DNA from: an uncultured virus (IMG/VR IMGVR_UViG_3300037963_003836)
Taxonomy: Duplodnaviria > Heunggongvirae > Uroviricota > Caudoviricetes
Virus record (IMG/VR): IMGVR_UViG_3300037963_003836
Direction: 5' to 3' (one strand)
DNA: 64,000 nucleotides
Part shown: positions 1 through 64,000 of the stretch, piece by piece
Layout: each line of letters opens with the position of its first letter
Numbering within the stretch: the first letter of the stretch is position 1
The notes under the pieces: model-generated
Told to the model about the DNA's origin: nothing
The model's database searches: none
The model's input: only the letters and a program-made list of their open reading frames with translations
Translations under genes and position numbers: made by a program

Positions 1-1734
1 TGTAGGAAAGTCTTGTTTTTTATATTCTCTAAGTAAAGTATTTAGTTCTCTAATCTCTTCACTTGCGAGATGATATAAATCTTCGAATATATCCATATCC
101 AAAAACTGTGCTAATAATTCTTTTCTTTCCTTTTGAGATTTTTCTATAAACCCACTGTTATTAGATTGTGTTGACATTGCTGTTAAAACAAAATCTTCAT
201 ATGTTCCAATGTAGTTTCTAATTATTGCGTTTGTCTCTCTACGTTGTTCACCATTCAATGATTCTTTTTGTCCATCAATCATTCTATAGAAATCAACGTC
301 AACTTTTACAGTTCCTCTTTTTGGACTTTTCTTTGCTTTTCTTTCTATGAAATATTCAACACCATTTAATTCGAATTCAAACTTACAATCAAAATTCATT
401 TTAGAGTAATTCATTACATCTTCTGCTCTGATTGTTCTTGAACACTTGTCAAACATACAAAATGATAATGCGTCCCATAAAGTTGACTTACCACTTGCGT
501 TTGGTGCAAAGATTCCATATGCACCTTTCATATTTGTAAAGTCAATTACATTGTTAGTTCCATATGAGAACATATTAGAAAACTCAAATCGTTTTGGAAT
601 CCACGTTGAGTTACTTACAATATTTGGTTTTCCAAGTTTATCATTTATATCTTTATTGATATTGGTAACTACACTTAGTTGTTCTTTTGTAAGGTGTTCT
701 GTTTCTTCTAAATATTCTTCGATAAGTTTATTTTGAAAACCTGTATCTCTTACATTTTGTAATACTATTGATTGATGTTCTACATCTCTTTTACGAGTTA
801 AAACTTTTTGTACAGTTAGTTCTTGTACTTGTGCTTGTTTTTTAATCTTTGCGATTAATCTATTAAGTTGTGAAGTCTTAGTATCTTTTACTCTTACCCT
901 AACTCTTGGTTTATTAGGCATATAATTGTCAGATACTATTTTACCATTTTCAATATCAACAGTCACATATCCATAATCATTGTGTATTGGAACAAATTCA
1001 CTTTTTAGATTTTTCATATCCCAAACTAAGATACCGTGAATAGGATATTTAGCTTCACCGTGATTTTGAACTATCAATGAGCCAGAATATTTGATATGTG
1101 ATTTACCCATTACCTCGTTGTTTGGTTTATGGATATCACCTAACAATACTAAATCATAATTTTCAAAGTGTGATACTTTTACATTTTGATTCTGTATTAC
1201 AAATCCGTGTTCAGTTTCAATGTTATCAACAGGACCGTGTAACATTGCAATTCGTCCATTGTTTTTCTTGTAGTCTGTAGCAGGTGGGAATCCTTCTGAC
1301 TTATCCCATATTGATTTGTGTACAAACGTGTAACCACCGATTCCAACTGCACCTGTATCTTTTACATAGTGTAAGTTTGGATGGTCTAATGCTTTTATGA
1401 TAGGACTAAGAGCGTCCAATCTTGAAGTATTGTTTAGATTTGCGTCGTGATTGCCAGGAATTACGATAGTTGGTAGTAAGTCTGATAACTTACATAAAAA
1501 TTCTTGAGTTAAATCAACAACCTCAGGTGACATATCAGTTTTTGCGTGTACGATATCACCTGCGATATAAATGATGTCATTTTCCCTCATTGTGGATAAG
1601 ATGTATCCATAAAGGTTGGAAAATACCTCACGGTATTCTTTGTGTCGTTGAAGGTTTCTGATATGCACATCTGCGATGTGATATATCTTTCCGATATCGG
1701 ACACACCGACATCGATATACTTTATTCTTCTCAT
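1..1734 (-). CDS. Fused Mre11/SbcD nuclease - Rad50/SbcC ATPase (C-terminus runs off the window); not in the ORF track
   Basis: Manual translation from ATG at 1734: HIADVH, AGDIVH, IPGNHD and LGDIH phosphoesterase motifs, then in the same frame FSNMFSYG and Walker A APNASGKST; no stop down to position 1. Confidence 0.92.
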   Translation of the reverse strand, partial: MRRIKYIDVGVSDIGKIYHIADVHIRNLQRHKEYREVFSNLYGYILSTMRENDIIYIAGDIVHAKTDMSPEVVDLTQEFLCKLSDLLPTIVIPGNHDANLNNTSRLDALSPIIKALDHPNLHYVKDTGAVGIGGYTFVHKSIWDKSEGFPPATDYKKNNGRIAMLHGPVDNIETEHGFVIQNQNVKVSHFENYDLVLLGDIHKPNNEVMGKSHIKYSGSLIVQNHGEAKYPIHGILVWDMKNLKSEFVPIHNDYGYVTVDIENGKIVSDNYMPNKPRVRVRVKDTKTSQLNRLIAKIKKQAQVQELTVQKVLTRKRDVEHQSIVLQNVRDTGFQNKLIEEYLEETEHLTKEQLSVVTNINKDINDKLGKPNIVSNSTWIPKRFEFSNMFSYGTNNVIDFTNMKGAYGIFAPNASGKSTLWDALSFCMFDKCSRTIRAEDVMNYSKMNFDCKFEFELNGVEYFIERKAKKSPKRGTVKVDVDFYRMIDGQKESLNGEQRRETNAIIRNYIGTYEDFVLTAMSTQSNNSGFIEKSQKERKELLAQFLDMDIFEDLYHLASEEIRELNTLLREYKKQDFPT

Positions 1735-2663
1735 ACGTTAAATAGTTGATACTCCATTAACTTTCTTAAATCAAGTGGTGGTGTATCATAAATTTTTTGG
1801 TTTATACGTTCATATCCCATTTCAGATGGGTCCTCATCACCTAAGTCTACCAAATGAGTCTGAATCCCGTAGGACATAAACTTCTTGGACAGACCTATTG
1901 CGTTAGATATAGCATCCGAATCTAATACAATATACAACTTTTTTACCGAATTTCCAATTATTTTCTTCTCTAATTTTGATTGTATACTTTTTCCAAACAA
2001 TGGAACTGCATTTCTTCGTATTGCTATTGCGTCAAATGCTCCTTCACATAAAACCAATGGTATATCCCAATTCACTAAAAGGTCAAACCCTACAATGTCT
2101 TTAGATACCTTTGGATTTTTGTGTTTGTATTTTGATTGATAGAATGACCTACCAACAAAAAAGTTTAGTTTTCCATCATCGTCATAAGATGGTATAATAA
2201 TTTTATCTTCATATTCTCCTGTTTCACAATATCCTATATTATATTTCACAATATCCTCAGGTCTAAGTCCACGTTTTAACAAATAGTTAAGAGCGTGTTT
2301 GTACTTAAACGAGTTTGATTTTTTGTAAAGTGGTTTAAATTCTTTTGGAAGTTCAACTTGATTTACCTGTATCTGATTATCGGAATGAACGTAACGGTTT
2401 ATTCTACTGAATATACTATTATACTCATCCCAAGTTTGTTTAGATACACGAAGTTTTTTAAAAAGGGTTTTTATTGTTCTACCCTTTTCGTCAGATATCC
2501 AACAATGCCATGGATTCTTTCCATCAGAAGTAATTCTAATATTTACTTCTAACTTAGGTTTATAGTGGTCTACAAACGGGGAATAAAAGGCATAATTATC
2601 ACCCGATGTTTTCTTGGATTTACCAAGAACAGACTCCAATAATTCAAGTAATCTATCTTCCAT
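1731..2663 (-). CDS. DNA primase (DnaG/T4 gp61-like, TOPRIM)
   Basis: IIIPSY..GKLNFFVGR, LCEGAFDAI, YIVLDSDA and EDPSEM TOPRIM motifs. Confidence 0.88.
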   Translation of the reverse strand: MEDRLLELLESVLGKSKKTSGDNYAFYSPFVDHYKPKLEVNIRITSDGKNPWHCWISDEKGRTIKTLFKKLRVSKQTWDEYNSIFSRINRYVHSDNQIQVNQVELPKEFKPLYKKSNSFKYKHALNYLLKRGLRPEDIVKYNIGYCETGEYEDKIIIPSYDDDGKLNFFVGRSFYQSKYKHKNPKVSKDIVGFDLLVNWDIPLVLCEGAFDAIAIRRNAVPLFGKSIQSKLEKKIIGNSVKKLYIVLDSDAISNAIGLSKKFMSYGIQTHLVDLGDEDPSEMGYERINQKIYDTPPLDLRKLMEYQLFNV

Positions 2664-2692
2664 TTAGTATAAACTTACACTAATATACAAAA

Positions 2693-3127
2693 TTATTTTG
2701 AATAATCAAAGAAATTTTCCTTTTGTTTTTCCTCAATCCATTCTTGGGGTATTTCTTTTTTAGCCCATTTGAAACCATTCTTCTCACACCATTGAGCGTA
2801 AGTAGTTTTAGAACCTTTGTATATTTTACCGTTTGGGGACTGTAAAACAAATCGTAAATCCATCTCAGGATTCTGTTCTCTGATGAGTAAATGTTTCTTT
2901 CTGTCCTCGGGTAAAAACCAACCCTTTGATTCAATGTAGATACCGTTTGGTAATTTGAAATCGGGTTTGTAAGTGTGGTGTGTTGCTGGTACTGTATATG
3001 ATACTTCGTGTTGTTCATATTCACCGTCAATTCCTTGTTGTTTGAGTTGTTCATCTATACGAGTTTCCAACCCACTTTTGTGTCCCTTCATTTTTTGGAT
3101 GTGGGACCAATTTCCTTTTTTATTCAT
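2693..3127 (-). CDS. Phage endonuclease I-like Holliday junction resolvase
   Basis: SGLE, YKPDF, IESKG, DRKKH and TTYAQWC motifs typical of the T7 endonuclease I family. Confidence 0.88.
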   Translation of the reverse strand: MNKKGNWSHIQKMKGHKSGLETRIDEQLKQQGIDGEYEQHEVSYTVPATHHTYKPDFKLPNGIYIESKGWFLPEDRKKHLLIREQNPEMDLRFVLQSPNGKIYKGSKTTYAQWCEKNGFKWAKKEIPQEWIEEKQKENFFDYSK

Positions 3128-3129
3128 AA

Positions 3130-4857
3130 CTATTCAAAATCTAATCTAACATCAACTGTTACATCAACATCCTGTCTTTTCTTCATTGGTGAACCCATCT
3201 TACCAATCGCAAGTAATTCACCTTCATTGTTATATAATCCTATGGATGTTATATATGGTCTAAACGCAGACCCCGTAACAAAGTCTCTTAGTACATGACC
3301 ACTTTCGTCACCTGTTAGTCTTAATGTATTATTTTGTGAGACGTTAAACTCACCTCTTCCTATTTCACATAGGATTGATTGTTGTTCTATTTTTTTAGTA
3401 GAGTTGTATGTGAACTCAAAACCTTTTCCTGTGTAGTTAAAGTCACCATCACCCAAAAAACAATTTTGATATTTTGGTCTTGGGTCTGTTACTACTATTA
3501 ATCCCTTTTCATAAAATGTATATCCAACGTTTCTTGTTTGATATGCTGAACCACTGATTACATGATTGTTACTCAGTGATGAAATATTATCTGCTGTAAG
3601 GTTTGTGTTATAGAATCTAACTTCATCTATTGAACCACTTGTACCTGTATCACCCATTCCGTTTCTACACATTATCATTACATCTTGTTCATTACCGATT
3701 GGTCTCCTAACATGAGTAGCGGCAAAATCATCAAGTTGAACTCCGTCAACGTAGAATTTCATAGTCCCACCATTTTGTCCACCTGTATGATTTACAATAA
3801 TATTATGCCATTGATTGTCATTAACCTTTGATGAGGTTACTATGAGTTGACTTCTTTTATTTTCTCTTCCATCAAAAAATTGGAATTGTAATTTACCATT
3901 TAACTCTCCCGCTAATTGATTATATACACTTATTTTAAATGGATATGCAGGTGGGTCAATGATTTGTCTTGAACCGAAAACGTTTCCTCGTTGTATTGAA
4001 CTTGGATTGTAATCAAGATATGGATTATATTCTTGACCTGCTTTTGCTAATATTATATTATTATTTCTTTCTAACATAGATTGACTTGGTGGTAGTTTAA
4101 TCCATGTTGATATCGACCAATTTTCAAATGAATTAAAGAAGTCGGTATTACTACCTGCGGCAGGTATGTAAAGTGATGATGATGTTTGTAAGAATCCACC
4201 ATAACCACTTGCTGTTGCTTCACCTGTTGTATCTATTCCATTTACTATGGTTACATTTTTACATTCAAGATTATTACCAAATGGTCCTTCGTCTTTTTGA
4301 ATTTTATAGATTGTATTATGTGGATACTTATTAAATCCTAAATAGAATTTTAAATATTTGTCATCTACAAATTTAGTGTGGTCTATTGCTGTATCATATA
4401 AAACACCACAGTTATTATCAAACTTTGATTCACTTAAGTGTAATGAAGCAGAACCTGCTGCTCTTGAAAAGTCTGAGATAGTTACTGATTCAGGTTTGAT
4501 TCCTAAACCAAATTTATTTTGTGGTATCGAAACAATTGATGCTGTTGGATATAAATGTTTATCCCCATAATCCTTAAAACATACTGAGTTAAGTGTACTC
4601 CACATAATTTTCTGTGGAACTTTATTTAAGTCTCTTGAAATTGCACCTGAACCTGTTAGGATAGTAGTATCATATTCAATACCTTGGTGTTTTGATTTAG
4701 AAACTTCTAACTTAGTATTAAATGGGGATATTGCTCTAAAAGTAGATATCTCGAATGATGACGAATAGTTTACATCCGTTACCTCATATCTTTTATGAGC
4801 TTTGTAGGGACGTGTGGTTATTCCCTGATTGAATATCCTTTTGAATACTTTTGCCAT
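3130..4857 (-). CDS. Virion structural protein with LamG/concanavalin-like domain
   Basis: SISTWIK, NDNQWHNI, YVDGV and GSIDEVRFY LamG motifs; C-terminal YITSIGLYN..ELLAIGK shared with the neighbouring gene; lies in the baseplate cluster. Confidence 0.75.
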   Translation of the reverse strand: MAKVFKRIFNQGITTRPYKAHKRYEVTDVNYSSSFEISTFRAISPFNTKLEVSKSKHQGIEYDTTILTGSGAISRDLNKVPQKIMWSTLNSVCFKDYGDKHLYPTASIVSIPQNKFGLGIKPESVTISDFSRAAGSASLHLSESKFDNNCGVLYDTAIDHTKFVDDKYLKFYLGFNKYPHNTIYKIQKDEGPFGNNLECKNVTIVNGIDTTGEATASGYGGFLQTSSSLYIPAAGSNTDFFNSFENWSISTWIKLPPSQSMLERNNNIILAKAGQEYNPYLDYNPSSIQRGNVFGSRQIIDPPAYPFKISVYNQLAGELNGKLQFQFFDGRENKRSQLIVTSSKVNDNQWHNIIVNHTGGQNGGTMKFYVDGVQLDDFAATHVRRPIGNEQDVMIMCRNGMGDTGTSGSIDEVRFYNTNLTADNISSLSNNHVISGSAYQTRNVGYTFYEKGLIVVTDPRPKYQNCFLGDGDFNYTGKGFEFTYNSTKKIEQQSILCEIGRGEFNVSQNNTLRLTGDESGHVLRDFVTGSAFRPYITSIGLYNNEGELLAIGKMGSPMKKRQDVDVTVDVRLDFE

Positions 4858-4873
4858 ACTTCATCACTAATTC

Positions 4874-6217
4874 TTAGAAATCTAATTTAACCTTGACCAA
4901 TACTTCGTTTTGGAATGATTTCAAAATTGGTTTAGAAAGTTTAGCGATTGCGAGTAATTCATTATCATTGTTATATAACCCAACACTTGTAATATAAGTT
5001 TTTGGGTCACCAACGAAAGTTGATTGATTCAATCTACCCTCTGAACCTGAAATATAAGTCGGGTTGTTACTAAAGTTATATTCACCATTCTTAGCTCTAA
5101 CAAAGTAGAAAGTTGATTTAACTTCTTCTTCGTTTCTTGCTTGGAATCCGTTTGATGTACTATCAACTGCTGAACCACTAATTGCTTCAAACAATCTATT
5201 ATGGTTTTGATTATCTGCTACAGTTCTTACAGTTCCTAATGATGATGAATCATCAAGTGCCGCTGCACCTAATATGATTATACCATGTTGTGGATAAACT
5301 TCACCAAATATTTCTGTTGAGTTTTGAATACCACCTGTAAGAGAACCTGATACTACATTGTATTTAGTTTGTCTTGCGTTACCTGCTTGGTTAGTGTCAC
5401 CACTATCATCAATTAGTCTTAATAGTTTTTTACCACCTGAACCTGAGATACACAATTCCCAATTGCCAGGGTCTAATCTATCTTTTAGTCTAGCTCTGTT
5501 GATTGCGATTGCGTAAATATCATCTTGGTTTCTATCTTGCCATTTGAAGAATTTTTGGTTAGACGGTAACAAGACTTGTTGCATTTGTGAGTATATTGCA
5601 GATGAAGGTGAATCTTCATTTGTTCCTGCCGAACCACTACCTGCGTAGTGTCCGTATGCTACTGAGAACTGAGGTTCATTTGTAGATACTGATGGAAGTC
5701 CGTTATATACTTCATAGTAATATGATTTTTGAGTATTTGATAAGAACGATGATGTGTGGAATACAGTTAGTTCACCACTTCCACCTGACCATAGTCCTCT
5801 TGTTACTCTCTTAGTACCACCTTCTACTACATCTTCAGTAGTAAAGGCAGTATAAACTTTTCCACTACCATAATCATATGCTCCTGCTGGAACGATTGGA
5901 GTGTCATTTGCTGCGACATCATCATTTAGTATGACATCAATTGGTGATACGTTTACTCCACTACTTGGTCCTTGACCTGAGGTTGGACTCAAAATAGATG
6001 GTCTTGGTGCTACCTGTGGAGTAACTGATACGTTTGATGCTCCACCACCATTTTGAAGGTTTTGTGATATTACGTTTTGTCCACCATTTCTTGGACCATT
6101 AAGGAACGGCATACCATTAAATCCATTAATGCCAGGAAATCCACCTGGCGGTGAATTGAATCCACCGTCAAAGTATGAGTTAGGTCCACCGAATCCGAAG
6201 TTGTTTAAAAATGCCAT
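4874..6217 (-). CDS. Virion structural (baseplate/tail) protein, paralog of 3130-4857
   Basis: C-terminal TYITSVGLYNNDNELLAIAKLSKP..KVKLDF; Gly/Pro/Asn-rich N-terminus. Confidence 0.7.
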   Translation of the reverse strand: MAFLNNFGFGGPNSYFDGGFNSPPGGFPGINGFNGMPFLNGPRNGGQNVISQNLQNGGGASNVSVTPQVAPRPSILSPTSGQGPSSGVNVSPIDVILNDDVAANDTPIVPAGAYDYGSGKVYTAFTTEDVVEGGTKRVTRGLWSGGSGELTVFHTSSFLSNTQKSYYYEVYNGLPSVSTNEPQFSVAYGHYAGSGSAGTNEDSPSSAIYSQMQQVLLPSNQKFFKWQDRNQDDIYAIAINRARLKDRLDPGNWELCISGSGGKKLLRLIDDSGDTNQAGNARQTKYNVVSGSLTGGIQNSTEIFGEVYPQHGIIILGAAALDDSSSLGTVRTVADNQNHNRLFEAISGSAVDSTSNGFQARNEEEVKSTFYFVRAKNGEYNFSNNPTYISGSEGRLNQSTFVGDPKTYITSVGLYNNDNELLAIAKLSKPILKSFQNEVLVKVKLDF

Positions 6218-6228
6218 AATTTATCTCC

Positions 6229-6870
6229 TTATTCGTTTACCTTAGGTGTTACCGTTACATCTAACTCTGCTCTACCACCTGTTTCATTACCAATAATGAT
6301 AATTCTTGTATTGGTTGTTTGGTTTGTTGGTAGATTGTTTGTTGGAGTGAATATAAATGAATTCAATCCTGTTACTGCTAATGCTTGATTAGTAGCATAT
6401 GAATTGATATTAATAATAGGTGAAGTTGTTCCTGGCACTCCTGCGTTACCACTGATTGAACCTACATCACTATTAAGTAATATTGCTGTATATCCTAAAT
6501 TTTCATTACCACCATTCTTAGTAGTTACGTTTATAGTACTTGCTGTTCCTTCTTCTGCTGAAGAGATAGAAGTTACCGATAGTTCTATAAATGGTAATTT
6601 TACCGTTGATTTCGGTAATGATAATAATTTGTATTTCATTAAATATGAATCGTCAGTAATCGCCTCCAAGATTGGCATATTTTCAATAACGATTCCATAG
6701 TAGTCACTACCTAACGAGTGAGCAGGATTCCAAAGGTCGTAATCGACCTCATCATCCGCTAATGCGAATTGGGTAATTGAAAATTTGTCTCTACCTTCCG
6801 CGAGTAATTCTCTTCCCCTCTTGGTAAGGATAGCGTCTACTGTTACAGATGAATTGTCTAAAAATCCCAT
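6229..6870 (-). CDS. Virion structural (baseplate) protein
   Basis: LTKRGRELLA..ITQFALADDEVDY N-terminus; late-type TATTTAT motif upstream. Confidence 0.65.
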   Translation of the reverse strand: MGFLDNSSVTVDAILTKRGRELLAEGRDKFSITQFALADDEVDYDLWNPAHSLGSDYYGIVIENMPILEAITDDSYLMKYKLLSLPKSTVKLPFIELSVTSISSAEEGTASTINVTTKNGGNENLGYTAILLNSDVGSISGNAGVPGTTSPIININSYATNQALAVTGLNSFIFTPTNNLPTNQTTNTRIIIIGNETGGRAELDVTVTPKVNE

Positions 6871-6934
6871 AGTTGTTTTCCTCTTTTACTTATATAAATA
6901 TAGTTTTTTTTATTTTTAAATCATTTTTTTGTTT

Positions 6935-9900
6935 TTAACCACCTCTATTCGAAAATAATCCACCTGACCTACGATTTCTTTGTTGTTGAAAAATATCGTC
7001 TAACGGTCCATTTGTAGTAGCTGCTGCTCCAAATGTTGAGTTATTATTTACAGGTGGTGGTGGTCCATATCCAAACGACACATTAGTCGTTGGTGGTGGT
7101 GTAGAACTTATTCTTGGTGCACCACCATTTCTATAAGCTCTTGCCGCTTGTTTTCTCGCTACATTCTCAACTGCTCTTGATGTAGCGTTTACGTTTAACG
7201 TAACATTCTTTTGTGCAATTCCAACAGACGGAATAAAACTAAATGATACTTTTGTATCATCGCCTGGTATTTTCCCAATAGGTCTTTTTCTTCTTTTAGG
7301 TAATAATGGTAGTGCTGGTGGATTTCTAAATAAATCGTCTTCAATTGCTTTATCTATTGCTTTTGATGTTGATTTACTTATAGTTTCCACTGTATCAATG
7401 TGTTTTTTAACTGATACTAAATCCTCAGATTCCATAACATTTATTACCTTTGTTGCTCCCTTTGAATCAAGTTCAACTTCTTTTGTAGTACTTACTACGA
7501 TATCAGTATCACTAACCTGAGTTACTTCTATTACAGGACTGTTGTCAGGAGTATCCGCTGAATTTGCTGTTAAAGATGTACTTGATATTTTACATCCTAA
7601 ATAGAATAAGTTATTTAGATTACCTGTCAATCTATCATCTTGAACTCTTGCAAAATGGAATGACGCGGAACTTGCGAACTCAGGACCTTTTGATGCACTT
7701 ATTTCGTTTGTGTAAAAATATCTTGGTTCCAATGCTGTTCTTGAAAGTCTTGCGTCTAATATAGTAGAACCTGTTGGTGAGTATTCCCAATATGGATTTG
7801 TATCTGTAAAGTAATCACCTGAAGAACTAAGTCTTTGGATGTCGGTGTATTTGTAAACAGACGGTTTAAATACATCTTTGGTTATACTACTTGTGTAAGT
7901 TAAGTAAGAACCTGATATTATACTTAACGTTGTTACTCCACTACTCTCATATTGATTTTGTGTGAATGAGATTCCTTGTGGTCTTAAATAATTGTTTCTC
8001 TCAAAAATATGTGGTTCAACTAAAATACCTTTATGCCAATCAGCTCTTGCTGGAACTAACTGTTTCATTGAATCAAAGATAGACATATCATATCTTGATA
8101 ACATATCTAATTGAATCTGAAGTGCGGTTCTTCCTGTATATTTTTGGAAATAGTTTCTTGCTCTAAAATCTAATAAATCATATCCGTCATTATTTCTAAC
8201 ATCAGTATCACCAACCAAATCACCTGCGTCAAAGTAACCTTCAGACGCGTAGATATCAAAGTTGACTGTATCTGTTGTAGAGAAATAAGTTCCTAATAAA
8301 TTAGAATCAAGAGGCGCTTCATCGTATTGACTTTTTTCATTACTAACATCAAATTGTAATGGACCTCTTAATGATGAAGATTCTATTCTTACTTTCTTAT
8401 TTGTTAAGTTTAGTGCTCCAACAGATGGAATAGAAACAAACTGAGTATCTACTTCACCTGATAATCTTGATGCGTCTGCTTGTCCAAATCTATCAAAAGA
8501 CGCAGATAATATAAGACCCGTTACTGATGAGGTAAACTGTTGATTAGGATGTCTTGATGATATAGAACCACTAATGTTATTATATGTACTATCAGGGAAA
8601 ATTCTATATAGAAGATTCTCATATGATGTGTCGATATCTAAATCAGTTGTATTATCATCAGAATAATATGCGTCAGTATTTGCTGCGTGACCAAGTATGA
8701 CTTCGTTTGATAACTGTTTTTTGTAGTATCTTATTTCTTGGATACTTGATGTAGTATTTCCCGCATTAGTAAATGGTATAGAAATAGACGCACTTCTACC
8801 TGTTGGTGATGTTGGGTTCCAAATACTATCTATGCTACTATCATCCCAAGACGCAGTTGGATTTGCTAATGTGAATCCCCAATCGTCAACCCATGCTGAG
8901 TTAAGTGTATATCCACCTGACCCCGATGATATTGCTACTATAACATTTCTTTCTTGTTTGTAAGGAACATATGGTGTTGATGCTAACGCTCCACCACCAA
9001 CATAATTAACAACCCATCTTGCTTTTCCCGTTACTTGGTTATACTCCCATTTTAAATCATAGGTGTCGGAAATATTATGTCTCATGATTGTGTGATTACC
9101 CTGTGGTAGTTTTGCTATTATTTCAATAGTCTTTGGTCTATGACCATTAATTTTATCCCATGGGTTCTCTGAACGACATGCTCCGTCTAATTGTAGTTTG
9201 TAGATATATCTTTCGTGTTCGTATATCTCTTTAGTATCTTTTATTCTTGGTCCACCGTACTCTCTAATCTTTAAGAATGCACTTGGAACACCATAAGAAG
9301 ATATCAATGTTTTAAATGAACGTGCAGTACCTTTACTTTTGTATATTCCTGGCACGTTATTTAATAATCTTCTCCAAGTTTCGTGAACAATCTCTTTTGT
9401 TGGTTTAGAATATAGAGAACCTGATTGTATTGGATTACCTGTTTGGTCAACTCCGAATTCGTATTTCCATAATGAAGTATCGGAGTATCCATTAAATAGT
9501 TTCCAACCAAATGAGTTTGTAATAACCTCAATCAAATCCTGTGCCATACCATCTTTAGGATGTTCTTCTCTATCATTGATTTGAGTAATTTCTTTTATGT
9601 AGTTGTAGAATATATCAAAATGTTGACCTAACATTTTTACAAACTCAACATACTCTTCGTTCTTTTCATCAAACGCTAAATTAGCAGGAATCATTTCTGT
9701 TAACTTAGTATCATTTAATGCGTCATATGCTTTTGCTGTCTCAATTGTATTATTAAACCAACTTGTACCGTTTGATGATGTCAAGTCATATAACGTATGT
9801 GGGTTCTTTAATTCTTTTGGATATGGGTCTATTACAAACTGTGACGAACTAAAGTGTGTATATAAAGATGACTCATGATTATAGTACATCCAATATTCAA

Positions 9901-11401
9901 AGTCATCAAACCCACCAATCAACGCGTCTCTTCTACTTGTTGATGATGAAATGTTTGTTATTGCTTCAGAACCACTTACTCCTGTTAAAGTTTGGATTCT
10001 CGTGTTGTATCCTTCTACAAGTTGTAGTTTGTATTTAAAGTTTCTAACTCTTTCTTCTGCTGATGAAAAGTGAATAAAGTTTTTTAAGTCAGAATAATCT
10101 ATATTTAGTGTTACGTTTCCAAGTGAACCACTGAAAAACTTATCTACGATTTGTTGTCTTGTTGGTAGACCTGCGTCTAATAAAGAATCCCAAGATTCGA
10201 ACTCACCTGCTGCTCCTTTGTTGTCACCCAAATCAATGTTGAAGTTTGGATTTGAAAAGAAAGGAATCATATTAGGGTCTTCGAGTCCCTCGTATATGAT
10301 TATATTATCTATATACGGTTTTACTAATTGTAGTGAGATATCAAGTGTATCATTAACATTTATAGTTGATGGTAATTCTTGACTTAGTTTAACAATTACT
10401 TCATTTACAGTATTTAGATTAAGGTCAAATGCATTATATCGTACATCTAATGCGTTTATGTTTAATGACGAGTAAGTTGGTTGAATAAATGCGTCTCTCG
10501 TCGCTTGGTCTACATCAGATGGTAATTCTTCTGGCGATAAATACGTTTCATTTTTTCTTAACCAACTTAAAGATGTGTCTGCGTTTCTGACAAGTTTAAA
10601 TCTATCAAAAATACCTGTTAATCTATATTTTGTTATAGGGAAGAAAGTGTTACCACCTTGAACAGTGTCATCTAAGTCAACTTCTGCAAATGTAACAAAG
10701 TCTGTTGTATTGTCGTCACCAAATCCTGTTTCTAATGGTGTTTGTGTTACGGGGACAAATATTGTATTTCTATTAGAGTCATTAACACTCGTGTCACCAA
10801 CAGGAAATGGTAGTGACGCGGAAAAGAGTCCACCACGTTGTCCCATAAACTGTGCATTAACAATTGGATATAAATTGTTTGCTCCAAAGTTTAATTGTGC
10901 TGGTAAAAATGTATCATCACCTGAGAATGTGTTCCCCACAAGACCATTTGGTGTACTGTATAGTTGGTATAGGTTTGATAGACCGTTTATGTTTGAGGAT
11001 TGGATTTTTACTTCTTTTCTGTTTGGTGAAATCTCTGTTATTTTCAATCCTGATGCTGCTTGGTGTAAAAAGTTATACACCATTTTATATGTACCACTTT
11101 TGTAACCACCATCTCTTATGTCTTGACCTGGCCTTATGAAAAGAGTTTTATTACCAACGTCACCGACTGTGTTAAATGGTAAACCGGCTCTACCACCCAA
11201 GTACGCTCCTTGTGGTGTATAGTAATGAACTTCTAAGTTTGGTGTAGTAAATGATGGAATACCTGTGATGTCTTCGTCACTTAAAACAGGGTATGTTGCT
11301 CCCTCTGCTATTAGTGCAACATCTTCAGGTGAAAACACCTCTCCGAAGATAGGTTGTTTACCATTTACTTCATCTTCATTAAAAAATCTATCTAAAGGCA
11401 T
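6935..11401 (-). CDS. Large baseplate wedge protein (possibly gp7-like)
   Basis: 1488 aa; FVKMLGQHFD and KSKGTARS..LISSYG segments resemble wedge proteins; close to gp6-like gene. Confidence 0.55.
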   Translation of the reverse strand: MPLDRFFNEDEVNGKQPIFGEVFSPEDVALIAEGATYPVLSDEDITGIPSFTTPNLEVHYYTPQGAYLGGRAGLPFNTVGDVGNKTLFIRPGQDIRDGGYKSGTYKMVYNFLHQAASGLKITEISPNRKEVKIQSSNINGLSNLYQLYSTPNGLVGNTFSGDDTFLPAQLNFGANNLYPIVNAQFMGQRGGLFSASLPFPVGDTSVNDSNRNTIFVPVTQTPLETGFGDDNTTDFVTFAEVDLDDTVQGGNTFFPITKYRLTGIFDRFKLVRNADTSLSWLRKNETYLSPEELPSDVDQATRDAFIQPTYSSLNINALDVRYNAFDLNLNTVNEVIVKLSQELPSTINVNDTLDISLQLVKPYIDNIIIYEGLEDPNMIPFFSNPNFNIDLGDNKGAAGEFESWDSLLDAGLPTRQQIVDKFFSGSLGNVTLNIDYSDLKNFIHFSSAEERVRNFKYKLQLVEGYNTRIQTLTGVSGSEAITNISSSTSRRDALIGGFDDFEYWMYYNHESSLYTHFSSSQFVIDPYPKELKNPHTLYDLTSSNGTSWFNNTIETAKAYDALNDTKLTEMIPANLAFDEKNEEYVEFVKMLGQHFDIFYNYIKEITQINDREEHPKDGMAQDLIEVITNSFGWKLFNGYSDTSLWKYEFGVDQTGNPIQSGSLYSKPTKEIVHETWRRLLNNVPGIYKSKGTARSFKTLISSYGVPSAFLKIREYGGPRIKDTKEIYEHERYIYKLQLDGACRSENPWDKINGHRPKTIEIIAKLPQGNHTIMRHNISDTYDLKWEYNQVTGKARWVVNYVGGGALASTPYVPYKQERNVIVAISSGSGGYTLNSAWVDDWGFTLANPTASWDDSSIDSIWNPTSPTGRSASISIPFTNAGNTTSSIQEIRYYKKQLSNEVILGHAANTDAYYSDDNTTDLDIDTSYENLLYRIFPDSTYNNISGSISSRHPNQQFTSSVTGLILSASFDRFGQADASRLSGEVDTQFVSIPSVGALNLTNKKVRIESSSLRGPLQFDVSNEKSQYDEAPLDSNLLGTYFSTTDTVNFDIYASEGYFDAGDLVGDTDVRNNDGYDLLDFRARNYFQKYTGRTALQIQLDMLSRYDMSIFDSMKQLVPARADWHKGILVEPHIFERNNYLRPQGISFTQNQYESSGVTTLSIISGSYLTYTSSITKDVFKPSVYKYTDIQRLSSSGDYFTDTNPYWEYSPTGSTILDARLSRTALEPRYFYTNEISASKGPEFASSASFHFARVQDDRLTGNLNNLFYLGCKISSTSLTANSADTPDNSPVIEVTQVSDTDIVVSTTKEVELDSKGATKVINVMESEDLVSVKKHIDTVETISKSTSKAIDKAIEDDLFRNPPALPLLPKRRKRPIGKIPGDDTKVSFSFIPSVGIAQKNVTLNVNATSRAVENVARKQAARAYRNGGAPRISSTPPPTTNVSFGYGPPPPVNNNSTFGAAATTNGPLDDIFQQQRNRRSGGLFSNRGG

Positions 11402-11969
11402 TCTTTAAGTCCATATATTTTCCCGTATAAGTTTTTTCTCTCATACGTTTGTTAACTTTAGATGCTGTCATATAATCGTATCCTGTTACTTCATATAGAC
11501 CATCTATAATTTCTTTACATCTCATGTCTTTTGGCATATTTCTTTTTTCTAAAGTTCTACCATTGACCGTTTTGATACTGTAATTGTAATTCTTTATTCT
11601 TGTGAACTTACTTAACTTAGAAGGTCGTTGACACTTTTTTCTAAGACCAAGATGTTCTGTCCAAAGAGTTTCACAACTCCACTTTATATCTATAAACATT
11701 TTAGATTCAAATCCCATTATCATTGCTGTATCTAAAATATGTTTTAGTTTTGTATAATCTTTTACTTCGTTTCTTAACACAATATCCACATCCATTGTTG
11801 GGATATTTGCTCCATAAATATTCTCTGCGAATGAACCAACTAAATATACTCTATAGTCTGATAAGTCAACCTCTCGGTTGAATCTATTCCACCAACCCCT
11901 AAACGTGTCAAACCTTGGTTGTTCCCAAGGTGTGAAAGTTTTTATATTTCCGATTGTAAATTCAAACAT
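11388..11969 (-). CDS. Pol-beta superfamily nucleotidyltransferase-like protein
   Basis: YLVGSF...TMDVDIVL (GS-x-DxD) and a later IDI acidic strand. Confidence 0.6.
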   Translation of the reverse strand: MFEFTIGNIKTFTPWEQPRFDTFRGWWNRFNREVDLSDYRVYLVGSFAENIYGANIPTMDVDIVLRNEVKDYTKLKHILDTAMIMGFESKMFIDIKWSCETLWTEHLGLRKKCQRPSKLSKFTRIKNYNYSIKTVNGRTLEKRNMPKDMRCKEIIDGLYEVTGYDYMTASKVNKRMREKTYTGKYMDLKNAFR

Positions 11970-11982
11970 ATCATATACTCAT

Positions 11983-12513
11983 TTATAGATAATTCATAGT
12001 AAAGTTTCGGTCAGGGCCCGAGTCTGTGTTAAATCCATATGAATCGTATCCACCTACTCCAATTGGACTTCCGTCTTGGGTGTTACCACCTGTACCACCA
12101 CCACCTTGACTACCACCACCTGTAGAAACTACTCCACCTGTGGTTCCTGCTGAACCTGCTGCTGCTTGTCCTGTTGATGGGTTGGATGGTGTACTTGCAA
12201 CACCACTTGATTGGAATCCACTTGACGCTAAACTCCCACCACCTGTTGCTCCTGCGAGTGATGTTCTAACGTTTGCGTTTGTTCTGACACTAACACCTAC
12301 AAACTGTAATTCAGATATAACTGAATCAGTACCTTCTAATACTCTTCCTAATCTAAACCTTTCGGGAGTTGTTGCTCCACCATCTTGTGATGTAATATAC
12401 ACTTTAGAGTATGACGGAAGTGGTGTTCCTACAGGTACCTGTGCTGGTTGTGGAATCTCATAGGAGACAATCTGTCCCCTTACGTTTCTTTTTAAGTCTC
12501 TATCTACACTCAT
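11983..12513 (-). CDS. Hypothetical Gly/Ser-rich structural protein
   Basis: ORF track; in the structural operon; low-complexity C-terminus. Confidence 0.5.
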   Translation of the reverse strand: MSVDRDLKRNVRGQIVSYEIPQPAQVPVGTPLPSYSKVYITSQDGGATTPERFRLGRVLEGTDSVISELQFVGVSVRTNANVRTSLAGATGGGSLASSGFQSSGVASTPSNPSTGQAAAGSAGTTGGVVSTGGGSQGGGGTGGNTQDGSPIGVGGYDSYGFNTDSGPDRNFTMNYL

Positions 12514-14588
12514 TATCTAATTACCTTAAAGTAAAAGTTGTCATCGTAGTATCTTACATTACCACCTTGGTCAACTCTAAAACAAAATTTGTAAAATCTT
12601 TCAGGTTGTAATCCGTTGAACCAAAAGTTAAAGTAATTACCACTACTATCACAACTCAACTTTGTGTAGTTAGTATCAAATGGAACAATGACTTGTTCTG
12701 TTTCTGCGTCAACTACTGAGTAATATGATGTGGTTGGTAAATACTTTACAGTCTTCAATGGACTTGTAGAGAAACTTCTGTTAGGATATCTCTCTCTACC
12801 AAATACTCTTATTTTTCCTTTGGATGATTCTTTATATTCTGTTTGTAAATTTTTAACATAAAGAATTAAATCGTCACCACTTAGTGCGTCTAACGACCCT
12901 GTATCGAATGATGAGTCGTCCCACCTTGCTTCTAAGACAGGTGGATATATTGTATGTGTATCAGTTGAGAAGAACTTAATCTTACCAAAGTTGATTGTTG
13001 AATTCTCATCTGTTTTGGATTTCTTAATTATGAATCCGTTGTTTGTTCTTGTTCCATCAATCCATTCTGATACATAATCAGTTACTTCAACATTGATGTT
13101 ATCAGTATTTCTGTTAAAAGATTGATAGTAATGCTTCCCACTTCCAAATGAAGAAGTAAACCATGTACCACCACCTGATGTTTTACTAAAATGTGCGTCA
13201 TATTTGTTATCATTAAATCTTGCACTTGTTGTATCGTGGTCAAACGATTTTATTAAAATATTATCTAACGATGCACTTGCTTGTAAGTCACTACCACTTG
13301 CATAGTAAGACCATCTAAATAAATGTTGTCCTGATTCTCTTGCTTGGAATATAATTCTTTGAGTCATACTTGATGTTATGTATCTTGTATAACCTGTAAA
13401 GTCGTTTATGTCTACCAATCTACCCGTTGGTGTTTGTACTGTAAACTCAATACCTAATGGACTACCATCACCTCGTGTATCAGGGAAGTTTCCTGGCACT
13501 ATATCAAAACTAGCTGTATAGTTTGCGTTTTCTTGTAGAGTAAACTTTCTGTTTAGTGTTGCTCCACCAAACTTTGACGATGTCATAGTCAATGTATTGT
13601 TCAATACTTCTGCTGAACCTGTAATACCATCTAAGTTTTGAATCCCCTCATTTATTATATAAGTTGAAGGTAAGTCAGTTAAGTTTGATGCGAATTGGTC
13701 AAACACTAAAGTGTTAGGGTCGGTTGTTGTGTAAAGGAAAAAGTTATCTATGTTTCCTTCTGACCCGTCTGACCCGTCTTCGTCAAAATATGTAAACTGT
13801 AATTTGTGAACTCCTGGCATACTTGCTGTAAATGCCATTTTATATGTTGCTGTTGATACTAATGATTCTTGGAACCCAACGATGTCTGAGTTTAATCGAG
13901 ACCCACTTGGATTGATTACATTGAAATCAACTCCTGTTAAAGATTCTCTGTTAAAATCAAATTGAATATTGTATACTGACCCCGAGTCTAATGATGATGA
14001 TAGATTTGCTGTACCACCACTAAAATCTGATGCTGACATAATTAATCTACCACCCGATACAAATAGTAATGGGTCATCTCCGTTTGTACCTTTTATCTTA
14101 TCAACTAATTCAAAGTTACCAACACTTCCTGCGAAGTTGTAATATGCGTTTAACGAACTTAGTGTGTCTGCGTTTAATGCTTTTCCTTCTGTAGAGTTGT
14201 CTACGTCCCATTTAGAACCACTGATTCTAAATACCCAATTTGATGCGTGTTCACTCTTTGGTGAATCACTAAACTGACCAAGTCCTTCATTCCATGATTC
14301 TTTTAGTGGGTATACAAATAAATCAAAGTCGTCTTGTAATTCTGAACTTTCTATATTTTCTAATCTTAGTCTATATTGAGGTGACGTAATTGTTCCGTCT
14401 GCTACAGAGGATGATATTGGTGTCAAATCGAAACCAAGAAGTATTCTACTGTTTCCAACAAACGTTATGTTGTCGTCACCATAGAACTTACCTACTTCAA
14501 GAATTTGGTCTTTACCTGTATTCTGAAGTTTCAGGTTGTCCTTCTCGTAGATAGTGTTGTCTTTATTTGGGTATATTCTATATATCAT
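12513..14588 (-). CDS. Virion structural protein (DNRLRE-like beta-sandwich with internal repeats)
   Basis: DNTIYE..SRILLGFD, ESWNEG, NNGFIIK and FFSTDT..PVLE; two similar internal modules (FSGGTANL/FGGATLNR, GVHKLQF/GQHLFRW). Confidence 0.55.
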   Translation of the reverse strand: MIYRIYPNKDNTIYEKDNLKLQNTGKDQILEVGKFYGDDNITFVGNSRILLGFDLTPISSSVADGTITSPQYRLRLENIESSELQDDFDLFVYPLKESWNEGLGQFSDSPKSEHASNWVFRISGSKWDVDNSTEGKALNADTLSSLNAYYNFAGSVGNFELVDKIKGTNGDDPLLFVSGGRLIMSASDFSGGTANLSSSLDSGSVYNIQFDFNRESLTGVDFNVINPSGSRLNSDIVGFQESLVSTATYKMAFTASMPGVHKLQFTYFDEDGSDGSEGNIDNFFLYTTTDPNTLVFDQFASNLTDLPSTYIINEGIQNLDGITGSAEVLNNTLTMTSSKFGGATLNRKFTLQENANYTASFDIVPGNFPDTRGDGSPLGIEFTVQTPTGRLVDINDFTGYTRYITSSMTQRIIFQARESGQHLFRWSYYASGSDLQASASLDNILIKSFDHDTTSARFNDNKYDAHFSKTSGGGTWFTSSFGSGKHYYQSFNRNTDNINVEVTDYVSEWIDGTRTNNGFIIKKSKTDENSTINFGKIKFFSTDTHTIYPPVLEARWDDSSFDTGSLDALSGDDLILYVKNLQTEYKESSKGKIRVFGRERYPNRSFSTSPLKTVKYLPTTSYYSVVDAETEQVIVPFDTNYTKLSCDSSGNYFNFWFNGLQPERFYKFCFRVDQGGNVRYYDDNFYFKVIR

Positions 14589-14598
14589 TTTTCACCTC

Positions 14599-16512
14599 TT
14601 AAAATAATGGTACCACTCTACCTCTAATGTCTGTATCAGGATATTTAACCTCAAATATAGACGGGTCTTTAGGTGGATAGATTACACCATTTCTTGTTGC
14701 GTATTTCATGTCGTATCTTCTCGGTGAGTAGGTTCCACCATACTTGTTGGTGATTTGTAATCCACCAAGTCCATCTTTGTCAGGTCTTACAACACTCTGT
14801 ACACCATCTACATCATCTAACATGACATATACATCCGACAATAATATCGGTTGATTTATTTGTTGGTTGTCTACTTTAAAATAATCTCTTAATTTACTTA
14901 TACATTTTAAAAGTATTTCATTTGAGTTGTAATTTGGTTTTACTACTATCTCGAAATCGATTCCTATATTTACAATGTATGCGTTTTTAATATTAATCGC
15001 ATCTGTAAGTATTCTATAGAACGATAAATAATTCGCAAGATTTTGTTTTGTTGCGACATTTAGTTCTGTAATGTTTTTGTTTGAGTCATATCCTAATACA
15101 TAAAAGTTTATACCAAGTGGATTGGATATTGGATTAGGACCATCATCTAATGATGTCTCTATTTGAAAGTCAGGAGCGACAAATGCTTTTGCTACCGAAC
15201 CAAATTGTGGTGGCATCGCATAAGTTCTAACTACATAGTCTTCTCTTGTTACTGACCTGTTCTGTGCTCCGAAATATGCTTTTGCATTTTCTCTTACTTC
15301 ATCAACAGTTTCTTCGAACTTACCACCAACTGCGGCTGCTTCGTTTGACATTGCTATAGAGTTTCTTGCTTGATTGTACAATGATGTATCAAGTCCTAAC
15401 GTTGATGTTTCGATTTGAATGTTTCCAATTTGTGTTAAATCATTACTTGGAACATTATCTGATACACCTTGACTTACTCTATATGTAACTGTTAGTGTTT
15501 GGTTAGCAGGAGCTACTCCATATGTTTTAGAATACAGAAAGTTTGATGGGTCTAAACCTTGATTTAAGTTACCACTTGCATTATATAATGCGGACCCAAC
15601 ATTGTCAGGGTTAGGAAGTAGTTCTTCGTCTGCGTTTGCAGATATACCTGCTCCAAACTGAATATGTATTTCACCATCGTCTGATACTCTTGTGATGTAT
15701 CTCTTCGGTACTTTTTTTAATTTTAGTAACGAAGGTGTATCAGAACTATATGCTGAATACTCTAATGAGTACTCTTCAGTATTTGGAGTTTCTTCAAATA
15801 CGGTGTCTTGACCAAGGTAATCTACCTTTGTCCAATCCTCACCGTCATCATCAGATATTTTGATTACATCTATAAGACCGTCTTCGTCTTGTAATCTAAT
15901 TTTATCATATATCTTTGGGGTACCAAATGTAAAAGTCTGTGTCTTTTCTTTACCACTTGTTGCTTTTACATACTTCTTTAAAAGATATTTAATTGGTTCG
16001 TTGTTGTTGTCATCAATTTGATAAACAGAAACTTCAGTCGGGTCGAATGAAGATGAATAGTTAAATCTTACTTTTTGATTTGTACTAAACTCAACCTCAC
16101 CGTTAGATTCCGCGGTTACTGTCGCTCCTTCTTTAATTGTAAGAGCGTATCTCCAATCGGGTCTAACACTGTCACCACTTCCTATTGAAGGTACTATTTG
16201 ATATACACTTAAGGTTGTTGTAGCAGGTACATTTAGTTTTGGTTTGTAACCATATGCTTGTGAGATTGTAAATATATTTTTCTTTTCCTGAGCTTCTTCT
16301 AATAAAGATTCTCTTAACTGAACATCAGTATAGTAAGAAAGTACGTCACCAACATATGACGCAAGTTCCAATATCATCATACCTGGCGATGACTCGTTAA
16401 AATCGTTATATGTTTGTGGGAAGTAAGTTTTTGTGAAGTCAACAAGATTATTTCTTATTTCTCCAAAATCCCTTCCTAAAAGTTTTACTTCCTTTTTTAT
16501 TTTGTCTGCCAT
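14599..16512 (-). CDS. Baseplate wedge subunit, T4 gp6-like
   Basis: RDFGEIR, DFNESSPGMMILELASYVGDVLSYY, IQFGAG and AQNRSVTREDY. Confidence 0.88.
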   Translation of the reverse strand: MADKIKKEVKLLGRDFGEIRNNLVDFTKTYFPQTYNDFNESSPGMMILELASYVGDVLSYYTDVQLRESLLEEAQEKKNIFTISQAYGYKPKLNVPATTTLSVYQIVPSIGSGDSVRPDWRYALTIKEGATVTAESNGEVEFSTNQKVRFNYSSSFDPTEVSVYQIDDNNNEPIKYLLKKYVKATSGKEKTQTFTFGTPKIYDKIRLQDEDGLIDVIKISDDDGEDWTKVDYLGQDTVFEETPNTEEYSLEYSAYSSDTPSLLKLKKVPKRYITRVSDDGEIHIQFGAGISANADEELLPNPDNVGSALYNASGNLNQGLDPSNFLYSKTYGVAPANQTLTVTYRVSQGVSDNVPSNDLTQIGNIQIETSTLGLDTSLYNQARNSIAMSNEAAAVGGKFEETVDEVRENAKAYFGAQNRSVTREDYVVRTYAMPPQFGSVAKAFVAPDFQIETSLDDGPNPISNPLGINFYVLGYDSNKNITELNVATKQNLANYLSFYRILTDAINIKNAYIVNIGIDFEIVVKPNYNSNEILLKCISKLRDYFKVDNQQINQPILLSDVYVMLDDVDGVQSVVRPDKDGLGGLQITNKYGGTYSPRRYDMKYATRNGVIYPPKDPSIFEVKYPDTDIRGRVVPLF

Positions 16513-16521
16513 ATTCTAACC

Positions 16522-16959
16522 CTATGCGATTGAAAGACTACCCTGTTCATCTACGTTTACTATAATTATCTGATTTGCTCCACTTTCTCCTACAGAAAAC
16601 GAAAAAGAAATATTAATTCTATTTTCATTTGGTAAATCATCTACTATAATTTCTTTTATATTAATGTAAGGTAACCAAAATTCTATATCCTTCTGCAATC
16701 CCGCTTTTAGATTGTCAAGTAGGTTTTTTGTTATATTTTCAAACAAGAAAGATGGGACATCAGTTCCAAATAATGGTTGAAACGGTCTCTCACCTTTTCT
16801 TGTTAATAATAAGTTTTTTAAGTTAGATAGTGCCTGTTCTTCTGTCGTAAACGTGCTTGCGAATATAGGAGTCCCACCCAATGGTAATGGAATACCCACA
16901 CCTATGTTTTTCTGTAGGTCTAATGGGTGATACTTTTTCTCTTCACGTTTTCTTGACAT
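16522..16959 (-). CDS. Baseplate wedge subunit, T4 gp25-like
   Basis: NLLLTRKGERPFQPLFGT..LFE..WLPYI. Confidence 0.9.
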   Translation of the reverse strand: MSRKREEKKYHPLDLQKNIGVGIPLPLGGTPIFASTFTTEEQALSNLKNLLLTRKGERPFQPLFGTDVPSFLFENITKNLLDNLKAGLQKDIEFWLPYINIKEIIVDDLPNENRINISFSFSVGESGANQIIIVNVDEQGSLSIA

Positions 16960-17405
16960 TATACTCTACCCTTCTTCGTATCTATTGCTTTCATTAACTG
17001 AGAATAGTCTCTTGTTAATGCGTTACCAACACCTGAGTTCATCACTGCGTTTACATCAACTGCTCTACCATCAGAATCTTGTGTTGGTATCATTGATTGT
17101 TGTGTTGGTTGATTACTAAGACCCATCATCGACGCCATAGTTTGTCTATCCATACCTTGAGCATGTTGTGATGTCAAGGTTTGACCACCCATGGTATCCC
17201 AAGTGTCTACTGTTTCGTTTAACAAATCAGAAAACTTGTTACCCTTGAACTTGACCTTTGGTTTTTTACTTTGAGTTTTAGTTTGAGGCGTACTCATCTC
17301 TTTAATAACAGATTCTCTGATAGTTGTTTTTTGTTTTTCAACTTCCTTACGAACCTCTTCTTTTATTAAGAGTTTTAACGCTTTTACAAATTTATTAGTG
17401 TCCAT
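16959..17405 (-). CDS. Hypothetical protein
   Basis: ORF track; TATTTAT motif upstream. Confidence 0.6.
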   Translation of the reverse strand: MDTNKFVKALKLLIKEEVRKEVEKQKTTIRESVIKEMSTPQTKTQSKKPKVKFKGNKFSDLLNETVDTWDTMGGQTLTSQHAQGMDRQTMASMMGLSNQPTQQSMIPTQDSDGRAVDVNAVMNSGVGNALTRDYSQLMKAIDTKKGRV

Positions 17406-17449
17406 AATTGTATTTGTTTTTATATAAATATGATTTAATTAAATTATTA

Positions 17450-17929
17450 TTACGACCAAGGTGAAACTGTTGTACCAATTGTGTATGTTCCTGTTCTCAT
17501 ATACACGTCAACAGCATTTGAAAACTTAGTCGCAAATATTTGTCTTGATTGATATATGGGGGACACGGGGGTACCCCAAATAGTTAATAATGTTATCTTT
17601 AACGCTCCTAATCCTGCTGGTGGAGTTGCTGCTGTTGCTCCCGCCGCTATCATTCCCGCGGGAAATTGAGCAGTATACGCTGCTAACCAATCTGCAAACA
17701 TTAACATAAGTTTACCGTTTGGTGCACTTGGTATTGCACTCGTAGCAAGATTTGCTTTAAATGATTGGTCCATTGGTGGTTTACCATTGACTGCATATAT
17801 TATTGGATTAGAATAGGAAATAATTGCCTCACCTATTGTTTCTGCTGCGGATTCATATGTGGTTCCATCATCTACCGCATTAAAATAATTTAAGATATCG
17901 TTTTTTAAATTTGCTTTTATTAAAGGCAT
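17450..17929 (-). CDS. Hypothetical protein, probably baseplate-associated
   Basis: ORF track; directly downstream of the spike-like gene. Confidence 0.55.
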   Translation of the reverse strand: MPLIKANLKNDILNYFNAVDDGTTYESAAETIGEAIISYSNPIIYAVNGKPPMDQSFKANLATSAIPSAPNGKLMLMFADWLAAYTAQFPAGMIAAGATAATPPAGLGALKITLLTIWGTPVSPIYQSRQIFATKFSNAVDVYMRTGTYTIGTTVSPWS

Positions 17930-17938
17930 TGTAACTTC

Positions 17939-18901
17939 CTATTGACTAATCTTAGCTTTAAGTGCTGCCACTTTAGATACTGCAGGTGCTAATGGACCTG
18001 TAGGACCAACGGGTGTTGGATACTTTCCGTCTGCTATTATTTTTAGTATCTCTAATAAGTCATCTAAATACTCATTTAGTAATAACTTATATCCACTTGT
18101 ACTAATAGCAAGATTATCTTTAGACGATAGTATAATTGATTCGTCTCTTGCGTTCAAATGAATTCTACCCGAGTTCATGAAGATACCTTTATCACTATAT
18201 CCACTTGTCGCAGATATTGGTGGTAAAGAATTTGGTGTTGATAATTTTACAGTCTGTCCCGATGTTAAATAAATTGACGAATCATCTTTATCAACATCTT
18301 CAATAACAAATTTATTCCAACCACCTTCTTCTTGATGGTTTCTAATTATTGTTATTGGTTTAGTTGGGTCACCACTCCAACTTGGGTCTTTTGATGTACC
18401 TGCTCCTGACGGTGTGTGACCAAGTCTTATTGATTGACCATATCTACCTTCTATCAAAACGTCACCACTAAATGGTTGAAGTCCTGATAAGTCTTTTACT
18501 TCATCAAAACCTGCTTCAAATTCAAAATCTTTTTCGTTATTGGATTCAGGATTACCTGCTGCTGCTTCATCGTAACCACTTGACCCACCTTTACCTTTTG
18601 ATGCGGTTATTGACTTTGGTAGTACATTGTGGTTTATATTGTGTTGTAGTGAATTACTTGTAACATAAAAATATCGTCTTCCACCACCACTCGTTTTGCT
18701 ATCAGAACTTTTTCCTTTTACTAAGTAAACAAGTTCACCTACTACGGGAACTCTTTTGATATTTACGTCAAGTGGATATACGATTTCTGTAGTTAGTGAA
18801 GACCCTGTAGAGGTTTTTATCGCTACTTCTATTCCATGTAGGTTATCACCATCACTATCTACTAACTCTATCTTTGTTACAAGTCCATAAAGATTACTCA
18901 T
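17939..18901 (-). CDS. Baseplate hub/spike protein (gp5/VgrG-like OB fold)
   Basis: PVVGELVYL OB-fold signature, GDVLIEGRYGQSIRLG, beta-rich middle and C-terminal PTPVGPTGP. Confidence 0.65.
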   Translation of the reverse strand: MSNLYGLVTKIELVDSDGDNLHGIEVAIKTSTGSSLTTEIVYPLDVNIKRVPVVGELVYLVKGKSSDSKTSGGGRRYFYVTSNSLQHNINHNVLPKSITASKGKGGSSGYDEAAAGNPESNNEKDFEFEAGFDEVKDLSGLQPFSGDVLIEGRYGQSIRLGHTPSGAGTSKDPSWSGDPTKPITIIRNHQEEGGWNKFVIEDVDKDDSSIYLTSGQTVKLSTPNSLPPISATSGYSDKGIFMNSGRIHLNARDESIILSSKDNLAISTSGYKLLLNEYLDDLLEILKIIADGKYPTPVGPTGPLAPAVSKVAALKAKISQ

Positions 18902-19253
18902 CTTCGTCTCCTTTGACAGGTAGGTCCTTTTCTACCTCGTCTATGGCATCCATTAGTTGTCTTTTCTCTTCGTCACTTAATAATAGACCACCACCTTCGT
19001 TGTTGTTATCTTTCATTAATCTCTGTACGATTGCTGCTAACTTAATTAATGCGTCATCGTTCTTTACAGATATCTCAAGATATTCTTTTATTAAAGGAAC
19101 AACTACTGAAGCATCATTTAGGTTCTTGACCATTGGTTCAAGTTGTGCAATCAGTAGTTTTATTTGTCGGTCTTTCTTTTTTTGATTTGAATAAATGTCT
19201 GACATCAAATCTTGAAATGACCTTCCTTTAAAAATTTCGTCTTCTATGTTCAT
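18894..19253 (-). CDS. Hypothetical phage protein
   Basis: ORF track; helical, overlaps both neighbours. Confidence 0.6.
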   Translation of the reverse strand: MNIEDEIFKGRSFQDLMSDIYSNQKKKDRQIKLLIAQLEPMVKNLNDASVVVPLIKEYLEISVKNDDALIKLAAIVQRLMKDNNNEGGGLLLSDEEKRQLMDAIDEVEKDLPVKGDEDE

Positions 19254-19972
19254 TAGATAAACTCCTCTATTCTATGATTGAGTCTGAGGTTTCCTACGTT
19301 CAGATAATCAATGTATAGTTCCTTGTATACTAATTTTAGTTTTCCAATTACTTTTGTTATATATTGAGTTTGGACTCCTGTCCTCTCTCTAATAAGTATG
19401 TAAAGTGCCTTTTTGTTGTAAGAATACAGGTCTCTTCGTGTTCTAAATAATTCGTTTATTGAATCAGCAATCTTTTGGTCTCTTGGTTTATCAAACATCT
19501 TATATAGATTTGCGTCAATATATCTAACATAGAAGTCAAAGAAATCAGACATACTGTCTTTTAGGTTTTGTTCATATACTTCGTTTGTTATATTTCTTGA
19601 AGTGTCAATGTACTTTACCTCAGTCTTTTGTTTCATTCTTTGGTAGTTCTGATTATTCTCATTAAACAAGTAGTTTCTAGCTACAACTGTAAAGTATGAG
19701 AATGCTCTACCATTTGTTCCATTGAACTTATCTATCTTCTGATTTAGAAACGCGACTACATTTGCTTTCACGTCATCATATGGTACGTCAAAGTAGTAAG
19801 TCTTGTATGTGTGAATTACATTTTCAGATAGTTTATCAAATGGATAATGAATAAACCTGTTATAGATTTTATTCTTTAACTTGTCATCATCAGAATTATT
19901 ATACGCGTTTATTGCGATTTCTGTTATCTTTGTAAAATATCTTTTACTCCTCTTCCTTCGTTTCCTCGGCAT
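19253..19972 (-). CDS. Phage sigma-factor-like protein (gp55-like, late transcription)
   Basis: YFT..AI..YN, PFDKLSEN and KF....GRAFSYFT..ARNY sigma region-2-like motifs. Confidence 0.7.
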   Translation of the reverse strand: MPRKRRKRSKRYFTKITEIAINAYNNSDDDKLKNKIYNRFIHYPFDKLSENVIHTYKTYYFDVPYDDVKANVVAFLNQKIDKFNGTNGRAFSYFTVVARNYLFNENNQNYQRMKQKTEVKYIDTSRNITNEVYEQNLKDSMSDFFDFYVRYIDANLYKMFDKPRDQKIADSINELFRTRRDLYSYNKKALYILIRERTGVQTQYITKVIGKLKLVYKELYIDYLNVGNLRLNHRIEEFI

Positions 19973-20237
19973 AATACGTTTCTAATTTTTCAATGACTTC
20001 GTATAATTGTTTAAATACTGTTCCTGTCTCATCGTCTGCTTCAAACGCACCTTTCGTATCTAACTCTTTCATTTTTTGCATAGAATCATCAATTCTACCT
20101 GCTATGTTTGCTATCATCTCTTCCTGTTCTTCAATCACATCCTCAGTCGCTTCATTCTTTCTAAGAAGGTTCCAAGTTGTAAATCCTAATACAACGGTTG
20201 ATAATGATAGTACACTGATTACTATTATTTCTGTCAT
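19944..20237 (-). CDS. Membrane-anchored hypothetical protein
   Basis: N-terminal hydrophobic helix followed by coiled coil. Confidence 0.6.
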   Translation of the reverse strand: MTEIIVISVLSLSTVVLGFTTWNLLRKNEATEDVIEEQEEMIANIAGRIDDSMQKMKELDTKGAFEADDETGTVFKQLYEVIEKLETYYAEETKEEE

Positions 20238-20245
20238 AATGTTTA

Positions 20246-21028
20246 TTAATCTTCTACTATATCTTTAAACGCGTCAAATACATTTACTTTATTTTCTGTA
20301 CTTGTGAATGCGTTACTTAACTTAGATTGGGTTGACGGTCTTCCATTTGGATTACGAGTTCCTTTTGATTTGTCAGAACTTTTTTTCCATCTTTGGAATT
20401 CAAACTTAGATGCCATCATATCTGCTTGATGTAAGATATGTGGTAACATTGTTTTCAAAACTTTGTCTTTATTAAACTGTCTCAAGTATTCTCTACTTGA
20501 TTCATCATAAACCCCATCTGTTAATCTAATACCTAAGAATTCCTCTTCAGTTAATTTAATTCCAAAGTGTATAAGGTGAAAGAAAGTTCTATCGTGTGTA
20601 TCCATATAATGGTTACTTGGATTTAACTTATACATTTTACCTTGATTCTTTCTATGCCATTCTGAATCATTTTTTAGATAGTGGTCTGCGTCAACAGAAC
20701 CCAACTTACCTAAGTCGTGATGTATAGCTGAAAAGATTACGGATTCTTTAGATATCTCACCTTCCTCTATCATACCTAATTCCAAATACATATCATATAA
20801 CTTAAGTGCGTTTCTTGTCACTCTAAGTACATGGTCGATGTATCCGCCAGGAAATGAATTGTGGAAGTGTTCAAATGATGACGCAGGTGTGTAGATAATT
20901 CTATCTTCAAAGTGGTCATACATTTTGTTTAGTTTTTCTAATCTCTCACCTGTAAAGGATTTGTTGATTAGTTTTCGGAACTTTTCATAATTACTTTTAA
21001 GTTCCTCTGCTGTAAAGAAATTTGTCAT
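20246..21028 (-). CDS. HD-domain phosphohydrolase
   Basis: H..FPGGYIDHVL, HHDLGK and HQADM. Confidence 0.85.
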   Translation of the reverse strand: MTNFFTAEELKSNYEKFRKLINKSFTGERLEKLNKMYDHFEDRIIYTPASSFEHFHNSFPGGYIDHVLRVTRNALKLYDMYLELGMIEEGEISKESVIFSAIHHDLGKLGSVDADHYLKNDSEWHRKNQGKMYKLNPSNHYMDTHDRTFFHLIHFGIKLTEEEFLGIRLTDGVYDESSREYLRQFNKDKVLKTMLPHILHQADMMASKFEFQRWKKSSDKSKGTRNPNGRPSTQSKLSNAFTSTENKVNVFDAFKDIVED

Positions 21029-21029
21029 T

Positions 21030-21686
21030 TTATATTATTTTATCTATTATTCCTAATTCAAGTGCTTTGTCAGAAGACATGAAGTAATCTGTTGAAGAAA
21101 TATTTTCCCAATACTCTTGGTCCTTCTTACTGTGTTCTGCCATCAACACGTTACACTCTTTTTCTAACTCCTCACTAAATTTAGCGTTAGATTTAACATC
21201 ACTCAATTTACCTACTACTATTGTAGACAATTGGTGTACCATAATCTTAGAGTGTTTAGAAACCATTCGGGTTCCTGTAGCACAAGTCAACAAGAGTGCT
21301 GCTGCTGACATTGCTCCACCTCTTACTATTACATTAAACTTGACACCATACTTTTCTTGAGATTTCATAAAATCGATTAACCCAAGTGTTTCTATAACAT
21401 CACCACCTGGCGAATTCAATAAGATATTAAATGTCTTAATGTCTTCTCCTGCTAAATTGTTTAGTAATCTCGTTTTAGCTATAATATCAAATGTAAGTCC
21501 TGATTGTATTTCACCTTCAATGATAATCACGTTATCTTTAGTGTCAATACCATAATCAAACTGTCTGAAGTATTTTCTATCCAAATCGTTCTCCGTTGAT
21601 TCTGACTTCTGTACTCTCTCTGCTTTGTCTAACTCGTTATCTAAGTTTTCTTCGTTAAACTCTTCGCCGTATAGTGTTTCACTCAT
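21030..21686 (-). CDS. clpP: ClpP-like serine protease subunit
   Basis: NSPGG, AMSAA (catalytic Ser), IMVHQ (His) and ALELGIID. Confidence 0.85.
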   Translation of the reverse strand: MSETLYGEEFNEENLDNELDKAERVQKSESTENDLDRKYFRQFDYGIDTKDNVIIIEGEIQSGLTFDIIAKTRLLNNLAGEDIKTFNILLNSPGGDVIETLGLIDFMKSQEKYGVKFNVIVRGGAMSAAALLLTCATGTRMVSKHSKIMVHQLSTIVVGKLSDVKSNAKFSEELEKECNVLMAEHSKKDQEYWENISSTDYFMSSDKALELGIIDKII

Positions 21687-21750
21687 AGTTTAATTTAATT
21701 TGTTACTAATATACAAATAATTTTTGTAATTACCAAATGTTTTGTTGAGT

Positions 21751-22908
21751 TTATATTTTTCTTCCGTAAACGTGTTTGGGTATTGGTTTAGGTTTAGGTT
21801 CTTTAGCTACCTGTTCTTCACCATAAAGAATTCTTTTATTTTCTTCAGGTGGTGTAAATCCTCTCGCCTCATCAGGTAATTTAAACCCTCTTACCCTGTC
21901 TTCTTCTTTGTCTTGTGGGACTTCCAAAACTTCTTCCACTTCTTTCTCTTGTTCTTCCTCTCCACTTGTTCCCAATGGTTCTTCGCGTTGAGATACCTCG
22001 TCCCCATCGTTCTCAGACAAAACAGGAGTGCTATTATTGATATCCCTATCATCGATGCTATCAGTATCGTTGCTATCAACATCATTATCTCCGTGGTTTC
22101 CATTCTTATTCCTTCCAATTAATTTATTTAATGCAATGACCATCGCAATTGCTAATGGGTCAAATACAAATACTATCAACAGTGTAAACCAATTTACAAT
22201 TATATTCATAGGTTTACCTGTTAGTTCTGCCATATATCTCAATGGTCCTATTTCTGCTGCAACTTCATTGTTAGATTCCAAGTCTAATACTTGTAAATCA
22301 AGTTTTGTTATTGAGTCTGTTAATTGTTCTATCTTGATGTTTATCTCTGACCTTGATTGAACGGCAGTCTCTAACTCTCTTGTTAATAATTTTCTTGTTG
22401 AGGATGATTGAGTTGTAATTATTCTACCTAAAGTATCTGTATACTGTATCTTGTTATTAGAGATACCATTTCTCAAATCAACAATAGATGCTGTTAGGTT
22501 ACTTTTTTCAGTATTGAAATAATCAAGTTGTTCTTGAAATCTATCTTTCTTCAACTCAATAACATTCACTTTCTTTTCCATAACTCCTAATTGGTCTGCA
22601 GTTGTTTGGTATGCTGATGTTAAGAATCCGTAGATACCTAATGATGTAATCACCATTAGTACAACAACAGCAAGTGATAGATACCATTTCATCCAACCTG
22701 CGTTTTTCCAATTGTTATGTAGGTATGAAGCAGTCACAAGTTTTGCGACTTCTAATGCTGCTGCCATAATGATGACTTCAAACTTTGCACCTGCGAATAA
22801 AGAACTTAATCCAAATACTGAATAATATGCTGCTGCACCTGCTACCGAGAAGGTACTTAAAATCATCAATAAGATAAAACCATTTGACCTGTTAAAAATA
22901 TTTTTCAT
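21751..22908 (-). CDS. Multi-pass membrane protein with coiled coil and acidic tail
   Basis: Three N-terminal hydrophobic helices, long coiled coil, VFDPLAI helix. Confidence 0.7.
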   Translation of the reverse strand: MKNIFNRSNGFILLMILSTFSVAGAAAYYSVFGLSSLFAGAKFEVIIMAAALEVAKLVTASYLHNNWKNAGWMKWYLSLAVVVLMVITSLGIYGFLTSAYQTTADQLGVMEKKVNVIELKKDRFQEQLDYFNTEKSNLTASIVDLRNGISNNKIQYTDTLGRIITTQSSSTRKLLTRELETAVQSRSEINIKIEQLTDSITKLDLQVLDLESNNEVAAEIGPLRYMAELTGKPMNIIVNWFTLLIVFVFDPLAIAMVIALNKLIGRNKNGNHGDNDVDSNDTDSIDDRDINNSTPVLSENDGDEVSQREEPLGTSGEEEQEKEVEEVLEVPQDKEEDRVRGFKLPDEARGFTPPEENKRILYGEEQVAKEPKPKPIPKHVYGRKI

Positions 22909-23059
22909 TTTTTTTCCTAAAAATTGGTTTTATTAACTTTTAAAATTGTACTTATACTAAAACACCAAGTGCTTAAGTATACTTAAAAGCTTAGTTAACT
23001 TAGTGTTATTCTGTAGTATAAATATCAATAAGAAAATTAATTAAATAAATAAAACCAAG

Positions 23060-23989
23060 CTATCCCCCAACTATGCCCTTTCCGTGTCTACCATAAATGG
23101 AAAGATATTTCTGAACAGTTAGTTCTTTTTTCTTAGCTTCAACAACAATATCAAGGTCGTGACCATATGTGTTGATTTCAGAATATATAAAATCAGAGTG
23201 AGCTTGTGGTTTTGCAGTCTCATCTTCAAGAGTTCTTGACTCAGAGTAATGTACAATAGGTTTGATATCACCCCAAGTAGACATAGCAAGTTCTAATGCT
23301 TCTTGTTCGGTCAGACCACCTGTATTGAATGTATGGTGATGATAATCGAACACAATAGGAATACCAATTCTTTCGTGTATATACATTAAGTCTTTTACTG
23401 AATACATACTTGCTTTGTCATCGTTTTCTACAGTCAATCGAGTTTGTACAGACTCGGGTAACTTCTCAAAGTTCTTACAGAATCTATCCATCGCAGATTG
23501 TTTGTCACCATAGACACCATTACAGTGAATATTGATTTTGTTGTAAGGAGTTCTACTAAGACCCATCAAGTCAAATATCTCACCGTGTATAGAAAGGTCC
23601 GTAATCGTGTTCTGAACGACTTTCTCGTTTGGTGATACAAGAACATTGAAAGGGCCAGGATGTGACGTTATACGTTGTCCATACTTATCAGCAAGATTAC
23701 CTGCACCATTCAGTAGAATAGAAATTTTACGATAGTCAGGCATTGAACTGAGTGGGAACTCCGATGACCAAGGGATGAGGTTGGAAGTCATACGAAACAA
23801 TTTGAATCCGTTTTTGTGATTCCACTTGATAACCTCAATCAAGTCTCGTGTATTCTGTAGAGCAAGTTCTGAAGAATACTTTACACCTTCACTAAGGAAG
23901 GTTCGTTTAATCATACCACGGTTTGTGGTAACCTTGGGTTTCTGAGAACCCAATGTCATGTTAATACATGCGTAACCTAAGTTTGTCAT
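23060..23989 (-). CDS. uvsE: UV damage endonuclease
   Basis: LGYACIN, LFRMTS, SHPGPF, INIH, VENDD, VFDYHHH, HYSES and AHSD. Confidence 0.93.
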   Translation of the reverse strand: MTNLGYACINMTLGSQKPKVTTNRGMIKRTFLSEGVKYSSELALQNTRDLIEVIKWNHKNGFKLFRMTSNLIPWSSEFPLSSMPDYRKISILLNGAGNLADKYGQRITSHPGPFNVLVSPNEKVVQNTITDLSIHGEIFDLMGLSRTPYNKINIHCNGVYGDKQSAMDRFCKNFEKLPESVQTRLTVENDDKASMYSVKDLMYIHERIGIPIVFDYHHHTFNTGGLTEQEALELAMSTWGDIKPIVHYSESRTLEDETAKPQAHSDFIYSEINTYGHDLDIVVEAKKKELTVQKYLSIYGRHGKGIVGG

Positions 23990-24284
23990 TTTTTACTATT
24001 TAATCTATTACTAATATACAAAATATTTTTCTAAAATCCAAACGATAATTGTTTTTTATTATCGTACTTCCATCCTAAGTTATATAGAACTATCATTCTT
24101 AACTTATCATAGAGGTCTGAATTTTTATCTAACCATGTAAGACCTTTTCTAATACTAACTTGAGGGTTTGATTTATTAAATGCATTGAACTGATGATATC
24201 CATCTGCCCAACCATGTATCAAACCATTTTTGTTATCAGTTATATAGAAACAATCTAAAGGGTGTTTAATCTGATTCATATTAT

Positions 24285-24743
24285 TTAAAAATTACCAGGC
24301 GCAACCTGAAAACAAGAGATACCATTAGCTCTCCACATATCTACTACCTTTTGTCTATCGTCAAATACACAAAGGATATCTTTCTTATCTAAATCATTTA
24401 ACCAATTTTGTTTTAGAACATCATCGGGTGTGAATTTATCTTTTTTATTATTAGGTCTCATTTGAAGTTTATCAAATGGTACTTTCCAATATTTTAACCA
24501 ATTAATAGTAACATCTTTACTATTGTCTAATCTACCACTAAATATAAAGATTTTGAAACCTTGTTTTTTGAATGTTTGTGCCGTAGTGATTACAGACATA
24601 TTCGGAGCATCCATTGCTACATTCTTTGGGTCGAAAAAGAAATCCCAATCCATCTTACCACCACCCATGTTGATAGCGGCTGCTCTTCTTTGGTCTATAT
24701 CAGCCAAAGTTCCATCTAAATCAAAAATTACTATTTTACTCAT
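24285..24743 (-). CDS. HAD-family phosphatase (PNKP 3'-phosphatase-like)
   Basis: DLDGT, FSGR, LQMRP, DDVLK and FDDR. Confidence 0.85.
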   Translation of the reverse strand: MSKIVIFDLDGTLADIDQRRAAAINMGGGKMDWDFFFDPKNVAMDAPNMSVITTAQTFKKQGFKIFIFSGRLDNSKDVTINWLKYWKVPFDKLQMRPNNKKDKFTPDDVLKQNWLNDLDKKDILCVFDDRQKVVDMWRANGISCFQVAPGNF

Positions 24744-24896
24744 TACTTTGTTTTTAAGTCGTCTATTTGTTTTTGTAGTGATTTAATTTTTCTATCTCTA
24801 CTCATTAGATACTTCACTAAGGTATCTTTGTGAATTGCTTGGTAGAGTGATTTTGAATATCCCATATCTTAATTATTATTACATAATAAAGATAAT

Positions 24897-24923
24897 AAAA
24901 AAAGGGGACTTTTCCAAGTCCCC
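24897..24923 (-). terminator. Intrinsic terminator overlapping a promoter -33 element
   Basis: Minus strand GGGGACTT-GGAA-AAGTCCCC followed by T7. Confidence 0.7.
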
Positions 24924-25158
24924 AATGTTAAATTTATGTTAAATTTTCCTATACCTCTTTCCACTCTACATCCGAAACTTCTTGGAGAAAATAGAAAAAA
25001 CCGTCATTTCCCTTCAGTACAGTGTCACAGTTTAAGTGTTCTTTCCAAACGTTAACTATTGGTCTTCGGTCAATCGCAATCTTCCGTATGATTAAATATA
25101 ACTTGTTGTTGTAATTAAGTTTTTCGTACCTAAACCACGAGTTAGAAAACATTTAACT

Positions 25159-25497
25159 TTATTTAACTTTTACTGTAATACTTTTAGCCTTTCTATCCTC
25201 GTACTTAGGAATAGAGATTGTTAAGATACCATCTTTACAAACAGCAGAAGTTTGATTCAAATCATAAGAATCATGAACCCTGTACTTTCTTTCGAACTTA
25301 CGATGGTCTTTTTCTGCTTTAATGTGTAGATTTCTATCTTCTACATTTACCTGAACGTCTTTGTTACCCAATCCAGGCACTTCGAAGTCCATTAACAACA
25401 CATCGTCTTCAACTCGTGCTGTAGTATCTGAACCATAACCACTCATATCCCAATCTAAGTATGAGTCGAAAATCTTATCAAAATTTCTTAATGTCAT
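25159..25497 (-). CDS. Small heat-shock protein Hsp20 (start at 25497 preferred over 25524)
   Basis: EVPGL..V.V, FERKY and A..KDGILTISIPK alpha-crystallin motifs; AAGGA upstream of ATG at 25497. Confidence 0.88.
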   Translation of the reverse strand: MTLRNFDKIFDSYLDWDMSGYGSDTTARVEDDVLLMDFEVPGLGNKDVQVNVEDRNLHIKAEKDHRKFERKYRVHDSYDLNQTSAVCKDGILTISIPKYEDRKAKSITVKVK

Positions 25498-25538
25498 TTT
25501 TTTCCTTTTTAAATTATTAAACATATACTACTATTAGT

Positions 25539-25610
25539 ACCAAATCTGTACCAATTGGAAATGTATGACATTTTGTTAGTTTTAAATTAATTTGATGTGA
25601 CAATGTGTCA
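25539..25610 (-). promoter_or_regulatory. Sigma54-like -24/-12 element plus TGACA-N3-TGTYA palindromes upstream of hsp20
   Basis: Minus strand TTGGTACAGATTTGGT (25539-25554); palindromes at 25566-25578 and 25598-25610. Confidence 0.5.
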
Positions 25611-28600
25611 GTTTACTGACATTGGGTCCCCAACTGCTATTATCTTGTAAATTACTGCGTCTGCTCTTTCAACCTGTTTCTCTAAAAGAAATCCATCCAT
25701 TACAAATAATGCGACTGTCTTCTTGAGTAGTGTTGGGTTATCACAAATAACGGTAAGATTCTCTGAGTCTATTAAAACCTGTATCGGTCTGTGTTCAGGA
25801 GTTTGTTCAGGAATGTCAACATCTTCAAAGACATCCTCTTCAAACTCACCATAGAGATAGTCATGTAGATAATATACTTTAGTCATATCATCTAAACTCA
25901 TGAAGTAATTATATTCCGCTTCATCCCAATGTTCCATGATATCTCCTTTACTATACATATCTTAAATCTTATCTTTCCAAACCTTGTTCAAGAATAATAA
26001 ACCTTGTTTAGATATAAATCGTTTATCGTGAAGAACAACCTCTGAGAATATCTCAATCAATGTTTTTAAATACTCAGAACCAAAATTATCCTTGACCATT
26101 GTTAGTCTTGGAATCATTTTTTCTTTGTATTCTTTTGTAACCATTTTATCGGGTTCTGAAATCAACTCTTTGATTTTACTTTTACACAAAGTATAATACG
26201 GGTCTTTTTTTTCCACAAGAATATCACGGACACTCTTTAGATACAATTCTAAGTCCGTATTATTTTCTAATGCGTCTTCATCAAATATGTTGAAAATTCC
26301 CTTGGGTGGCACAAATTACATATTAAGTTTGTACTTCTTTTTTGCTAAATCAATCGCCTCTACCAACGTATGTGCTATCCTGTTACATTCTGCCATTGTT
26401 AGTTCGATGTCATGATTACCAACTTGTAAGTATCCTATTTTAGATGGACCTGTTGGATACTCAGTTTGTTTTTGTTCGTGCATTTGAAAGTCGATAGAAG
26501 ACCAATAGTTACCCATCCTCTTATCATTCTTTTTCGCTACGTCTTTTGGAATTCCGAAAGATTGGTTAACGTAACCACCTCTTTGCTTTTTGTTATATTT
26601 TTTCATAAACTGATTTATATAGTTTTGGTTATATTACATAAATAGTTTTTTGAAATTAATAAAACTACTTTTTCTTCCTATTTCTTCGAGAAACTCTATC
26701 GAATCTTTTCTCATCAACAGCCATATCGTGTTTCATTGGATGTGTTCTGTTAAAGTTTTGTTCTATTTGACAAGACCTACTTGCCCAATACCATGCGTCA
26801 TACACCTTAGTTTGTGGTGGAATGAATAACTCCTCACCTACTACTGTACCGATTCCACTTGATATATAAAATAACCCATCTGTGTTTCTTTGAATCTTTG
26901 CTTTAGGATATCTCTTCCTAACTTTTCTTTGGAATGTTTTAAACTTCCTTTTCTGTTTCTCGTCCATCTTTTTTATTTAGTGATTTTGTCAATCCTCTGT
27001 GGATGTGACAACTCGTCAATTCTTTATTTACAGAACATTCGTCAACTGTATTACCGTTCTCAAGTCTTACCTTATATACAAGACCTCTTTTTAATCTTGT
27101 TCGGTGTAAAACGGAACCTACTCTGTAAGTCCCGTTTAACTTTACAATTACATTGTCCCCTTTTTGAAAAATCATTATTTAATTACCTTTATGATTTTGG
27201 TCTCTATTACTGACCCTACTTCAAATTCAATTCCTGAATTCTCAAAGTCTTTTACAACTTTTGTTTCAGCGTCAGTTACAGACACTGCGTTAACCACATA
27301 TTGTTCAGTTAACTTTTTTACTCTGCCCTTGTCATCCGTGTGATGTACTTTTACTTTTGCAATGTAATACTTCATAATTTATTTATTTTGATTTTTATTT
27401 TTGTCCCTTTCTTCATTAATAAGGGTGGACAATTTAACCCCTTTTTCTGTTGGACCATATGCAAGTTTTCCGTTCTCGTCAACATACATACGAATCAATC
27501 CTTTGTCAGATAAGTTCATAAGAGCCATATCTGTTTCAAATTTTGTGTAATCTCTGAAGGTTTCCACAACCACTTCTGATAACATATCAAACTCACCTGA
27601 TTTTTTAAGTTTGTATCTTAAGATGTCACCGAATGTATCCCAATCTTCAACACCCGAAAATCCAACTCCCTTTAATTCAGAGATTATGTCTATCACTAAG
27701 CCGTTTAAATCTTCTCGATTCCAATTCATTTTATTTTTCTTTAGTTTCTACCAAACTATCTAAGTAGTCCATTGCGTCTACGTCCCCAATTAGGACATCA
27801 ACCTTTGGACCGTTGTATCGATTTAATACTGCACTAACTCCCCATTCTTTAACCATCGATTTAAGGTCTTCTATATTCGGTAAATGTGTTTTGTTAAATC
27901 CCATAATTAATCAAACCATTGTGACCTATGAGTCTTATGATTATCAACCATAATGTCAGGTTCTTCTAAACCTTTCTCATTCATCTTGTCTATAATATTT
28001 TGTTGAACAATGTCGTCACCAACCTGTCCCATCTTTTCTGCGTCTTTAATTAGTTTAGTAGTAATTTCTTTACCACTCATTTTAGCGTCTAACGCTGCGA
28101 ACCTCTTACAATGATACTTACCCAATGGTCTACTAAACTGTTTTAGGTATTCTGTTTTTGAATCTAAGTATTCTAAAAACAAGTCAAAGTCGTATGCTGC
28201 TATTTCGTCAAGTTGTTTATCCGTTAATGGATTCTCGGGGTCGTACTTTAGGTTCATATCTTTAAATATACAAAATTTTTACTTAACATCCAAACCGTTT
28301 CTAAACATCTTCTCAATACAGTAGTATTCGTAGACATCTTCGGTACTCATAGGTTTCTCATCCATGAGTTTATCCCATAGACAAAAACCAAAATGTTTTT
28401 CTAATTCTTTTTTAAAATTGTTTAATATCTTAATATCGTCTCTGTGTCCTTCTTCTGCTAACTTGTTTGCTCTAACATTCTTTAGGTAGGTCTTTTGTCT
28501 TGCTTCATATTCATATCCCCAATAATCACCACCATCGGGACACTTACTCATTATCTCACTGTAGAGGTCAGAAGACTGCTTTCTTGCAGCCTTCTCCTCT

Positions 28601-28716
28601 GTGTAATAATGAGATAATTCAAAGTCACCATTCTGTATCCTATCCCAAAGATGAGATTTTACAGAAAGAGTTTTTCTTTTACCGTTTGTCCACCATCTAT
28701 ACTTGTTGTATGCCAT
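25608..28716 (-). other. Run of about ten small hypothetical ORFs
   Basis: Tightly packed minus-strand ORFs in the track, plus an unlisted ~58 aa ORF near 27730-27905; no family recognised except DUF4494. Confidence 0.6.
27175..27375 (-). CDS. DUF4494-like protein
   Basis: KVK....KG..KKLTEQYVV.AVSVTDAE pattern recalled from the Bacteroidota DUF4494 family. Confidence 0.65.
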   Translation of the reverse strand: MKYYIAKVKVHHTDDKGRVKKLTEQYVVNAVSVTDAETKVVKDFENSGIEFEVGSVIETKIIKVIK

Positions 28717-28743
28717 AGTATTAATATTAGAGGTTAGTAACCC

Positions 28744-30006
28744 TTAGAAAGGATTACTAACGTCTTCTGATTCTACATTAAACAAGTCTTCGTCTTGTGG
28801 AGTCTCACCTAAGAACTTCTGAATGTATTGTTTCATGAACACTCTCTCAGATTGAGCACCACCACTTTGGTCGAACAGTGGATAGATTGTAATCTCAGCT
28901 GCTTCACCTAATTCAAAACCATCATAAAGTAGAGAACCAATCTCAACTGCGGTTCTTGTTGACAATGAGTTAGTCAACTTAGGAGTCTCTGACATTACGT
29001 CATTTCTTGTCATCGAAGTAATTTCAGCGACAGAAGAAATAACATCCTTATCAACTGAAGGATACATCATCTGAAGTAACTCAGACTCTTCGTCCTTAGT
29101 CAAGGTGTCCATTTCAATGACAGTAAATCTGTCAAGAATAGCTCTATCGAGTGCTCTCGTCGCAGTATATTCATTACCGATGTTTGCTGATGCGATGAAG
29201 GATACTCCATCTGCAACTTTGATAACAGGAGCGTCAGCGGCTTCATCCAATCTCAAGTATCTTTGACCTTGGTCAAGAACTGTCATTAGGATGTTGTGAG
29301 CTTCAGGGTGTGCTCTCGTCAACTCATCAAGGACCACCACCGTGTTTGGAGTTTGGATTGCTTTCACAAATGGTGAAGAGTTGAACACTGTTCCCTTCTT
29401 AGTATCGAACTGAGTATTTCCGATAAGGGTTGTTCTCGGGTCTTGAGTTGCACCCAAGTTAATAATGAAGGTGTTGTAACCTTCAAGGGAATTAGCCGCT
29501 GCTTTCGCTGCCATAGTTTTACCACAACCAGCAGGACCTGTCATCATAATATTTTTACCTCTAAGGATGTTTCTGATTAGATACTTCCACTTTAGAGATT
29601 TCATGAACAACATCTTTGGTTTCAAACCATCGACTTCGTTATGAATAAAGTTAAGGACATCTGAAGTCATTTCTTTAGAAGCGACACCCTTTGGTGTTGG
29701 TTCCCATAACATAGACATCAGACCACCGTTAGGTTTGTTGAAGTTACCAACAGGTTCGGGTTTCTGTTCAACGGTTGAAGCAGGAACTCTGTTGTAAACA
29801 ATCTCACCATCAGAAAGTCTACCTCTGACTCTGATTTTGAAACCCCACTTCGCAGGATTATTACACGCTGACTTTACCCTTTTATAGAGGTTGGTACCCT
29901 CTTCATTGAACTCGGGGATGTTGAACTTAACACCTGCCGAATCTTCGAACAAATAGAGGTCATCTATCTGAACTACTTTTCCAAAAACTGATTTTTGTGC
30001 TTTCAT
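28744..30006 (-). CDS. MoxR/CobS-like AAA+ ATPase
   Basis: Walker A GPAGCGKT, Walker B VVLDELTR, ASAN sensor 1, LDRAILDRF and STR sensor 2. Confidence 0.88.
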   Translation of the reverse strand: MKAQKSVFGKVVQIDDLYLFEDSAGVKFNIPEFNEEGTNLYKRVKSACNNPAKWGFKIRVRGRLSDGEIVYNRVPASTVEQKPEPVGNFNKPNGGLMSMLWEPTPKGVASKEMTSDVLNFIHNEVDGLKPKMLFMKSLKWKYLIRNILRGKNIMMTGPAGCGKTMAAKAAANSLEGYNTFIINLGATQDPRTTLIGNTQFDTKKGTVFNSSPFVKAIQTPNTVVVLDELTRAHPEAHNILMTVLDQGQRYLRLDEAADAPVIKVADGVSFIASANIGNEYTATRALDRAILDRFTVIEMDTLTKDEESELLQMMYPSVDKDVISSVAEITSMTRNDVMSETPKLTNSLSTRTAVEIGSLLYDGFELGEAAEITIYPLFDQSGGAQSERVFMKQYIQKFLGETPQDEDLFNVESEDVSNPF

Positions 30007-30103
30007 AGACTTTGTTTTAAATTATTATTTCTCATTATTAATATTACTCTCTAAAGATAGTGAATTAGGTTCACAATTCCAAATTTCTAATGTTAAATTA
30101 TTG

Positions 30104-32230
30104 TTAAATTTTAACTTCAAACTTTTTATTTAATGTCTTAGCTAACTGAGTCACATTGTTTACATCAATGAACTCTGAGTCCTTCCCATACATTTTCTCA
30201 AACTGAGTCTTACTGTTTCCGAAGTATCCATCAGAGATAAAGTAAGAAAGAACTGATACACCTGATTGTCTGATTTTCTTGACTTGTTCTGCTGTATGGT
30301 CTACTGCGTATTGACCACCGTAACTAATTTCTCTGTTATCAAAACCAGGCCATCCATCTGAGAAGTTGATTAGATAACTCTCTTCACCGTTCTTGGTCTT
30401 AGTTAACTCTTTTAGTATTGCTTCAAAACAAAGACCCTCGGGTGTTGTACCACTTGGTGAAATAAACTTGAATAAGTTTTGTATCTTTTGGAACTTATCT
30501 TTTCTCGAATCGTATGCAACCAACATCAAAGGTTGACATTGTCTACTTTCTCTATTGTAGTAAATACCTCTGTAAGATATAACAACATTCATATTCTCTG
30601 TCATTGATGCTGCTTTAGCGATTGCTACTGCGGCGGTCTGAGTGTTGTACCACTTGTCACCATTCATTGAAGAACTTGCGTCAATCGATATATGTAACAA
30701 CGATGGTGTCGCGGTATTGATGTTGATTTGGTCAAAGATATCAAAGTTACCGAAACCAATCTCGTGTAACATTCTACCGTTCAACTTACCACTCTTCATT
30801 CTTGGAGTCTGAAGAACTCTCTCTTCGTTTCTTGTTTTAAGTTTCTTACCTAACTGAGTACCTAACATAATACCCTTGTTAACTGCAACATTGTTTGAAT
30901 CAGTTCTCCAAGTACCTAAGTGGTCAATCAGACCCGACTCAATTAACTGTTGAGTCATGTTGTTGATAACATAAGTTTGAACACCTTGTGATTGGTTTCT
31001 CCAATAACCTTGTTCAAGACCTTTACCTGTAACCTCTGTCTTGATATCCGCTTGGTCAAGAGTATCAATCTTCTTTTTATCTGCTTTAGATATTTTCTTT
31101 TTAGAGATATCACCATTCTGAAACTTCTTTTGTTTTTCAATAGCGTTCTCTAACATCTTTTTTTGTCTGTCATTCAGTGGTTGGTGTTGACCACCTGCCC
31201 CATTCTTGTTTGATTGACCACTTGACATAGAACCCTTCTTGTCAGTAGAACCATCGTCCTTACCATCACCGTTAGAGTCGGTACCTTTACCTTGACCCTT
31301 ACCTGTCATTGGTTTACCATCACCTGTTGATTTAGATTCTGAATCACATACATCGGACTTACCATCAGTATCACCATCTTCACCACCATTACCTTTTTGT
31401 GGTTGTGGTGTTTGGTCCACATCTTCATTAACATTCTTTTGGATGACCATAAAAATCTTACCTGCTAACTCAAGAGAGTCATCTGTATTTTTTAGTCTTG
31501 AAATGTTTCTAAGGTCAAGAAGATTCCAAATCTTTTTTAACCCTTTAAGAGCGTTGAGGTCTCTGTTTTTGTTAGTGATATTAATCAATCTAAACATATA
31601 AGACTCCCACGTCTCGTCTCTGTGTTCTGAAGACTTAAGACCCTTGTCTACTACATTAGAGTGGAAATACTTTTTGTACATCGACTCGTAGTAACCTCTA
31701 TAACCAGGCGCGGATGAATAAACAAAGTTGTCAATTCTCCTATCTTCTACATAGTTAAGAAGGTCTTTTAATTTACCTTTTATTACATTACCCATTGAAG
31801 TATCATACCAATAACCTTTGAATGTTCCTGAACTGTCTTGGAACTTTTTGATGTAATCTTGCATAGACACGGGAAATACATCATGGTCCATAAGACTTTT
31901 AAGGGAATCAAAATCTGTAAGTTTAATGTGAGAACCCTCGTGTAGTGCGAGACCAACCACGGGGTCAAATTCTTTATCGTCTAATTTTGCAGAGATAACA
32001 ACCTCTCTACCATCGGTGTAAGAGTCACTACCCCTACCATCGAATGTCACAGGAATAGACTCACCTGTTACAATACTTACGAAGTTACCGATACTCCTTT
32101 TGTAGGACATCAGTTTCATTAAGTCATTTGATTTCTTTTCTACTTTTGATTGGTCATCATCCTCGTCCCAAATAGACTTGTCGAGCCAGAAGGATGAATA
32201 ATTTAGATTTGATTTATACATATTTCCCAT
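30104..32230 (-). CDS. CobT-like protein: HExxH metallopeptidase-like domain, G/D/K-rich linker, vWA domain
   Basis: LHEGSH, NYVEDRRID, MIDAS DASSSM, GTTPEG and FSDG. Confidence 0.82.
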   Translation of the reverse strand: MGNMYKSNLNYSSFWLDKSIWDEDDDQSKVEKKSNDLMKLMSYKRSIGNFVSIVTGESIPVTFDGRGSDSYTDGREVVISAKLDDKEFDPVVGLALHEGSHIKLTDFDSLKSLMDHDVFPVSMQDYIKKFQDSSGTFKGYWYDTSMGNVIKGKLKDLLNYVEDRRIDNFVYSSAPGYRGYYESMYKKYFHSNVVDKGLKSSEHRDETWESYMFRLINITNKNRDLNALKGLKKIWNLLDLRNISRLKNTDDSLELAGKIFMVIQKNVNEDVDQTPQPQKGNGGEDGDTDGKSDVCDSESKSTGDGKPMTGKGQGKGTDSNGDGKDDGSTDKKGSMSSGQSNKNGAGGQHQPLNDRQKKMLENAIEKQKKFQNGDISKKKISKADKKKIDTLDQADIKTEVTGKGLEQGYWRNQSQGVQTYVINNMTQQLIESGLIDHLGTWRTDSNNVAVNKGIMLGTQLGKKLKTRNEERVLQTPRMKSGKLNGRMLHEIGFGNFDIFDQININTATPSLLHISIDASSSMNGDKWYNTQTAAVAIAKAASMTENMNVVISYRGIYYNRESRQCQPLMLVAYDSRKDKFQKIQNLFKFISPSGTTPEGLCFEAILKELTKTKNGEESYLINFSDGWPGFDNREISYGGQYAVDHTAEQVKKIRQSGVSVLSYFISDGYFGNSKTQFEKMYGKDSEFIDVNNVTQLAKTLNKKFEVKI

Positions 32231-32465
32231 TTTTTAATCTTACGATATAAAGATAATATAATTTTTACTTATTTCCAAATTTCTAATGTTAAGAAATTGT
32301 TAAATTTTTCTTATGTTTCTCCTTTCGAGAATAAGTCTTTTTAGACTTGTGAGTTTGTTCAGTTGTCTTCTTACCAATGTGATGACTCGCTTCACCACGG
32401 GTCCAACCCCCGTTGAAGTCAAGTTCGTCTTGATATGATTCTTTTTTCTTACTCATTTTTTCTCC

Positions 32466-32560
32466 TTAGTTTCACCACCCCCCGAGGGGGGTATCGGTTA
32501 CTCCGTTTAACGTCAGGTCCATTGGATTCAATGACGAGGGACTTTAGAGTCCCCACAACT
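32466..32560 (-). ncRNA. Candidate structured RNA or leader
   Basis: Four GC-rich hairpins directly downstream of a promoter (see findings). Confidence 0.4.
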
Positions 32561-32618
32561 ACATAGTAAAGATAAGCATAAAAACGTTAATATCCAAACT
32601 TTAAATGTTAAAGTTTTG

Positions 32619-32963
32619 TTAAATTTTTGACGACATTAATGTAGATGTATGTCCTTCGGACCACCCTTTTTCTCTGTAGAAGTTAAGTGTTGTTGGTAGA
32701 CAGTACGTTATTACATCATATCCTTTAAGGTTTTCTTGACACCATTTCCATCTGGCGTCCCATAACATTCTGTAGATTCCATTACCTCTATATTCTTCTT
32801 CTACAAATGCATTAGCAAACTTTACTGTATTGTGGGATAAAAATAGTAATGAGTTCCAACCTATCGCTTTATTATCGTGTAGAGCAATCCAGCCACACTC
32901 CTCTTTTGGAGTCGGTACGGATTCGGGCAACTTGTAGGGTACGATAGTTATATTCATTCTCAT
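32619..32963 (-). CDS. GNAT acetyltransferase
   Basis: FVEEEYRGNGI and FYREKGW. Confidence 0.82.
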   Translation of the reverse strand: MRMNITIVPYKLPESVPTPKEECGWIALHDNKAIGWNSLLFLSHNTVKFANAFVEEEYRGNGIYRMLWDARWKWCQENLKGYDVITYCLPTTLNFYREKGWSEGHTSTLMSSKI

Positions 32964-32987
32964 TTCTCATAAAGAAATAAATATATA

Positions 32988-33326
32988 CTATTTTCCCATT
33001 TCCTTTCTAATCTTTGATGCTGATATGTTGTAGATATCTTTTGGTGGTTCGTGTTCGATTACTTCGTATCCAACTGTCCTACCATAATTGATTGATTCAA
33101 TGTCAGGTATCACTATAACTTTCACCCTACCTTCGTTTACTAAATCGTTTAATTCTGCTTTGATATTGTGTACAATCTTTCCACTGTACCACTCGTGGGT
33201 TTCGTCAGGGTGTTCGTCTCTAACTGCTATACAAACGTTCTTACCTTCATTTAATCTTTGGTCTATTAACCATCTATGTCCATTGTGCCATGGTTGATAT
33301 CTACCTACGAAAAGTGAGTATTTCAT
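32988..33326 (-). CDS. HIGH-family nucleotidyltransferase
   Basis: FVGRYQPWHNGH and ISASKIR. Confidence 0.8.
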   Translation of the reverse strand: MKYSLFVGRYQPWHNGHRWLIDQRLNEGKNVCIAVRDEHPDETHEWYSGKIVHNIKAELNDLVNEGRVKVIVIPDIESINYGRTVGYEVIEHEPPKDIYNISASKIRKEMGK

Positions 33327-33738
33327 TTATACAATCCTCTATTAATCTGTTGTCTGTGTTCATCCAAACATCATACTTACCAATCTCTAAGTCGTCAGTA
33401 TGATAATGTTCTCGTCCCCTGATTTCAGTTGTGTATGTATAAATCATCATAGGGTCGAGGTCGTGTATCTCGTCTCTTACATCTTGATATGGACCAACAA
33501 CTGATACAATAACTGTGAATCCTTTGTGATGTAAGAAACGAATAAGGTCGTTAACCTTTCTTAAGTTGTTACGTCTACCTTGTTCAGAATAATCTTTGTT
33601 CTGAAATATTTCTCTCATTTCATCACCATCTATTCTGATTGTTTTTTGGTGTGAGTGATGGAAGTTTAGACGTTCTTCTAATGCGTTACCGAGTGTTGTC
33701 TTACCTGCGCCAGGTTGTCCGTAAAACCAATAAATCAT
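33301..33738 (-). CDS. cysC: Adenylyl-sulfate kinase-like P-loop kinase
   Basis: GQPGAGKTT, IDGDEMR, DYSEQGR..N and VIVSVVGPY..R; shorter than canonical CysC. Confidence 0.7.
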   Translation of the reverse strand: MIYWFYGQPGAGKTTLGNALEERLNFHHSHQKTIRIDGDEMREIFQNKDYSEQGRRNNLRKVNDLIRFLHHKGFTVIVSVVGPYQDVRDEIHDLDPMMIYTYTTEIRGREHYHTDDLEIGKYDVWMNTDNRLIEDCINEILTFRR

Positions 33739-34133
33739 TTTTCTTCTTTCTCAAATTTATCCTTGATTCTTTGATGGATTGGAATAGGGTCACCACCTTC
33801 ATCAATCCTAACAAATTTTATTGACGTGGATAATATTAATTTTTGATTACCGTCATACACATTATGTGCTCTTGCTTCAAGATATGCAGTTATAGATGTT
33901 TTACCAACTTCTTTTATCTTTCCATATATCTTTAGTAACTGTCCTTCTTTAGCAGGTTTCTTAAATATACATTTATCAATCATAACAGTTACGAGTCTCG
34001 GACTATCCACATACTCAGTAGTAAACGCCGCTCCTGCAGCATCAATCCATGCTAAAAGTTTACCACCAAACAAATTGTTGTGTAGTCCTAAATCTGATTT
34101 CTTAATTGGGTGTGTTGTTATTAGTTTCATCAT
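33735..34133 (-). CDS. Acyl-CoA thioesterase (hotdog fold)
   Basis: DL..HNNLFGGKLLAWID.A and VGKTSI. Confidence 0.88.
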   Translation of the reverse strand: MMKLITTHPIKKSDLGLHNNLFGGKLLAWIDAAGAAFTTEYVDSPRLVTVMIDKCIFKKPAKEGQLLKIYGKIKEVGKTSITAYLEARAHNVYDGNQKLILSTSIKFVRIDEGGDPIPIHQRIKDKFEKEEK

Positions 34134-34403
34134 TAAAAAGGTAGTTCATTTAGCCACTCTGCTATATCTTGTTTTACTTTATTATCTTTTTGGGAGTTCC
34201 ATGCTCTGTCCCATTGTTCTCTTAAATACTTACGATGATGGGGTTCTAAGTTCATACCTTTGTCAGTGTATGCTATTATACCCTGTAACACTGCCCACAC
34301 ATCCCCTCTTTGTCTCTGTGTCATTGTCTTAGAGTTCTCAATGAGACTCCACAATATAAGGATTTTTTCAGAATCCCTTTTTATATTCCATGGTGAATAT
34401 GGT

Positions 34404-35030
34404 TCATCCCACATCTTGTAAAAATTGTTCTATAGTAATTAAACCTAAATCTTCTTCTCTGTTTGCGTCCATGATATTAAACTCATAAAACTCATTATGA
34501 TTCCACACAAGTTTAGTATCAAAGAGGTCGTTACGTTTTACAACACCGATACCCCAATCGGTATCAACAACACAAACGTGTAAGTCTTTTCTTGTTGTTC
34601 TTAGATTGTATATCGCCTTCCATACAGTTCCATTCCACGGTTCATACCCGTATTCAGTTCTGTAGTTTTCTCTTGCCATATGTGAGGTTGGTGGATTACA
34701 ATCGTGTAATAAAATATATCCGTTTGGACTTAAAACTCTTAAAGAATTTTCTATATCCTTTTTAACTTGATATGATTTATGTAGACCATCGATAAAGATT
34801 ACATCATACTTTCTATTAGGGTCATGTTCACTTAAATACTCAAAGAACGTATCGGACTCCATTTGGTATGTAACAGGGTTTTCTTCAAACTCATAGCCAG
34901 GGTCGACACCATGTTTGAGTTCACAATTAACTTTATCAAAACAATCTACAGGATTACATACACCAATCTCAAGGTACTTTGTAAACCCATTTACTTCTAT
35001 TACTTTGTTTATTATATCGTATCTTAACAT
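34404..35030 (-). CDS. Class I SAM-dependent methyltransferase (Methyltransf_24-like)
   Basis: YLEIGV, DVIFIDGLH and GYILLHD. Confidence 0.82.
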   Translation of the reverse strand: MLRYDIINKVIEVNGFTKYLEIGVCNPVDCFDKVNCELKHGVDPGYEFEENPVTYQMESDTFFEYLSEHDPNRKYDVIFIDGLHKSYQVKKDIENSLRVLSPNGYILLHDCNPPTSHMARENYRTEYGYEPWNGTVWKAIYNLRTTRKDLHVCVVDTDWGIGVVKRNDLFDTKLVWNHNEFYEFNIMDANREEDLGLITIEQFLQDVG

Positions 35031-35042
35031 AACATTTATTTG

Positions 35043-35114
35043 TACTCGGTAGGGGAATCGAACCCCTATTGCCAGGATGAAAACCTGAAGTCCTAACCGT
35101 TAGACGAACCGAGC
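35043..35114 (-). tRNA. tRNA-Glu(TTC), CCA not encoded
   Basis: Cloverleaf GCTCGGT..ACCGAGT, anticodon arm CAGG-TT TTC AT-CCTG, GGTTCGATTCC T-arm. Confidence 0.93.
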
Positions 35115-35115
35115 A

Positions 35116-35319
35116 TTATTTAAACTTAGCTATCTTACTGTATTTCTTTTTCACGTCCTCTATGTTTTGTAACGCCTGATTATACTCTTTCTGTATACTT
35201 TTATCTACATTGAAGTTCATTACAGTTTGACAATGTGGACAAACCGATACAGGATTCTTTAGAATAAATTCTAAAGTTAAATCTAACGGTGTAGTACAAC
35301 TCGGACATGGTAAAGGCAT
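35116..35319 (-). CDS. Small zinc-ribbon protein
   Basis: CPSC...CPHC. Confidence 0.7.
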   Translation of the reverse strand: MPLPCPSCTTPLDLTLEFILKNPVSVCPHCQTVMNFNVDKSIQKEYNQALQNIEDVKKKYSKIAKFK

Positions 35320-35320
35320 A

Positions 35321-35602
35321 CTACTTATCTTTGAACCAATAATTAATTACTTGGTTGAAGTTTCCGATTAATGCACCTAACAACAATAATAGAAGTTCTT
35401 TCCATTCTGCGTTAAGACCTTTGTCAAAGTGCATTGATAAGAATATCCAAACCAATGTAAAAGCAAAACATGAGATTACAAACATACTAATTCGTAATCT
35501 TTGTTTACCGTTACTACTTACCTTTGTGTTAGTAGTATCTTGCTCTTTTTCCATAGGTTTCCCTTTCTTACTATTTGGTAATTCTAACTCAGGAATCGCC
35601 AT
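35321..35602 (-). CDS. Small two-TM membrane protein
   Basis: Two hydrophobic helices; ends LLLLGALIGNF..VINYWF (holin-like). Confidence 0.6.
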   Translation of the reverse strand: MAIPELELPNSKKGKPMEKEQDTTNTKVSSNGKQRLRISMFVISCFAFTLVWIFLSMHFDKGLNAEWKELLLLLLGALIGNFNQVINYWFKDK

Positions 35603-36098
35603 TCTCTATAACTTTATGAGTCGGGTCATCCATTTTCGCTATTAACATATCTACTAATCGAGAAACCGCCTCGGGTTTATTATCTTTCTTAAAATGTATA
35701 CTGATTTTAGCAACACCTTCCTTGTCAGGACTGTTACCATCAACTGAGATATTACTAATCTGATGTTTGTACTTGTCATTACCTTTTTGTTTTTGTCTTT
35801 GAAAGATAGGTAATAAATTCTTTTTGAGTGCTGATGGTTTAGTTGTATTTCCTGGCAATAGTCTTGCTTGGAACTCAATATCCAACTTATCTAACCCAAC
35901 AGATGAATGGTCCGCAAGAATGTAGAGTGGTATCTCTATATCCCTGTCACCGATTCTAAACTTTTGAGTGATTGGTGTACCATCTTTATCAAAATACTTT
36001 GAGATGGTATTGATGTGTTGTCTTTCTTGTATAGAAAGAACTACTTGTGAGGCCTCTTGTAGACCACCAAGTAGTTCTTCTAAATTAACCTTAGCCAT
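35589..36098 (-). CDS. DUF2589-like protein (copy 2)
   Basis: LEELLGGLQEA...IEIPLYILA..S..LDKL.IEF...PEAVSRL pattern. Confidence 0.6.
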   Translation of the reverse strand: MAKVNLEELLGGLQEASQVVLSIQERQHINTISKYFDKDGTPITQKFRIGDRDIEIPLYILADHSSVGLDKLDIEFQARLLPGNTTKPSALKKNLLPIFQRQKQKGNDKYKHQISNISVDGNSPDKEGVAKISIHFKKDNKPEAVSRLVDMLIAKMDDPTHKVIENGDS

Positions 36099-36173
36099 GC
36101 TTTAACTATAACTTATTTTTTTACTTCTTACTAATATACAAAAAATATTTCAATTTTCCAAATTAGTTATGGA

Positions 36174-36803
36174 CTATCCTGCTGAACCTGTTGATGGTGT
36201 CGCTACTCCTGTTGTTGGGTCTTCCATACCTACTACAGTTGGTTCCATCATCATGTGTAACATATCGTTTAGTTTACCCATACCTTCAGTTTGTGGTAGT
36301 TGTTCTGCGTGTACTTTAACATTGTACTTAGCTGAGTTGTCAGTTTTTCTTGTATTCTCTTTATGAGTTGCTACTTTACCTGTCATAGAGGCTTTAAACT
36401 TAACTCCCCAAAATCCACCTGAAGCCTGAACTGATGTTTCGAATGATGAATCACTTGTATTCTTAGACAAGGTTGATTCATGAACTTCCATAGTAAAATC
36501 AACATCTGCAGATGTAACTGCTAATGTTGGTAGTGGTACTAACGGTAACATAGGAATCATAGATTGAATTTGTTGTAACTTTAATTCACCTGTTTCCGAG
36601 TCCTTTATATACCTGTTTAGTTCAACATCGATTTTTCTTGATTTACGATGGGTACTACTTCCTGAAGGTGGCTCAAATGCAACCTCAGAGATGTACTTCC
36701 AAGTAATATCATTTAGTTGCGCCTGACCTTTTGCCACACCTGTTAGTGGACCAACGATTAGTTCTTCGATTGGTAGTCCTTTAAATTGATTTGCGATTGA
36801 CAT
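36174..36803 (-). CDS. DUF2589-like protein (copy 1)
   Basis: FKGLPIEELIVGPL..AKGQAQL, PMLPLVPLPTL..ADVDFTMEV and RKTDNSAKYNV.V.A.Q....EGM. Confidence 0.75.
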   Translation of the reverse strand: MSIANQFKGLPIEELIVGPLTGVAKGQAQLNDITWKYISEVAFEPPSGSSTHRKSRKIDVELNRYIKDSETGELKLQQIQSMIPMLPLVPLPTLAVTSADVDFTMEVHESTLSKNTSDSSFETSVQASGGFWGVKFKASMTGKVATHKENTRKTDNSAKYNVKVHAEQLPQTEGMGKLNDMLHMMMEPTVVGMEDPTTGVATPSTGSAG

Positions 36804-36881
36804 AATACTTTCTCCTTTTAAAACGTTTTTATATAGACACTTATATCAATAATAAGTATGTACAAAAACAAACAAACATAG

Positions 36882-36955
36882 TGGAGATAGTGAGACTCGA
36901 ACTCACGACCCCTACGGTGCAAGCGTAGTGCTCTAGCCATCTGAGCTATATCCCC
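36882..36955 (-). tRNA. tRNA-Ala(TGC), CCA not encoded
   Basis: GGGGATATAGCTCAG.., anticodon arm CTACG-CT TGC AC-CGTAG, G3:U70 pair. Confidence 0.94.
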
Positions 36956-36962
36956 TACGAAT

Positions 36963-37232
36963 TTATCCTTTTAAGATTTCTTTTTCGTCTGATTCAGATA
37001 CAGGGATATCGTGACCGTATTCTTTTCCAAAGTACTCAGAAAGTGTTTCTAACTTTCCTGTTGCACTTTCAAGTTGTCCGATAAGTTTGTCGATTTCTTC
37101 TGTGTGTTGTGGGTGTTCCCCAATAGCTACAGGATTCTCAAAGTAGACTGATAGTCTTGCTTTTGCGTCCATGATATCTGCTGTATACTTTGCCTCTACG
37201 GCTTGGTATAATCTTCTTGAAACTTTACTCAT
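36963..37232 (-). CDS. Small hypothetical phage protein
   Basis: NPVAIGEHP motif; ORF track. Confidence 0.6.
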   Translation of the reverse strand: MSKVSRRLYQAVEAKYTADIMDAKARLSVYFENPVAIGEHPQHTEEIDKLIGQLESATGKLETLSEYFGKEYGHDIPVSESDEKEILKG

Positions 37233-37291
37233 AACAATTGTTTTTATTTAGTTAACTATTATATAAATATTAAAATATATTTAATAAATTG

Positions 37292-37365
37292 TGAACCCGA
37301 CAGGATTCGAACCTGTGACCGTCTGCTTAGAAGGCAGATGCTCTATCCAACTGAGCTACGGGTCC
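37292..37365 (-). tRNA. tRNA-Arg(TCT), CCA not encoded
   Basis: GGACCCGTAGCTCAGTTGGATAGAGC, anticodon arm TCTGC-CT TCT AA-GCAGA. Confidence 0.95.
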
Positions 37366-37370
37366 ATTCC

Positions 37371-38846
37371 TTAGAAATCTATTCCCTCGATTGGGGATGT
37401 CTGTGAATTGTTTGCCGCTTCATACCTGTCTTGGATAACAGGGTTTGATTTAAGAGCTAAGACATTCATGTTTTGAATAAACATTTTCCTAATGTCTTCT
37501 CTTGGATGAGTTGTGTATGTGGCAGGTAAGAACTCATCTGATACTATTATATTTTGTTTTAGTGTTGGTACATTTGTTTCTACTAATTTCTTTGCTCCTT
37601 CATAGTTTAAAACATAACAATGGGTTTGATATGAATAACTTGGTTTGACCCAATTCTCTAATCCTACATTAGTATCCTTTCCTTCAATCAAAAGTCTTGA
37701 TAGGAATACTAAATCCCAATCGTAATCTTTTAATTCATCAAAGGTATTCCAATGAAACCTTTGTGTTGGATTAAAATCATCTTCTAATATTAATACGTTA
37801 TTATATTCTCTTTCAACTACGTCTTCCCATATTCTAATATGAGAATGTACACCACCTGCTTCACCAACAGTTACAGGTCTTGTCCACCAATTGTTACCAC
37901 TTTCTATCTTCCAATCATCATAGAACTTGATACCCATTTGTTCTCTCTTTTCAATCGTATCAAACTCTTCCTTACCATTTGTCCCTCTCCATATTCTTAT
38001 TGGAACATCATTTGGTAAACCTAATTCTTTTACTCTGTTGATTAATCTTTCTACGTTCTCGTTACTTGTATCTAATGTAATGACATAAACCATATCAAAT
38101 TTAATACTTCGTTCTAATCGTGTTATATCCTCAGTTAGTGAGGTACCATATTCATTACCCGATTCGATATCAACGGATGTTTGGTTTATCCAATTGTCTT
38201 CATTGGTTGGTGGAGCAATAAACTTTAGTGTTGGTTTGATAAACTCCCTGATATCTTTTCGTGGATGTAGATTTATTGTTGATATCAAAAACTCATCGAG
38301 TGGCATTAGATTGTTTATGAAATCATAATCATACAATAGTTTTCTTAATCCTTCTCTTGTTAGTATGTATGCGTGAGCGTTGTAACTGTATTGTGGATGT
38401 ACCCAATTGTCGTTATAGTTTTGTTCAGGTCCATCATATAACCATTCGTGATTTGGTACTCGTCTTCTACCTAAATATAAACCATCAATATCGTTGGGAA
38501 TCATACCGAGGTCGAATAGTGACTTGACACCTTTGAAGTCTTCTTCTAAGAACATACATACTTCATGTCCCTCTTCATACGCCTGTTTCCACATATTGTA
38601 GTGACCTAATGCACATCCAACTTCACCATCTAACATTGGACGTTCCCACCACTCGTTCCATGGATTCATTTCAGTTAATGTCCATGGGTACTCGGAGTAT
38701 TCCATATCGGTTTCTCTACCAATGATACCATCGACAACTTCATAGGGTACCTCGTAAGATAGGTCTAATTCGTCTAATCGATTTCCAATATCATTGTAGT
38801 TTCCTTTTACGGATAGTACAAATATTTTGTTTATCTTTTTAGTCAC
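37371..38846 (-). CDS. Tandem GT25 glycosyltransferase (two domains)
   Basis: GEVGCALGH..W..FLEEDF..SYNAHAY..DEFL repeated as GEAGGVHSH..W..LILEDDF..SYQTHCY..DEFL. Confidence 0.8.
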   Translation of the reverse strand: MTKKINKIFVLSVKGNYNDIGNRLDELDLSYEVPYEVVDGIIGRETDMEYSEYPWTLTEMNPWNEWWERPMLDGEVGCALGHYNMWKQAYEEGHEVCMFLEEDFKGVKSLFDLGMIPNDIDGLYLGRRRVPNHEWLYDGPEQNYNDNWVHPQYSYNAHAYILTREGLRKLLYDYDFINNLMPLDEFLISTINLHPRKDIREFIKPTLKFIAPPTNEDNWINQTSVDIESGNEYGTSLTEDITRLERSIKFDMVYVITLDTSNENVERLINRVKELGLPNDVPIRIWRGTNGKEEFDTIEKREQMGIKFYDDWKIESGNNWWTRPVTVGEAGGVHSHIRIWEDVVEREYNNVLILEDDFNPTQRFHWNTFDELKDYDWDLVFLSRLLIEGKDTNVGLENWVKPSYSYQTHCYVLNYEGAKKLVETNVPTLKQNIIVSDEFLPATYTTHPREDIRKMFIQNMNVLALKSNPVIQDRYEAANNSQTSPIEGIDF

Positions 38847-39005
38847 TACTTGATATATCAGATAGTCGTTGTTGAATCTTTTGAATCCAAAGTTTGTTCT
38901 CTTGAGTATTCTCTCCGTGAACTTTTAAATCTACTAACTCATTAACTAAGTCTTCGTATGATTTACCTTCAATCCATTCTTCAATGTGTTTTGTTAATCT
39001 ATTCA

Positions 39006-39910
39006 TTAATTCTTTTTCTTTAATTGGGTTATCATCTCAGTGACAAATTCACCCGCGTATACTTTACTACCAATGTTCCAAGTAGTATTAAAGTTCGTGG
39101 TGAAATCACTATCACCCTTCTTCCAATCGTACACGGTGAATATCTCACCATCGTTTCTTTCGAACACCCATTCTTTATTAATCTTCCCATCACCATTAGT
39201 TTCGGGAAATGTTGGGTCACCAAACGCTTGAACTAATTGTTTGTAAGACCATCCATTTAATCTATCCTTCAGGGACGTTCCACCTATCTTTTCGAGGGCG
39301 CGTTTCTTATTCAGTTTTTTATATTTCATATGTGTAATTTAAAAAAATTTCGTGTGTGTTTAGAAACTTGCGTTTCTTACTGCTTATTTGCTTACTGCTT
39401 ATCATTGGTTATTCTTCCACCATGTCTTGAAAAACTCGGACCAAAATATCCAACCCGTTACGGGCCAGAGAATCAATCCCCAAACAACTTGTTCGGTTGT
39501 GGGGTGAAACCTTTCCGTCAACCCACCCTTCCTATCTACATAGTCAAGTATTAACATAATGATTAGATTGTTTACACAACCTAACATAATGTATAATGAT
39601 ATATATTGAAATACTGTCATAGTTTGTTCTTATACTCTGAGTGTGTCATGAACTCTATTCTTTCTCTGTCCCACATATCGGGTGGACAATCCTGAGAGTT
39701 AACGAACCACTCTTTAATTATTTCACTTAATTCTTTTTCTTCTAACCTATGGAACTTAGTCTCATTACTGTATACCTTAGGATAGTCTAAGTAGTATGAC
39801 CGTAGATTATCGTCTGATACTTTGAAGGGTCGTTCTTCTACTTGTTCCCCCCTGATGAATTGGATGACTCCGTAGAAATAATTCATGTCCGCAAAATTTG
39901 TGTCTTTCAT
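39006..39910 (-). other. Three small hypothetical ORFs (one membrane)
   Basis: ORF track 39006-39329, 39402-39620 and 39617-39910. Confidence 0.55.
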
Positions 39911-40479
39911 TTTACAAATCCCATTATATCATAATAGAACGTCTCGGTGTGATATCCGTGCTCCATCAAGTAAGTATTAATCTCTCTCCACTTACCACTA
40001 TGTTTATGTTCTATCTTAATTACTTTTGGTTTAATCTTGTTTAGGTCAATACTCTTTAGTATCTCCCAATCGTGTCCTTCCGTATCTATCTTTAAATAGT
40101 CTACTTCATTTATATTAAATGTTTCTACTAACGTATTCCATGTTATTGTCTTCACACTTCGTGATTCCGTATGAACAGGTTTACCTTTGTCATTCAATAC
40201 TTGCTCTCCTACCACACTACCGTGATGAATGTCTCTATGAAAAGAAGACATCCCTCTATAATCTCTACTCACCTTTTGATATTCTTGTGGACACATCCAC
40301 AACTCACGTTCACCATCTTGTGTATCTACTGCGGCGTTTACATAGTTAATACTTGGATGTTTCTCTAAATTATCTAAGTACTCAATAACAGGTTCTACTA
40401 TTACTCCTCTCCATCCATCATAGTGTAAGTGATTCAATGTATTGAAATCACACGAACCTATTTCTATAAACGTTTTCAT
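39907..40479 (-). CDS. FkbM-family methyltransferase
   Basis: FIEIGS, GVIVEP and DYLKIDTEGHDW. Confidence 0.85.
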   Translation of the reverse strand: MKTFIEIGSCDFNTLNHLHYDGWRGVIVEPVIEYLDNLEKHPSINYVNAAVDTQDGERELWMCPQEYQKVSRDYRGMSSFHRDIHHGSVVGEQVLNDKGKPVHTESRSVKTITWNTLVETFNINEVDYLKIDTEGHDWEILKSIDLNKIKPKVIKIEHKHSGKWREINTYLMEHGYHTETFYYDIMGFVK

Positions 40480-40628
40480 ATTACCAAAATTTCCACCAAG
40501 GTTTTATTAGTGGTCTTAATTCTATCTCATCGATTAACCATTTCAATCTCTCAGCTGCCATCATAGGACAATCCGACTCACACAGTTCTGCAATCTGTTT
40601 GAGATTCTTTACGATATGTTGTTGTTCC

Positions 40629-41099
40629 TTATACTGCACTATTTAACGCTTTTTCGATTAACCAACTTGACGATTGTACTTTGTCACCTAATCCCCATAC
40701 CATATCTACTCCCATAGAATTACAATAGTCTTCCTCAGGAATATTTCCTTTACCTCTATCACCACCGTTACCGAAAGCCATAGATAGTGGTTCATCATAC
40801 TCTCTACGGAATGTGTTAACAGCAGAATAGATTCCATCACAAACTGTTTTATCAGTTGCACTTCTTGGGTTACATACAAATGTTTTTGTTACACCCTTAA
40901 CACGGGACATGATATATTCCCTTTCTCTTTCTTTCATAAAGGGTTTACCTTTCTTTTGTTTTAACCAAAAATCATTATTAAGGATTACCCAAACTTCTTC
41001 TGCCATCTCTTGTGCTTTTTCAATCATCTCGAGGTGACCTTTGTGGACAGGGTCAAACCCACCACTGACTAACATAACTTTATACTTTTTGTCTTTCAT
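40629..41099 (-). CDS. Cytidylyl/adenylyltransferase (HIGH family)
   Basis: SGGFDPVHKGH, FGNGGDR and KVQSSS. Confidence 0.85.
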   Translation of the reverse strand: MKDKKYKVMLVSGGFDPVHKGHLEMIEKAQEMAEEVWVILNNDFWLKQKKGKPFMKEREREYIMSRVKGVTKTFVCNPRSATDKTVCDGIYSAVNTFRREYDEPLSMAFGNGGDRGKGNIPEEDYCNSMGVDMVWGLGDKVQSSSWLIEKALNSAV

Positions 41100-42037
41100 T
41101 TTTTTTAACTCTTTTCTTTCTTCGGTCTTTAACTTCTAACTTTCTATAATACTCTTGTATCTCAGGGTCATTCTTAAACTCCTCTCTTTGTTGTTTATGT
41201 CCCCTGTATATCATAGTCAACAATCCCCACATATAAAGTGCGAAGATTATGAATCCTATGATGAACATTCCTAATGGTGCTGGTGAACTCATTTCTTATT
41301 TTTTAATAAATCGTTTCTCCTTTGTCTTATAGCGATTGAGAACGCTAGGATAGATGGTACCCATATACCAACAAAAATTCCTTCTAACTTCTGACCACTA
41401 AACCATAGTGATACTGAATAAAGGAATGATACGAATGCTAAAATGATTGGGTAATATGTGTCCCAAAATAATTTAATCTTTTTCATAGTTCATTATATTT
41501 TGTAATTAATTTTTCATAACCTTTTTGATATCTATCCAACTGACTCATCTTTGGATATTCCATTTCGTAATCCTTTACTAACTTAAACAACTCTTCTCTG
41601 AATCCGTAAGCGTGTGCTTCGTATAAGATTTCTTCAATGTGTTCTTCGTTTGATATACTCATGATTCAAAGTATTTAAAAAGTAAATAACCTAACAGGGT
41701 AATTCCAAGTAGTACTGCGGATGCTTTTATTCCGAAGTAACTATTGTTGTATTGTCGTTTACTACGACCCTGTCTGTATTTCATATCTTCTTCTGTCATC
41801 GGTGCTCTGTGTATCATATTAATAATCGTAATTAGGTTCTTCTTGTACAGGTCTTCCCCTTAGGTACAATTTTAAAATCTTCTTCTCGTTCTTGAGTCGA
41901 ATCCTATAGTCACTATAAGATTCACCTTCTAATCTTTTGTTCCCTTTTAGGTATTGGGAAACTCCATCTGTAAAATCAAGAGTATAGTTTACATCCATCT
42001 CTTGATTCTCTTGTGGTAACATTTTATCTAAATCCAT
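41080..42037 (-). other. Cluster of small, mostly membrane-associated hypothetical ORFs
   Basis: ORF track plus unlisted ORFs under 60 aa. Confidence 0.5.
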
Positions 42038-42038
42038 A

Positions 42039-42836
42039 TTAGTTACTTAATTTTGCTTTTAGTGTTTTGTGTGATTGATAATTATTTAGTTTGAATTCAA
42101 ACTCACCGTTGAGGATATCTGAACTTGTGATATCCATAGTAGGTAATTCATATCCAACTCGTTTTACGATTTCTTTTGCTTGTGGTAAGTGGTTCTTGTA
42201 CAGGTGTACATCACCGAAGTTACCAATCAGATTACCTGGCTCATATCCTGTTTCTTTACATAGTATCATCAATAACATACCATAAGAAGAAATGTTAAAA
42301 GGTAACCCAAGGAAAGCATCAACGCTTCTTTGGTTCCATAAGAGAGATAACTTGTTGTCGTTACTAACGTAACATTGGAATCCGTAATGACAAGGTGGTA
42401 GTGTCATAAGATGTAGGTCCTCTACATTCCAAGCGTTGACAAGATGTCGCCTTCCATGTGGGTTTTCTTTTAACGTATATAATAACTCTGTCAGTTGGTC
42501 TATACCGTTCCAATCTCTCCATTGTTTTCCATAGATTGGTCCAAGTTCTCCATCGGTCCTTCCACTCTTCTTGTAGTCACCATCCCATATATGACAGTTA
42601 TTATCCCACAAGTATTGGATATCGGTACGACCTTTCAGAAACCATTTGAGTTCTGTAGCAACAGTTTTCAAAGGCATCTTCTTAGTGGTAAGTACAGGGA
42701 ACCCATCACACATACAATGTCTGAAGGAACCACCAAAAAACGATAACGTTCCTGTACCTGTTCGGTCCTGACGTTCTTCACCGAACTCTAAAATGTTGTG
42801 AATGATATCTTGGTATTGACTATCTACTCTATTCAT
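42039..42836 (-). CDS. thyA: Thymidylate synthase
   Basis: DRTGTGT, ELKWF, LGPIYGKQWR, LPPCH, QRSVDAFLGLPFN and DVHLY.NH. Confidence 0.96.
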   Translation of the reverse strand: MNRVDSQYQDIIHNILEFGEERQDRTGTGTLSFFGGSFRHCMCDGFPVLTTKKMPLKTVATELKWFLKGRTDIQYLWDNNCHIWDGDYKKSGRTDGELGPIYGKQWRDWNGIDQLTELLYTLKENPHGRRHLVNAWNVEDLHLMTLPPCHYGFQCYVSNDNKLSLLWNQRSVDAFLGLPFNISSYGMLLMILCKETGYEPGNLIGNFGDVHLYKNHLPQAKEIVKRVGYELPTMDITSSDILNGEFEFKLNNYQSHKTLKAKLSN

Positions 42837-43028
42837 TTTACTCCACCTGATTCTATTGTGTTAATCATATCTTCAATGATTCCGTGCCACTTACCGTATG
42901 TATCTCGTGATTCTTCATCGGTGTTTTGTTCACACCTACGTTTAAAATCAAGTTTAACAGCAGTCAATAAATGTATTAGCACGTCTTTCATATTTAATTG
43001 TTTAGACATAATATACGAAATTTATTTG

Positions 43029-43574
43029 TTATTTCCAAAACTTTTCGTATGTTTTTTTCATTTTTTTTCCTGTAGTTAAATAGGGTTCCAACAATTCCAA
43101 TTGGTTTTTCTTGATAGTGAACCTGTATTCAACCGTTTGATTGTTTTCGTTTGCTTCAGAAGTTCCATTACAAACACCACTCAATAATTTTTTGTTGTAA
43201 ATGAAGTCTCCTATTTTTTCTTTTGGTATACTATATACGTTGTGTTTAAATTTTTTATCTACTGTAAATAGGTCATACCTGTCAACATCTTCATGTGGTC
43301 TTATGTGTAAGAATGTATATCTATCGAATGATTCATACGATGCTTTGAACTCCACATACTCGTCACCATCCATATAATCTCCACGATTATATGTAGACAT
43401 TTTTTTGTAACCCATTTCTTTTATCCACCTTTTCTCAATACGACTACCGTATGCAGATGGACCAAGAAATAAATAACAATCTATTAAGAATTCTTGGAAG
43501 TCAGAACTTTCTTTAAAGTTCCTTTTTGTTTTCCGTAACCTATTTACGAGTTTTACCTTTTCTCTTTTTGTCAT
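43029..43574 (-). CDS. PD-(D/E)xK restriction-endonuclease-like protein (start 43574 preferred over 43631)
   Basis: YG..IE helix, RGD, VEFKAS and F..IRP; the upstream 43540-43677 frame encodes a separate 45 aa membrane peptide. Confidence 0.6.
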   Translation of the reverse strand: MTKREKVKLVNRLRKTKRNFKESSDFQEFLIDCYLFLGPSAYGSRIEKRWIKEMGYKKMSTYNRGDYMDGDEYVEFKASYESFDRYTFLHIRPHEDVDRYDLFTVDKKFKHNVYSIPKEKIGDFIYNKKLLSGVCNGTSEANENNQTVEYRFTIKKNQLELLEPYLTTGKKMKKTYEKFWK

Positions 43575-43673
43575 CGGGTATTCTATTACCGTGTTCATCA
43601 ACCTCGGGTGCGATATGCATTTCATATACAATCCACAACCATATAACGACTAATGTTCCTATTACTACCTTTA

Positions 43674-44141
43674 TCATATAACTTTAGTTGCGTTCAACTC
43701 ATTAATTAATTTATCTTTGTTAGTACCCCAATGTCCGTGGATACTCTTACCACCTGTTGACTTTTCCTTTAAGTAAGGTATAACTGTTTTGGTTGGTACT
43801 CTGTATATCTCTTTGATTTGAACACCATCCCTAATACAAAAGTACATATCTTCAGTTTGACTATATTGGTTAATCTTGTTCTCTGATAACCAATGAAACT
43901 GAAATGTACCTTTACCTTTACTCCTCAAGTTTATTGCTTTATACTCGACAGGTTTCTTTTTGACAGGGTCCCATGCGTCACCACCCTGTGTGTTGTTACC
44001 GTACTCATGACCCAATTCATTTGCAATCATAAGTTCGACAAATCGTTCATTGTAGAAAATGTTTTCAAGTCCCAACTCATCTTGAGCGAGGTCTTGAGCC
44101 TGTTTCAACAGACTTTTAATCTTTGTAACTGTTTTATTCAT
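43674..44141 (-). CDS. PvuII-like restriction endonuclease
   Basis: 155 aa, colinear with R.PvuII as recalled: QDLA..G..IF, G.DA.D, EYKAIN vs ELKSIN, I..IYR and TKVI vs TKIY. Confidence 0.7.
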   Translation of the reverse strand: MNKTVTKIKSLLKQAQDLAQDELGLENIFYNERFVELMIANELGHEYGNNTQGGDAWDPVKKKPVEYKAINLRSKGKGTFQFHWLSENKINQYSQTEDMYFCIRDGVQIKEIYRVPTKTVIPYLKEKSTGGKSIHGHWGTNKDKLINELNATKVI

Positions 44142-44153
44142 ATCGTTTATCTG

Positions 44154-44938
44154 TTACCCGTCAATCCTATGTTGTTTGAAACCGATAACAGGTTTGTATC
44201 CCGTTAACTCATCTTGATGTTTTTGAATCAGTTGTTTCACCATTACGAGTTTCGAAACATCTTGTTCCTCTTTTACCCATTCGGCAAAGAGTTTGGTCAA
44301 TACATAATTTTTAATTGTCTTAATCATAATTTTTAATTTTAATAAAAGAATCGATTCCAAGTTATCCAACTTGGTTCACTAACTTTCTTACCATCACGAA
44401 GAACGATACATACGTTACCATCCTTACTTACAGATAGGAGTTTGTTGTTCCCATAATAGTCTTTACCTATATGGTTACGAAGTTCACCTATCTTATTGTT
44501 CCCATCTATTGGGTCACTAATACTTAAGTTTATCATACTACTGTTAATATTTGTTCATTACTAATTGCTACATTTGATGGTTCACCACCAAGTCCCATAT
44601 CCGATTGTACTACTGTGAGATACATATCAACTACATCACCATCGTCATTTACAGTTGGGAATGGTTTGTTTAACTCTGAGATAATACCATCATTAAGTCT
44701 ACCCCACTTATCTTCGAACATTACTTTTTGTCCTATACTAAATTGTCTCATATTAAAATTGAATTAAATCGATTACCATTTCACCTGTAGGATTACCGTT
44801 AGCAGTAATCTCATAGTTTGGGTCCATCCCGTTGTCAACTACATAGTCAACTAATTCGTTTATTGATTTGAACTCATTTACAAAATAAGAACAATCGAGG
44901 GAGTACTTTGTATACATCATATAATTTTTATTTATCAT
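44154..44938 (-). other. Four small hypothetical ORFs behind an early-type promoter
   Basis: ORF track; promoter at 44962-45017. Confidence 0.55.
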
Positions 44939-45040
44939 TACTATTAATCATTATTACATAGTAAAGATAGTGAAAGTAAATGACTTTTCCAAATGTTTAA
45001 TGTTAAATTTATGTTAAATTTATCAACAAGTTATTAACAA

Positions 45041-45958
45041 TTAGTTTCCACCTCTTCTACCTACTGATGAGCTAGAACTACCGCCTGACGAACTTCCTCT
45101 ACTACTACCACCTACGTTACCACCACTTCTGATGTTAACAGGTGGGTTACTGTTAAAGTTATTAACAGGTGGTCTTCCGTTATTGAAGTTGTTGTTTGGT
45201 ACTCTTGGTTTGGAATTCCAATTGTTGATGTTGTTATTTGGTTTGATTGGGACAACAACATTATTATTACTATTTACGTTGTTAGGTCTGTATATAGTAT
45301 TGTTAGGTATATTATTATCTCGACTCCATCTGATAACCTCGTTAATAGCATTGTTATCAGGGTTAGGGTATACTCTGTTATTTCTTCTTCGATTAGTATC
45401 CTGTTCTATATTAGAGTTACCATTAAGAAAATCATTATACCTACTTCCCCTTCTACCAACTACAAAAGAATAATTGTTATTACTTGCTATCAGAGGTTCA
45501 TTGTACCAACTGTACTGATAGTGATTCCAACCATACCAACCTTGTGGATGTGGATAATACCAATTATAGTATCTATGATTTCTAACCCACCATGGATGGT
45601 CGTATCCATACCAAGGATAGTTCCATGCCCAATCGTACCAAAACTGATGGGAGTTAAACCATACATCAAATCTGTTGTAAGGTCTCCATATACCATCGAG
45701 TCTTGGATTGTTGAAATACCACGAATAGGGTCTTGTCATCGCATACTGAGCGAAGTCCCATCTGAAAGAGAAGTCTGTTCGGAGTTTTCTCTTGAGATGA
45801 AATAAAGAATTAATAGTATCTATCTTAACTGAACTGTCTACCTCTATATACCTGTCATACATAGGGTCATGATTTGTAGTACTCACATACCACTGACTAC
45901 CACACCCTGAAAAAAGCAGGGAAATAAACAAAACTAAACTAAAATAAAAATACCTCAT
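45041..45958 (-). CDS. Putative lipoprotein with W/Y-rich middle and N/S/G/R-rich tail
   Basis: Signal peptide ending in lipobox LFSG-C. Confidence 0.7.
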   Translation of the reverse strand: MRYFYFSLVLFISLLFSGCGSQWYVSTTNHDPMYDRYIEVDSSVKIDTINSLFHLKRKLRTDFSFRWDFAQYAMTRPYSWYFNNPRLDGIWRPYNRFDVWFNSHQFWYDWAWNYPWYGYDHPWWVRNHRYYNWYYPHPQGWYGWNHYQYSWYNEPLIASNNNYSFVVGRRGSRYNDFLNGNSNIEQDTNRRRNNRVYPNPDNNAINEVIRWSRDNNIPNNTIYRPNNVNSNNNVVVPIKPNNNINNWNSKPRVPNNNFNNGRPPVNNFNSNPPVNIRSGGNVGGSSRGSSSGGSSSSSVGRRGGN

Positions 45959-46176
45959 AATAAACCTTTCTATATATAAGTATAGATATAATACTACATA
46001 CCTACAGTAAGAGTACTACCATCCTGAGAATAATCCTTATGTCTATAACCAAATCTCCATTGACAGTAATTAAGAGCTTCAACTAATTCATCCCTGTTAA
46101 CCACTTGACCATTCTGTTTCACAAACTTTACTTTCTTGGATTTAGGTGTCCAAGTCACTCCGATACCTTTCAGCAT

Positions 46177-47386
46177 ATAATTAAATTTAATAGTTAAACA
46201 ATATCCATACCCATAATGAGGTAAATGGATTTCAGCGCCCCTCTGTAAATCAGACCTTAGAGGGGACTTTCCCCAAGGTCATTTTGCCGACCTCGACAGC
46301 AAGACGGACTACAGGCGGTTCATGCCTGCTGCTGCGCTTGGTTTCCGTGAAAATACCCCCACCCCCTGCGCGAGTGTCTTTCATCGCCTATAACGACTTA
46401 CGGGGTTCGGGGTTGTTTCAGGTTAATCTATGCGCTGTACCTACCTATACCTATACTACTCTATTCTCTCTCTATATACCTACTTGCGTATAGTACTTGC
46501 TGTTTTGACCTATTTTATTTTTACTTCACTTCGCGGTTTCCACCACAGTTATCCCATATATCTCTCTCTTTACATAGTAAAGATAAGGAATTCTGCGTTC
46601 ATTTCCAAATCGCCAATGTTAAATAATTGTTAAATTTTACCCATATATGTCGGGTTATTGCGCATCCGTGGTGAAAAGTAGGTCAATGCCCCCCACTAAT
46701 ATACGAAAAATAAATGAAAAAAACAAGGAAATAAACACTTTTTTATCAACAAAGTTATCAACATGACACCCTGTCACTACTCAGCGACTACTCATTTTCG
46801 GGGTATGTGTTACAAATACCTCTACAGAACCCCCGGCGCCCCTCTGTTGTTACGTTTGTAACACCTCTACACCCGTGTTACAAGGGTACTCAGACTGACA
46901 AAACGACCTAAAAAAAAGTTATCAACAGGTTATTAACAATGCGCAAAAGGTTTCGCTATAGCAAAAAAATTGGAAAACGCAGAAACACGGACAAGAGCAC
47001 CCTTTTATTACTGTTAAACTCGTTGCATGGGTGTTTTATAGGAAAGTGTTTGTGTTTATTGTGGTAAAAGTGTATTAGCGACCCCTTTTCATTGGATAAG
47101 TAGGGAAGCCTTAGCTTCTCTAATTAAATATTTCTCTCTTTTATTAAGGAATTATTTGGTGAGAGTTTACCATAAAGTGGTAAAAAGTGGGATAAAAGGG
47201 GGTTTTTTGAGGGTTTTTTAACGGTCCAAATACTTGAACCAACGATTCATGAGGAAAATGAATACGCAGAACATTAAGATTACTTTGATTAGTACCATAT
47301 AAGGATAAATAGACTTGGATGAATCTTGGCGGGTGAATTAAGGTAGATTTATTTTGTCTTACCTATAAGGGTTGTTCAGGGTTGTT
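46177..47386. other. ~1.2 kb non-coding control region (origin, terminus or packaging candidate)
   Basis: No credible ORF; GC-rich hairpins, two promoters, DnaA-box-like pairs, palindromes and 10-bp-phased GTGG repeats. Confidence 0.6.
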
Positions 47387-47617
47387 CTACCCTATGATGA
47401 CCGTTCTACCCATATTGTACTCTGTAACAACGTACTTAAAATCGTGTTCGTCTAAGAAGTCGTGTACTATCTCTCTCATCCTCTCAGAGTTTCCTGTAAT
47501 TATCTCTGTTCTTAGGTAGTCTTTTTTACCGTTCAGGAGACGTTTTTCTAAGAGTTTTTCTACGTTACCATGCCTTATACCGTGTAGGTCTACAGTTATC
47601 TTTCTCATTTGTTCCAC
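47387..47617 (-). CDS. Stand-alone Smr-domain-like protein
   Basis: VDLHGIRH and EIITGNS. Confidence 0.7.
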   Translation of the reverse strand: MEQMRKITVDLHGIRHGNVEKLLEKRLLNGKKDYLRTEIITGNSERMREIVHDFLDEHDFKYVVTEYNMGRTVIIG

Positions 47618-48449
47618 TCCTCATTAAAGTATACAGGTGGTTCAGTAGAGTTTTGTGTCCAATACTGTCCTTCTGAACCAATGAATACGAGTTCTTTTTT
47701 GGGGTAAGACGTATAATCCACGTTAGGGAAAGGAATTTTCATTTGTCCTTCCTCTACGTCATATAGTAGAGTTTCTTCGGTTTCTCTTAGTGGACTGTAT
47801 TTACTCTGATTCCCGACCCAATTCACCGTGTTTATACCCAACGAATTAAATTGAAGTCTTAATCCCTCATATACGGGATTTGTTGTGGATACCGTAATTG
47901 ACCCTTTATCGTTGGTGATTTCGATATCACCGTTAGATAATTTTTTAATTGATTTTATTTCCATGTTGAATCGATTTTATATTTCTTTATATATGTGTTG
48001 AAGAGATTTTCACCACCCATACCCATTTGAAGGATATCCGTCCCCTCGGGAATATACTTCTTTGAGCGCACATTGTTTACTTTATCAATGTGGTCATCGA
48101 ATACTTCAATCCTTGGGTTTCTACATCTTTTGGGTTTGTGTACTATAATGGTCTTCATAACTCTTTTAATTTATATGCGCGTATAGAAACAATTTTGGGT
48201 TTATCTCAAAATTTTTCTTAGACACACGAAATCGTCCCTTCCCGCGGGTCGATGTATCATTGGTCGGTTCGTGAGGTTAACTCATCGGTTATATCTTTCA
48301 TATCCTCTTCCGTAAATTGTATATACGGTCTTTCACAATTGAACGATAACCAATTACCATCTAACACGGATTCCGCGATTGAACTTGATACTTCTGATAA
48401 CTTTGTTTTGTTTCCTACTGTTTTTTTGATGAACTTCTTAATCACCTTT

Positions 48450-48860
48450 TTACTCCTGCTCTTTTTTGGTTAAAAATAAATCGTAACTACCCTTTATTAT
48501 ATATAGTGTTTTTTTACTTAATGGAGTGAACTGATATTTGTTTATATCATTTAACGTAATCCATTTCACACTCTGATGTGCATTGAGTTTAGGTTTACCA
48601 CTCTTATATTTGATTATATATGGATAAAACTCTACTCCGTCTTCTTCTCTTTCGGGTATTGAATAATATACATTTATGTCTATATCCAACTCCTCTTTCC
48701 ATTCACGAATTATCGCGTCATACGGAGTTTCACCTTCCTCAATCTTACCACCTGGCAGTTCCCACAAATCAGGACAAACCGAATCCGTGGATAATCTTTT
48801 TCCAATTAGAACAGTATCTTCGTCAACTAATGCCCCAACTACTATCTTCATCTTGTACAT
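48450..48860 (-). CDS. Nudix hydrolase (MutT-like)
   Basis: WELPGGKIEEGETPYDAIIREWKEELDI Nudix box. Confidence 0.9.
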   Translation of the reverse strand: MYKMKIVVGALVDEDTVLIGKRLSTDSVCPDLWELPGGKIEEGETPYDAIIREWKEELDIDINVYYSIPEREEDGVEFYPYIIKYKSGKPKLNAHQSVKWITLNDINKYQFTPLSKKTLYIIKGSYDLFLTKKEQE

Positions 48861-49001
48861 CGTCCTCTATTATTCCGAGGTGTTTATAGTCAACGGGAAT
48901 ATCATACTTATGTGACATCTTGCAAATCATTTCTGTTGCTTTTATCATTTTCTCTGTATTGGTATTCCAAAGTACTCTCGTTACAAAAGTTTCGTCAAAC
49001 A

Positions 49002-49637
49002 TTAGTCGTTTATCTGTCTTATATTAGGTATCTGAAAGTCTGACCAATCTCTACCTTTTAAATTTACATTATCAAAGTAAAATGTCCACTCGTGTTCACC
49101 TGCCCATATTTGTTTTGTGAATCCACTTGGTATAAGTGCTCCACCTGCTACATACTCGGGTTCATTGTCAAAATGTACCGTTACATTTACTTTTACTGTT
49201 TCAAATACTTTGGATAAGTCTCGTTCAAATCTTTCGAGTTCTTTCCACGGTCCTCTGTTTAGTGATTCATGTTGAAGTGCACAATTCAGATAGTTGAACG
49301 TTTCTCTCAAAGTTTCTTTATCAAAACAATTAAATGCCGCTGCTGGTGCCATATGACCTTTATCATATACATTTGCTTTGTAGTCATCATTGTCTGAAGT
49401 TTTCCATCCTTTTGGTTTCCAAAAGTCCATTCCACTTCTACTGATTTCACCTGTTGGACACATCACTGTATATGTCACTTGAAGAGGTTGTTCATAATCC
49501 TCACTATAAACCACATGATATAACTCACCGTCATAGTGTTTGATTTGTGCGTTCACTGTCATTGCGAATCCCATAAATAGGAAATACAATAATGCGAACA
49601 TTAATAACTTGTCTATATTATCTAATCTGTTTTTCAT
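49002..49637 (-). CDS. DNA/RNA non-specific endonuclease (NucA-like) with signal peptide; start 49637 preferred
   Basis: YDKGHMAPA, TF.YLN..LQ..LNRG.W..LE and IPSGF.K; hydrophobic N-terminus ending VNA. Confidence 0.85.
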   Translation of the reverse strand: MKNRLDNIDKLLMFALLYFLFMGFAMTVNAQIKHYDGELYHVVYSEDYEQPLQVTYTVMCPTGEISRSGMDFWKPKGWKTSDNDDYKANVYDKGHMAPAAAFNCFDKETLRETFNYLNCALQHESLNRGPWKELERFERDLSKVFETVKVNVTVHFDNEPEYVAGGALIPSGFTKQIWAGEHEWTFYFDNVNLKGRDWSDFQIPNIRQIND

Positions 49638-49736
49638 AATTTTAAAATTTACCATGGTTACACTTTCCACTAAGATAGTATTCATTTGATATCTTAATAC
49701 CTAACCATATATCTTTGAAGAATTTCTTTATTTTTT

Positions 49737-50342
49737 TCATCTCAAATCTTTTTTCATGTCTCTCTTGACCACTTCCAAATACTTTTTTCGTTTCTTGTCT
49801 GATACAAACGGGACTGACCAAAATTGTTTTGTTTTTAACCATCTACTGATTTTCCATCCAAATACAAATGTAAATACACCCAATACCAATCTTAACTTAA
49901 CTGAATTTAAGTATAATGTCACAACGGGTAACATTGGTGCTCCATGAGTTATATATGTCCTAACTTTTTTATCACTTAAGTGTGGTTGTGGATATGCGTA
50001 TAGTTTCGTGATATTTTTGAAATTATATGCGAATCCAGGCGTTAAGACCTCGTCAAAGAATATTTCCATTCTTGGAGTTAGTCTGAACCACCAAACAGGT
50101 GATATGAAATAAATATGAGTTGACCAAGTTACCATTTTTTTGTATGATTCAATTAAATCCGTTCTTGGTCTTCTGAAACTATCTCTATATAAGTCTATGA
50201 TTTTAAAGTCTTCTGATTTCTTGTCCACTTCGTCAACAATGGTTTTGAATATCCCATTGTAACAAAATGATTTAGTATCGGGGTGTCCTATTACTATTAG
50301 TATTTTCTTTTCTTTCTTCACTCTTCGTTTACGATTTTCCAA
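49737..50342 (-). CDS. Flavodoxin-like NAD(P)H:quinone oxidoreductase
   Basis: ILIVIGHP..SF, IDLY and SPVWW..P..FFDEVL.PGFAY. Confidence 0.85.
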   Translation of the reverse strand: MENRKRRVKKEKKILIVIGHPDTKSFCYNGIFKTIVDEVDKKSEDFKIIDLYRDSFRRPRTDLIESYKKMVTWSTHIYFISPVWWFRLTPRMEIFFDEVLTPGFAYNFKNITKLYAYPQPHLSDKKVRTYITHGAPMLPVVTLYLNSVKLRLVLGVFTFVFGWKISRWLKTKQFWSVPFVSDKKRKKYLEVVKRDMKKDLR

Positions 50343-50483
50343 CTAAACGGAGTTCTGTTTCTCTGATACTGTCCCATACTCCATTCGATATCATCTGTTT
50401 CGATTGTTGTCATATATGGTGAATCATTTCGACCACCTGTTCTTGTTTCATCCGTTACTATTGGTGTTATTTCTATTATATAT

Positions 50484-50966
50484 TTAGTCATCCATTTCTA
50501 ATTTACGTTCAAAGTACTGAGCAGAGTCCTGAATCTCAGGATTCTGTTTGATTGTTTGCATTGCAATCATATCTTTCATTTTAGTTGTTGACCAACCATG
50601 TGCTCTTGTTGTGAACACAATCTTTGGTGGTAAGTCATCACCTGTAAATGATTTTCCGATATAATCCTCACCTAAGATTCTTATATCGGGTTTGAAAAAC
50701 TTAATCAATTCGTAAAGTTCTTCTTCCGTCTGATAAACATAAACCTCATCAATATATTGGATTGCCATCAATGTACGATATCTTTCGTACAATGGAATCA
50801 CGGGTTTATATTTTGACTTCCTATGAAGTGACGGGTCTCTTTGTAAAAACACTATGAAATGGTCACAGTGTCTTTTCGCCTCTTGAAAGGTGTATATATA
50901 GCCAGGATGAATCAAATCAAAATTACCTGCTGTACATCCTACTATTTTACTCTTTTTCTTTCCCAC
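50484..50966 (-). CDS. Glycerol-3-phosphate cytidylyltransferase-like protein
   Basis: AGNFDLIHPGY, ER, YIDEV, LGEDY and WSTT. Confidence 0.82.
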   Translation of the reverse strand: MGKKKSKIVGCTAGNFDLIHPGYIYTFQEAKRHCDHFIVFLQRDPSLHRKSKYKPVIPLYERYRTLMAIQYIDEVYVYQTEEELYELIKFFKPDIRILGEDYIGKSFTGDDLPPKIVFTTRAHGWSTTKMKDMIAMQTIKQNPEIQDSAQYFERKLEMDD

Positions 50967-51596
50967 GTTGTCCTAATAACTTCTTTTTCTTTTTTCTTAA
51001 ATCTTTTGGTAGGTCATCTTGACTTGGTGTATGTCCTGTCTCATCTATAACTCTTTGTATACAGAACAACCTCGCCTCTTTATCACCTGTACCCCACAAC
51101 CAACCGATACTACCTTTTAACTTCTTGATATCCTCGGTTATCTTGTCTAAGTTGTCTTGTAGTAATTGTTCATCACTTTTATCCAACTTGTAAGAAACTC
51201 CCAAATCACCTGCGAATTCTAACATTTTCATTAGATTTTGAGTTTCATATGCCTGAATCACCTTTTGAAAGGTCTCGTTATCACCACCTACGTCAGGATG
51301 TGCTTTAGTCGCAAGTCTCTTGTATAGATTCTTGACCTTTGTCGGCGCATTCTTAAGAAGAGTTCTCTGTCTATCGATTTCCTCTTCCCTTTGTTTTCTT
51401 TCTCGTTTTGCATTTTCATAGTGTATTGTTGGGTCATCTATTGTTGGTTTTGATTTCTTTTTTTTAGGATTGTCATAAAACTTTTTAAAATATTTGTCAA
51501 AATCCTTACAATAGGTCTGAAACTCTTCTTCAACCAATTCTCTCTCAAGTTTTAATACTTCAGATTTTAGTTTCAACAGTTTCAGTTTTTTGCTCA

Positions 51597-51597
<1 letters not shown>
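50947..51597 (-). CDS. J-domain (DnaJ-like) protein
   Basis: VKNLYKRLA.KAHPD.GG..E.F..V.QAY. Confidence 0.8.
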
Positions 51598-53195
<1,598 letters not shown>

Positions 53196-53804
53196 TTATT
53201 TACCTTTTTTTTGTTTTAATTTTGCTTGTTTTATTTGTTCTGCTCTCCACTGTGGTTGTTTACCTCTGATATTACCTCTTTGATTATGAAAACAATTGTA
53301 ACACAAAAATCTAATGTTTTCTCTTTTGTGATTTGTCCAATCGTCATCAATATGGTCAAGAATCAAAGGAATAGAACCATCTGTCAATCTTTTCTCTTTG
53401 TATCCACAACTGTGACATTCATGTGGAAATTCTAACTCAGGTTTATGTGAGTTGTTAATTAATCTTTTCTTCAATAAAAAAACAGGATACTTAGGATGTT
53501 TACCATCTAAAATGTCATTCAACGCGTATTTACCCTGAGTTACATTATATGGTTTCTTTACACCCTTACCTCTCTGATTCTTATGTAAGTCCCAAAGAGT
53601 TTTTCCTGTTTCTTCGTCTATGTAAGATTTTGAATACTTTTGATATGTGGTTAGTGATACATTAAGGAATCTAGCTGCACCTGAATTTGACTTCGAGTTC
53701 TTCATCGCATAACGAATCTGACTTTCAGTTAAGTTCAAGGGAGTTCTACCTTTCCCTAAAACATATCCATTTGGTAATTTAAAACCTTTTTTCATATCCT
53801 TCAT
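53196..53804 (-). CDS. HNH endonuclease
   Basis: CHSCG..LILDHIDDD..N...NIRFLCYNCF. Confidence 0.8.
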   Translation of the reverse strand: MKDMKKGFKLPNGYVLGKGRTPLNLTESQIRYAMKNSKSNSGAARFLNVSLTTYQKYSKSYIDEETGKTLWDLHKNQRGKGVKKPYNVTQGKYALNDILDGKHPKYPVFLLKKRLINNSHKPELEFPHECHSCGYKEKRLTDGSIPLILDHIDDDWTNHKRENIRFLCYNCFHNQRGNIRGKQPQWRAEQIKQAKLKQKKGK

Positions 53805-54048
53805 TTATATATAAATATGGGTTACCCATATTTTTCCACTATACTCTCTAAAAATTGGAAATCTCTGTGAGATAGTGTTAATCTTTTTTTCTGTACTTTT
53901 TCCTCTAAATCATACAGTCTCTTCTTGTCTTTATACGACCAAATACCTCGTATGTGTTTTGGATTCGAATAAAGAATTTCTTTTGCACTTCTTACAAAAT
54001 GGAAGTGTCTTGTTAGTTCAGTTTCTATAAGTCCATTCGTCCAAAAAA

Positions 54049-54396
54049 TCATTTCCACAATACTTGAATACTTAACAATGTAAATGCTAAGATTAGTGAT
54101 ACAACAACTTTTGGTGTGAATCCTTGATTAAAGTAATAAGACACACCCCATGCATAAACCATCATTCCAATACCAAATCCAAGGAATCTTGTTGGCCATA
54201 ATAGTCCATCAAATCCTTGAACTGCGAACTTTGTTCCGTAGATATAAAGAAGTGATATTGGTATTCCTGCAAGTGCTAATATATGTGGGTTATTTTTAAA
54301 CCATTCCCACTTGAACTGTCCATTCAATTGATGGAAAACTCCAAGGTGTCCTAATAAAAATAAAAATCCACCTAAGAGTAAATACTTAATGTTCAT
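54049..54396 (-). CDS. Small four-TM membrane protein
   Basis: Four hydrophobic segments. Confidence 0.6.
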   Translation of the reverse strand: MNIKYLLLGGFLFLLGHLGVFHQLNGQFKWEWFKNNPHILALAGIPISLLYIYGTKFAVQGFDGLLWPTRFLGFGIGMMVYAWGVSYYFNQGFTPKVVVSLILAFTLLSIQVLWK

Positions 54397-54552
54397 CTAA
54401 TTTGTTTTTGTGATTTTCATATGCTAATACATTAGGTAATCCTGAATAGTGACACCACTCTTTATAGTGATACTCATCGTCAAGATGTTTATCATTTGAT
54501 AGTGGGTCTTGTCCCGCCATCTGAAGGTCCTCTATCCACCTTTTTGTTGCAC

Positions 54553-54833
54553 TCATGATAATCTGATTAGTATTTCTTGTTCTCTGTATAAATTATACTT
54601 TTCACCTTCTAATCTAAGTTGGATTCCTGTATTAGGAACGATTACGGTGTCACCGATATTTAATTTCATCGGAATCTTTTTACCTGTGGATGTAAAGATA
54701 CCATCACCAACTGCGATTACTTCACCTTTCAGTTGTTCTTTGTTGGATTCAGGTTTGTATAATCCACCTTTAGTTTTTTCGTCTTCTTTGATTACCTTGA
54801 CTAACACATAGTCATTCAATGGTTCATAATTCA
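54553..54833 (-). CDS. groES: Co-chaperonin GroES (start 54833 preferred)
   Basis: PLNDYVLVK, KTKGGLY.P, GEVIAVGDG and GDTV. Confidence 0.93.
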
Positions 54834-55336
54834 TAACTTTTTCCTTTTTATTTGTACTAATATACAAAAATTTGCATTAATATCCAAACTTTACAGTTCG
54901 TTTTTTCTTAAAATGTTGATGACTTCACTTAAGTCCTCAAACTCGTTAAATACAATCTCACTGTCTGCGATTTCTACTGATACGTCTTCATCTACCCAAT
55001 CTTCGGAATCATTTGAAATAAATTCAAGTCCACCGATTGTTAGTGAGTAATAACAGAATTCATCTACCCCTTCTACCTCATCGAACCTTTTAAAACCAAG
55101 GTCCATTAAATCTTGTTCAGTCATCTAAGTCTCCTATCTTACGATATCAAAACTTTTGATACCGTCACAGTCCAAACAGACTTCAGTGTCTATCCTTCCC
55201 CTAACACATGAATCGTGTTCCCAAAGATATGCTGTATTCTTGGAACCACACTCACATTTAGAGTCAGTACAACTGATTCTACTGAACCGTTTAAGTTTCG
55301 GGTGGTTAATCCACTCCTCTCTTAAATATATCATAA

Positions 55337-55690
55337 CTATAGATTTACGTCATTAAAACCACCATTTTTCTGAACAATTATACCTTCTGCTCTTACTTCA
55401 TTAGGTTTTTTATCACTATTGTTGTTGATTAGGATTCTTTCGGCTCTACCGATTCCCATCACTAATTGATGGAATGGTATTCCTAAGATGTCCATTTCTT
55501 GAATTGTCTCGTGTCTCAAAGACTCAGGTCTTGCAGTAGTTAATACGATGTGGTATCCTTTTTTGAACCAACCAACCATTTTATCTACAACTCCTGGCAA
55601 TGCAACACTGTTAAACGGGTCAAGGTCTTCAAAGTTCACTTGGTGAACCAAAGTCCCATCGATGTCTGTGAAAATAGTTTTATTTGTCAT
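55337..55690 (-). CDS. HAD-family hydrolase
   Basis: DIDGTL and LTTAR. Confidence 0.78.
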   Translation of the reverse strand: MTNKTIFTDIDGTLVHQVNFEDLDPFNSVALPGVVDKMVGWFKKGYHIVLTTARPESLRHETIQEMDILGIPFHQLVMGIGRAERILINNNSDKKPNEVRAEGIIVQKNGGFNDVNL

Positions 55691-55762
55691 ATCATTACTT
55701 ATTTACATAGTAAATATAGGTATTTTTACCTACATTTCCAAATTTCTAATGTTAAATTATTG

Positions 55763-56329
55763 TTAATTTTTTCTTAATCTAAATCTTGGATTCAAATACT
55801 TTTCATACAACATACTTAGTTGTTCTTCTGATAAGTTCAAATCTAATGACCGTATTGTGTCTTTCGATTTATTAAAATCCGTTGTGTAAATGTCATTATA
55901 CCAAACCAATCTTGATGTAACAGTTTTTTTATGGAAATCTATTAACCACTTGTAATTGTTAAAAACATACTCCAAAGATTTTTTGGTTATATTTTCAGTT
56001 CCTTTGTACTCATTCAAATATCCGTGAACTATTGCGTTCTGATGACTTAATACAGTATCTCTCAAATTATCCCTCATCAATATTATAGTTCTATCAAACT
56101 TACTATAGTTTTTTTCAATCCAATCAGGACTGTGACCTGATAATGTTTTAAATATAACATTCTCACCAATCTCATCACCTTTTTGAAATGGTGGGTTTGT
56201 TTTGTAGTAACTTTTCCATAATTCTCTATTAAATGGTTCTAACACCATTTTATGATTCATAACGTCTGAAAGTCCGTAATGAAGAGAAGTACTACCACAT
56301 CTTCCGTGTCCTGTTAATAATATTTTCAT
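55763..56329 (-). CDS. Sulfotransferase-like protein
   Basis: GHGRCGSTSL (5'-PSB-like loop), EPF and LMRDN....VLS (3'-PB-like). Confidence 0.6.
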   Translation of the reverse strand: MKILLTGHGRCGSTSLHYGLSDVMNHKMVLEPFNRELWKSYYKTNPPFQKGDEIGENVIFKTLSGHSPDWIEKNYSKFDRTIILMRDNLRDTVLSHQNAIVHGYLNEYKGTENITKKSLEYVFNNYKWLIDFHKKTVTSRLVWYNDIYTTDFNKSKDTIRSLDLNLSEEQLSMLYEKYLNPRFRLRKN

Positions 56330-57018
56330 CCTACTGTATTTCTATCACACCACGGTTCATCTGTAACAAATGGTCCTGTTTCTGATGTTGGAATATATTC
56401 CCATGCTAAACTAAATCTTGTTCTATCAGATACATTTGGATAACAACCGTGAACTAAGTTTATATCAAAGAAAGTTGCGTATGGTGCAGGTCTTTCTAAA
56501 TCTATTATGTTAAACTTTTGTAGACTTGATTCACTAATCCATCTAATCCATGGGTCAACTTCACTACTCACATCATGTGGTAAAATACCGTGTTTATGTG
56601 AATTTTCTACAAGTCTCAAACATCCATTTTCTTTTGATGTATCTTCTAAGTATATTGCACAACTGACAATCTTACTACTGTCACCTTTGAAATAATAATT
56701 GTCTTGGTGCATAAATGTTGACATTCCAACTTTTGGTTTCATTGGGAAGAACTTACTGATGTACACGTCAATAGTATCTTCAGTATTTAATATCTCTTTT
56801 GCTTTTTTGACCAAAGTTGGATGTGATGCGATTTCTAAAAACTTTGGTTGGTAATTACACGCACCGTTTATCTTATTGAGATTGTCTTCACCATTCCACG
56901 AGAAATGTGGGTGTTGTTTACCGTGAGTACCTTCATATGTTTCTTTACATACATTTAAGTAATACTCGTGTTCATCTTTTGTCAGAAAATTATCAATAAG
57001 TTCGTAACCGTTTGTCAT
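56326..57018 (-). CDS. PhyH-family 2OG-Fe(II) dioxygenase
   Basis: HQD, ENGCL.....SH and VHG..PN.S..R. Confidence 0.85.
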   Translation of the reverse strand: MTNGYELIDNFLTKDEHEYYLNVCKETYEGTHGKQHPHFSWNGEDNLNKINGACNYQPKFLEIASHPTLVKKAKEILNTEDTIDVYISKFFPMKPKVGMSTFMHQDNYYFKGDSSKIVSCAIYLEDTSKENGCLRLVENSHKHGILPHDVSSEVDPWIRWISESSLQKFNIIDLERPAPYATFFDINLVHGCYPNVSDRTRFSLAWEYIPTSETGPFVTDEPWCDRNTVG

Positions 57019-57663
57019 CTACCAATTGTGAGGTTTTTTCGCTTCAGGATTATCAGTCCAACTCAATAATCTTGTATCTTCAATATCGTGTAGTATAATT
57101 GTCTTCGGACCTATTTTTTGGTCATAGAAGTATTCGTAACCAAGTAATTGAACATCGGTGTCCATTGTTTCTATGATTTTATCATTAAACATTCTACAAC
57201 CATTTGCCCAATATAGATTGTCATATGTAGATAGACACTCATTTACCATTCTTGAATTTGGTGCTGCCATATAAACTGTACAATCTACCAATGTATTATT
57301 TTCTTGTGAAGGTTTCATTCCTGAAACAAACGTATGTTGTGGACTTAATTTATCTAAGACTACATTAAAAGACTGAACAGGTTTTGCGTCTACATCAACA
57401 TAAATTCCACCGTGGTCCCTAAGTAGTAAAAGTCTTATCCTATCACAAATAAATGCCCATTTGTATAACTCGGGGTCTTTTGTATAGTTCTGAAGATATT
57501 CATCGTCTTTGTATTTCTCTTCAAATACTTCATTACCCCAAAGATAGTGAGTATAATCAGGGTGTAAATCTATCATTTCCTGAACAAACTGTTGACAGTG
57601 TTCAGGCATTTCATTATCACCCAACCATAACTGATGAATGATTTTAGGAATTTGTACGTCCAT
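57019..57663 (-). CDS. GT32-like DxD glycosyltransferase
   Basis: IPKIIHQLW, DRIRL..L..GGIYVDVD. Confidence 0.85.
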   Translation of the reverse strand: MDVQIPKIIHQLWLGDNEMPEHCQQFVQEMIDLHPDYTHYLWGNEVFEEKYKDDEYLQNYTKDPELYKWAFICDRIRLLLLRDHGGIYVDVDAKPVQSFNVVLDKLSPQHTFVSGMKPSQENNTLVDCTVYMAAPNSRMVNECLSTYDNLYWANGCRMFNDKIIETMDTDVQLLGYEYFYDQKIGPKTIILHDIEDTRLLSWTDNPEAKKPHNW

Positions 57664-57706
57664 ATATAACTTTCTTTATTTTATATAAATATGATTTTAA
57701 ATTTAA

Positions 57707-57919
57707 TCAAATTGATAGGTGACCTAATTTTTCGTGTAGTCTTTTCATATGTTTACACGGTGAATAAGGTCGGAACTGTCGTGCCATACACTCACAATCT
57801 GATATGTGGTAATCTACAACAGTTACATTGTAATAAGACAACTTACCTGTCTTCTTATTACGACTACCCATTTCTCTATACTGCCATTTCTTCATTTTCA
57901 TCTTCATTATAGAATTCAC
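57707..57919 (-). CDS. SWIM zinc-finger protein
   Basis: CEC...F...PCKH. Confidence 0.65.
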   Translation of the reverse strand: MNSIMKMKMKKWQYREMGSRNKKTGKLSYYNVTVVDYHISDCECMARQFRPYSPCKHMKRLHEKLGHLSI

Positions 57920-58220
57920 AACATTCTTTACAATCTGAACACCTACCGTAGTCGATGTCTCCTAACCATGGGGATGACCCACAACATTCTGATACATACA
58001 TAATTTTAATTTTTTAACCAATTATACAAACCTTTCCAATCTAACCCAAACAAGGCAACAAACCCCATCGTAGATGAAATACTAAAAACTCCTATCTCAT
58101 TTAACTCACTCTGAAAGTGAATGTACTTTTGTGCTATTCCGAATAACACGGTGTACGAAATAAAGAAGGAAACTAATGATGTTAATACAATTTGATAATT
58201 TTTCATAATATTCAATTTTT

Positions 58221-58286
58221 AAAAAAAAAGGTGGTTTGTTTCACAGGTTTTTGTCCCTTAAGTCTAACCACCTTAGGAAAAGACTT
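58221..58286 (-). terminator. Terminator-like stem with large loop and an alternative pairing
   Basis: AAGGTGGTT/AACCACCTT stem followed by a T run on the minus strand. Confidence 0.55.
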
Positions 58287-58295
58287 GCGTTTCTT

Positions 58296-58907
58296 TTACT
58301 TACCGTTTAGATGACCTAATGGATTTAAAACGTTACATATATTTTTGTATTCTTTATCGGTCATATAAGTTTTATTTTTAAGTAGGAACTCTGTTTTGTT
58401 TTTGTAATGGTCTTTCAATTCGTTCCACTCATTCATCCAATACTCAACTGTACCCCACTTTGGTTTATTGTTTACAAATACATAAGAAGGGAAGTACTTC
58501 ATTGGAGTACCGTTATCAGTAGTTGGGTCGTCAGTTCTGTATTCATAGATATCTTCCATACCATTGAAACTACCACCTTTGAACAGTTGAGAGAAGTTCT
58601 CTATTTGTTCGTAAATATCTTTATCTACTGATGAACCATCTTGGTTAGAAACGTAGATGTCACAAGAAGAACCACCACTGTATACTGAAGAAGTTGCCCA
58701 TACATTCAATAAGGGAAAGTTTTTCTTAACATATTGTTTGATTATTGAAGAACAATACTTTGCTCTCATTTGGATGTATGTTTCATCTTCCCACTGAGAA
58801 GAACCCTTGAATACCACTGCTGATTTTGGTAACTCGTAGTTTACACCTTGGATTGTTAATTTGATTTTTTTACTCATATTTTTTATTTTTAAACTCTTAT
58901 TACTCAT
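58296..58907 (-). CDS. LPD29-like (polyvalent-protein-associated) domain protein
   Basis: YSGGSSCDI and F.GGSFNGMEDIYEY. Confidence 0.5.
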   Translation of the reverse strand: MSNKSLKIKNMSKKIKLTIQGVNYELPKSAVVFKGSSQWEDETYIQMRAKYCSSIIKQYVKKNFPLLNVWATSSVYSGGSSCDIYVSNQDGSSVDKDIYEQIENFSQLFKGGSFNGMEDIYEYRTDDPTTDNGTPMKYFPSYVFVNNKPKWGTVEYWMNEWNELKDHYKNKTEFLLKNKTYMTDKEYKNICNVLNPLGHLNGK

Positions 58908-58980
58908 TCTTACACTACTAATATCGTTAATATTCTTGACAATTCCAAATTTTTAATGTTAAATAATTGTTAAATTTTTG

Positions 58981-59349
58981 TTAAAAATATGTTAACAAAG
59001 ACTCTTCTTTAACCTTATTATATTCGTTAGCGTCCACTTTTATTCCAAGTTTATTTGCAATATCCAATCCTTTGTCCCACGCATTCACCTCATTTATGAA
59101 TTTGTACATATTAAACTTTTTTGGGGATTTATCCTCATCAATTTCTTTAAAATAGTTTTCATATTTATTTTGATAAGCATGTCCAACTTCGTGTAGTAAC
59201 GTATAAAGACCGTTCTTTTTCAGATTATGATTATGGTGAATAAAGATAGTTTTGTTCTTATGTCCCATAAACGCGGTTATCTGACCCATTTTAACATCTA
59301 TTCCTAAATCGTCCTTGACGTACTTAGAAACCTTTTGAAAGTCTGTCAC
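58981..59349 (-). CDS. HExxH zincin-like protein
   Basis: LLHEVGH...EVNAW. Confidence 0.7.
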   Translation of the reverse strand: MTDFQKVSKYVKDDLGIDVKMGQITAFMGHKNKTIFIHHNHNLKKNGLYTLLHEVGHAYQNKYENYFKEIDEDKSPKKFNMYKFINEVNAWDKGLDIANKLGIKVDANEYNKVKEESLLTYF

Positions 59350-59735
59350 TATATAAACTTTATGTAATCTTTTTCGTAACTTATTGCTTCTTTTTCATAT
59401 GGGTGAGATACATAATCGTGACCCATATTGTAATATCTTTTGAACCAAATCGGTGATTGTAAGTAGTGAATGTATTCGTGAATCAAAGTCTGAATAACCA
59501 TCTTCTTACTTTTCATATTAGGATAGTAAACAGTAATCTCATTCATATCACTACAATACTCAGCGTGACATCCACTCTCCTCACCATCAGAACCTTCTTC
59601 ACCACTATACTTTTCGTAAATGTTTTTGTGTAACTCAACATAAGGAGTACACTCTTGGAACTTTGAGAATCCATAATGGTTCTCTATCTTTGGAAGAACC
59701 TCGTTAATTATTTCTTGAACTTTTGATTTTTTCAT
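59349..59735 (-). CDS. HExxH zincin-like protein
   Basis: LIHEYIHYLQ...HPYEKEA. Confidence 0.7.
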   Translation of the reverse strand: MKKSKVQEIINEVLPKIENHYGFSKFQECTPYVELHKNIYEKYSGEEGSDGEESGCHAEYCSDMNEITVYYPNMKSKKMVIQTLIHEYIHYLQSPIWFKRYYNMGHDYVSHPYEKEAISYEKDYIKFI

Positions 59736-59806
59736 ATCTCTTAATCTTACACTACTAATATCGTCATAATTTGTGACAATTCCAAATTTTTAATGTTAAA
59801 TTTATG

Positions 59807-60481
59807 TTAAATTTTTCTGTGTTTAAATTGTGGATTTGATATCTCATTGGGTGGTTCCCACTGATAATGTTTTTCATCTTTCATGTATCCAAAGTTTATG
59901 TAGTCATCAAGAAATCTATCATAACATACTTGTCTGAGGTGTTCTTCATCGAATGGAATCGGTGGTGTATAAGTTTTACCAACAGTTGGTACCACAACAT
60001 CTTCAGGGATAAACCAAAGTTTTTTTAAAGATACTTCAAGATTTTCCGCTCTAATTAGAAAATCTATTTGTTTTGATGTATTATTTATTAGATTCCAAAG
60101 TCCCCAACCATTTATCCAATCCTGTGACATATTTTGTAAACATTCAATTGGTCCATTTTTTGGGTCTATCATTTCGTGAAGTTCACCACCATATCCATAC
60201 TTCCAATAACTTAACCACCTATAATATGGATGTCTAATACTTGCAATATGCATATAATCTTTACCTGCTAATTCAGGCCAATTGTTTACATGAGTAAAAT
60301 CAGATGTATGTTCATCAGAGGGCCAATCAGGATTCAAATTACAATACTTTCTAAAAACATCTTTTACCGACCTTGATGCTACTTTAGCAGGTGCGGTCCA
60401 AACGAATTTATATTTGTGACTTATATTTGCACCTCTTTTGAGTGGGTCTATCATAGAGTAATGTGATGAGAAGTTAACCAA
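59807..60481 (-). CDS. Sulfotransferase family 2-like protein
   Basis: KVASRS, IRHPY.RWLSYW, IRAENL and D..NFGY. Confidence 0.7.
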   Translation of the reverse strand: MVNFSSHYSMIDPLKRGANISHKYKFVWTAPAKVASRSVKDVFRKYCNLNPDWPSDEHTSDFTHVNNWPELAGKDYMHIASIRHPYYRWLSYWKYGYGGELHEMIDPKNGPIECLQNMSQDWINGWGLWNLINNTSKQIDFLIRAENLEVSLKKLWFIPEDVVVPTVGKTYTPPIPFDEEHLRQVCYDRFLDDYINFGYMKDEKHYQWEPPNEISNPQFKHRKI

Positions 60482-60984
60482 GTTGTAAATGTATATCGTA
60501 CACCCGATGTTACGGTATGTGCCTCGTGTTTTATATCTGAATCAAATATTATGACGTTTCCTCTTGTTGTATTCATAACAGTTTGTTCAGTCCCGTGATA
60601 CAGTGTTAATCCCCCACCCTCAAAATCACTTGGGTTTGAAAGATTAATAATTAGAGTCTTTAATCTATCTGAGTATAGTCTTTTGGTTTTATCAACGTGT
60701 TTTTTAAAATAGTTACCTGTTTCGTACTTATTGATTCTTGCTGTACTTAGTAGACCTTGAATGTTCCACTTTCCTATTTTATTTAGTAACATCGTCTTTA
60801 ATGAATCAGAAAGTTCATACTTACCTTCAGATGCTTTTCTATGTGAATCATCTGAGTATCCGTAGTTGATTTCAGTACCCTGTCCTTTTTGGACTAACGT
60901 TGCTGAATTCCATTCAGTTACACCATCTATTAGACTTTGACATTCACTATCTGTAAATAAAACCTCTTGAACTATTCTATCCAT
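60451..60984 (-). CDS. 2OG-Fe(II) oxygenase (prolyl-4-hydroxylase-like)
   Basis: HVD, FEGG.L and HEA..VTSGVRY. Confidence 0.85.
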   Translation of the reverse strand: MDRIVQEVLFTDSECQSLIDGVTEWNSATLVQKGQGTEINYGYSDDSHRKASEGKYELSDSLKTMLLNKIGKWNIQGLLSTARINKYETGNYFKKHVDKTKRLYSDRLKTLIINLSNPSDFEGGGLTLYHGTEQTVMNTTRGNVIIFDSDIKHEAHTVTSGVRYTFTTWLTSHHITL

Positions 60985-61568
60985 TATTTCTCCGTATTAA
61001 AAAAGAATGTTTGGAACAACCTTCCATCATATTTATCTTGACCAAAATAATCTAATGATTGATGAAAGAAATCACCTCTATAAATTATCAGTCTATTATA
61101 TATATTCGCAAATTTATCTACAAGTTCCCATTTTGTATAATCTTGTGAATCTTTATATATTTTATCTAATAACTCACGGTCTGTTTCACCATTTTCTAAT
61201 CGAGGACATTCTATTAATCCTGTAGGTTTGTGTTTAAAAATACCTGTTCCCGAACTGAGTGGTGCATTTGGTGTTAAAAAACAAACACCTGCCCATCTTG
61301 TTGTTTGGTCACAGTGAATCCAACTTCTATCTCTTGATGTTGTAAATTGGTACGAACCTGTATATTCTTCGTCACCCCAAAATATAACATTACCCCATCT
61401 TGGTGAGATAACATCATTAATTACTTGTTTTACTGAATCGTTTAAAAATGATTTGGTTCGAGGGCCTGGATAGTTTCCTCGTACACTGAAATCTTGTTCT
61501 AATGCAAACTGTCTTACTTCATCGACATTACTATAGAACTCATCTATGATAAATGCGTTTACTCTCAT
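60984..61568 (-). CDS. 2OG-Fe(II) oxygenase-like protein (DUF6445-like)
   Basis: IIDEFY..D.VR..AL, IHCD, YNRLIIY...FH and RLFQ.FF. Confidence 0.7.
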   Translation of the reverse strand: MRVNAFIIDEFYSNVDEVRQFALEQDFSVRGNYPGPRTKSFLNDSVKQVINDVISPRWGNVIFWGDEEYTGSYQFTTSRDRSWIHCDQTTRWAGVCFLTPNAPLSSGTGIFKHKPTGLIECPRLENGETDRELLDKIYKDSQDYTKWELVDKFANIYNRLIIYRGDFFHQSLDYFGQDKYDGRLFQTFFFNTEK

Positions 61569-61737
61569 AACTACTTTCTAAATCTAAATCGTTCTAAATC
61601 TTCTCGATTGATTCCAATGTACTCTTGGAGTCGCTCCTAAGAACTTTTTACCTGCTACTCTGTCGTTGAAATCGTTACGGACTTGATTTAGTTGTGTATT
61701 TCCGTTGTCTTGATTTTTAATGTTGCTCATTTACGTT

Positions 61738-62652
61738 TTACATATACTTTGTTATACTATCAGGAGCGTTATTTTTCACCCAATTGAAAAGTTTTTCCTT
61801 CCAAACTTTCTCAGGTAATATACTCCCACCTTCTTTCTTCACGGGTAGAGATAAAAATCCTTTTGCAATTCCTTCAACCTCGTTTCCGTCTTTGTCTTTA
61901 TATTTGACTGTATGTTTTGGATTGTTTAGAATTACGTCTACTCTACCGTTTACACCCTTTGGCATTGCTTTTGTTATCAATCCCCAAACAGTGTTTGCTG
62001 CACCTTCGTGAGTTTTTAATAAAATATCCTCAGGTACCATTCTCTCTCTTTGTTTGTTGTTTTCCATTGCAGTTACGAAGTTAGTAAGAATCCACGTTAA
62101 GTGAACATTTTTAGATTGGTATCCTGCCTTCTTTAACATAGGAACTACCTTCGTAATATCTGAAACATCTTTTGCTGTAATATCAAACATAATATTAGGA
62201 AGTGTCTCAGGATTATCTTTACCTACAAATAGTTTTTCTAATGAACTATCTTTGATACCCATTGCTTTTACTAACTGATGTAATGCTCTAACGTGGTTAG
62301 GTTGTTTCAGTTGTAAGTTTCTTAATTGAAATCCTTGTGATTGAATACTTCTAATATTTTCTATTTCTTTTGCTGGTATGTTTTTACCAAACTTCTTTAT
62401 GATTCCATCTATATCGATTTTACCCATTCTATTTAGAATCTGTAATTGTTTTTTCATTTTATCGACATCACGAACCTTGAACATTTCTTTATCTAAAAAG
62501 TGATTTGATGCGAATCCTTTACCTGAACCTGCTCCACCTGCTAAGAATACTACCTGACCGTATGGTTTTCTGTTATTGTAAACCATTAACTTTTCGTCAA
62601 GTTGTTCTTCGTTAATTACTTCTAATATGAAATCTTTTATATTCCAACTCAT
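61738..62652 (-). CDS. P-loop kinase (zeta-toxin/AAA_33-like fold)
   Basis: FLAGGAGSGKG, MFDIT and N..RER.VP. Confidence 0.7.
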   Translation of the reverse strand: MSWNIKDFILEVINEEQLDEKLMVYNNRKPYGQVVFLAGGAGSGKGFASNHFLDKEMFKVRDVDKMKKQLQILNRMGKIDIDGIIKKFGKNIPAKEIENIRSIQSQGFQLRNLQLKQPNHVRALHQLVKAMGIKDSSLEKLFVGKDNPETLPNIMFDITAKDVSDITKVVPMLKKAGYQSKNVHLTWILTNFVTAMENNKQRERMVPEDILLKTHEGAANTVWGLITKAMPKGVNGRVDVILNNPKHTVKYKDKDGNEVEGIAKGFLSLPVKKEGGSILPEKVWKEKLFNWVKNNAPDSITKYM

Positions 62653-62831
62653 TTTTTAACTCCGTTGTACGGAAACATCCTATTTAATTTTTCACGTCTT
62701 TTGTCACATCCGCAATCATCTGCTCCTGCGACTTCTGCGATTTTCTCAGCCAACCTATCTAATTTAGTTGCTGATGTGATTTTAGCTATGGTGTCACCTA
62801 AACCTTTTGATGGTATGTTAGTCTTCTTCAT
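62649..62831 (-). CDS. Small Cys-containing phage protein
   Basis: GLGDTI.K.T...CGC..RREKLN..FPY. Confidence 0.6.
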   Translation of the reverse strand: MKKTNIPSKGLGDTIAKITSATKLDRLAEKIAEVAGADDCGCDKRREKLNRMFPYNGVKK

Positions 62832-63069
62832 AGTAATCTACTTCCACATTAAATCCGTTTTTAATAAATAGTTCATAATAATGGTCAACGATTAATTCAT
62901 CACCTGTAAATATATTACAACGACCTGTTGTATGAACTATATTTGCTATTGACTGACCCTGAGTAGTTGGATATGACATATATTTTTTCAAAACATTTAT
63001 GACATCCATAAAACTATTCACGTTATCATTTAATAAATATAAGGTTTTTTTTCTTTCCCCGTATGTCAT
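62818..63069 (-). CDS. clpS: ClpS-like adaptor protein
   Basis: LLNDNVNSF..VI.VL...A..VH..G. Confidence 0.65.
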   Translation of the reverse strand: MTYGERKKTLYLLNDNVNSFMDVINVLKKYMSYPTTQGQSIANIVHTTGRCNIFTGDELIVDHYYELFIKNGFNVEVDYYEED

Positions 63070-63240
63070 AAATCGTAATAAATTACTTCTTCTATATCGT
63101 ACTTGTTTTTAAACTTTGTGATGTAAATTGGAACCTCGACTTCGTGACAAATCTCTGCTGCTACTTTGGTCCCACCTGGCTCATCTGTTACTACATATAA
63201 AATTTTGTTACCTAATTCTTTAGTACTCGATAATAAATTA

Positions 63241-63450
63241 TCAAGACTTTTTACTACTATTTTCATTTGTTCTCTCCAACATATCCATGAGTTCTTGAAC
63301 ATGCTTACACTTCTCGTATTCTTCTACTTCGAGATAGTGGTCCATCATCTTCTTTAATACTCTTTTTTTAGTAGACTTGTCAATATAAGTTGGGTTGTAC
63401 AACAGTATGTCGTAAACCTCATCTATCGCTTTGTCTACATAGTTATCCAT
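63241..63450 (-). CDS. Small protein with UVR-like C-terminal helix pair
   Basis: EEYEKC..V..L. Confidence 0.5.
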   Translation of the reverse strand: MDNYVDKAIDEVYDILLYNPTYIDKSTKKRVLKKMMDHYLEVEEYEKCKHVQELMDMLERTNENSSKKS

Positions 63451-63476
63451 AAATATAATTTGGAAAGTTAATAAAA

Positions 63477-63860
63477 CTAAATTTTACCTATTGCTTCGGA
63501 AAAAATCCACCCTAAAAGACCAATTAGTCCACTAAATAGTACCCAAAGTGCTCTCGAGACAGTTGATTTCCATTCTTGAAGTTTTTCTAACTCGTTTTCT
63601 AACTCTAAAACTCTGTCAGGAACTTCTTCCATTTCTTCTCTTACTTCAGTGTTTTTATTTACTCTGACTATTACACCATTCTCAGGATTTAGTAATGTGT
63701 ATTTAATATCAGATAAATCTTCTTTGATGTCTGTGTAATTTTCCTTCATCTCTATAATCGTTGTCTCCATTCTTTTTAACTCGCCATTTGGGAGTTTAGT
63801 TTTCATAGACGACAATTCTTGTAGAATGTTCTCTAAAATGTCTTTGTTTGTAGCTGCCAT
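63477..63860 (-). CDS. Coiled-coil protein with C-terminal TM helix
   Basis: ORF track; TATTTAT motif upstream. Confidence 0.6.
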   Translation of the reverse strand: MAATNKDILENILQELSSMKTKLPNGELKRMETTIIEMKENYTDIKEDLSDIKYTLLNPENGVIVRVNKNTEVREEMEEVPDRVLELENELEKLQEWKSTVSRALWVLFSGLIGLLGWIFSEAIGKI

Positions 63861-63876
63861 TGTATATCCTATTTCT

Positions 63877-64000
63877 CTATAAATATGTCTTAGACAACTC
63901 TTCTATATGATTTTCTATCAAATTCTTTCTTTGACTCGGTGATAAATGTTCAACAGCAAGTACAGACTTGATTCTTACGTCAGGATATTTTCTCTGTAAC
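63877..64000 (-). CDS. 3' end of a gene entering from outside the window
   Basis: Open frame ..LQRKYPDVRIKS..SKTYL, TAG at 63877-63879. Confidence 0.5.
   Translation of the reverse strand, partial: LQRKYPDVRIKSVLAVEHLSPSQRKNLIENHIEELSKTYL

Follow-up and report, generated by a model that had tools for sequence, protein, structure and literature searches.

Phage C5-methyltransferases (C5-MTs) that are paired with TET enzymes provide a published precedent. In the account of Burke et al. 2021 (PMC8256090), these enzymes mostly target GC[C/T], some of them GC[C/T/G], and not GCA, and REBASE is described there as holding no GCY-specific C5-MT. RGCY has been reported as the commonest methylated motif in marine viral MAGs, with m4C in Myoviridae-like MAGs (PMC8919816), and a marine SMRT study ascribes viral methylation mostly to the previous host (PMC9516812). 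We analyzed 64,000 nt of IMGVR_UViG_3300037963_003836, an uncultured marine T4-like phage; this whole stretch is referred to as the window. Its nearest record, the near-identical G001 (180,769 bp), has 98% of the window's words in common with it. The closest cultured relatives have Flavobacterium and Microcystis as hosts. One of the related genomes discussed below, G005, encodes a T9SS-sorting-domain protein. The restriction words kept in the window overlap a GpC step, in the contexts GCC, GCT and GCG. These match the GC[C/T] (for some enzymes GC[C/T/G]) specificity given for phage C5-MTs (PMC8256090), with which the GCC and GCT contexts named in a preliminary description of this DNA are likewise consistent.

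An exact scan of the window returned 30 CCWGG sites, neither more nor fewer than the 30 positions given in the preliminary description, all of which coincide, and verified that each reads GCCWGG or CCWGGC. Eleven have the 5′ G flank: 1454..1458 (ttgCCAGGaat), 5466..5470 (ttgCCAGGgtc), 6132..6136 (atgCCAGGaaa), 7263..7267 (tcgCCTGGtat), 20847..20851 (ccgCCAGGaaa), 23655..23659 (gggCCAGGatg), 33710..33714 (gcgCCAGGttg), 34897..34901 (tagCCAGGgtc), 35072..35076 (ttgCCAGGatg, within tRNA-Glu at 35042-35114, minus strand), 50902..50906 (tagCCAGGatg) and 61465..61469 (gggCCTGGata). The 3′ C flank is found at the other 19: 6144..6148 (ccaCCTGGcgg), 6431..6435 (gttCCTGGcac), 9348..9352 (attCCTGGcac), 11127..11131 (tgaCCTGGcct), 13492..13496 (tttCCTGGcac), 13813..13817 (actCCTGGcat), 16382..16386 (ataCCTGGcga), 21406..21410 (ccaCCTGGcga), 24295..24299 (ttaCCAGGcgc), 25373..25377 (aatCCAGGcac), 30345..30349 (aaaCCAGGcca), 31704..31708 (taaCCAGGcgc), 35851..35855 (tttCCTGGcaa), 42235..42239 (ttaCCTGGctc), 48751..48755 (ccaCCTGGcag), 50035..50039 (aatCCAGGcgt), 52357..52361 (aatCCAGGcgc), 55593..55597 (actCCTGGcaa) and 63175..63179 (ccaCCTGGctc). 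No site has both.

The background for such flanks is low, with CC preceded by G in 126 of 2691 instances and GG followed by C in 72 of 1499. The ORF set of the window contains 29 Pro-Gly dipeptides, every one written CCW-GGN, which together with the tRNA call agrees with the earlier assignment of 29 sites to Pro-Gly and one to tRNA-Glu. A G-ending codon precedes Pro in 18 of these dipeptides, and Gly is GGC in the other 11; GGC makes up 23 of the 1331 Gly codons in the window. In ten of these 11 the residue before Pro is I, F, D, H or Y, none of which has a G-ending codon. Synonymous-codon shuffling of the window (300 replicates) gave a mean of 39.9 CCWGG, 32.0 of them unflanked (minimum 21), compared to the observed 30 with 0 unflanked. 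At the null flanked share of 0.20, the finding of 30/30 flanked corresponds to p ~1e-21. That Pro-Gly cannot avoid the site, as had been proposed, is correct here and not generally so, since the Microcystis phage Mel-JY01 writes Pro-Gly as CCS-GGN (170/170) and so avoids CCWGG. The CCS-GGN escape is closed to the studied phage, because CCGG is also restricted there.

The rule is not confined to CCWGG. All seven CTAG in the window are flanked, with C on the 3′ side at 5490..5493 (agtCTAGctc), 13510..13513 (aaaCTAGctg), 19677..19680 (tttCTAGcta), 36933..36936 (gctCTAGcca, in tRNA-Ala at 36881-36955) and 53671..53674 (aatCTAGctg), and with G on the 5′ side at 41345..41348 (acgCTAGgat) and 45072..45075 (gagCTAGaac). 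CCGG is flanked 2/2, each time by 3′ C: at 11184..11187 (aaaCCGGctc), and at 46833 within CCCGG (46832..46836), the sole CCSGG of the window. CGWCG is flanked 4/4, by 5′ G at 1443..1447 (tgCGTCGtg) and by 3′ C at 10499..10503 (ctCGTCGct), 17130..17134 (atCGACGcc) and 29158..29162 (ctCGTCGca). None of the 47 CCAG/CTGG is unshielded when CCAGG-C is counted as flanked. Rescue came solely from a −1 G or a +1 C, one side was sufficient and no site was doubly flanked; a −1 C or a +1 G gave no rescue. Words that are unable to overlap GpC were missing, not flanked: GATC and TTATAA are both at 0 in the window, and in G001 the counts compared to the null are 0 vs 485 for GATC, 1 vs 104 for TTATAA, 0 vs 32 for ACATGT and 0 vs 32 for TACGTA.

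The same behavior is seen in relatives. G001 has flanks at 93/95 CCWGG, 16/17 CTAG, 13/13 CCGG, 7/7 CGWCG and 4/4 CCSGG, and its shuffle null (200 replicates) predicts 99.3 unflanked CCWGG (minimum 80); the unflanked share under the codon-shuffle nulls is 80-85%. One of the two CCWGG exceptions in G001 and the only CTAG exception fall within its last 1.7 kb, a duplicate of the contig start at 66% identity. G005 flanks CTNAG (62/62) and CTAG (61/64) and leaves CCWGG free (58/66 unflanked), G006 flanks CTAG (27/27) and CCATGG (8/8), and G004 flanks CTAG (94/107). At orthologous CCWGG sites the flank is kept at 33/33 in G003 and missing at 28/38 in G004. The flank rule is thus independent of the word, and it holds for several words unrelated to one another and in several phage clades.

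The window retains 954 GpC steps (odds ratio 0.51), of which 60 overlap a restricted word. We compared eight genomes that keep the rule with three that do not. The NGC/NGT index was 0.05-0.26 in 8/8 of the former and 0.59-2.07 in 3/3 of the latter, so that synonymous GpC avoidance and the flank rule occur together in 8/8 rule-keepers and in 0/3 of the others. G|C at codon boundaries is depleted symmetrically between reverse-complement contexts, and this symmetry argues that the avoidance acts at DNA and not at mRNA. Between G001 and G003, 12 of 1420 NGY third positions differ, vs 984 of 7760 NHY sites. Sequence divergence of this kind indicates that GpC avoidance is held by purifying selection and not by mutation or by a hypermutable 5mC. 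A 5mC mark would be expected to give fast GpC turnover by deamination, and the divergence data show the opposite. Plain 5mC at GpC is therefore disfavored, as the deficit is kept by selection without excess C-to-T turnover. With some 3300 GpC steps left, a saturating enemy of the McrBC kind would not select on single sites.

A mark on the GpC step that shields restriction words best explains the flank rule, and we hold this reading with slightly more belief than doubt; the existence of the modification, the base that carries it and its writer are what we infer from the pattern. A base of the GpC would carry the mark, in the simplest case the C of GC[C/T/G], and nucleases whose words begin with that C would be blocked. 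Considering that GpC is self-complementary, a single G next to the word, or a C at its opposite end, would mark one base within the word, and one marked base on one strand of the word would be enough for shielding. Words that never overlap GpC (GATC, TTATAA, ACATGT and TACGTA) would have been deleted, as would the avoidable copies of the C-initial CTAG, CCGG, CCWGG, CCAG and CGWCG. Unavoidable copies, mostly at Pro-Gly, would have been recoded by means of rare codons, either NNG ahead of Pro or GGC as the Gly codon, leaving exactly one GpC overlapping each kept site. The preliminary interpretation, that GpC modification shields recoded sites, is partly supported: the rescue held and extends to more words and to relatives, and what is not supported is plain 5mC as the mark and a canonical enzyme as its writer.

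It is possible, although improbable, that there is no modification and that the nucleases attacking this phage clade, whether they come from the host, from competing viral genes or from the phage's own, have a built-in 'not G' requirement just ahead of the first C in their word, as nicking enzymes reading a five-base asymmetric word such as HCTAG would; a G on either side would then prevent one of two nicks, so that no double-strand break is made. Such either-side logic is expected from a symmetric dimer or a nick pair, and 'not-N' positions are known among viral frequent cutters (e.g., Nt.CviPII, CCD). Solitary phage nuclease genes without methylases, one of them PvuII-like, and the failure to find a writer gene in the searched genomes also favor it. 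Yet at least six words (CTAG, CTNAG, CCWGG, CCGG with CCAG, CGWCG, CCATGG) would need one −1 rule while being combined differently in different clades, and the selection against GpC elsewhere in exactly the same genomes is left unexplained. Furthermore, Mel-JY01, a relative without the trait, drops GC-flanked CTAG too (CTAG 0, with ~214 GC-flanked copies expected), so that a GC flank by itself is not protective.

Unlikely as well is a mark written by the host, in which a methylase with GpC or GCY specificity, widespread in the host clade, would leave progeny marked as they exit the cell, with the phage sequence adapted to it. No canonical writer is encoded by the phage, the trait follows phage clades that may track host clades, and a previous-host origin of viral methylation is what the marine SMRT data favor (PMC9516812). 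The absence of a GCY-specific C5-MT from REBASE, as given by Burke et al. (PMC8256090), argues against it. Zero exceptions in 30 sites would need a host mark that is ever-present.

We consider it very unlikely that the mark is in the backbone, as a phosphorothioate at the G-p-C link that stops cleavage at the word edge. Several enzymes do cut at the edge (^CCWGG, ^CCNGG, CGWCG^), protection of a single strand would be enough to avert a double-strand cut, and the phage carries APS-kinase-like and sulfotransferase genes. However, for the known cutters of CTAG and CTNAG the cleavage position is internal to the word, sulfotransferase products are sulfate esters and not phosphorothioates, and Dnd/Ssp-type genes were not found in the Pfam scans.

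A canonical GpC C5-methyltransferase elsewhere in the genome, whether or not accompanied by TET/JBP and a glycosyltransferase, would be consistent with Burke et al. (PMC8256090), but is close to refuted. The gene content of G001 is essentially complete, as the contig ends overlap (66% identity) and in both G004 and G005 the junction lies internally. The six-frame search of G001 for PF00145 and PF12851 gave no match even at E <= 10. Together with Pfam scans of 214 ORFs, it returned no C5-MT, TET, N4/N6 MTase or Dam-type enzyme, and the C5/N4 MTase or TET/JBP that the preliminary description had suggested seeking outside the window was not found there. Ten further clade contigs were negative. 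PF00145 was found in 0/20 related viral contigs (G001, G003-G011, G012-G021), six of which are at least 94% complete, and PF12851 (TET) in 0/5 genomes searched. PF01555 and PF02086 were not found in G001 or G005, Mom was not found in G001, and the search for DpdA/Que homologues found none. Canonical writers are missing from this essentially complete genome. An origin of the pattern in translation (a preferred codon pair at Pro-Gly) or in biased mutation, with no nuclease role, would suit the 29/30 CCWGG that lie in one reading frame at Pro-Gly, but is already contradicted: words that lie in tRNA genes or in other reading frames obey the rule equally, 28/38 orthologous Pro-Gly are left unflanked in G004, the GpC depletion is strand-symmetric and the divergence reflects selection and not mutation.

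For the GpC mark, our best guess from gene content and position is a writer in the form of a non-canonical gene set next to the DNA polymerase, at 60.7-69.1 kb of G001, outside the window. In this set a GT-B glycosyltransferase adjoins the sliding clamp, and the other members are a small class-I methyltransferase-like protein, a 2OG-Fe(II) oxygenase, a GT2 and a UDP-galactopyranose mutase. Among the fold matches of the GT-B model (pLDDT 85) is the phage HY126 DNA glycosyltransferase. The GT-B family is common to G001, G005 and G012 (hhalign 97%) and was not detected in G013-G015, and no candidate gene is common to every rule-keeping genome. The methyltransferase-like protein of G001 has a UbiG-type small-molecule motif, and G005 is without it. 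We know of no precedent for a glycosyltransferase that directly marks unmodified C or G. Two methyltransferase genes lie in the window itself. The 208-aa Methyltransf_24 protein at 34404..35030 (minus strand; invariant H-D-C-N-P; 'DNA methyltransferase' in PHROGs) was rejected as the writer. The FkbM-family methyltransferase at 39907..40479 (minus strand), present in G001, G003 and G005 only, probably methylates glycans and is unconnected with the flank rule.

Modification genes sit by the polymerase in this phage group: phage immuto has DpdA/Que at the polymerase locus, and in G005 three Mom-family genes and a GT flank PolB. That the modules differ between lineages suggests that these phages write their own marks, and the selection against GpC everywhere else would mean that the mark is costly or that its writer is limiting.

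All 30 CCWGG sites that the preliminary description had listed for the window were confirmed at their positions, 11 reading GCCWGG and 19 reading CCWGGC (p about 1e-21 for all 30 being flanked). Such flanks are uncommon in the window at large, where CC is preceded by G in 126 of 2691 cases and GG is followed by C in 72 of 1499. The attribution of 29 of the sites to Pro-Gly dipeptides also held. All of these are encoded as CCW-GGN, and the preceding codon ends in G in 18; the remaining 11 use GGC, ten of them after residues that have no G-ending codon. GGC makes up just 23 of the 1331 glycine codons of the window (2%), and half of these GGC codons are at Pro-Gly. Synonymous shuffling of codons predicts 32.0 unflanked CCWGG sites in the window (minimum 21 in 300 replicates), against none observed. 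In G001, a near-identical 180,769-bp IMG/VR record, 93 of 95 CCWGG sites are flanked, where the null expects 99.3 unflanked.

The window has a G+C content of 34.4%, with its genes almost all on the minus strand. It has 98% of its words in common with G001 and corresponds to the reverse complement of G001 96,904-160,903. Its genes, called with our own greedy ORF picker, include a fused Mre11/Rad50-like nuclease, a primase, a T7-type endonuclease I, baseplate and fibre proteins, ClpP/ClpS, GroEL/GroES, thymidylate synthase and numerous glycosyltransferases, 2OG oxygenases and sulfotransferases, in addition to three tRNAs. G001 is a T4-like myovirus with gp23, gp20, terminase, sheath, gp32, UvsX, PolB, RNR, ribosomal protein S21 and collagen-repeat fibres. 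A 1.5-kb stretch at one end matches the other end at 66% identity, and the related contigs G004 and G005 carry the junction internally, without a break; thus its gene content is essentially complete. The end segments (1-1524 and 178965-180512) are 66%-identical copies of one DUF6734 gene region (GT-A-like, with a DXD motif), probably two strain variants merged by the assembler. The phage turns up in public runs from nine studies. Among cultured phages, Microcystis phage Mel-JY01 (57%) and Flavobacterium phage immuto (54%) come closest in capsid protein. A Bacteroidota host is hinted at by a T9SS sorting-domain protein in G005; GroEL, at about 50% identity to many Proteobacteria, was uninformative on this point.

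Several further genes are of note. A PvuII-like restriction endonuclease gene lies on the minus strand of the window at 43674-44141 (PF09225, 27.5 bits), next to a gene at 43029-43631. It is solitary, having no adjoining methylase, and G001 does not avoid CAGCTG, with 9 sites against 17 under the null; the enzyme might be a phage nuclease of different specificity directed against host DNA. After the two collagen-repeat fibre proteins of G001, of 1142 and 1236 residues (L081:1473-8628 and L081:8680-12279), come a 2OG oxygenase resembling prolyl hydroxylase, a GT2 and a GT4/OGFOD2-like fusion, and a double GT25 is found at window 37371-38846. Taken as a whole, these genes resemble a set for collagen-style hydroxylation and glycosylation of the fibres. 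In a 1302-residue protein (L088:10537-14445, or G001 170537-174445), an NMN-adenylyltransferase-like domain is combined with the head domain of a CCA-adding/poly(A) polymerase; the protein is kept in relatives at 62-89%. The window also has a gene resembling APS kinase and two or more that resemble sulfotransferases (33301-33738, 55763-56329 and 59807-60481), one sulfotransferase being among eight genes common only to the clades that keep the flanking rule described below.

The rule is wider than the CCWGG pattern of the preliminary description: a restricted word is kept only if it is overlapped by a GpC step, through G at -1 or C at +1. In the window it covers CTAG (7/7 flanked), CCGG (2/2) and CGWCG (4/4), and the 4-mer CCAG/CTGG obeys it in 47 of 47 instances when CCAGG-C is counted. 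The corresponding values in G001 are 16/17 for CTAG, 13/13 for CCGG, 4/4 for CCSGG and 7/7 for CGWCG, and just 2 of 179 CCAG words are without a shield. Rescue occurs by G at -1 or C at +1 only; a single side is enough, and no site has both. Words that are unable to overlap a GpC are gone from G001, namely GATC (0, null 485), TTATAA (1, null 104), ACATGT (0, null 32) and TACGTA (0, null 32), and CTAG itself is found 17 times where about 333 are expected. Short palindromes are thus far below the codon-aware null, as in restriction-site avoidance. CATG is slightly low and has no flank enrichment (46/280 flanked). The rescuing contexts are GCC, GCT and GCG; no restricted word starts with CA, so GCA falls outside the footprint. 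Two of the three exceptions to the rule in G001 fall in the end copy of the DUF6734 region. CCTCC/GGAGG is nearly missing on both strands of the window and of G001 and is an avoided word outside the GpC rule; in G001, CCTC is followed by C once, by A 199 times and by T 282 times. Among the records listed by our literature search, none described a rule of this kind.

Relatives were sampled first as 79 loci surrounding the baseplate gene and later as nine whole contigs. Among strains of at least 95% identity, 71 of 71 CCWGG sites are flanked in ten loci, which overlap and are not independent. More distant clades hold the rule on other words. G005 flanks CTAG (61/64) and CTNAG (62/62) and leaves CCWGG free (58/66 unflanked); G006 flanks CTAG (27/27) and CCATGG (8/8); and CTAG is flanked at 94 of 107 sites in G004 and 17 of 20 in G008. 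The control relatives are free of the rule, with CTAG unflanked at 108 of 185 sites in G007 and at 297 of 422 in immuto. Orthologous CCWGG sites keep their flank in G003 (33/33), and in G004 the flank is missing at 28 of 38 through single synonymous differences. These differences, together with the change of words between relatives, argue that the recoding is lineage-specific and that the rescuing factor is word-independent. No cultured phage with the rule was found, the best capsid matches (54-57% identical) being without it. Mel-JY01 has no CTAG, though about 214 GC-flanked copies are expected, and evades CCWGG by using CCS in all of its 170 Pro-Gly pairs (CCS-GGN), a different solution to the same problem. 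The Mel-JY01 genome (W02, PP395634.1) also has no GATC, shows no GpC avoidance and encodes a C5-methylase at 80521-81189.

The most economical reading of these patterns is a word-independent factor tied to the GpC step, because one flanking rule governs at least six words across clades and GpC is treated as costly elsewhere in these very genomes. Its main rival is that the nucleases or nickases themselves demand 'not G' at -1. Enzymes of this kind would account for the either-side logic of the rescue, yet many of them would need to share one common quirk, and the avoidance of GpC would be left unexplained.

This avoidance is pronounced. The GpC odds ratio of the window is 0.51, and of some 31,000 C per strand in G001 about 3300 stand in GpC. 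Relative to NGT, the NGC codons of G001 are 10-25 times scarcer than other NNC codons are relative to NNT (TGC 18:409, CGC 7:171, AGC 24:1085, GGC 70:3039), and G|C at codon boundaries is observed 234 times against 766 under the null. The NGC/NGT codon index is 0.05-0.26 in all eight rule-keeping genomes and 0.59-2.07 in three others, none of which is depleted. Divergence between G001 and G003 shows that selection purges new GpC steps: differences were counted at 12 of 1420 NGY third positions compared with 984 of 7760 for NHY, and at 13 of 1199 R|C positions compared with 646 of 8266. Deamination of 5mC as the source of the deficit would predict more change at NGY, whereas 15-fold less is seen. 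Nor is the deficit mere avoidance of GC-centred palindromes; in-frame A|GCT and T|GCA are just mildly low (0.62 and 0.64), and boundary contexts are depleted across all 16, bar those that act as flanks ahead of Pro codons. A cause at the level of RNA is ruled out by symmetry, since reverse-complement contexts are equally depleted and the depletion therefore acts on DNA. As to why GpC would be costly, our guess is that surplus steps compete for a limiting enzyme that writes a mark at GpC.

A GpC mark has precedents. Clusters of a phage C5-methyltransferase, a TET enzyme (5mYOX) and glycosyltransferases are described as acting at GpC[C/T] (PMC8256090; bioRxiv 10.1101/2023.12.21.572611). As outlined for marine viral contigs, the 5mYOX mark is sparse and post-replicative and is placed in GC[C/T], in some systems GC[C/T/G], but not in GCA (PMC8256090). 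The rescuing contexts GCC, GCT and GCG seen here would match these specificities as far as the footprint goes, and G001 likewise has glycosyltransferases near its DNA polymerase and clamp genes. Unlike the 5mYOX clusters, this genome and 19 related contigs have no C5-methyltransferase, and the five records searched have no TET/JBP. The authors who described GpC-directed hypermodification in phages doubt that such a sparse mark would shield a genome broadly from endonucleases (bioRxiv 10.1101/2023.12.21.572611). In marine viral MAGs the commonest methylated motif is reported to be RGCY, as m4C in Myoviridae-like MAGs (PMC8919816).

The purging of short palindromes is shared with classical restriction-site avoidance by phages, but here the avoidance depends on context: words survive where their outer C is overlapped by a GpC, and hardly anywhere else. 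Overlapping methylation can block restriction sites, as Dam or Dcm does with XbaI or ClaI, and M.CviPI is a GpC methylase. As in those cases, a mark for one short motif would guard a different, overlapping site, even when hemi-modified; there it is a laboratory nuisance or tool, whereas here it would be an evolved, genome-wide coding strategy.

The preliminary description had looked to the rest of the genome for a C5 or N4 cytosine methyltransferase or a TET/JBP enzyme, and this expectation failed: Pfam scans and six-frame searches of G001 gave none. Scans of its 214 ORFs showed no C5-methyltransferase, TET/JBP, or N4/N6 or Dam-type methylase, and the six-frame search had no PF00145 match at E <= 10. 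PF00145 was equally without matches in G002-G011 and G012-G021, with control genomes matching, and five of the 19 related contigs that lack it are at least 95% complete. The TET/JBP-type dioxygenase PF12851 was absent from five of five records, G001 and G005 among them; the other 2OG oxygenases of the genome belong to PF13640, PhyH and DUF6445. No PF01555 or PF02086 domain with a (D/N/S)PP(Y/F) motif was found in G001 or G005, the two matches to the motif in G001 being a glycosyltransferase and a sulfotransferase-like protein. The SPPY-motif N4/N6 DNA methylase of G006 and G009 (546 residues) has no homologue in G001. G006 further has a SAM synthetase of its own and a gene resembling MTA/SAH nucleosidase, which points to a heavily methylating lineage; these G006 genes are at L114:2409-4049 and L113:438-2828. 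The T4 beta-glucosyltransferase family (PF09198) gave a single, sub-threshold match, in G014. The contigs G003, G004, G006 and G008-G010 are partial, and their replication modules lie outside the sequence, which makes them uninformative on writer genes.

Other candidates were rejected. The Methyltransf_24 gene of the window (34404-35030) belongs to a family that PHROGs label 'DNA methyltransferase', with more than 1000 members in marine viral contigs. It is common in phages that do not have the trait (for example L267, L271, L272, L277, L286 and L299, where the GpC index is at least 1 and CTAG is mostly unflanked), and the sole PDB match of the window protein by sequence is weak and O-methyltransferase-like. 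Members are about 210 residues long with invariant H-D-C-N-P, W-N-G and D-x-G-x-G motifs, and one is fused to a SET domain. An FkbM methylase occurs only in G001, G003 and G005 and is typical of glycan methylation. Phyletic profiling returned eight G001 genes present in all rule-keeping clades and missing from three others (Hsp20, DnaJ-like, GT25, sulfotransferase and four basic or structural proteins), none of them plausible as a writer; an Atlas search with one of the eight gave no result.

A more promising set of genes adjoins the polymerase. G001 has a 207-residue class-I methyltransferase-like gene between PolB and the clamp (66259-66882), a 496-residue GT-B gene between the clamp and the clamp loader (67636-69126), and a GT2 (60748-61836), a UDP-galactopyranose mutase (61817-62926) and a 2OG oxygenase (62920-63477) directly upstream of PolB. 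The 496-residue protein is modelled with confidence as a GT-B glycosyltransferase (pLDDT 85.3), and Foldseek matches the model to GT-B enzymes, including the HY126 phage glycosyltransferase, at E 1e-8 to 1e-9; the replication module of G001 would thus hold a GT-B enzyme. Its family is homologous to the glycosyltransferase adjoining PolB in G005 (hhalign 97%) and has a homologous ORF in G012; it was not detected in immuto or Mel-JY01. It was also not detected in G013-G015, a weak negative because the same profile search missed the G005 member found by hmmsearch and hhalign. The methyltransferase-like and GT-B proteins stand together beside PolB in other rule-keeping contigs that have no Mom gene (CTAG flanked 6/6 in L337 and 7/7 in L338 to L341). 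The methyltransferase-like protein carries a UbiG-type motif, typical of small-molecule methylases. The deazaguanine cluster of immuto adjoins its polymerase as well, and the polymerase neighbourhood as the home of DNA-modification genes in this phage group is a lead, not proof.

Three known modification systems bear on this neighbourhood. DNA with arabinosylated 5-hydroxycytosine is reported for RB69, DLP3 and HY126 (PMC13326640), which resemble our phage in being T4-like and in having genes for sugar nucleotides and DNA glycosyltransferases around gp45, the clamp. G001 has a furanose-sugar supply gene, the UDP-galactopyranose mutase, near its GT-B. In the RB69-type pathway, as described, every C is replaced by way of a thymidylate-synthase homologue that works on dCMP, which gives a global mark, whereas the footprint here would require a context-specific one. 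Neither a dCMP-type thymidylate-synthase homologue nor a TET enzyme, as the source of a hydroxylated sugar-acceptor base, was recognised. The thymidylate-synthase homologue of the window (42039-42836, 301 bits to PF00303) keeps, on our reading of its sequence, the Asn that we take to mark dUMP-specific enzymes. Mom is likewise a post-replicative, context-specific base modification. No Mom-family gene (PF25680) is present in G001, and copies occur in the rule-keeping relatives G005 (three), G012 (two), G013 (three), G014 (two) and G015 (two), where they flank the polymerase (in G005 at L103:18967-19578, L104:3926-4780 and L104:5327-6082). Mu Mom is described as marking adenine in S-A-S (PMC13219725), a specificity that does not fit the GpC rule. 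G005 also carries a homologue of DruA (Druantia) and a dCMP deaminase. Immuto, a member of this phage group (54% identity in the major capsid protein), is reported to replace all G by 7-deazaguanine through DpdA (bioRxiv 10.1101/2023.04.13.536721); unlike the window's phage, it shows neither site avoidance (GATC 513) nor the flanking rule. Tblastn with its DpdA, FolE, QueD, QueE and QueF found nothing in G001, G004-G006 or G008. PF01702 missed a positive control and was not used as a DpdA detector.

Against a mark at GpC stand the lack of a canonical writer and of any candidate common to all rule-keeping genomes, and the unexplained cost of GpC; plain 5mC is disfavoured. We consider it possible, though rather doubtful, that a widespread marine T4-like clade marks GpC by enzymes of no known DNA-modifying family and has recoded its codons so that a sparse mark covers the nuclease targets it cannot delete. 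The candidate writers would be the GT-B glycosyltransferase, the small methyltransferase-like protein and the 2OG oxygenase beside the polymerase, with Mom-family enzymes in their place in sister lineages. Around the mark the genome would have been recoded, with uncoverable words deleted, the rest placed under GpC and spare GpC removed.

If true, a new modification pathway would have been recognised from sequence alone, together with the way in which a whole genome is guarded by marking a few percent of its cytosines; recoding around the mark would give a concrete, testable answer to the doubt over sparse-mark protection. The rule would also allow context-specific DNA modification to be detected in uncultured viruses by computation alone, giving both the dinucleotide that is marked and the nuclease specificities that the virus faces. 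That this detector fires here without any known writer family points to an undescribed set of DNA-modifying enzymes or to systematic use of a host mark, and GGC at Pro-Gly illustrates how strongly one such rule can drive codon choice.
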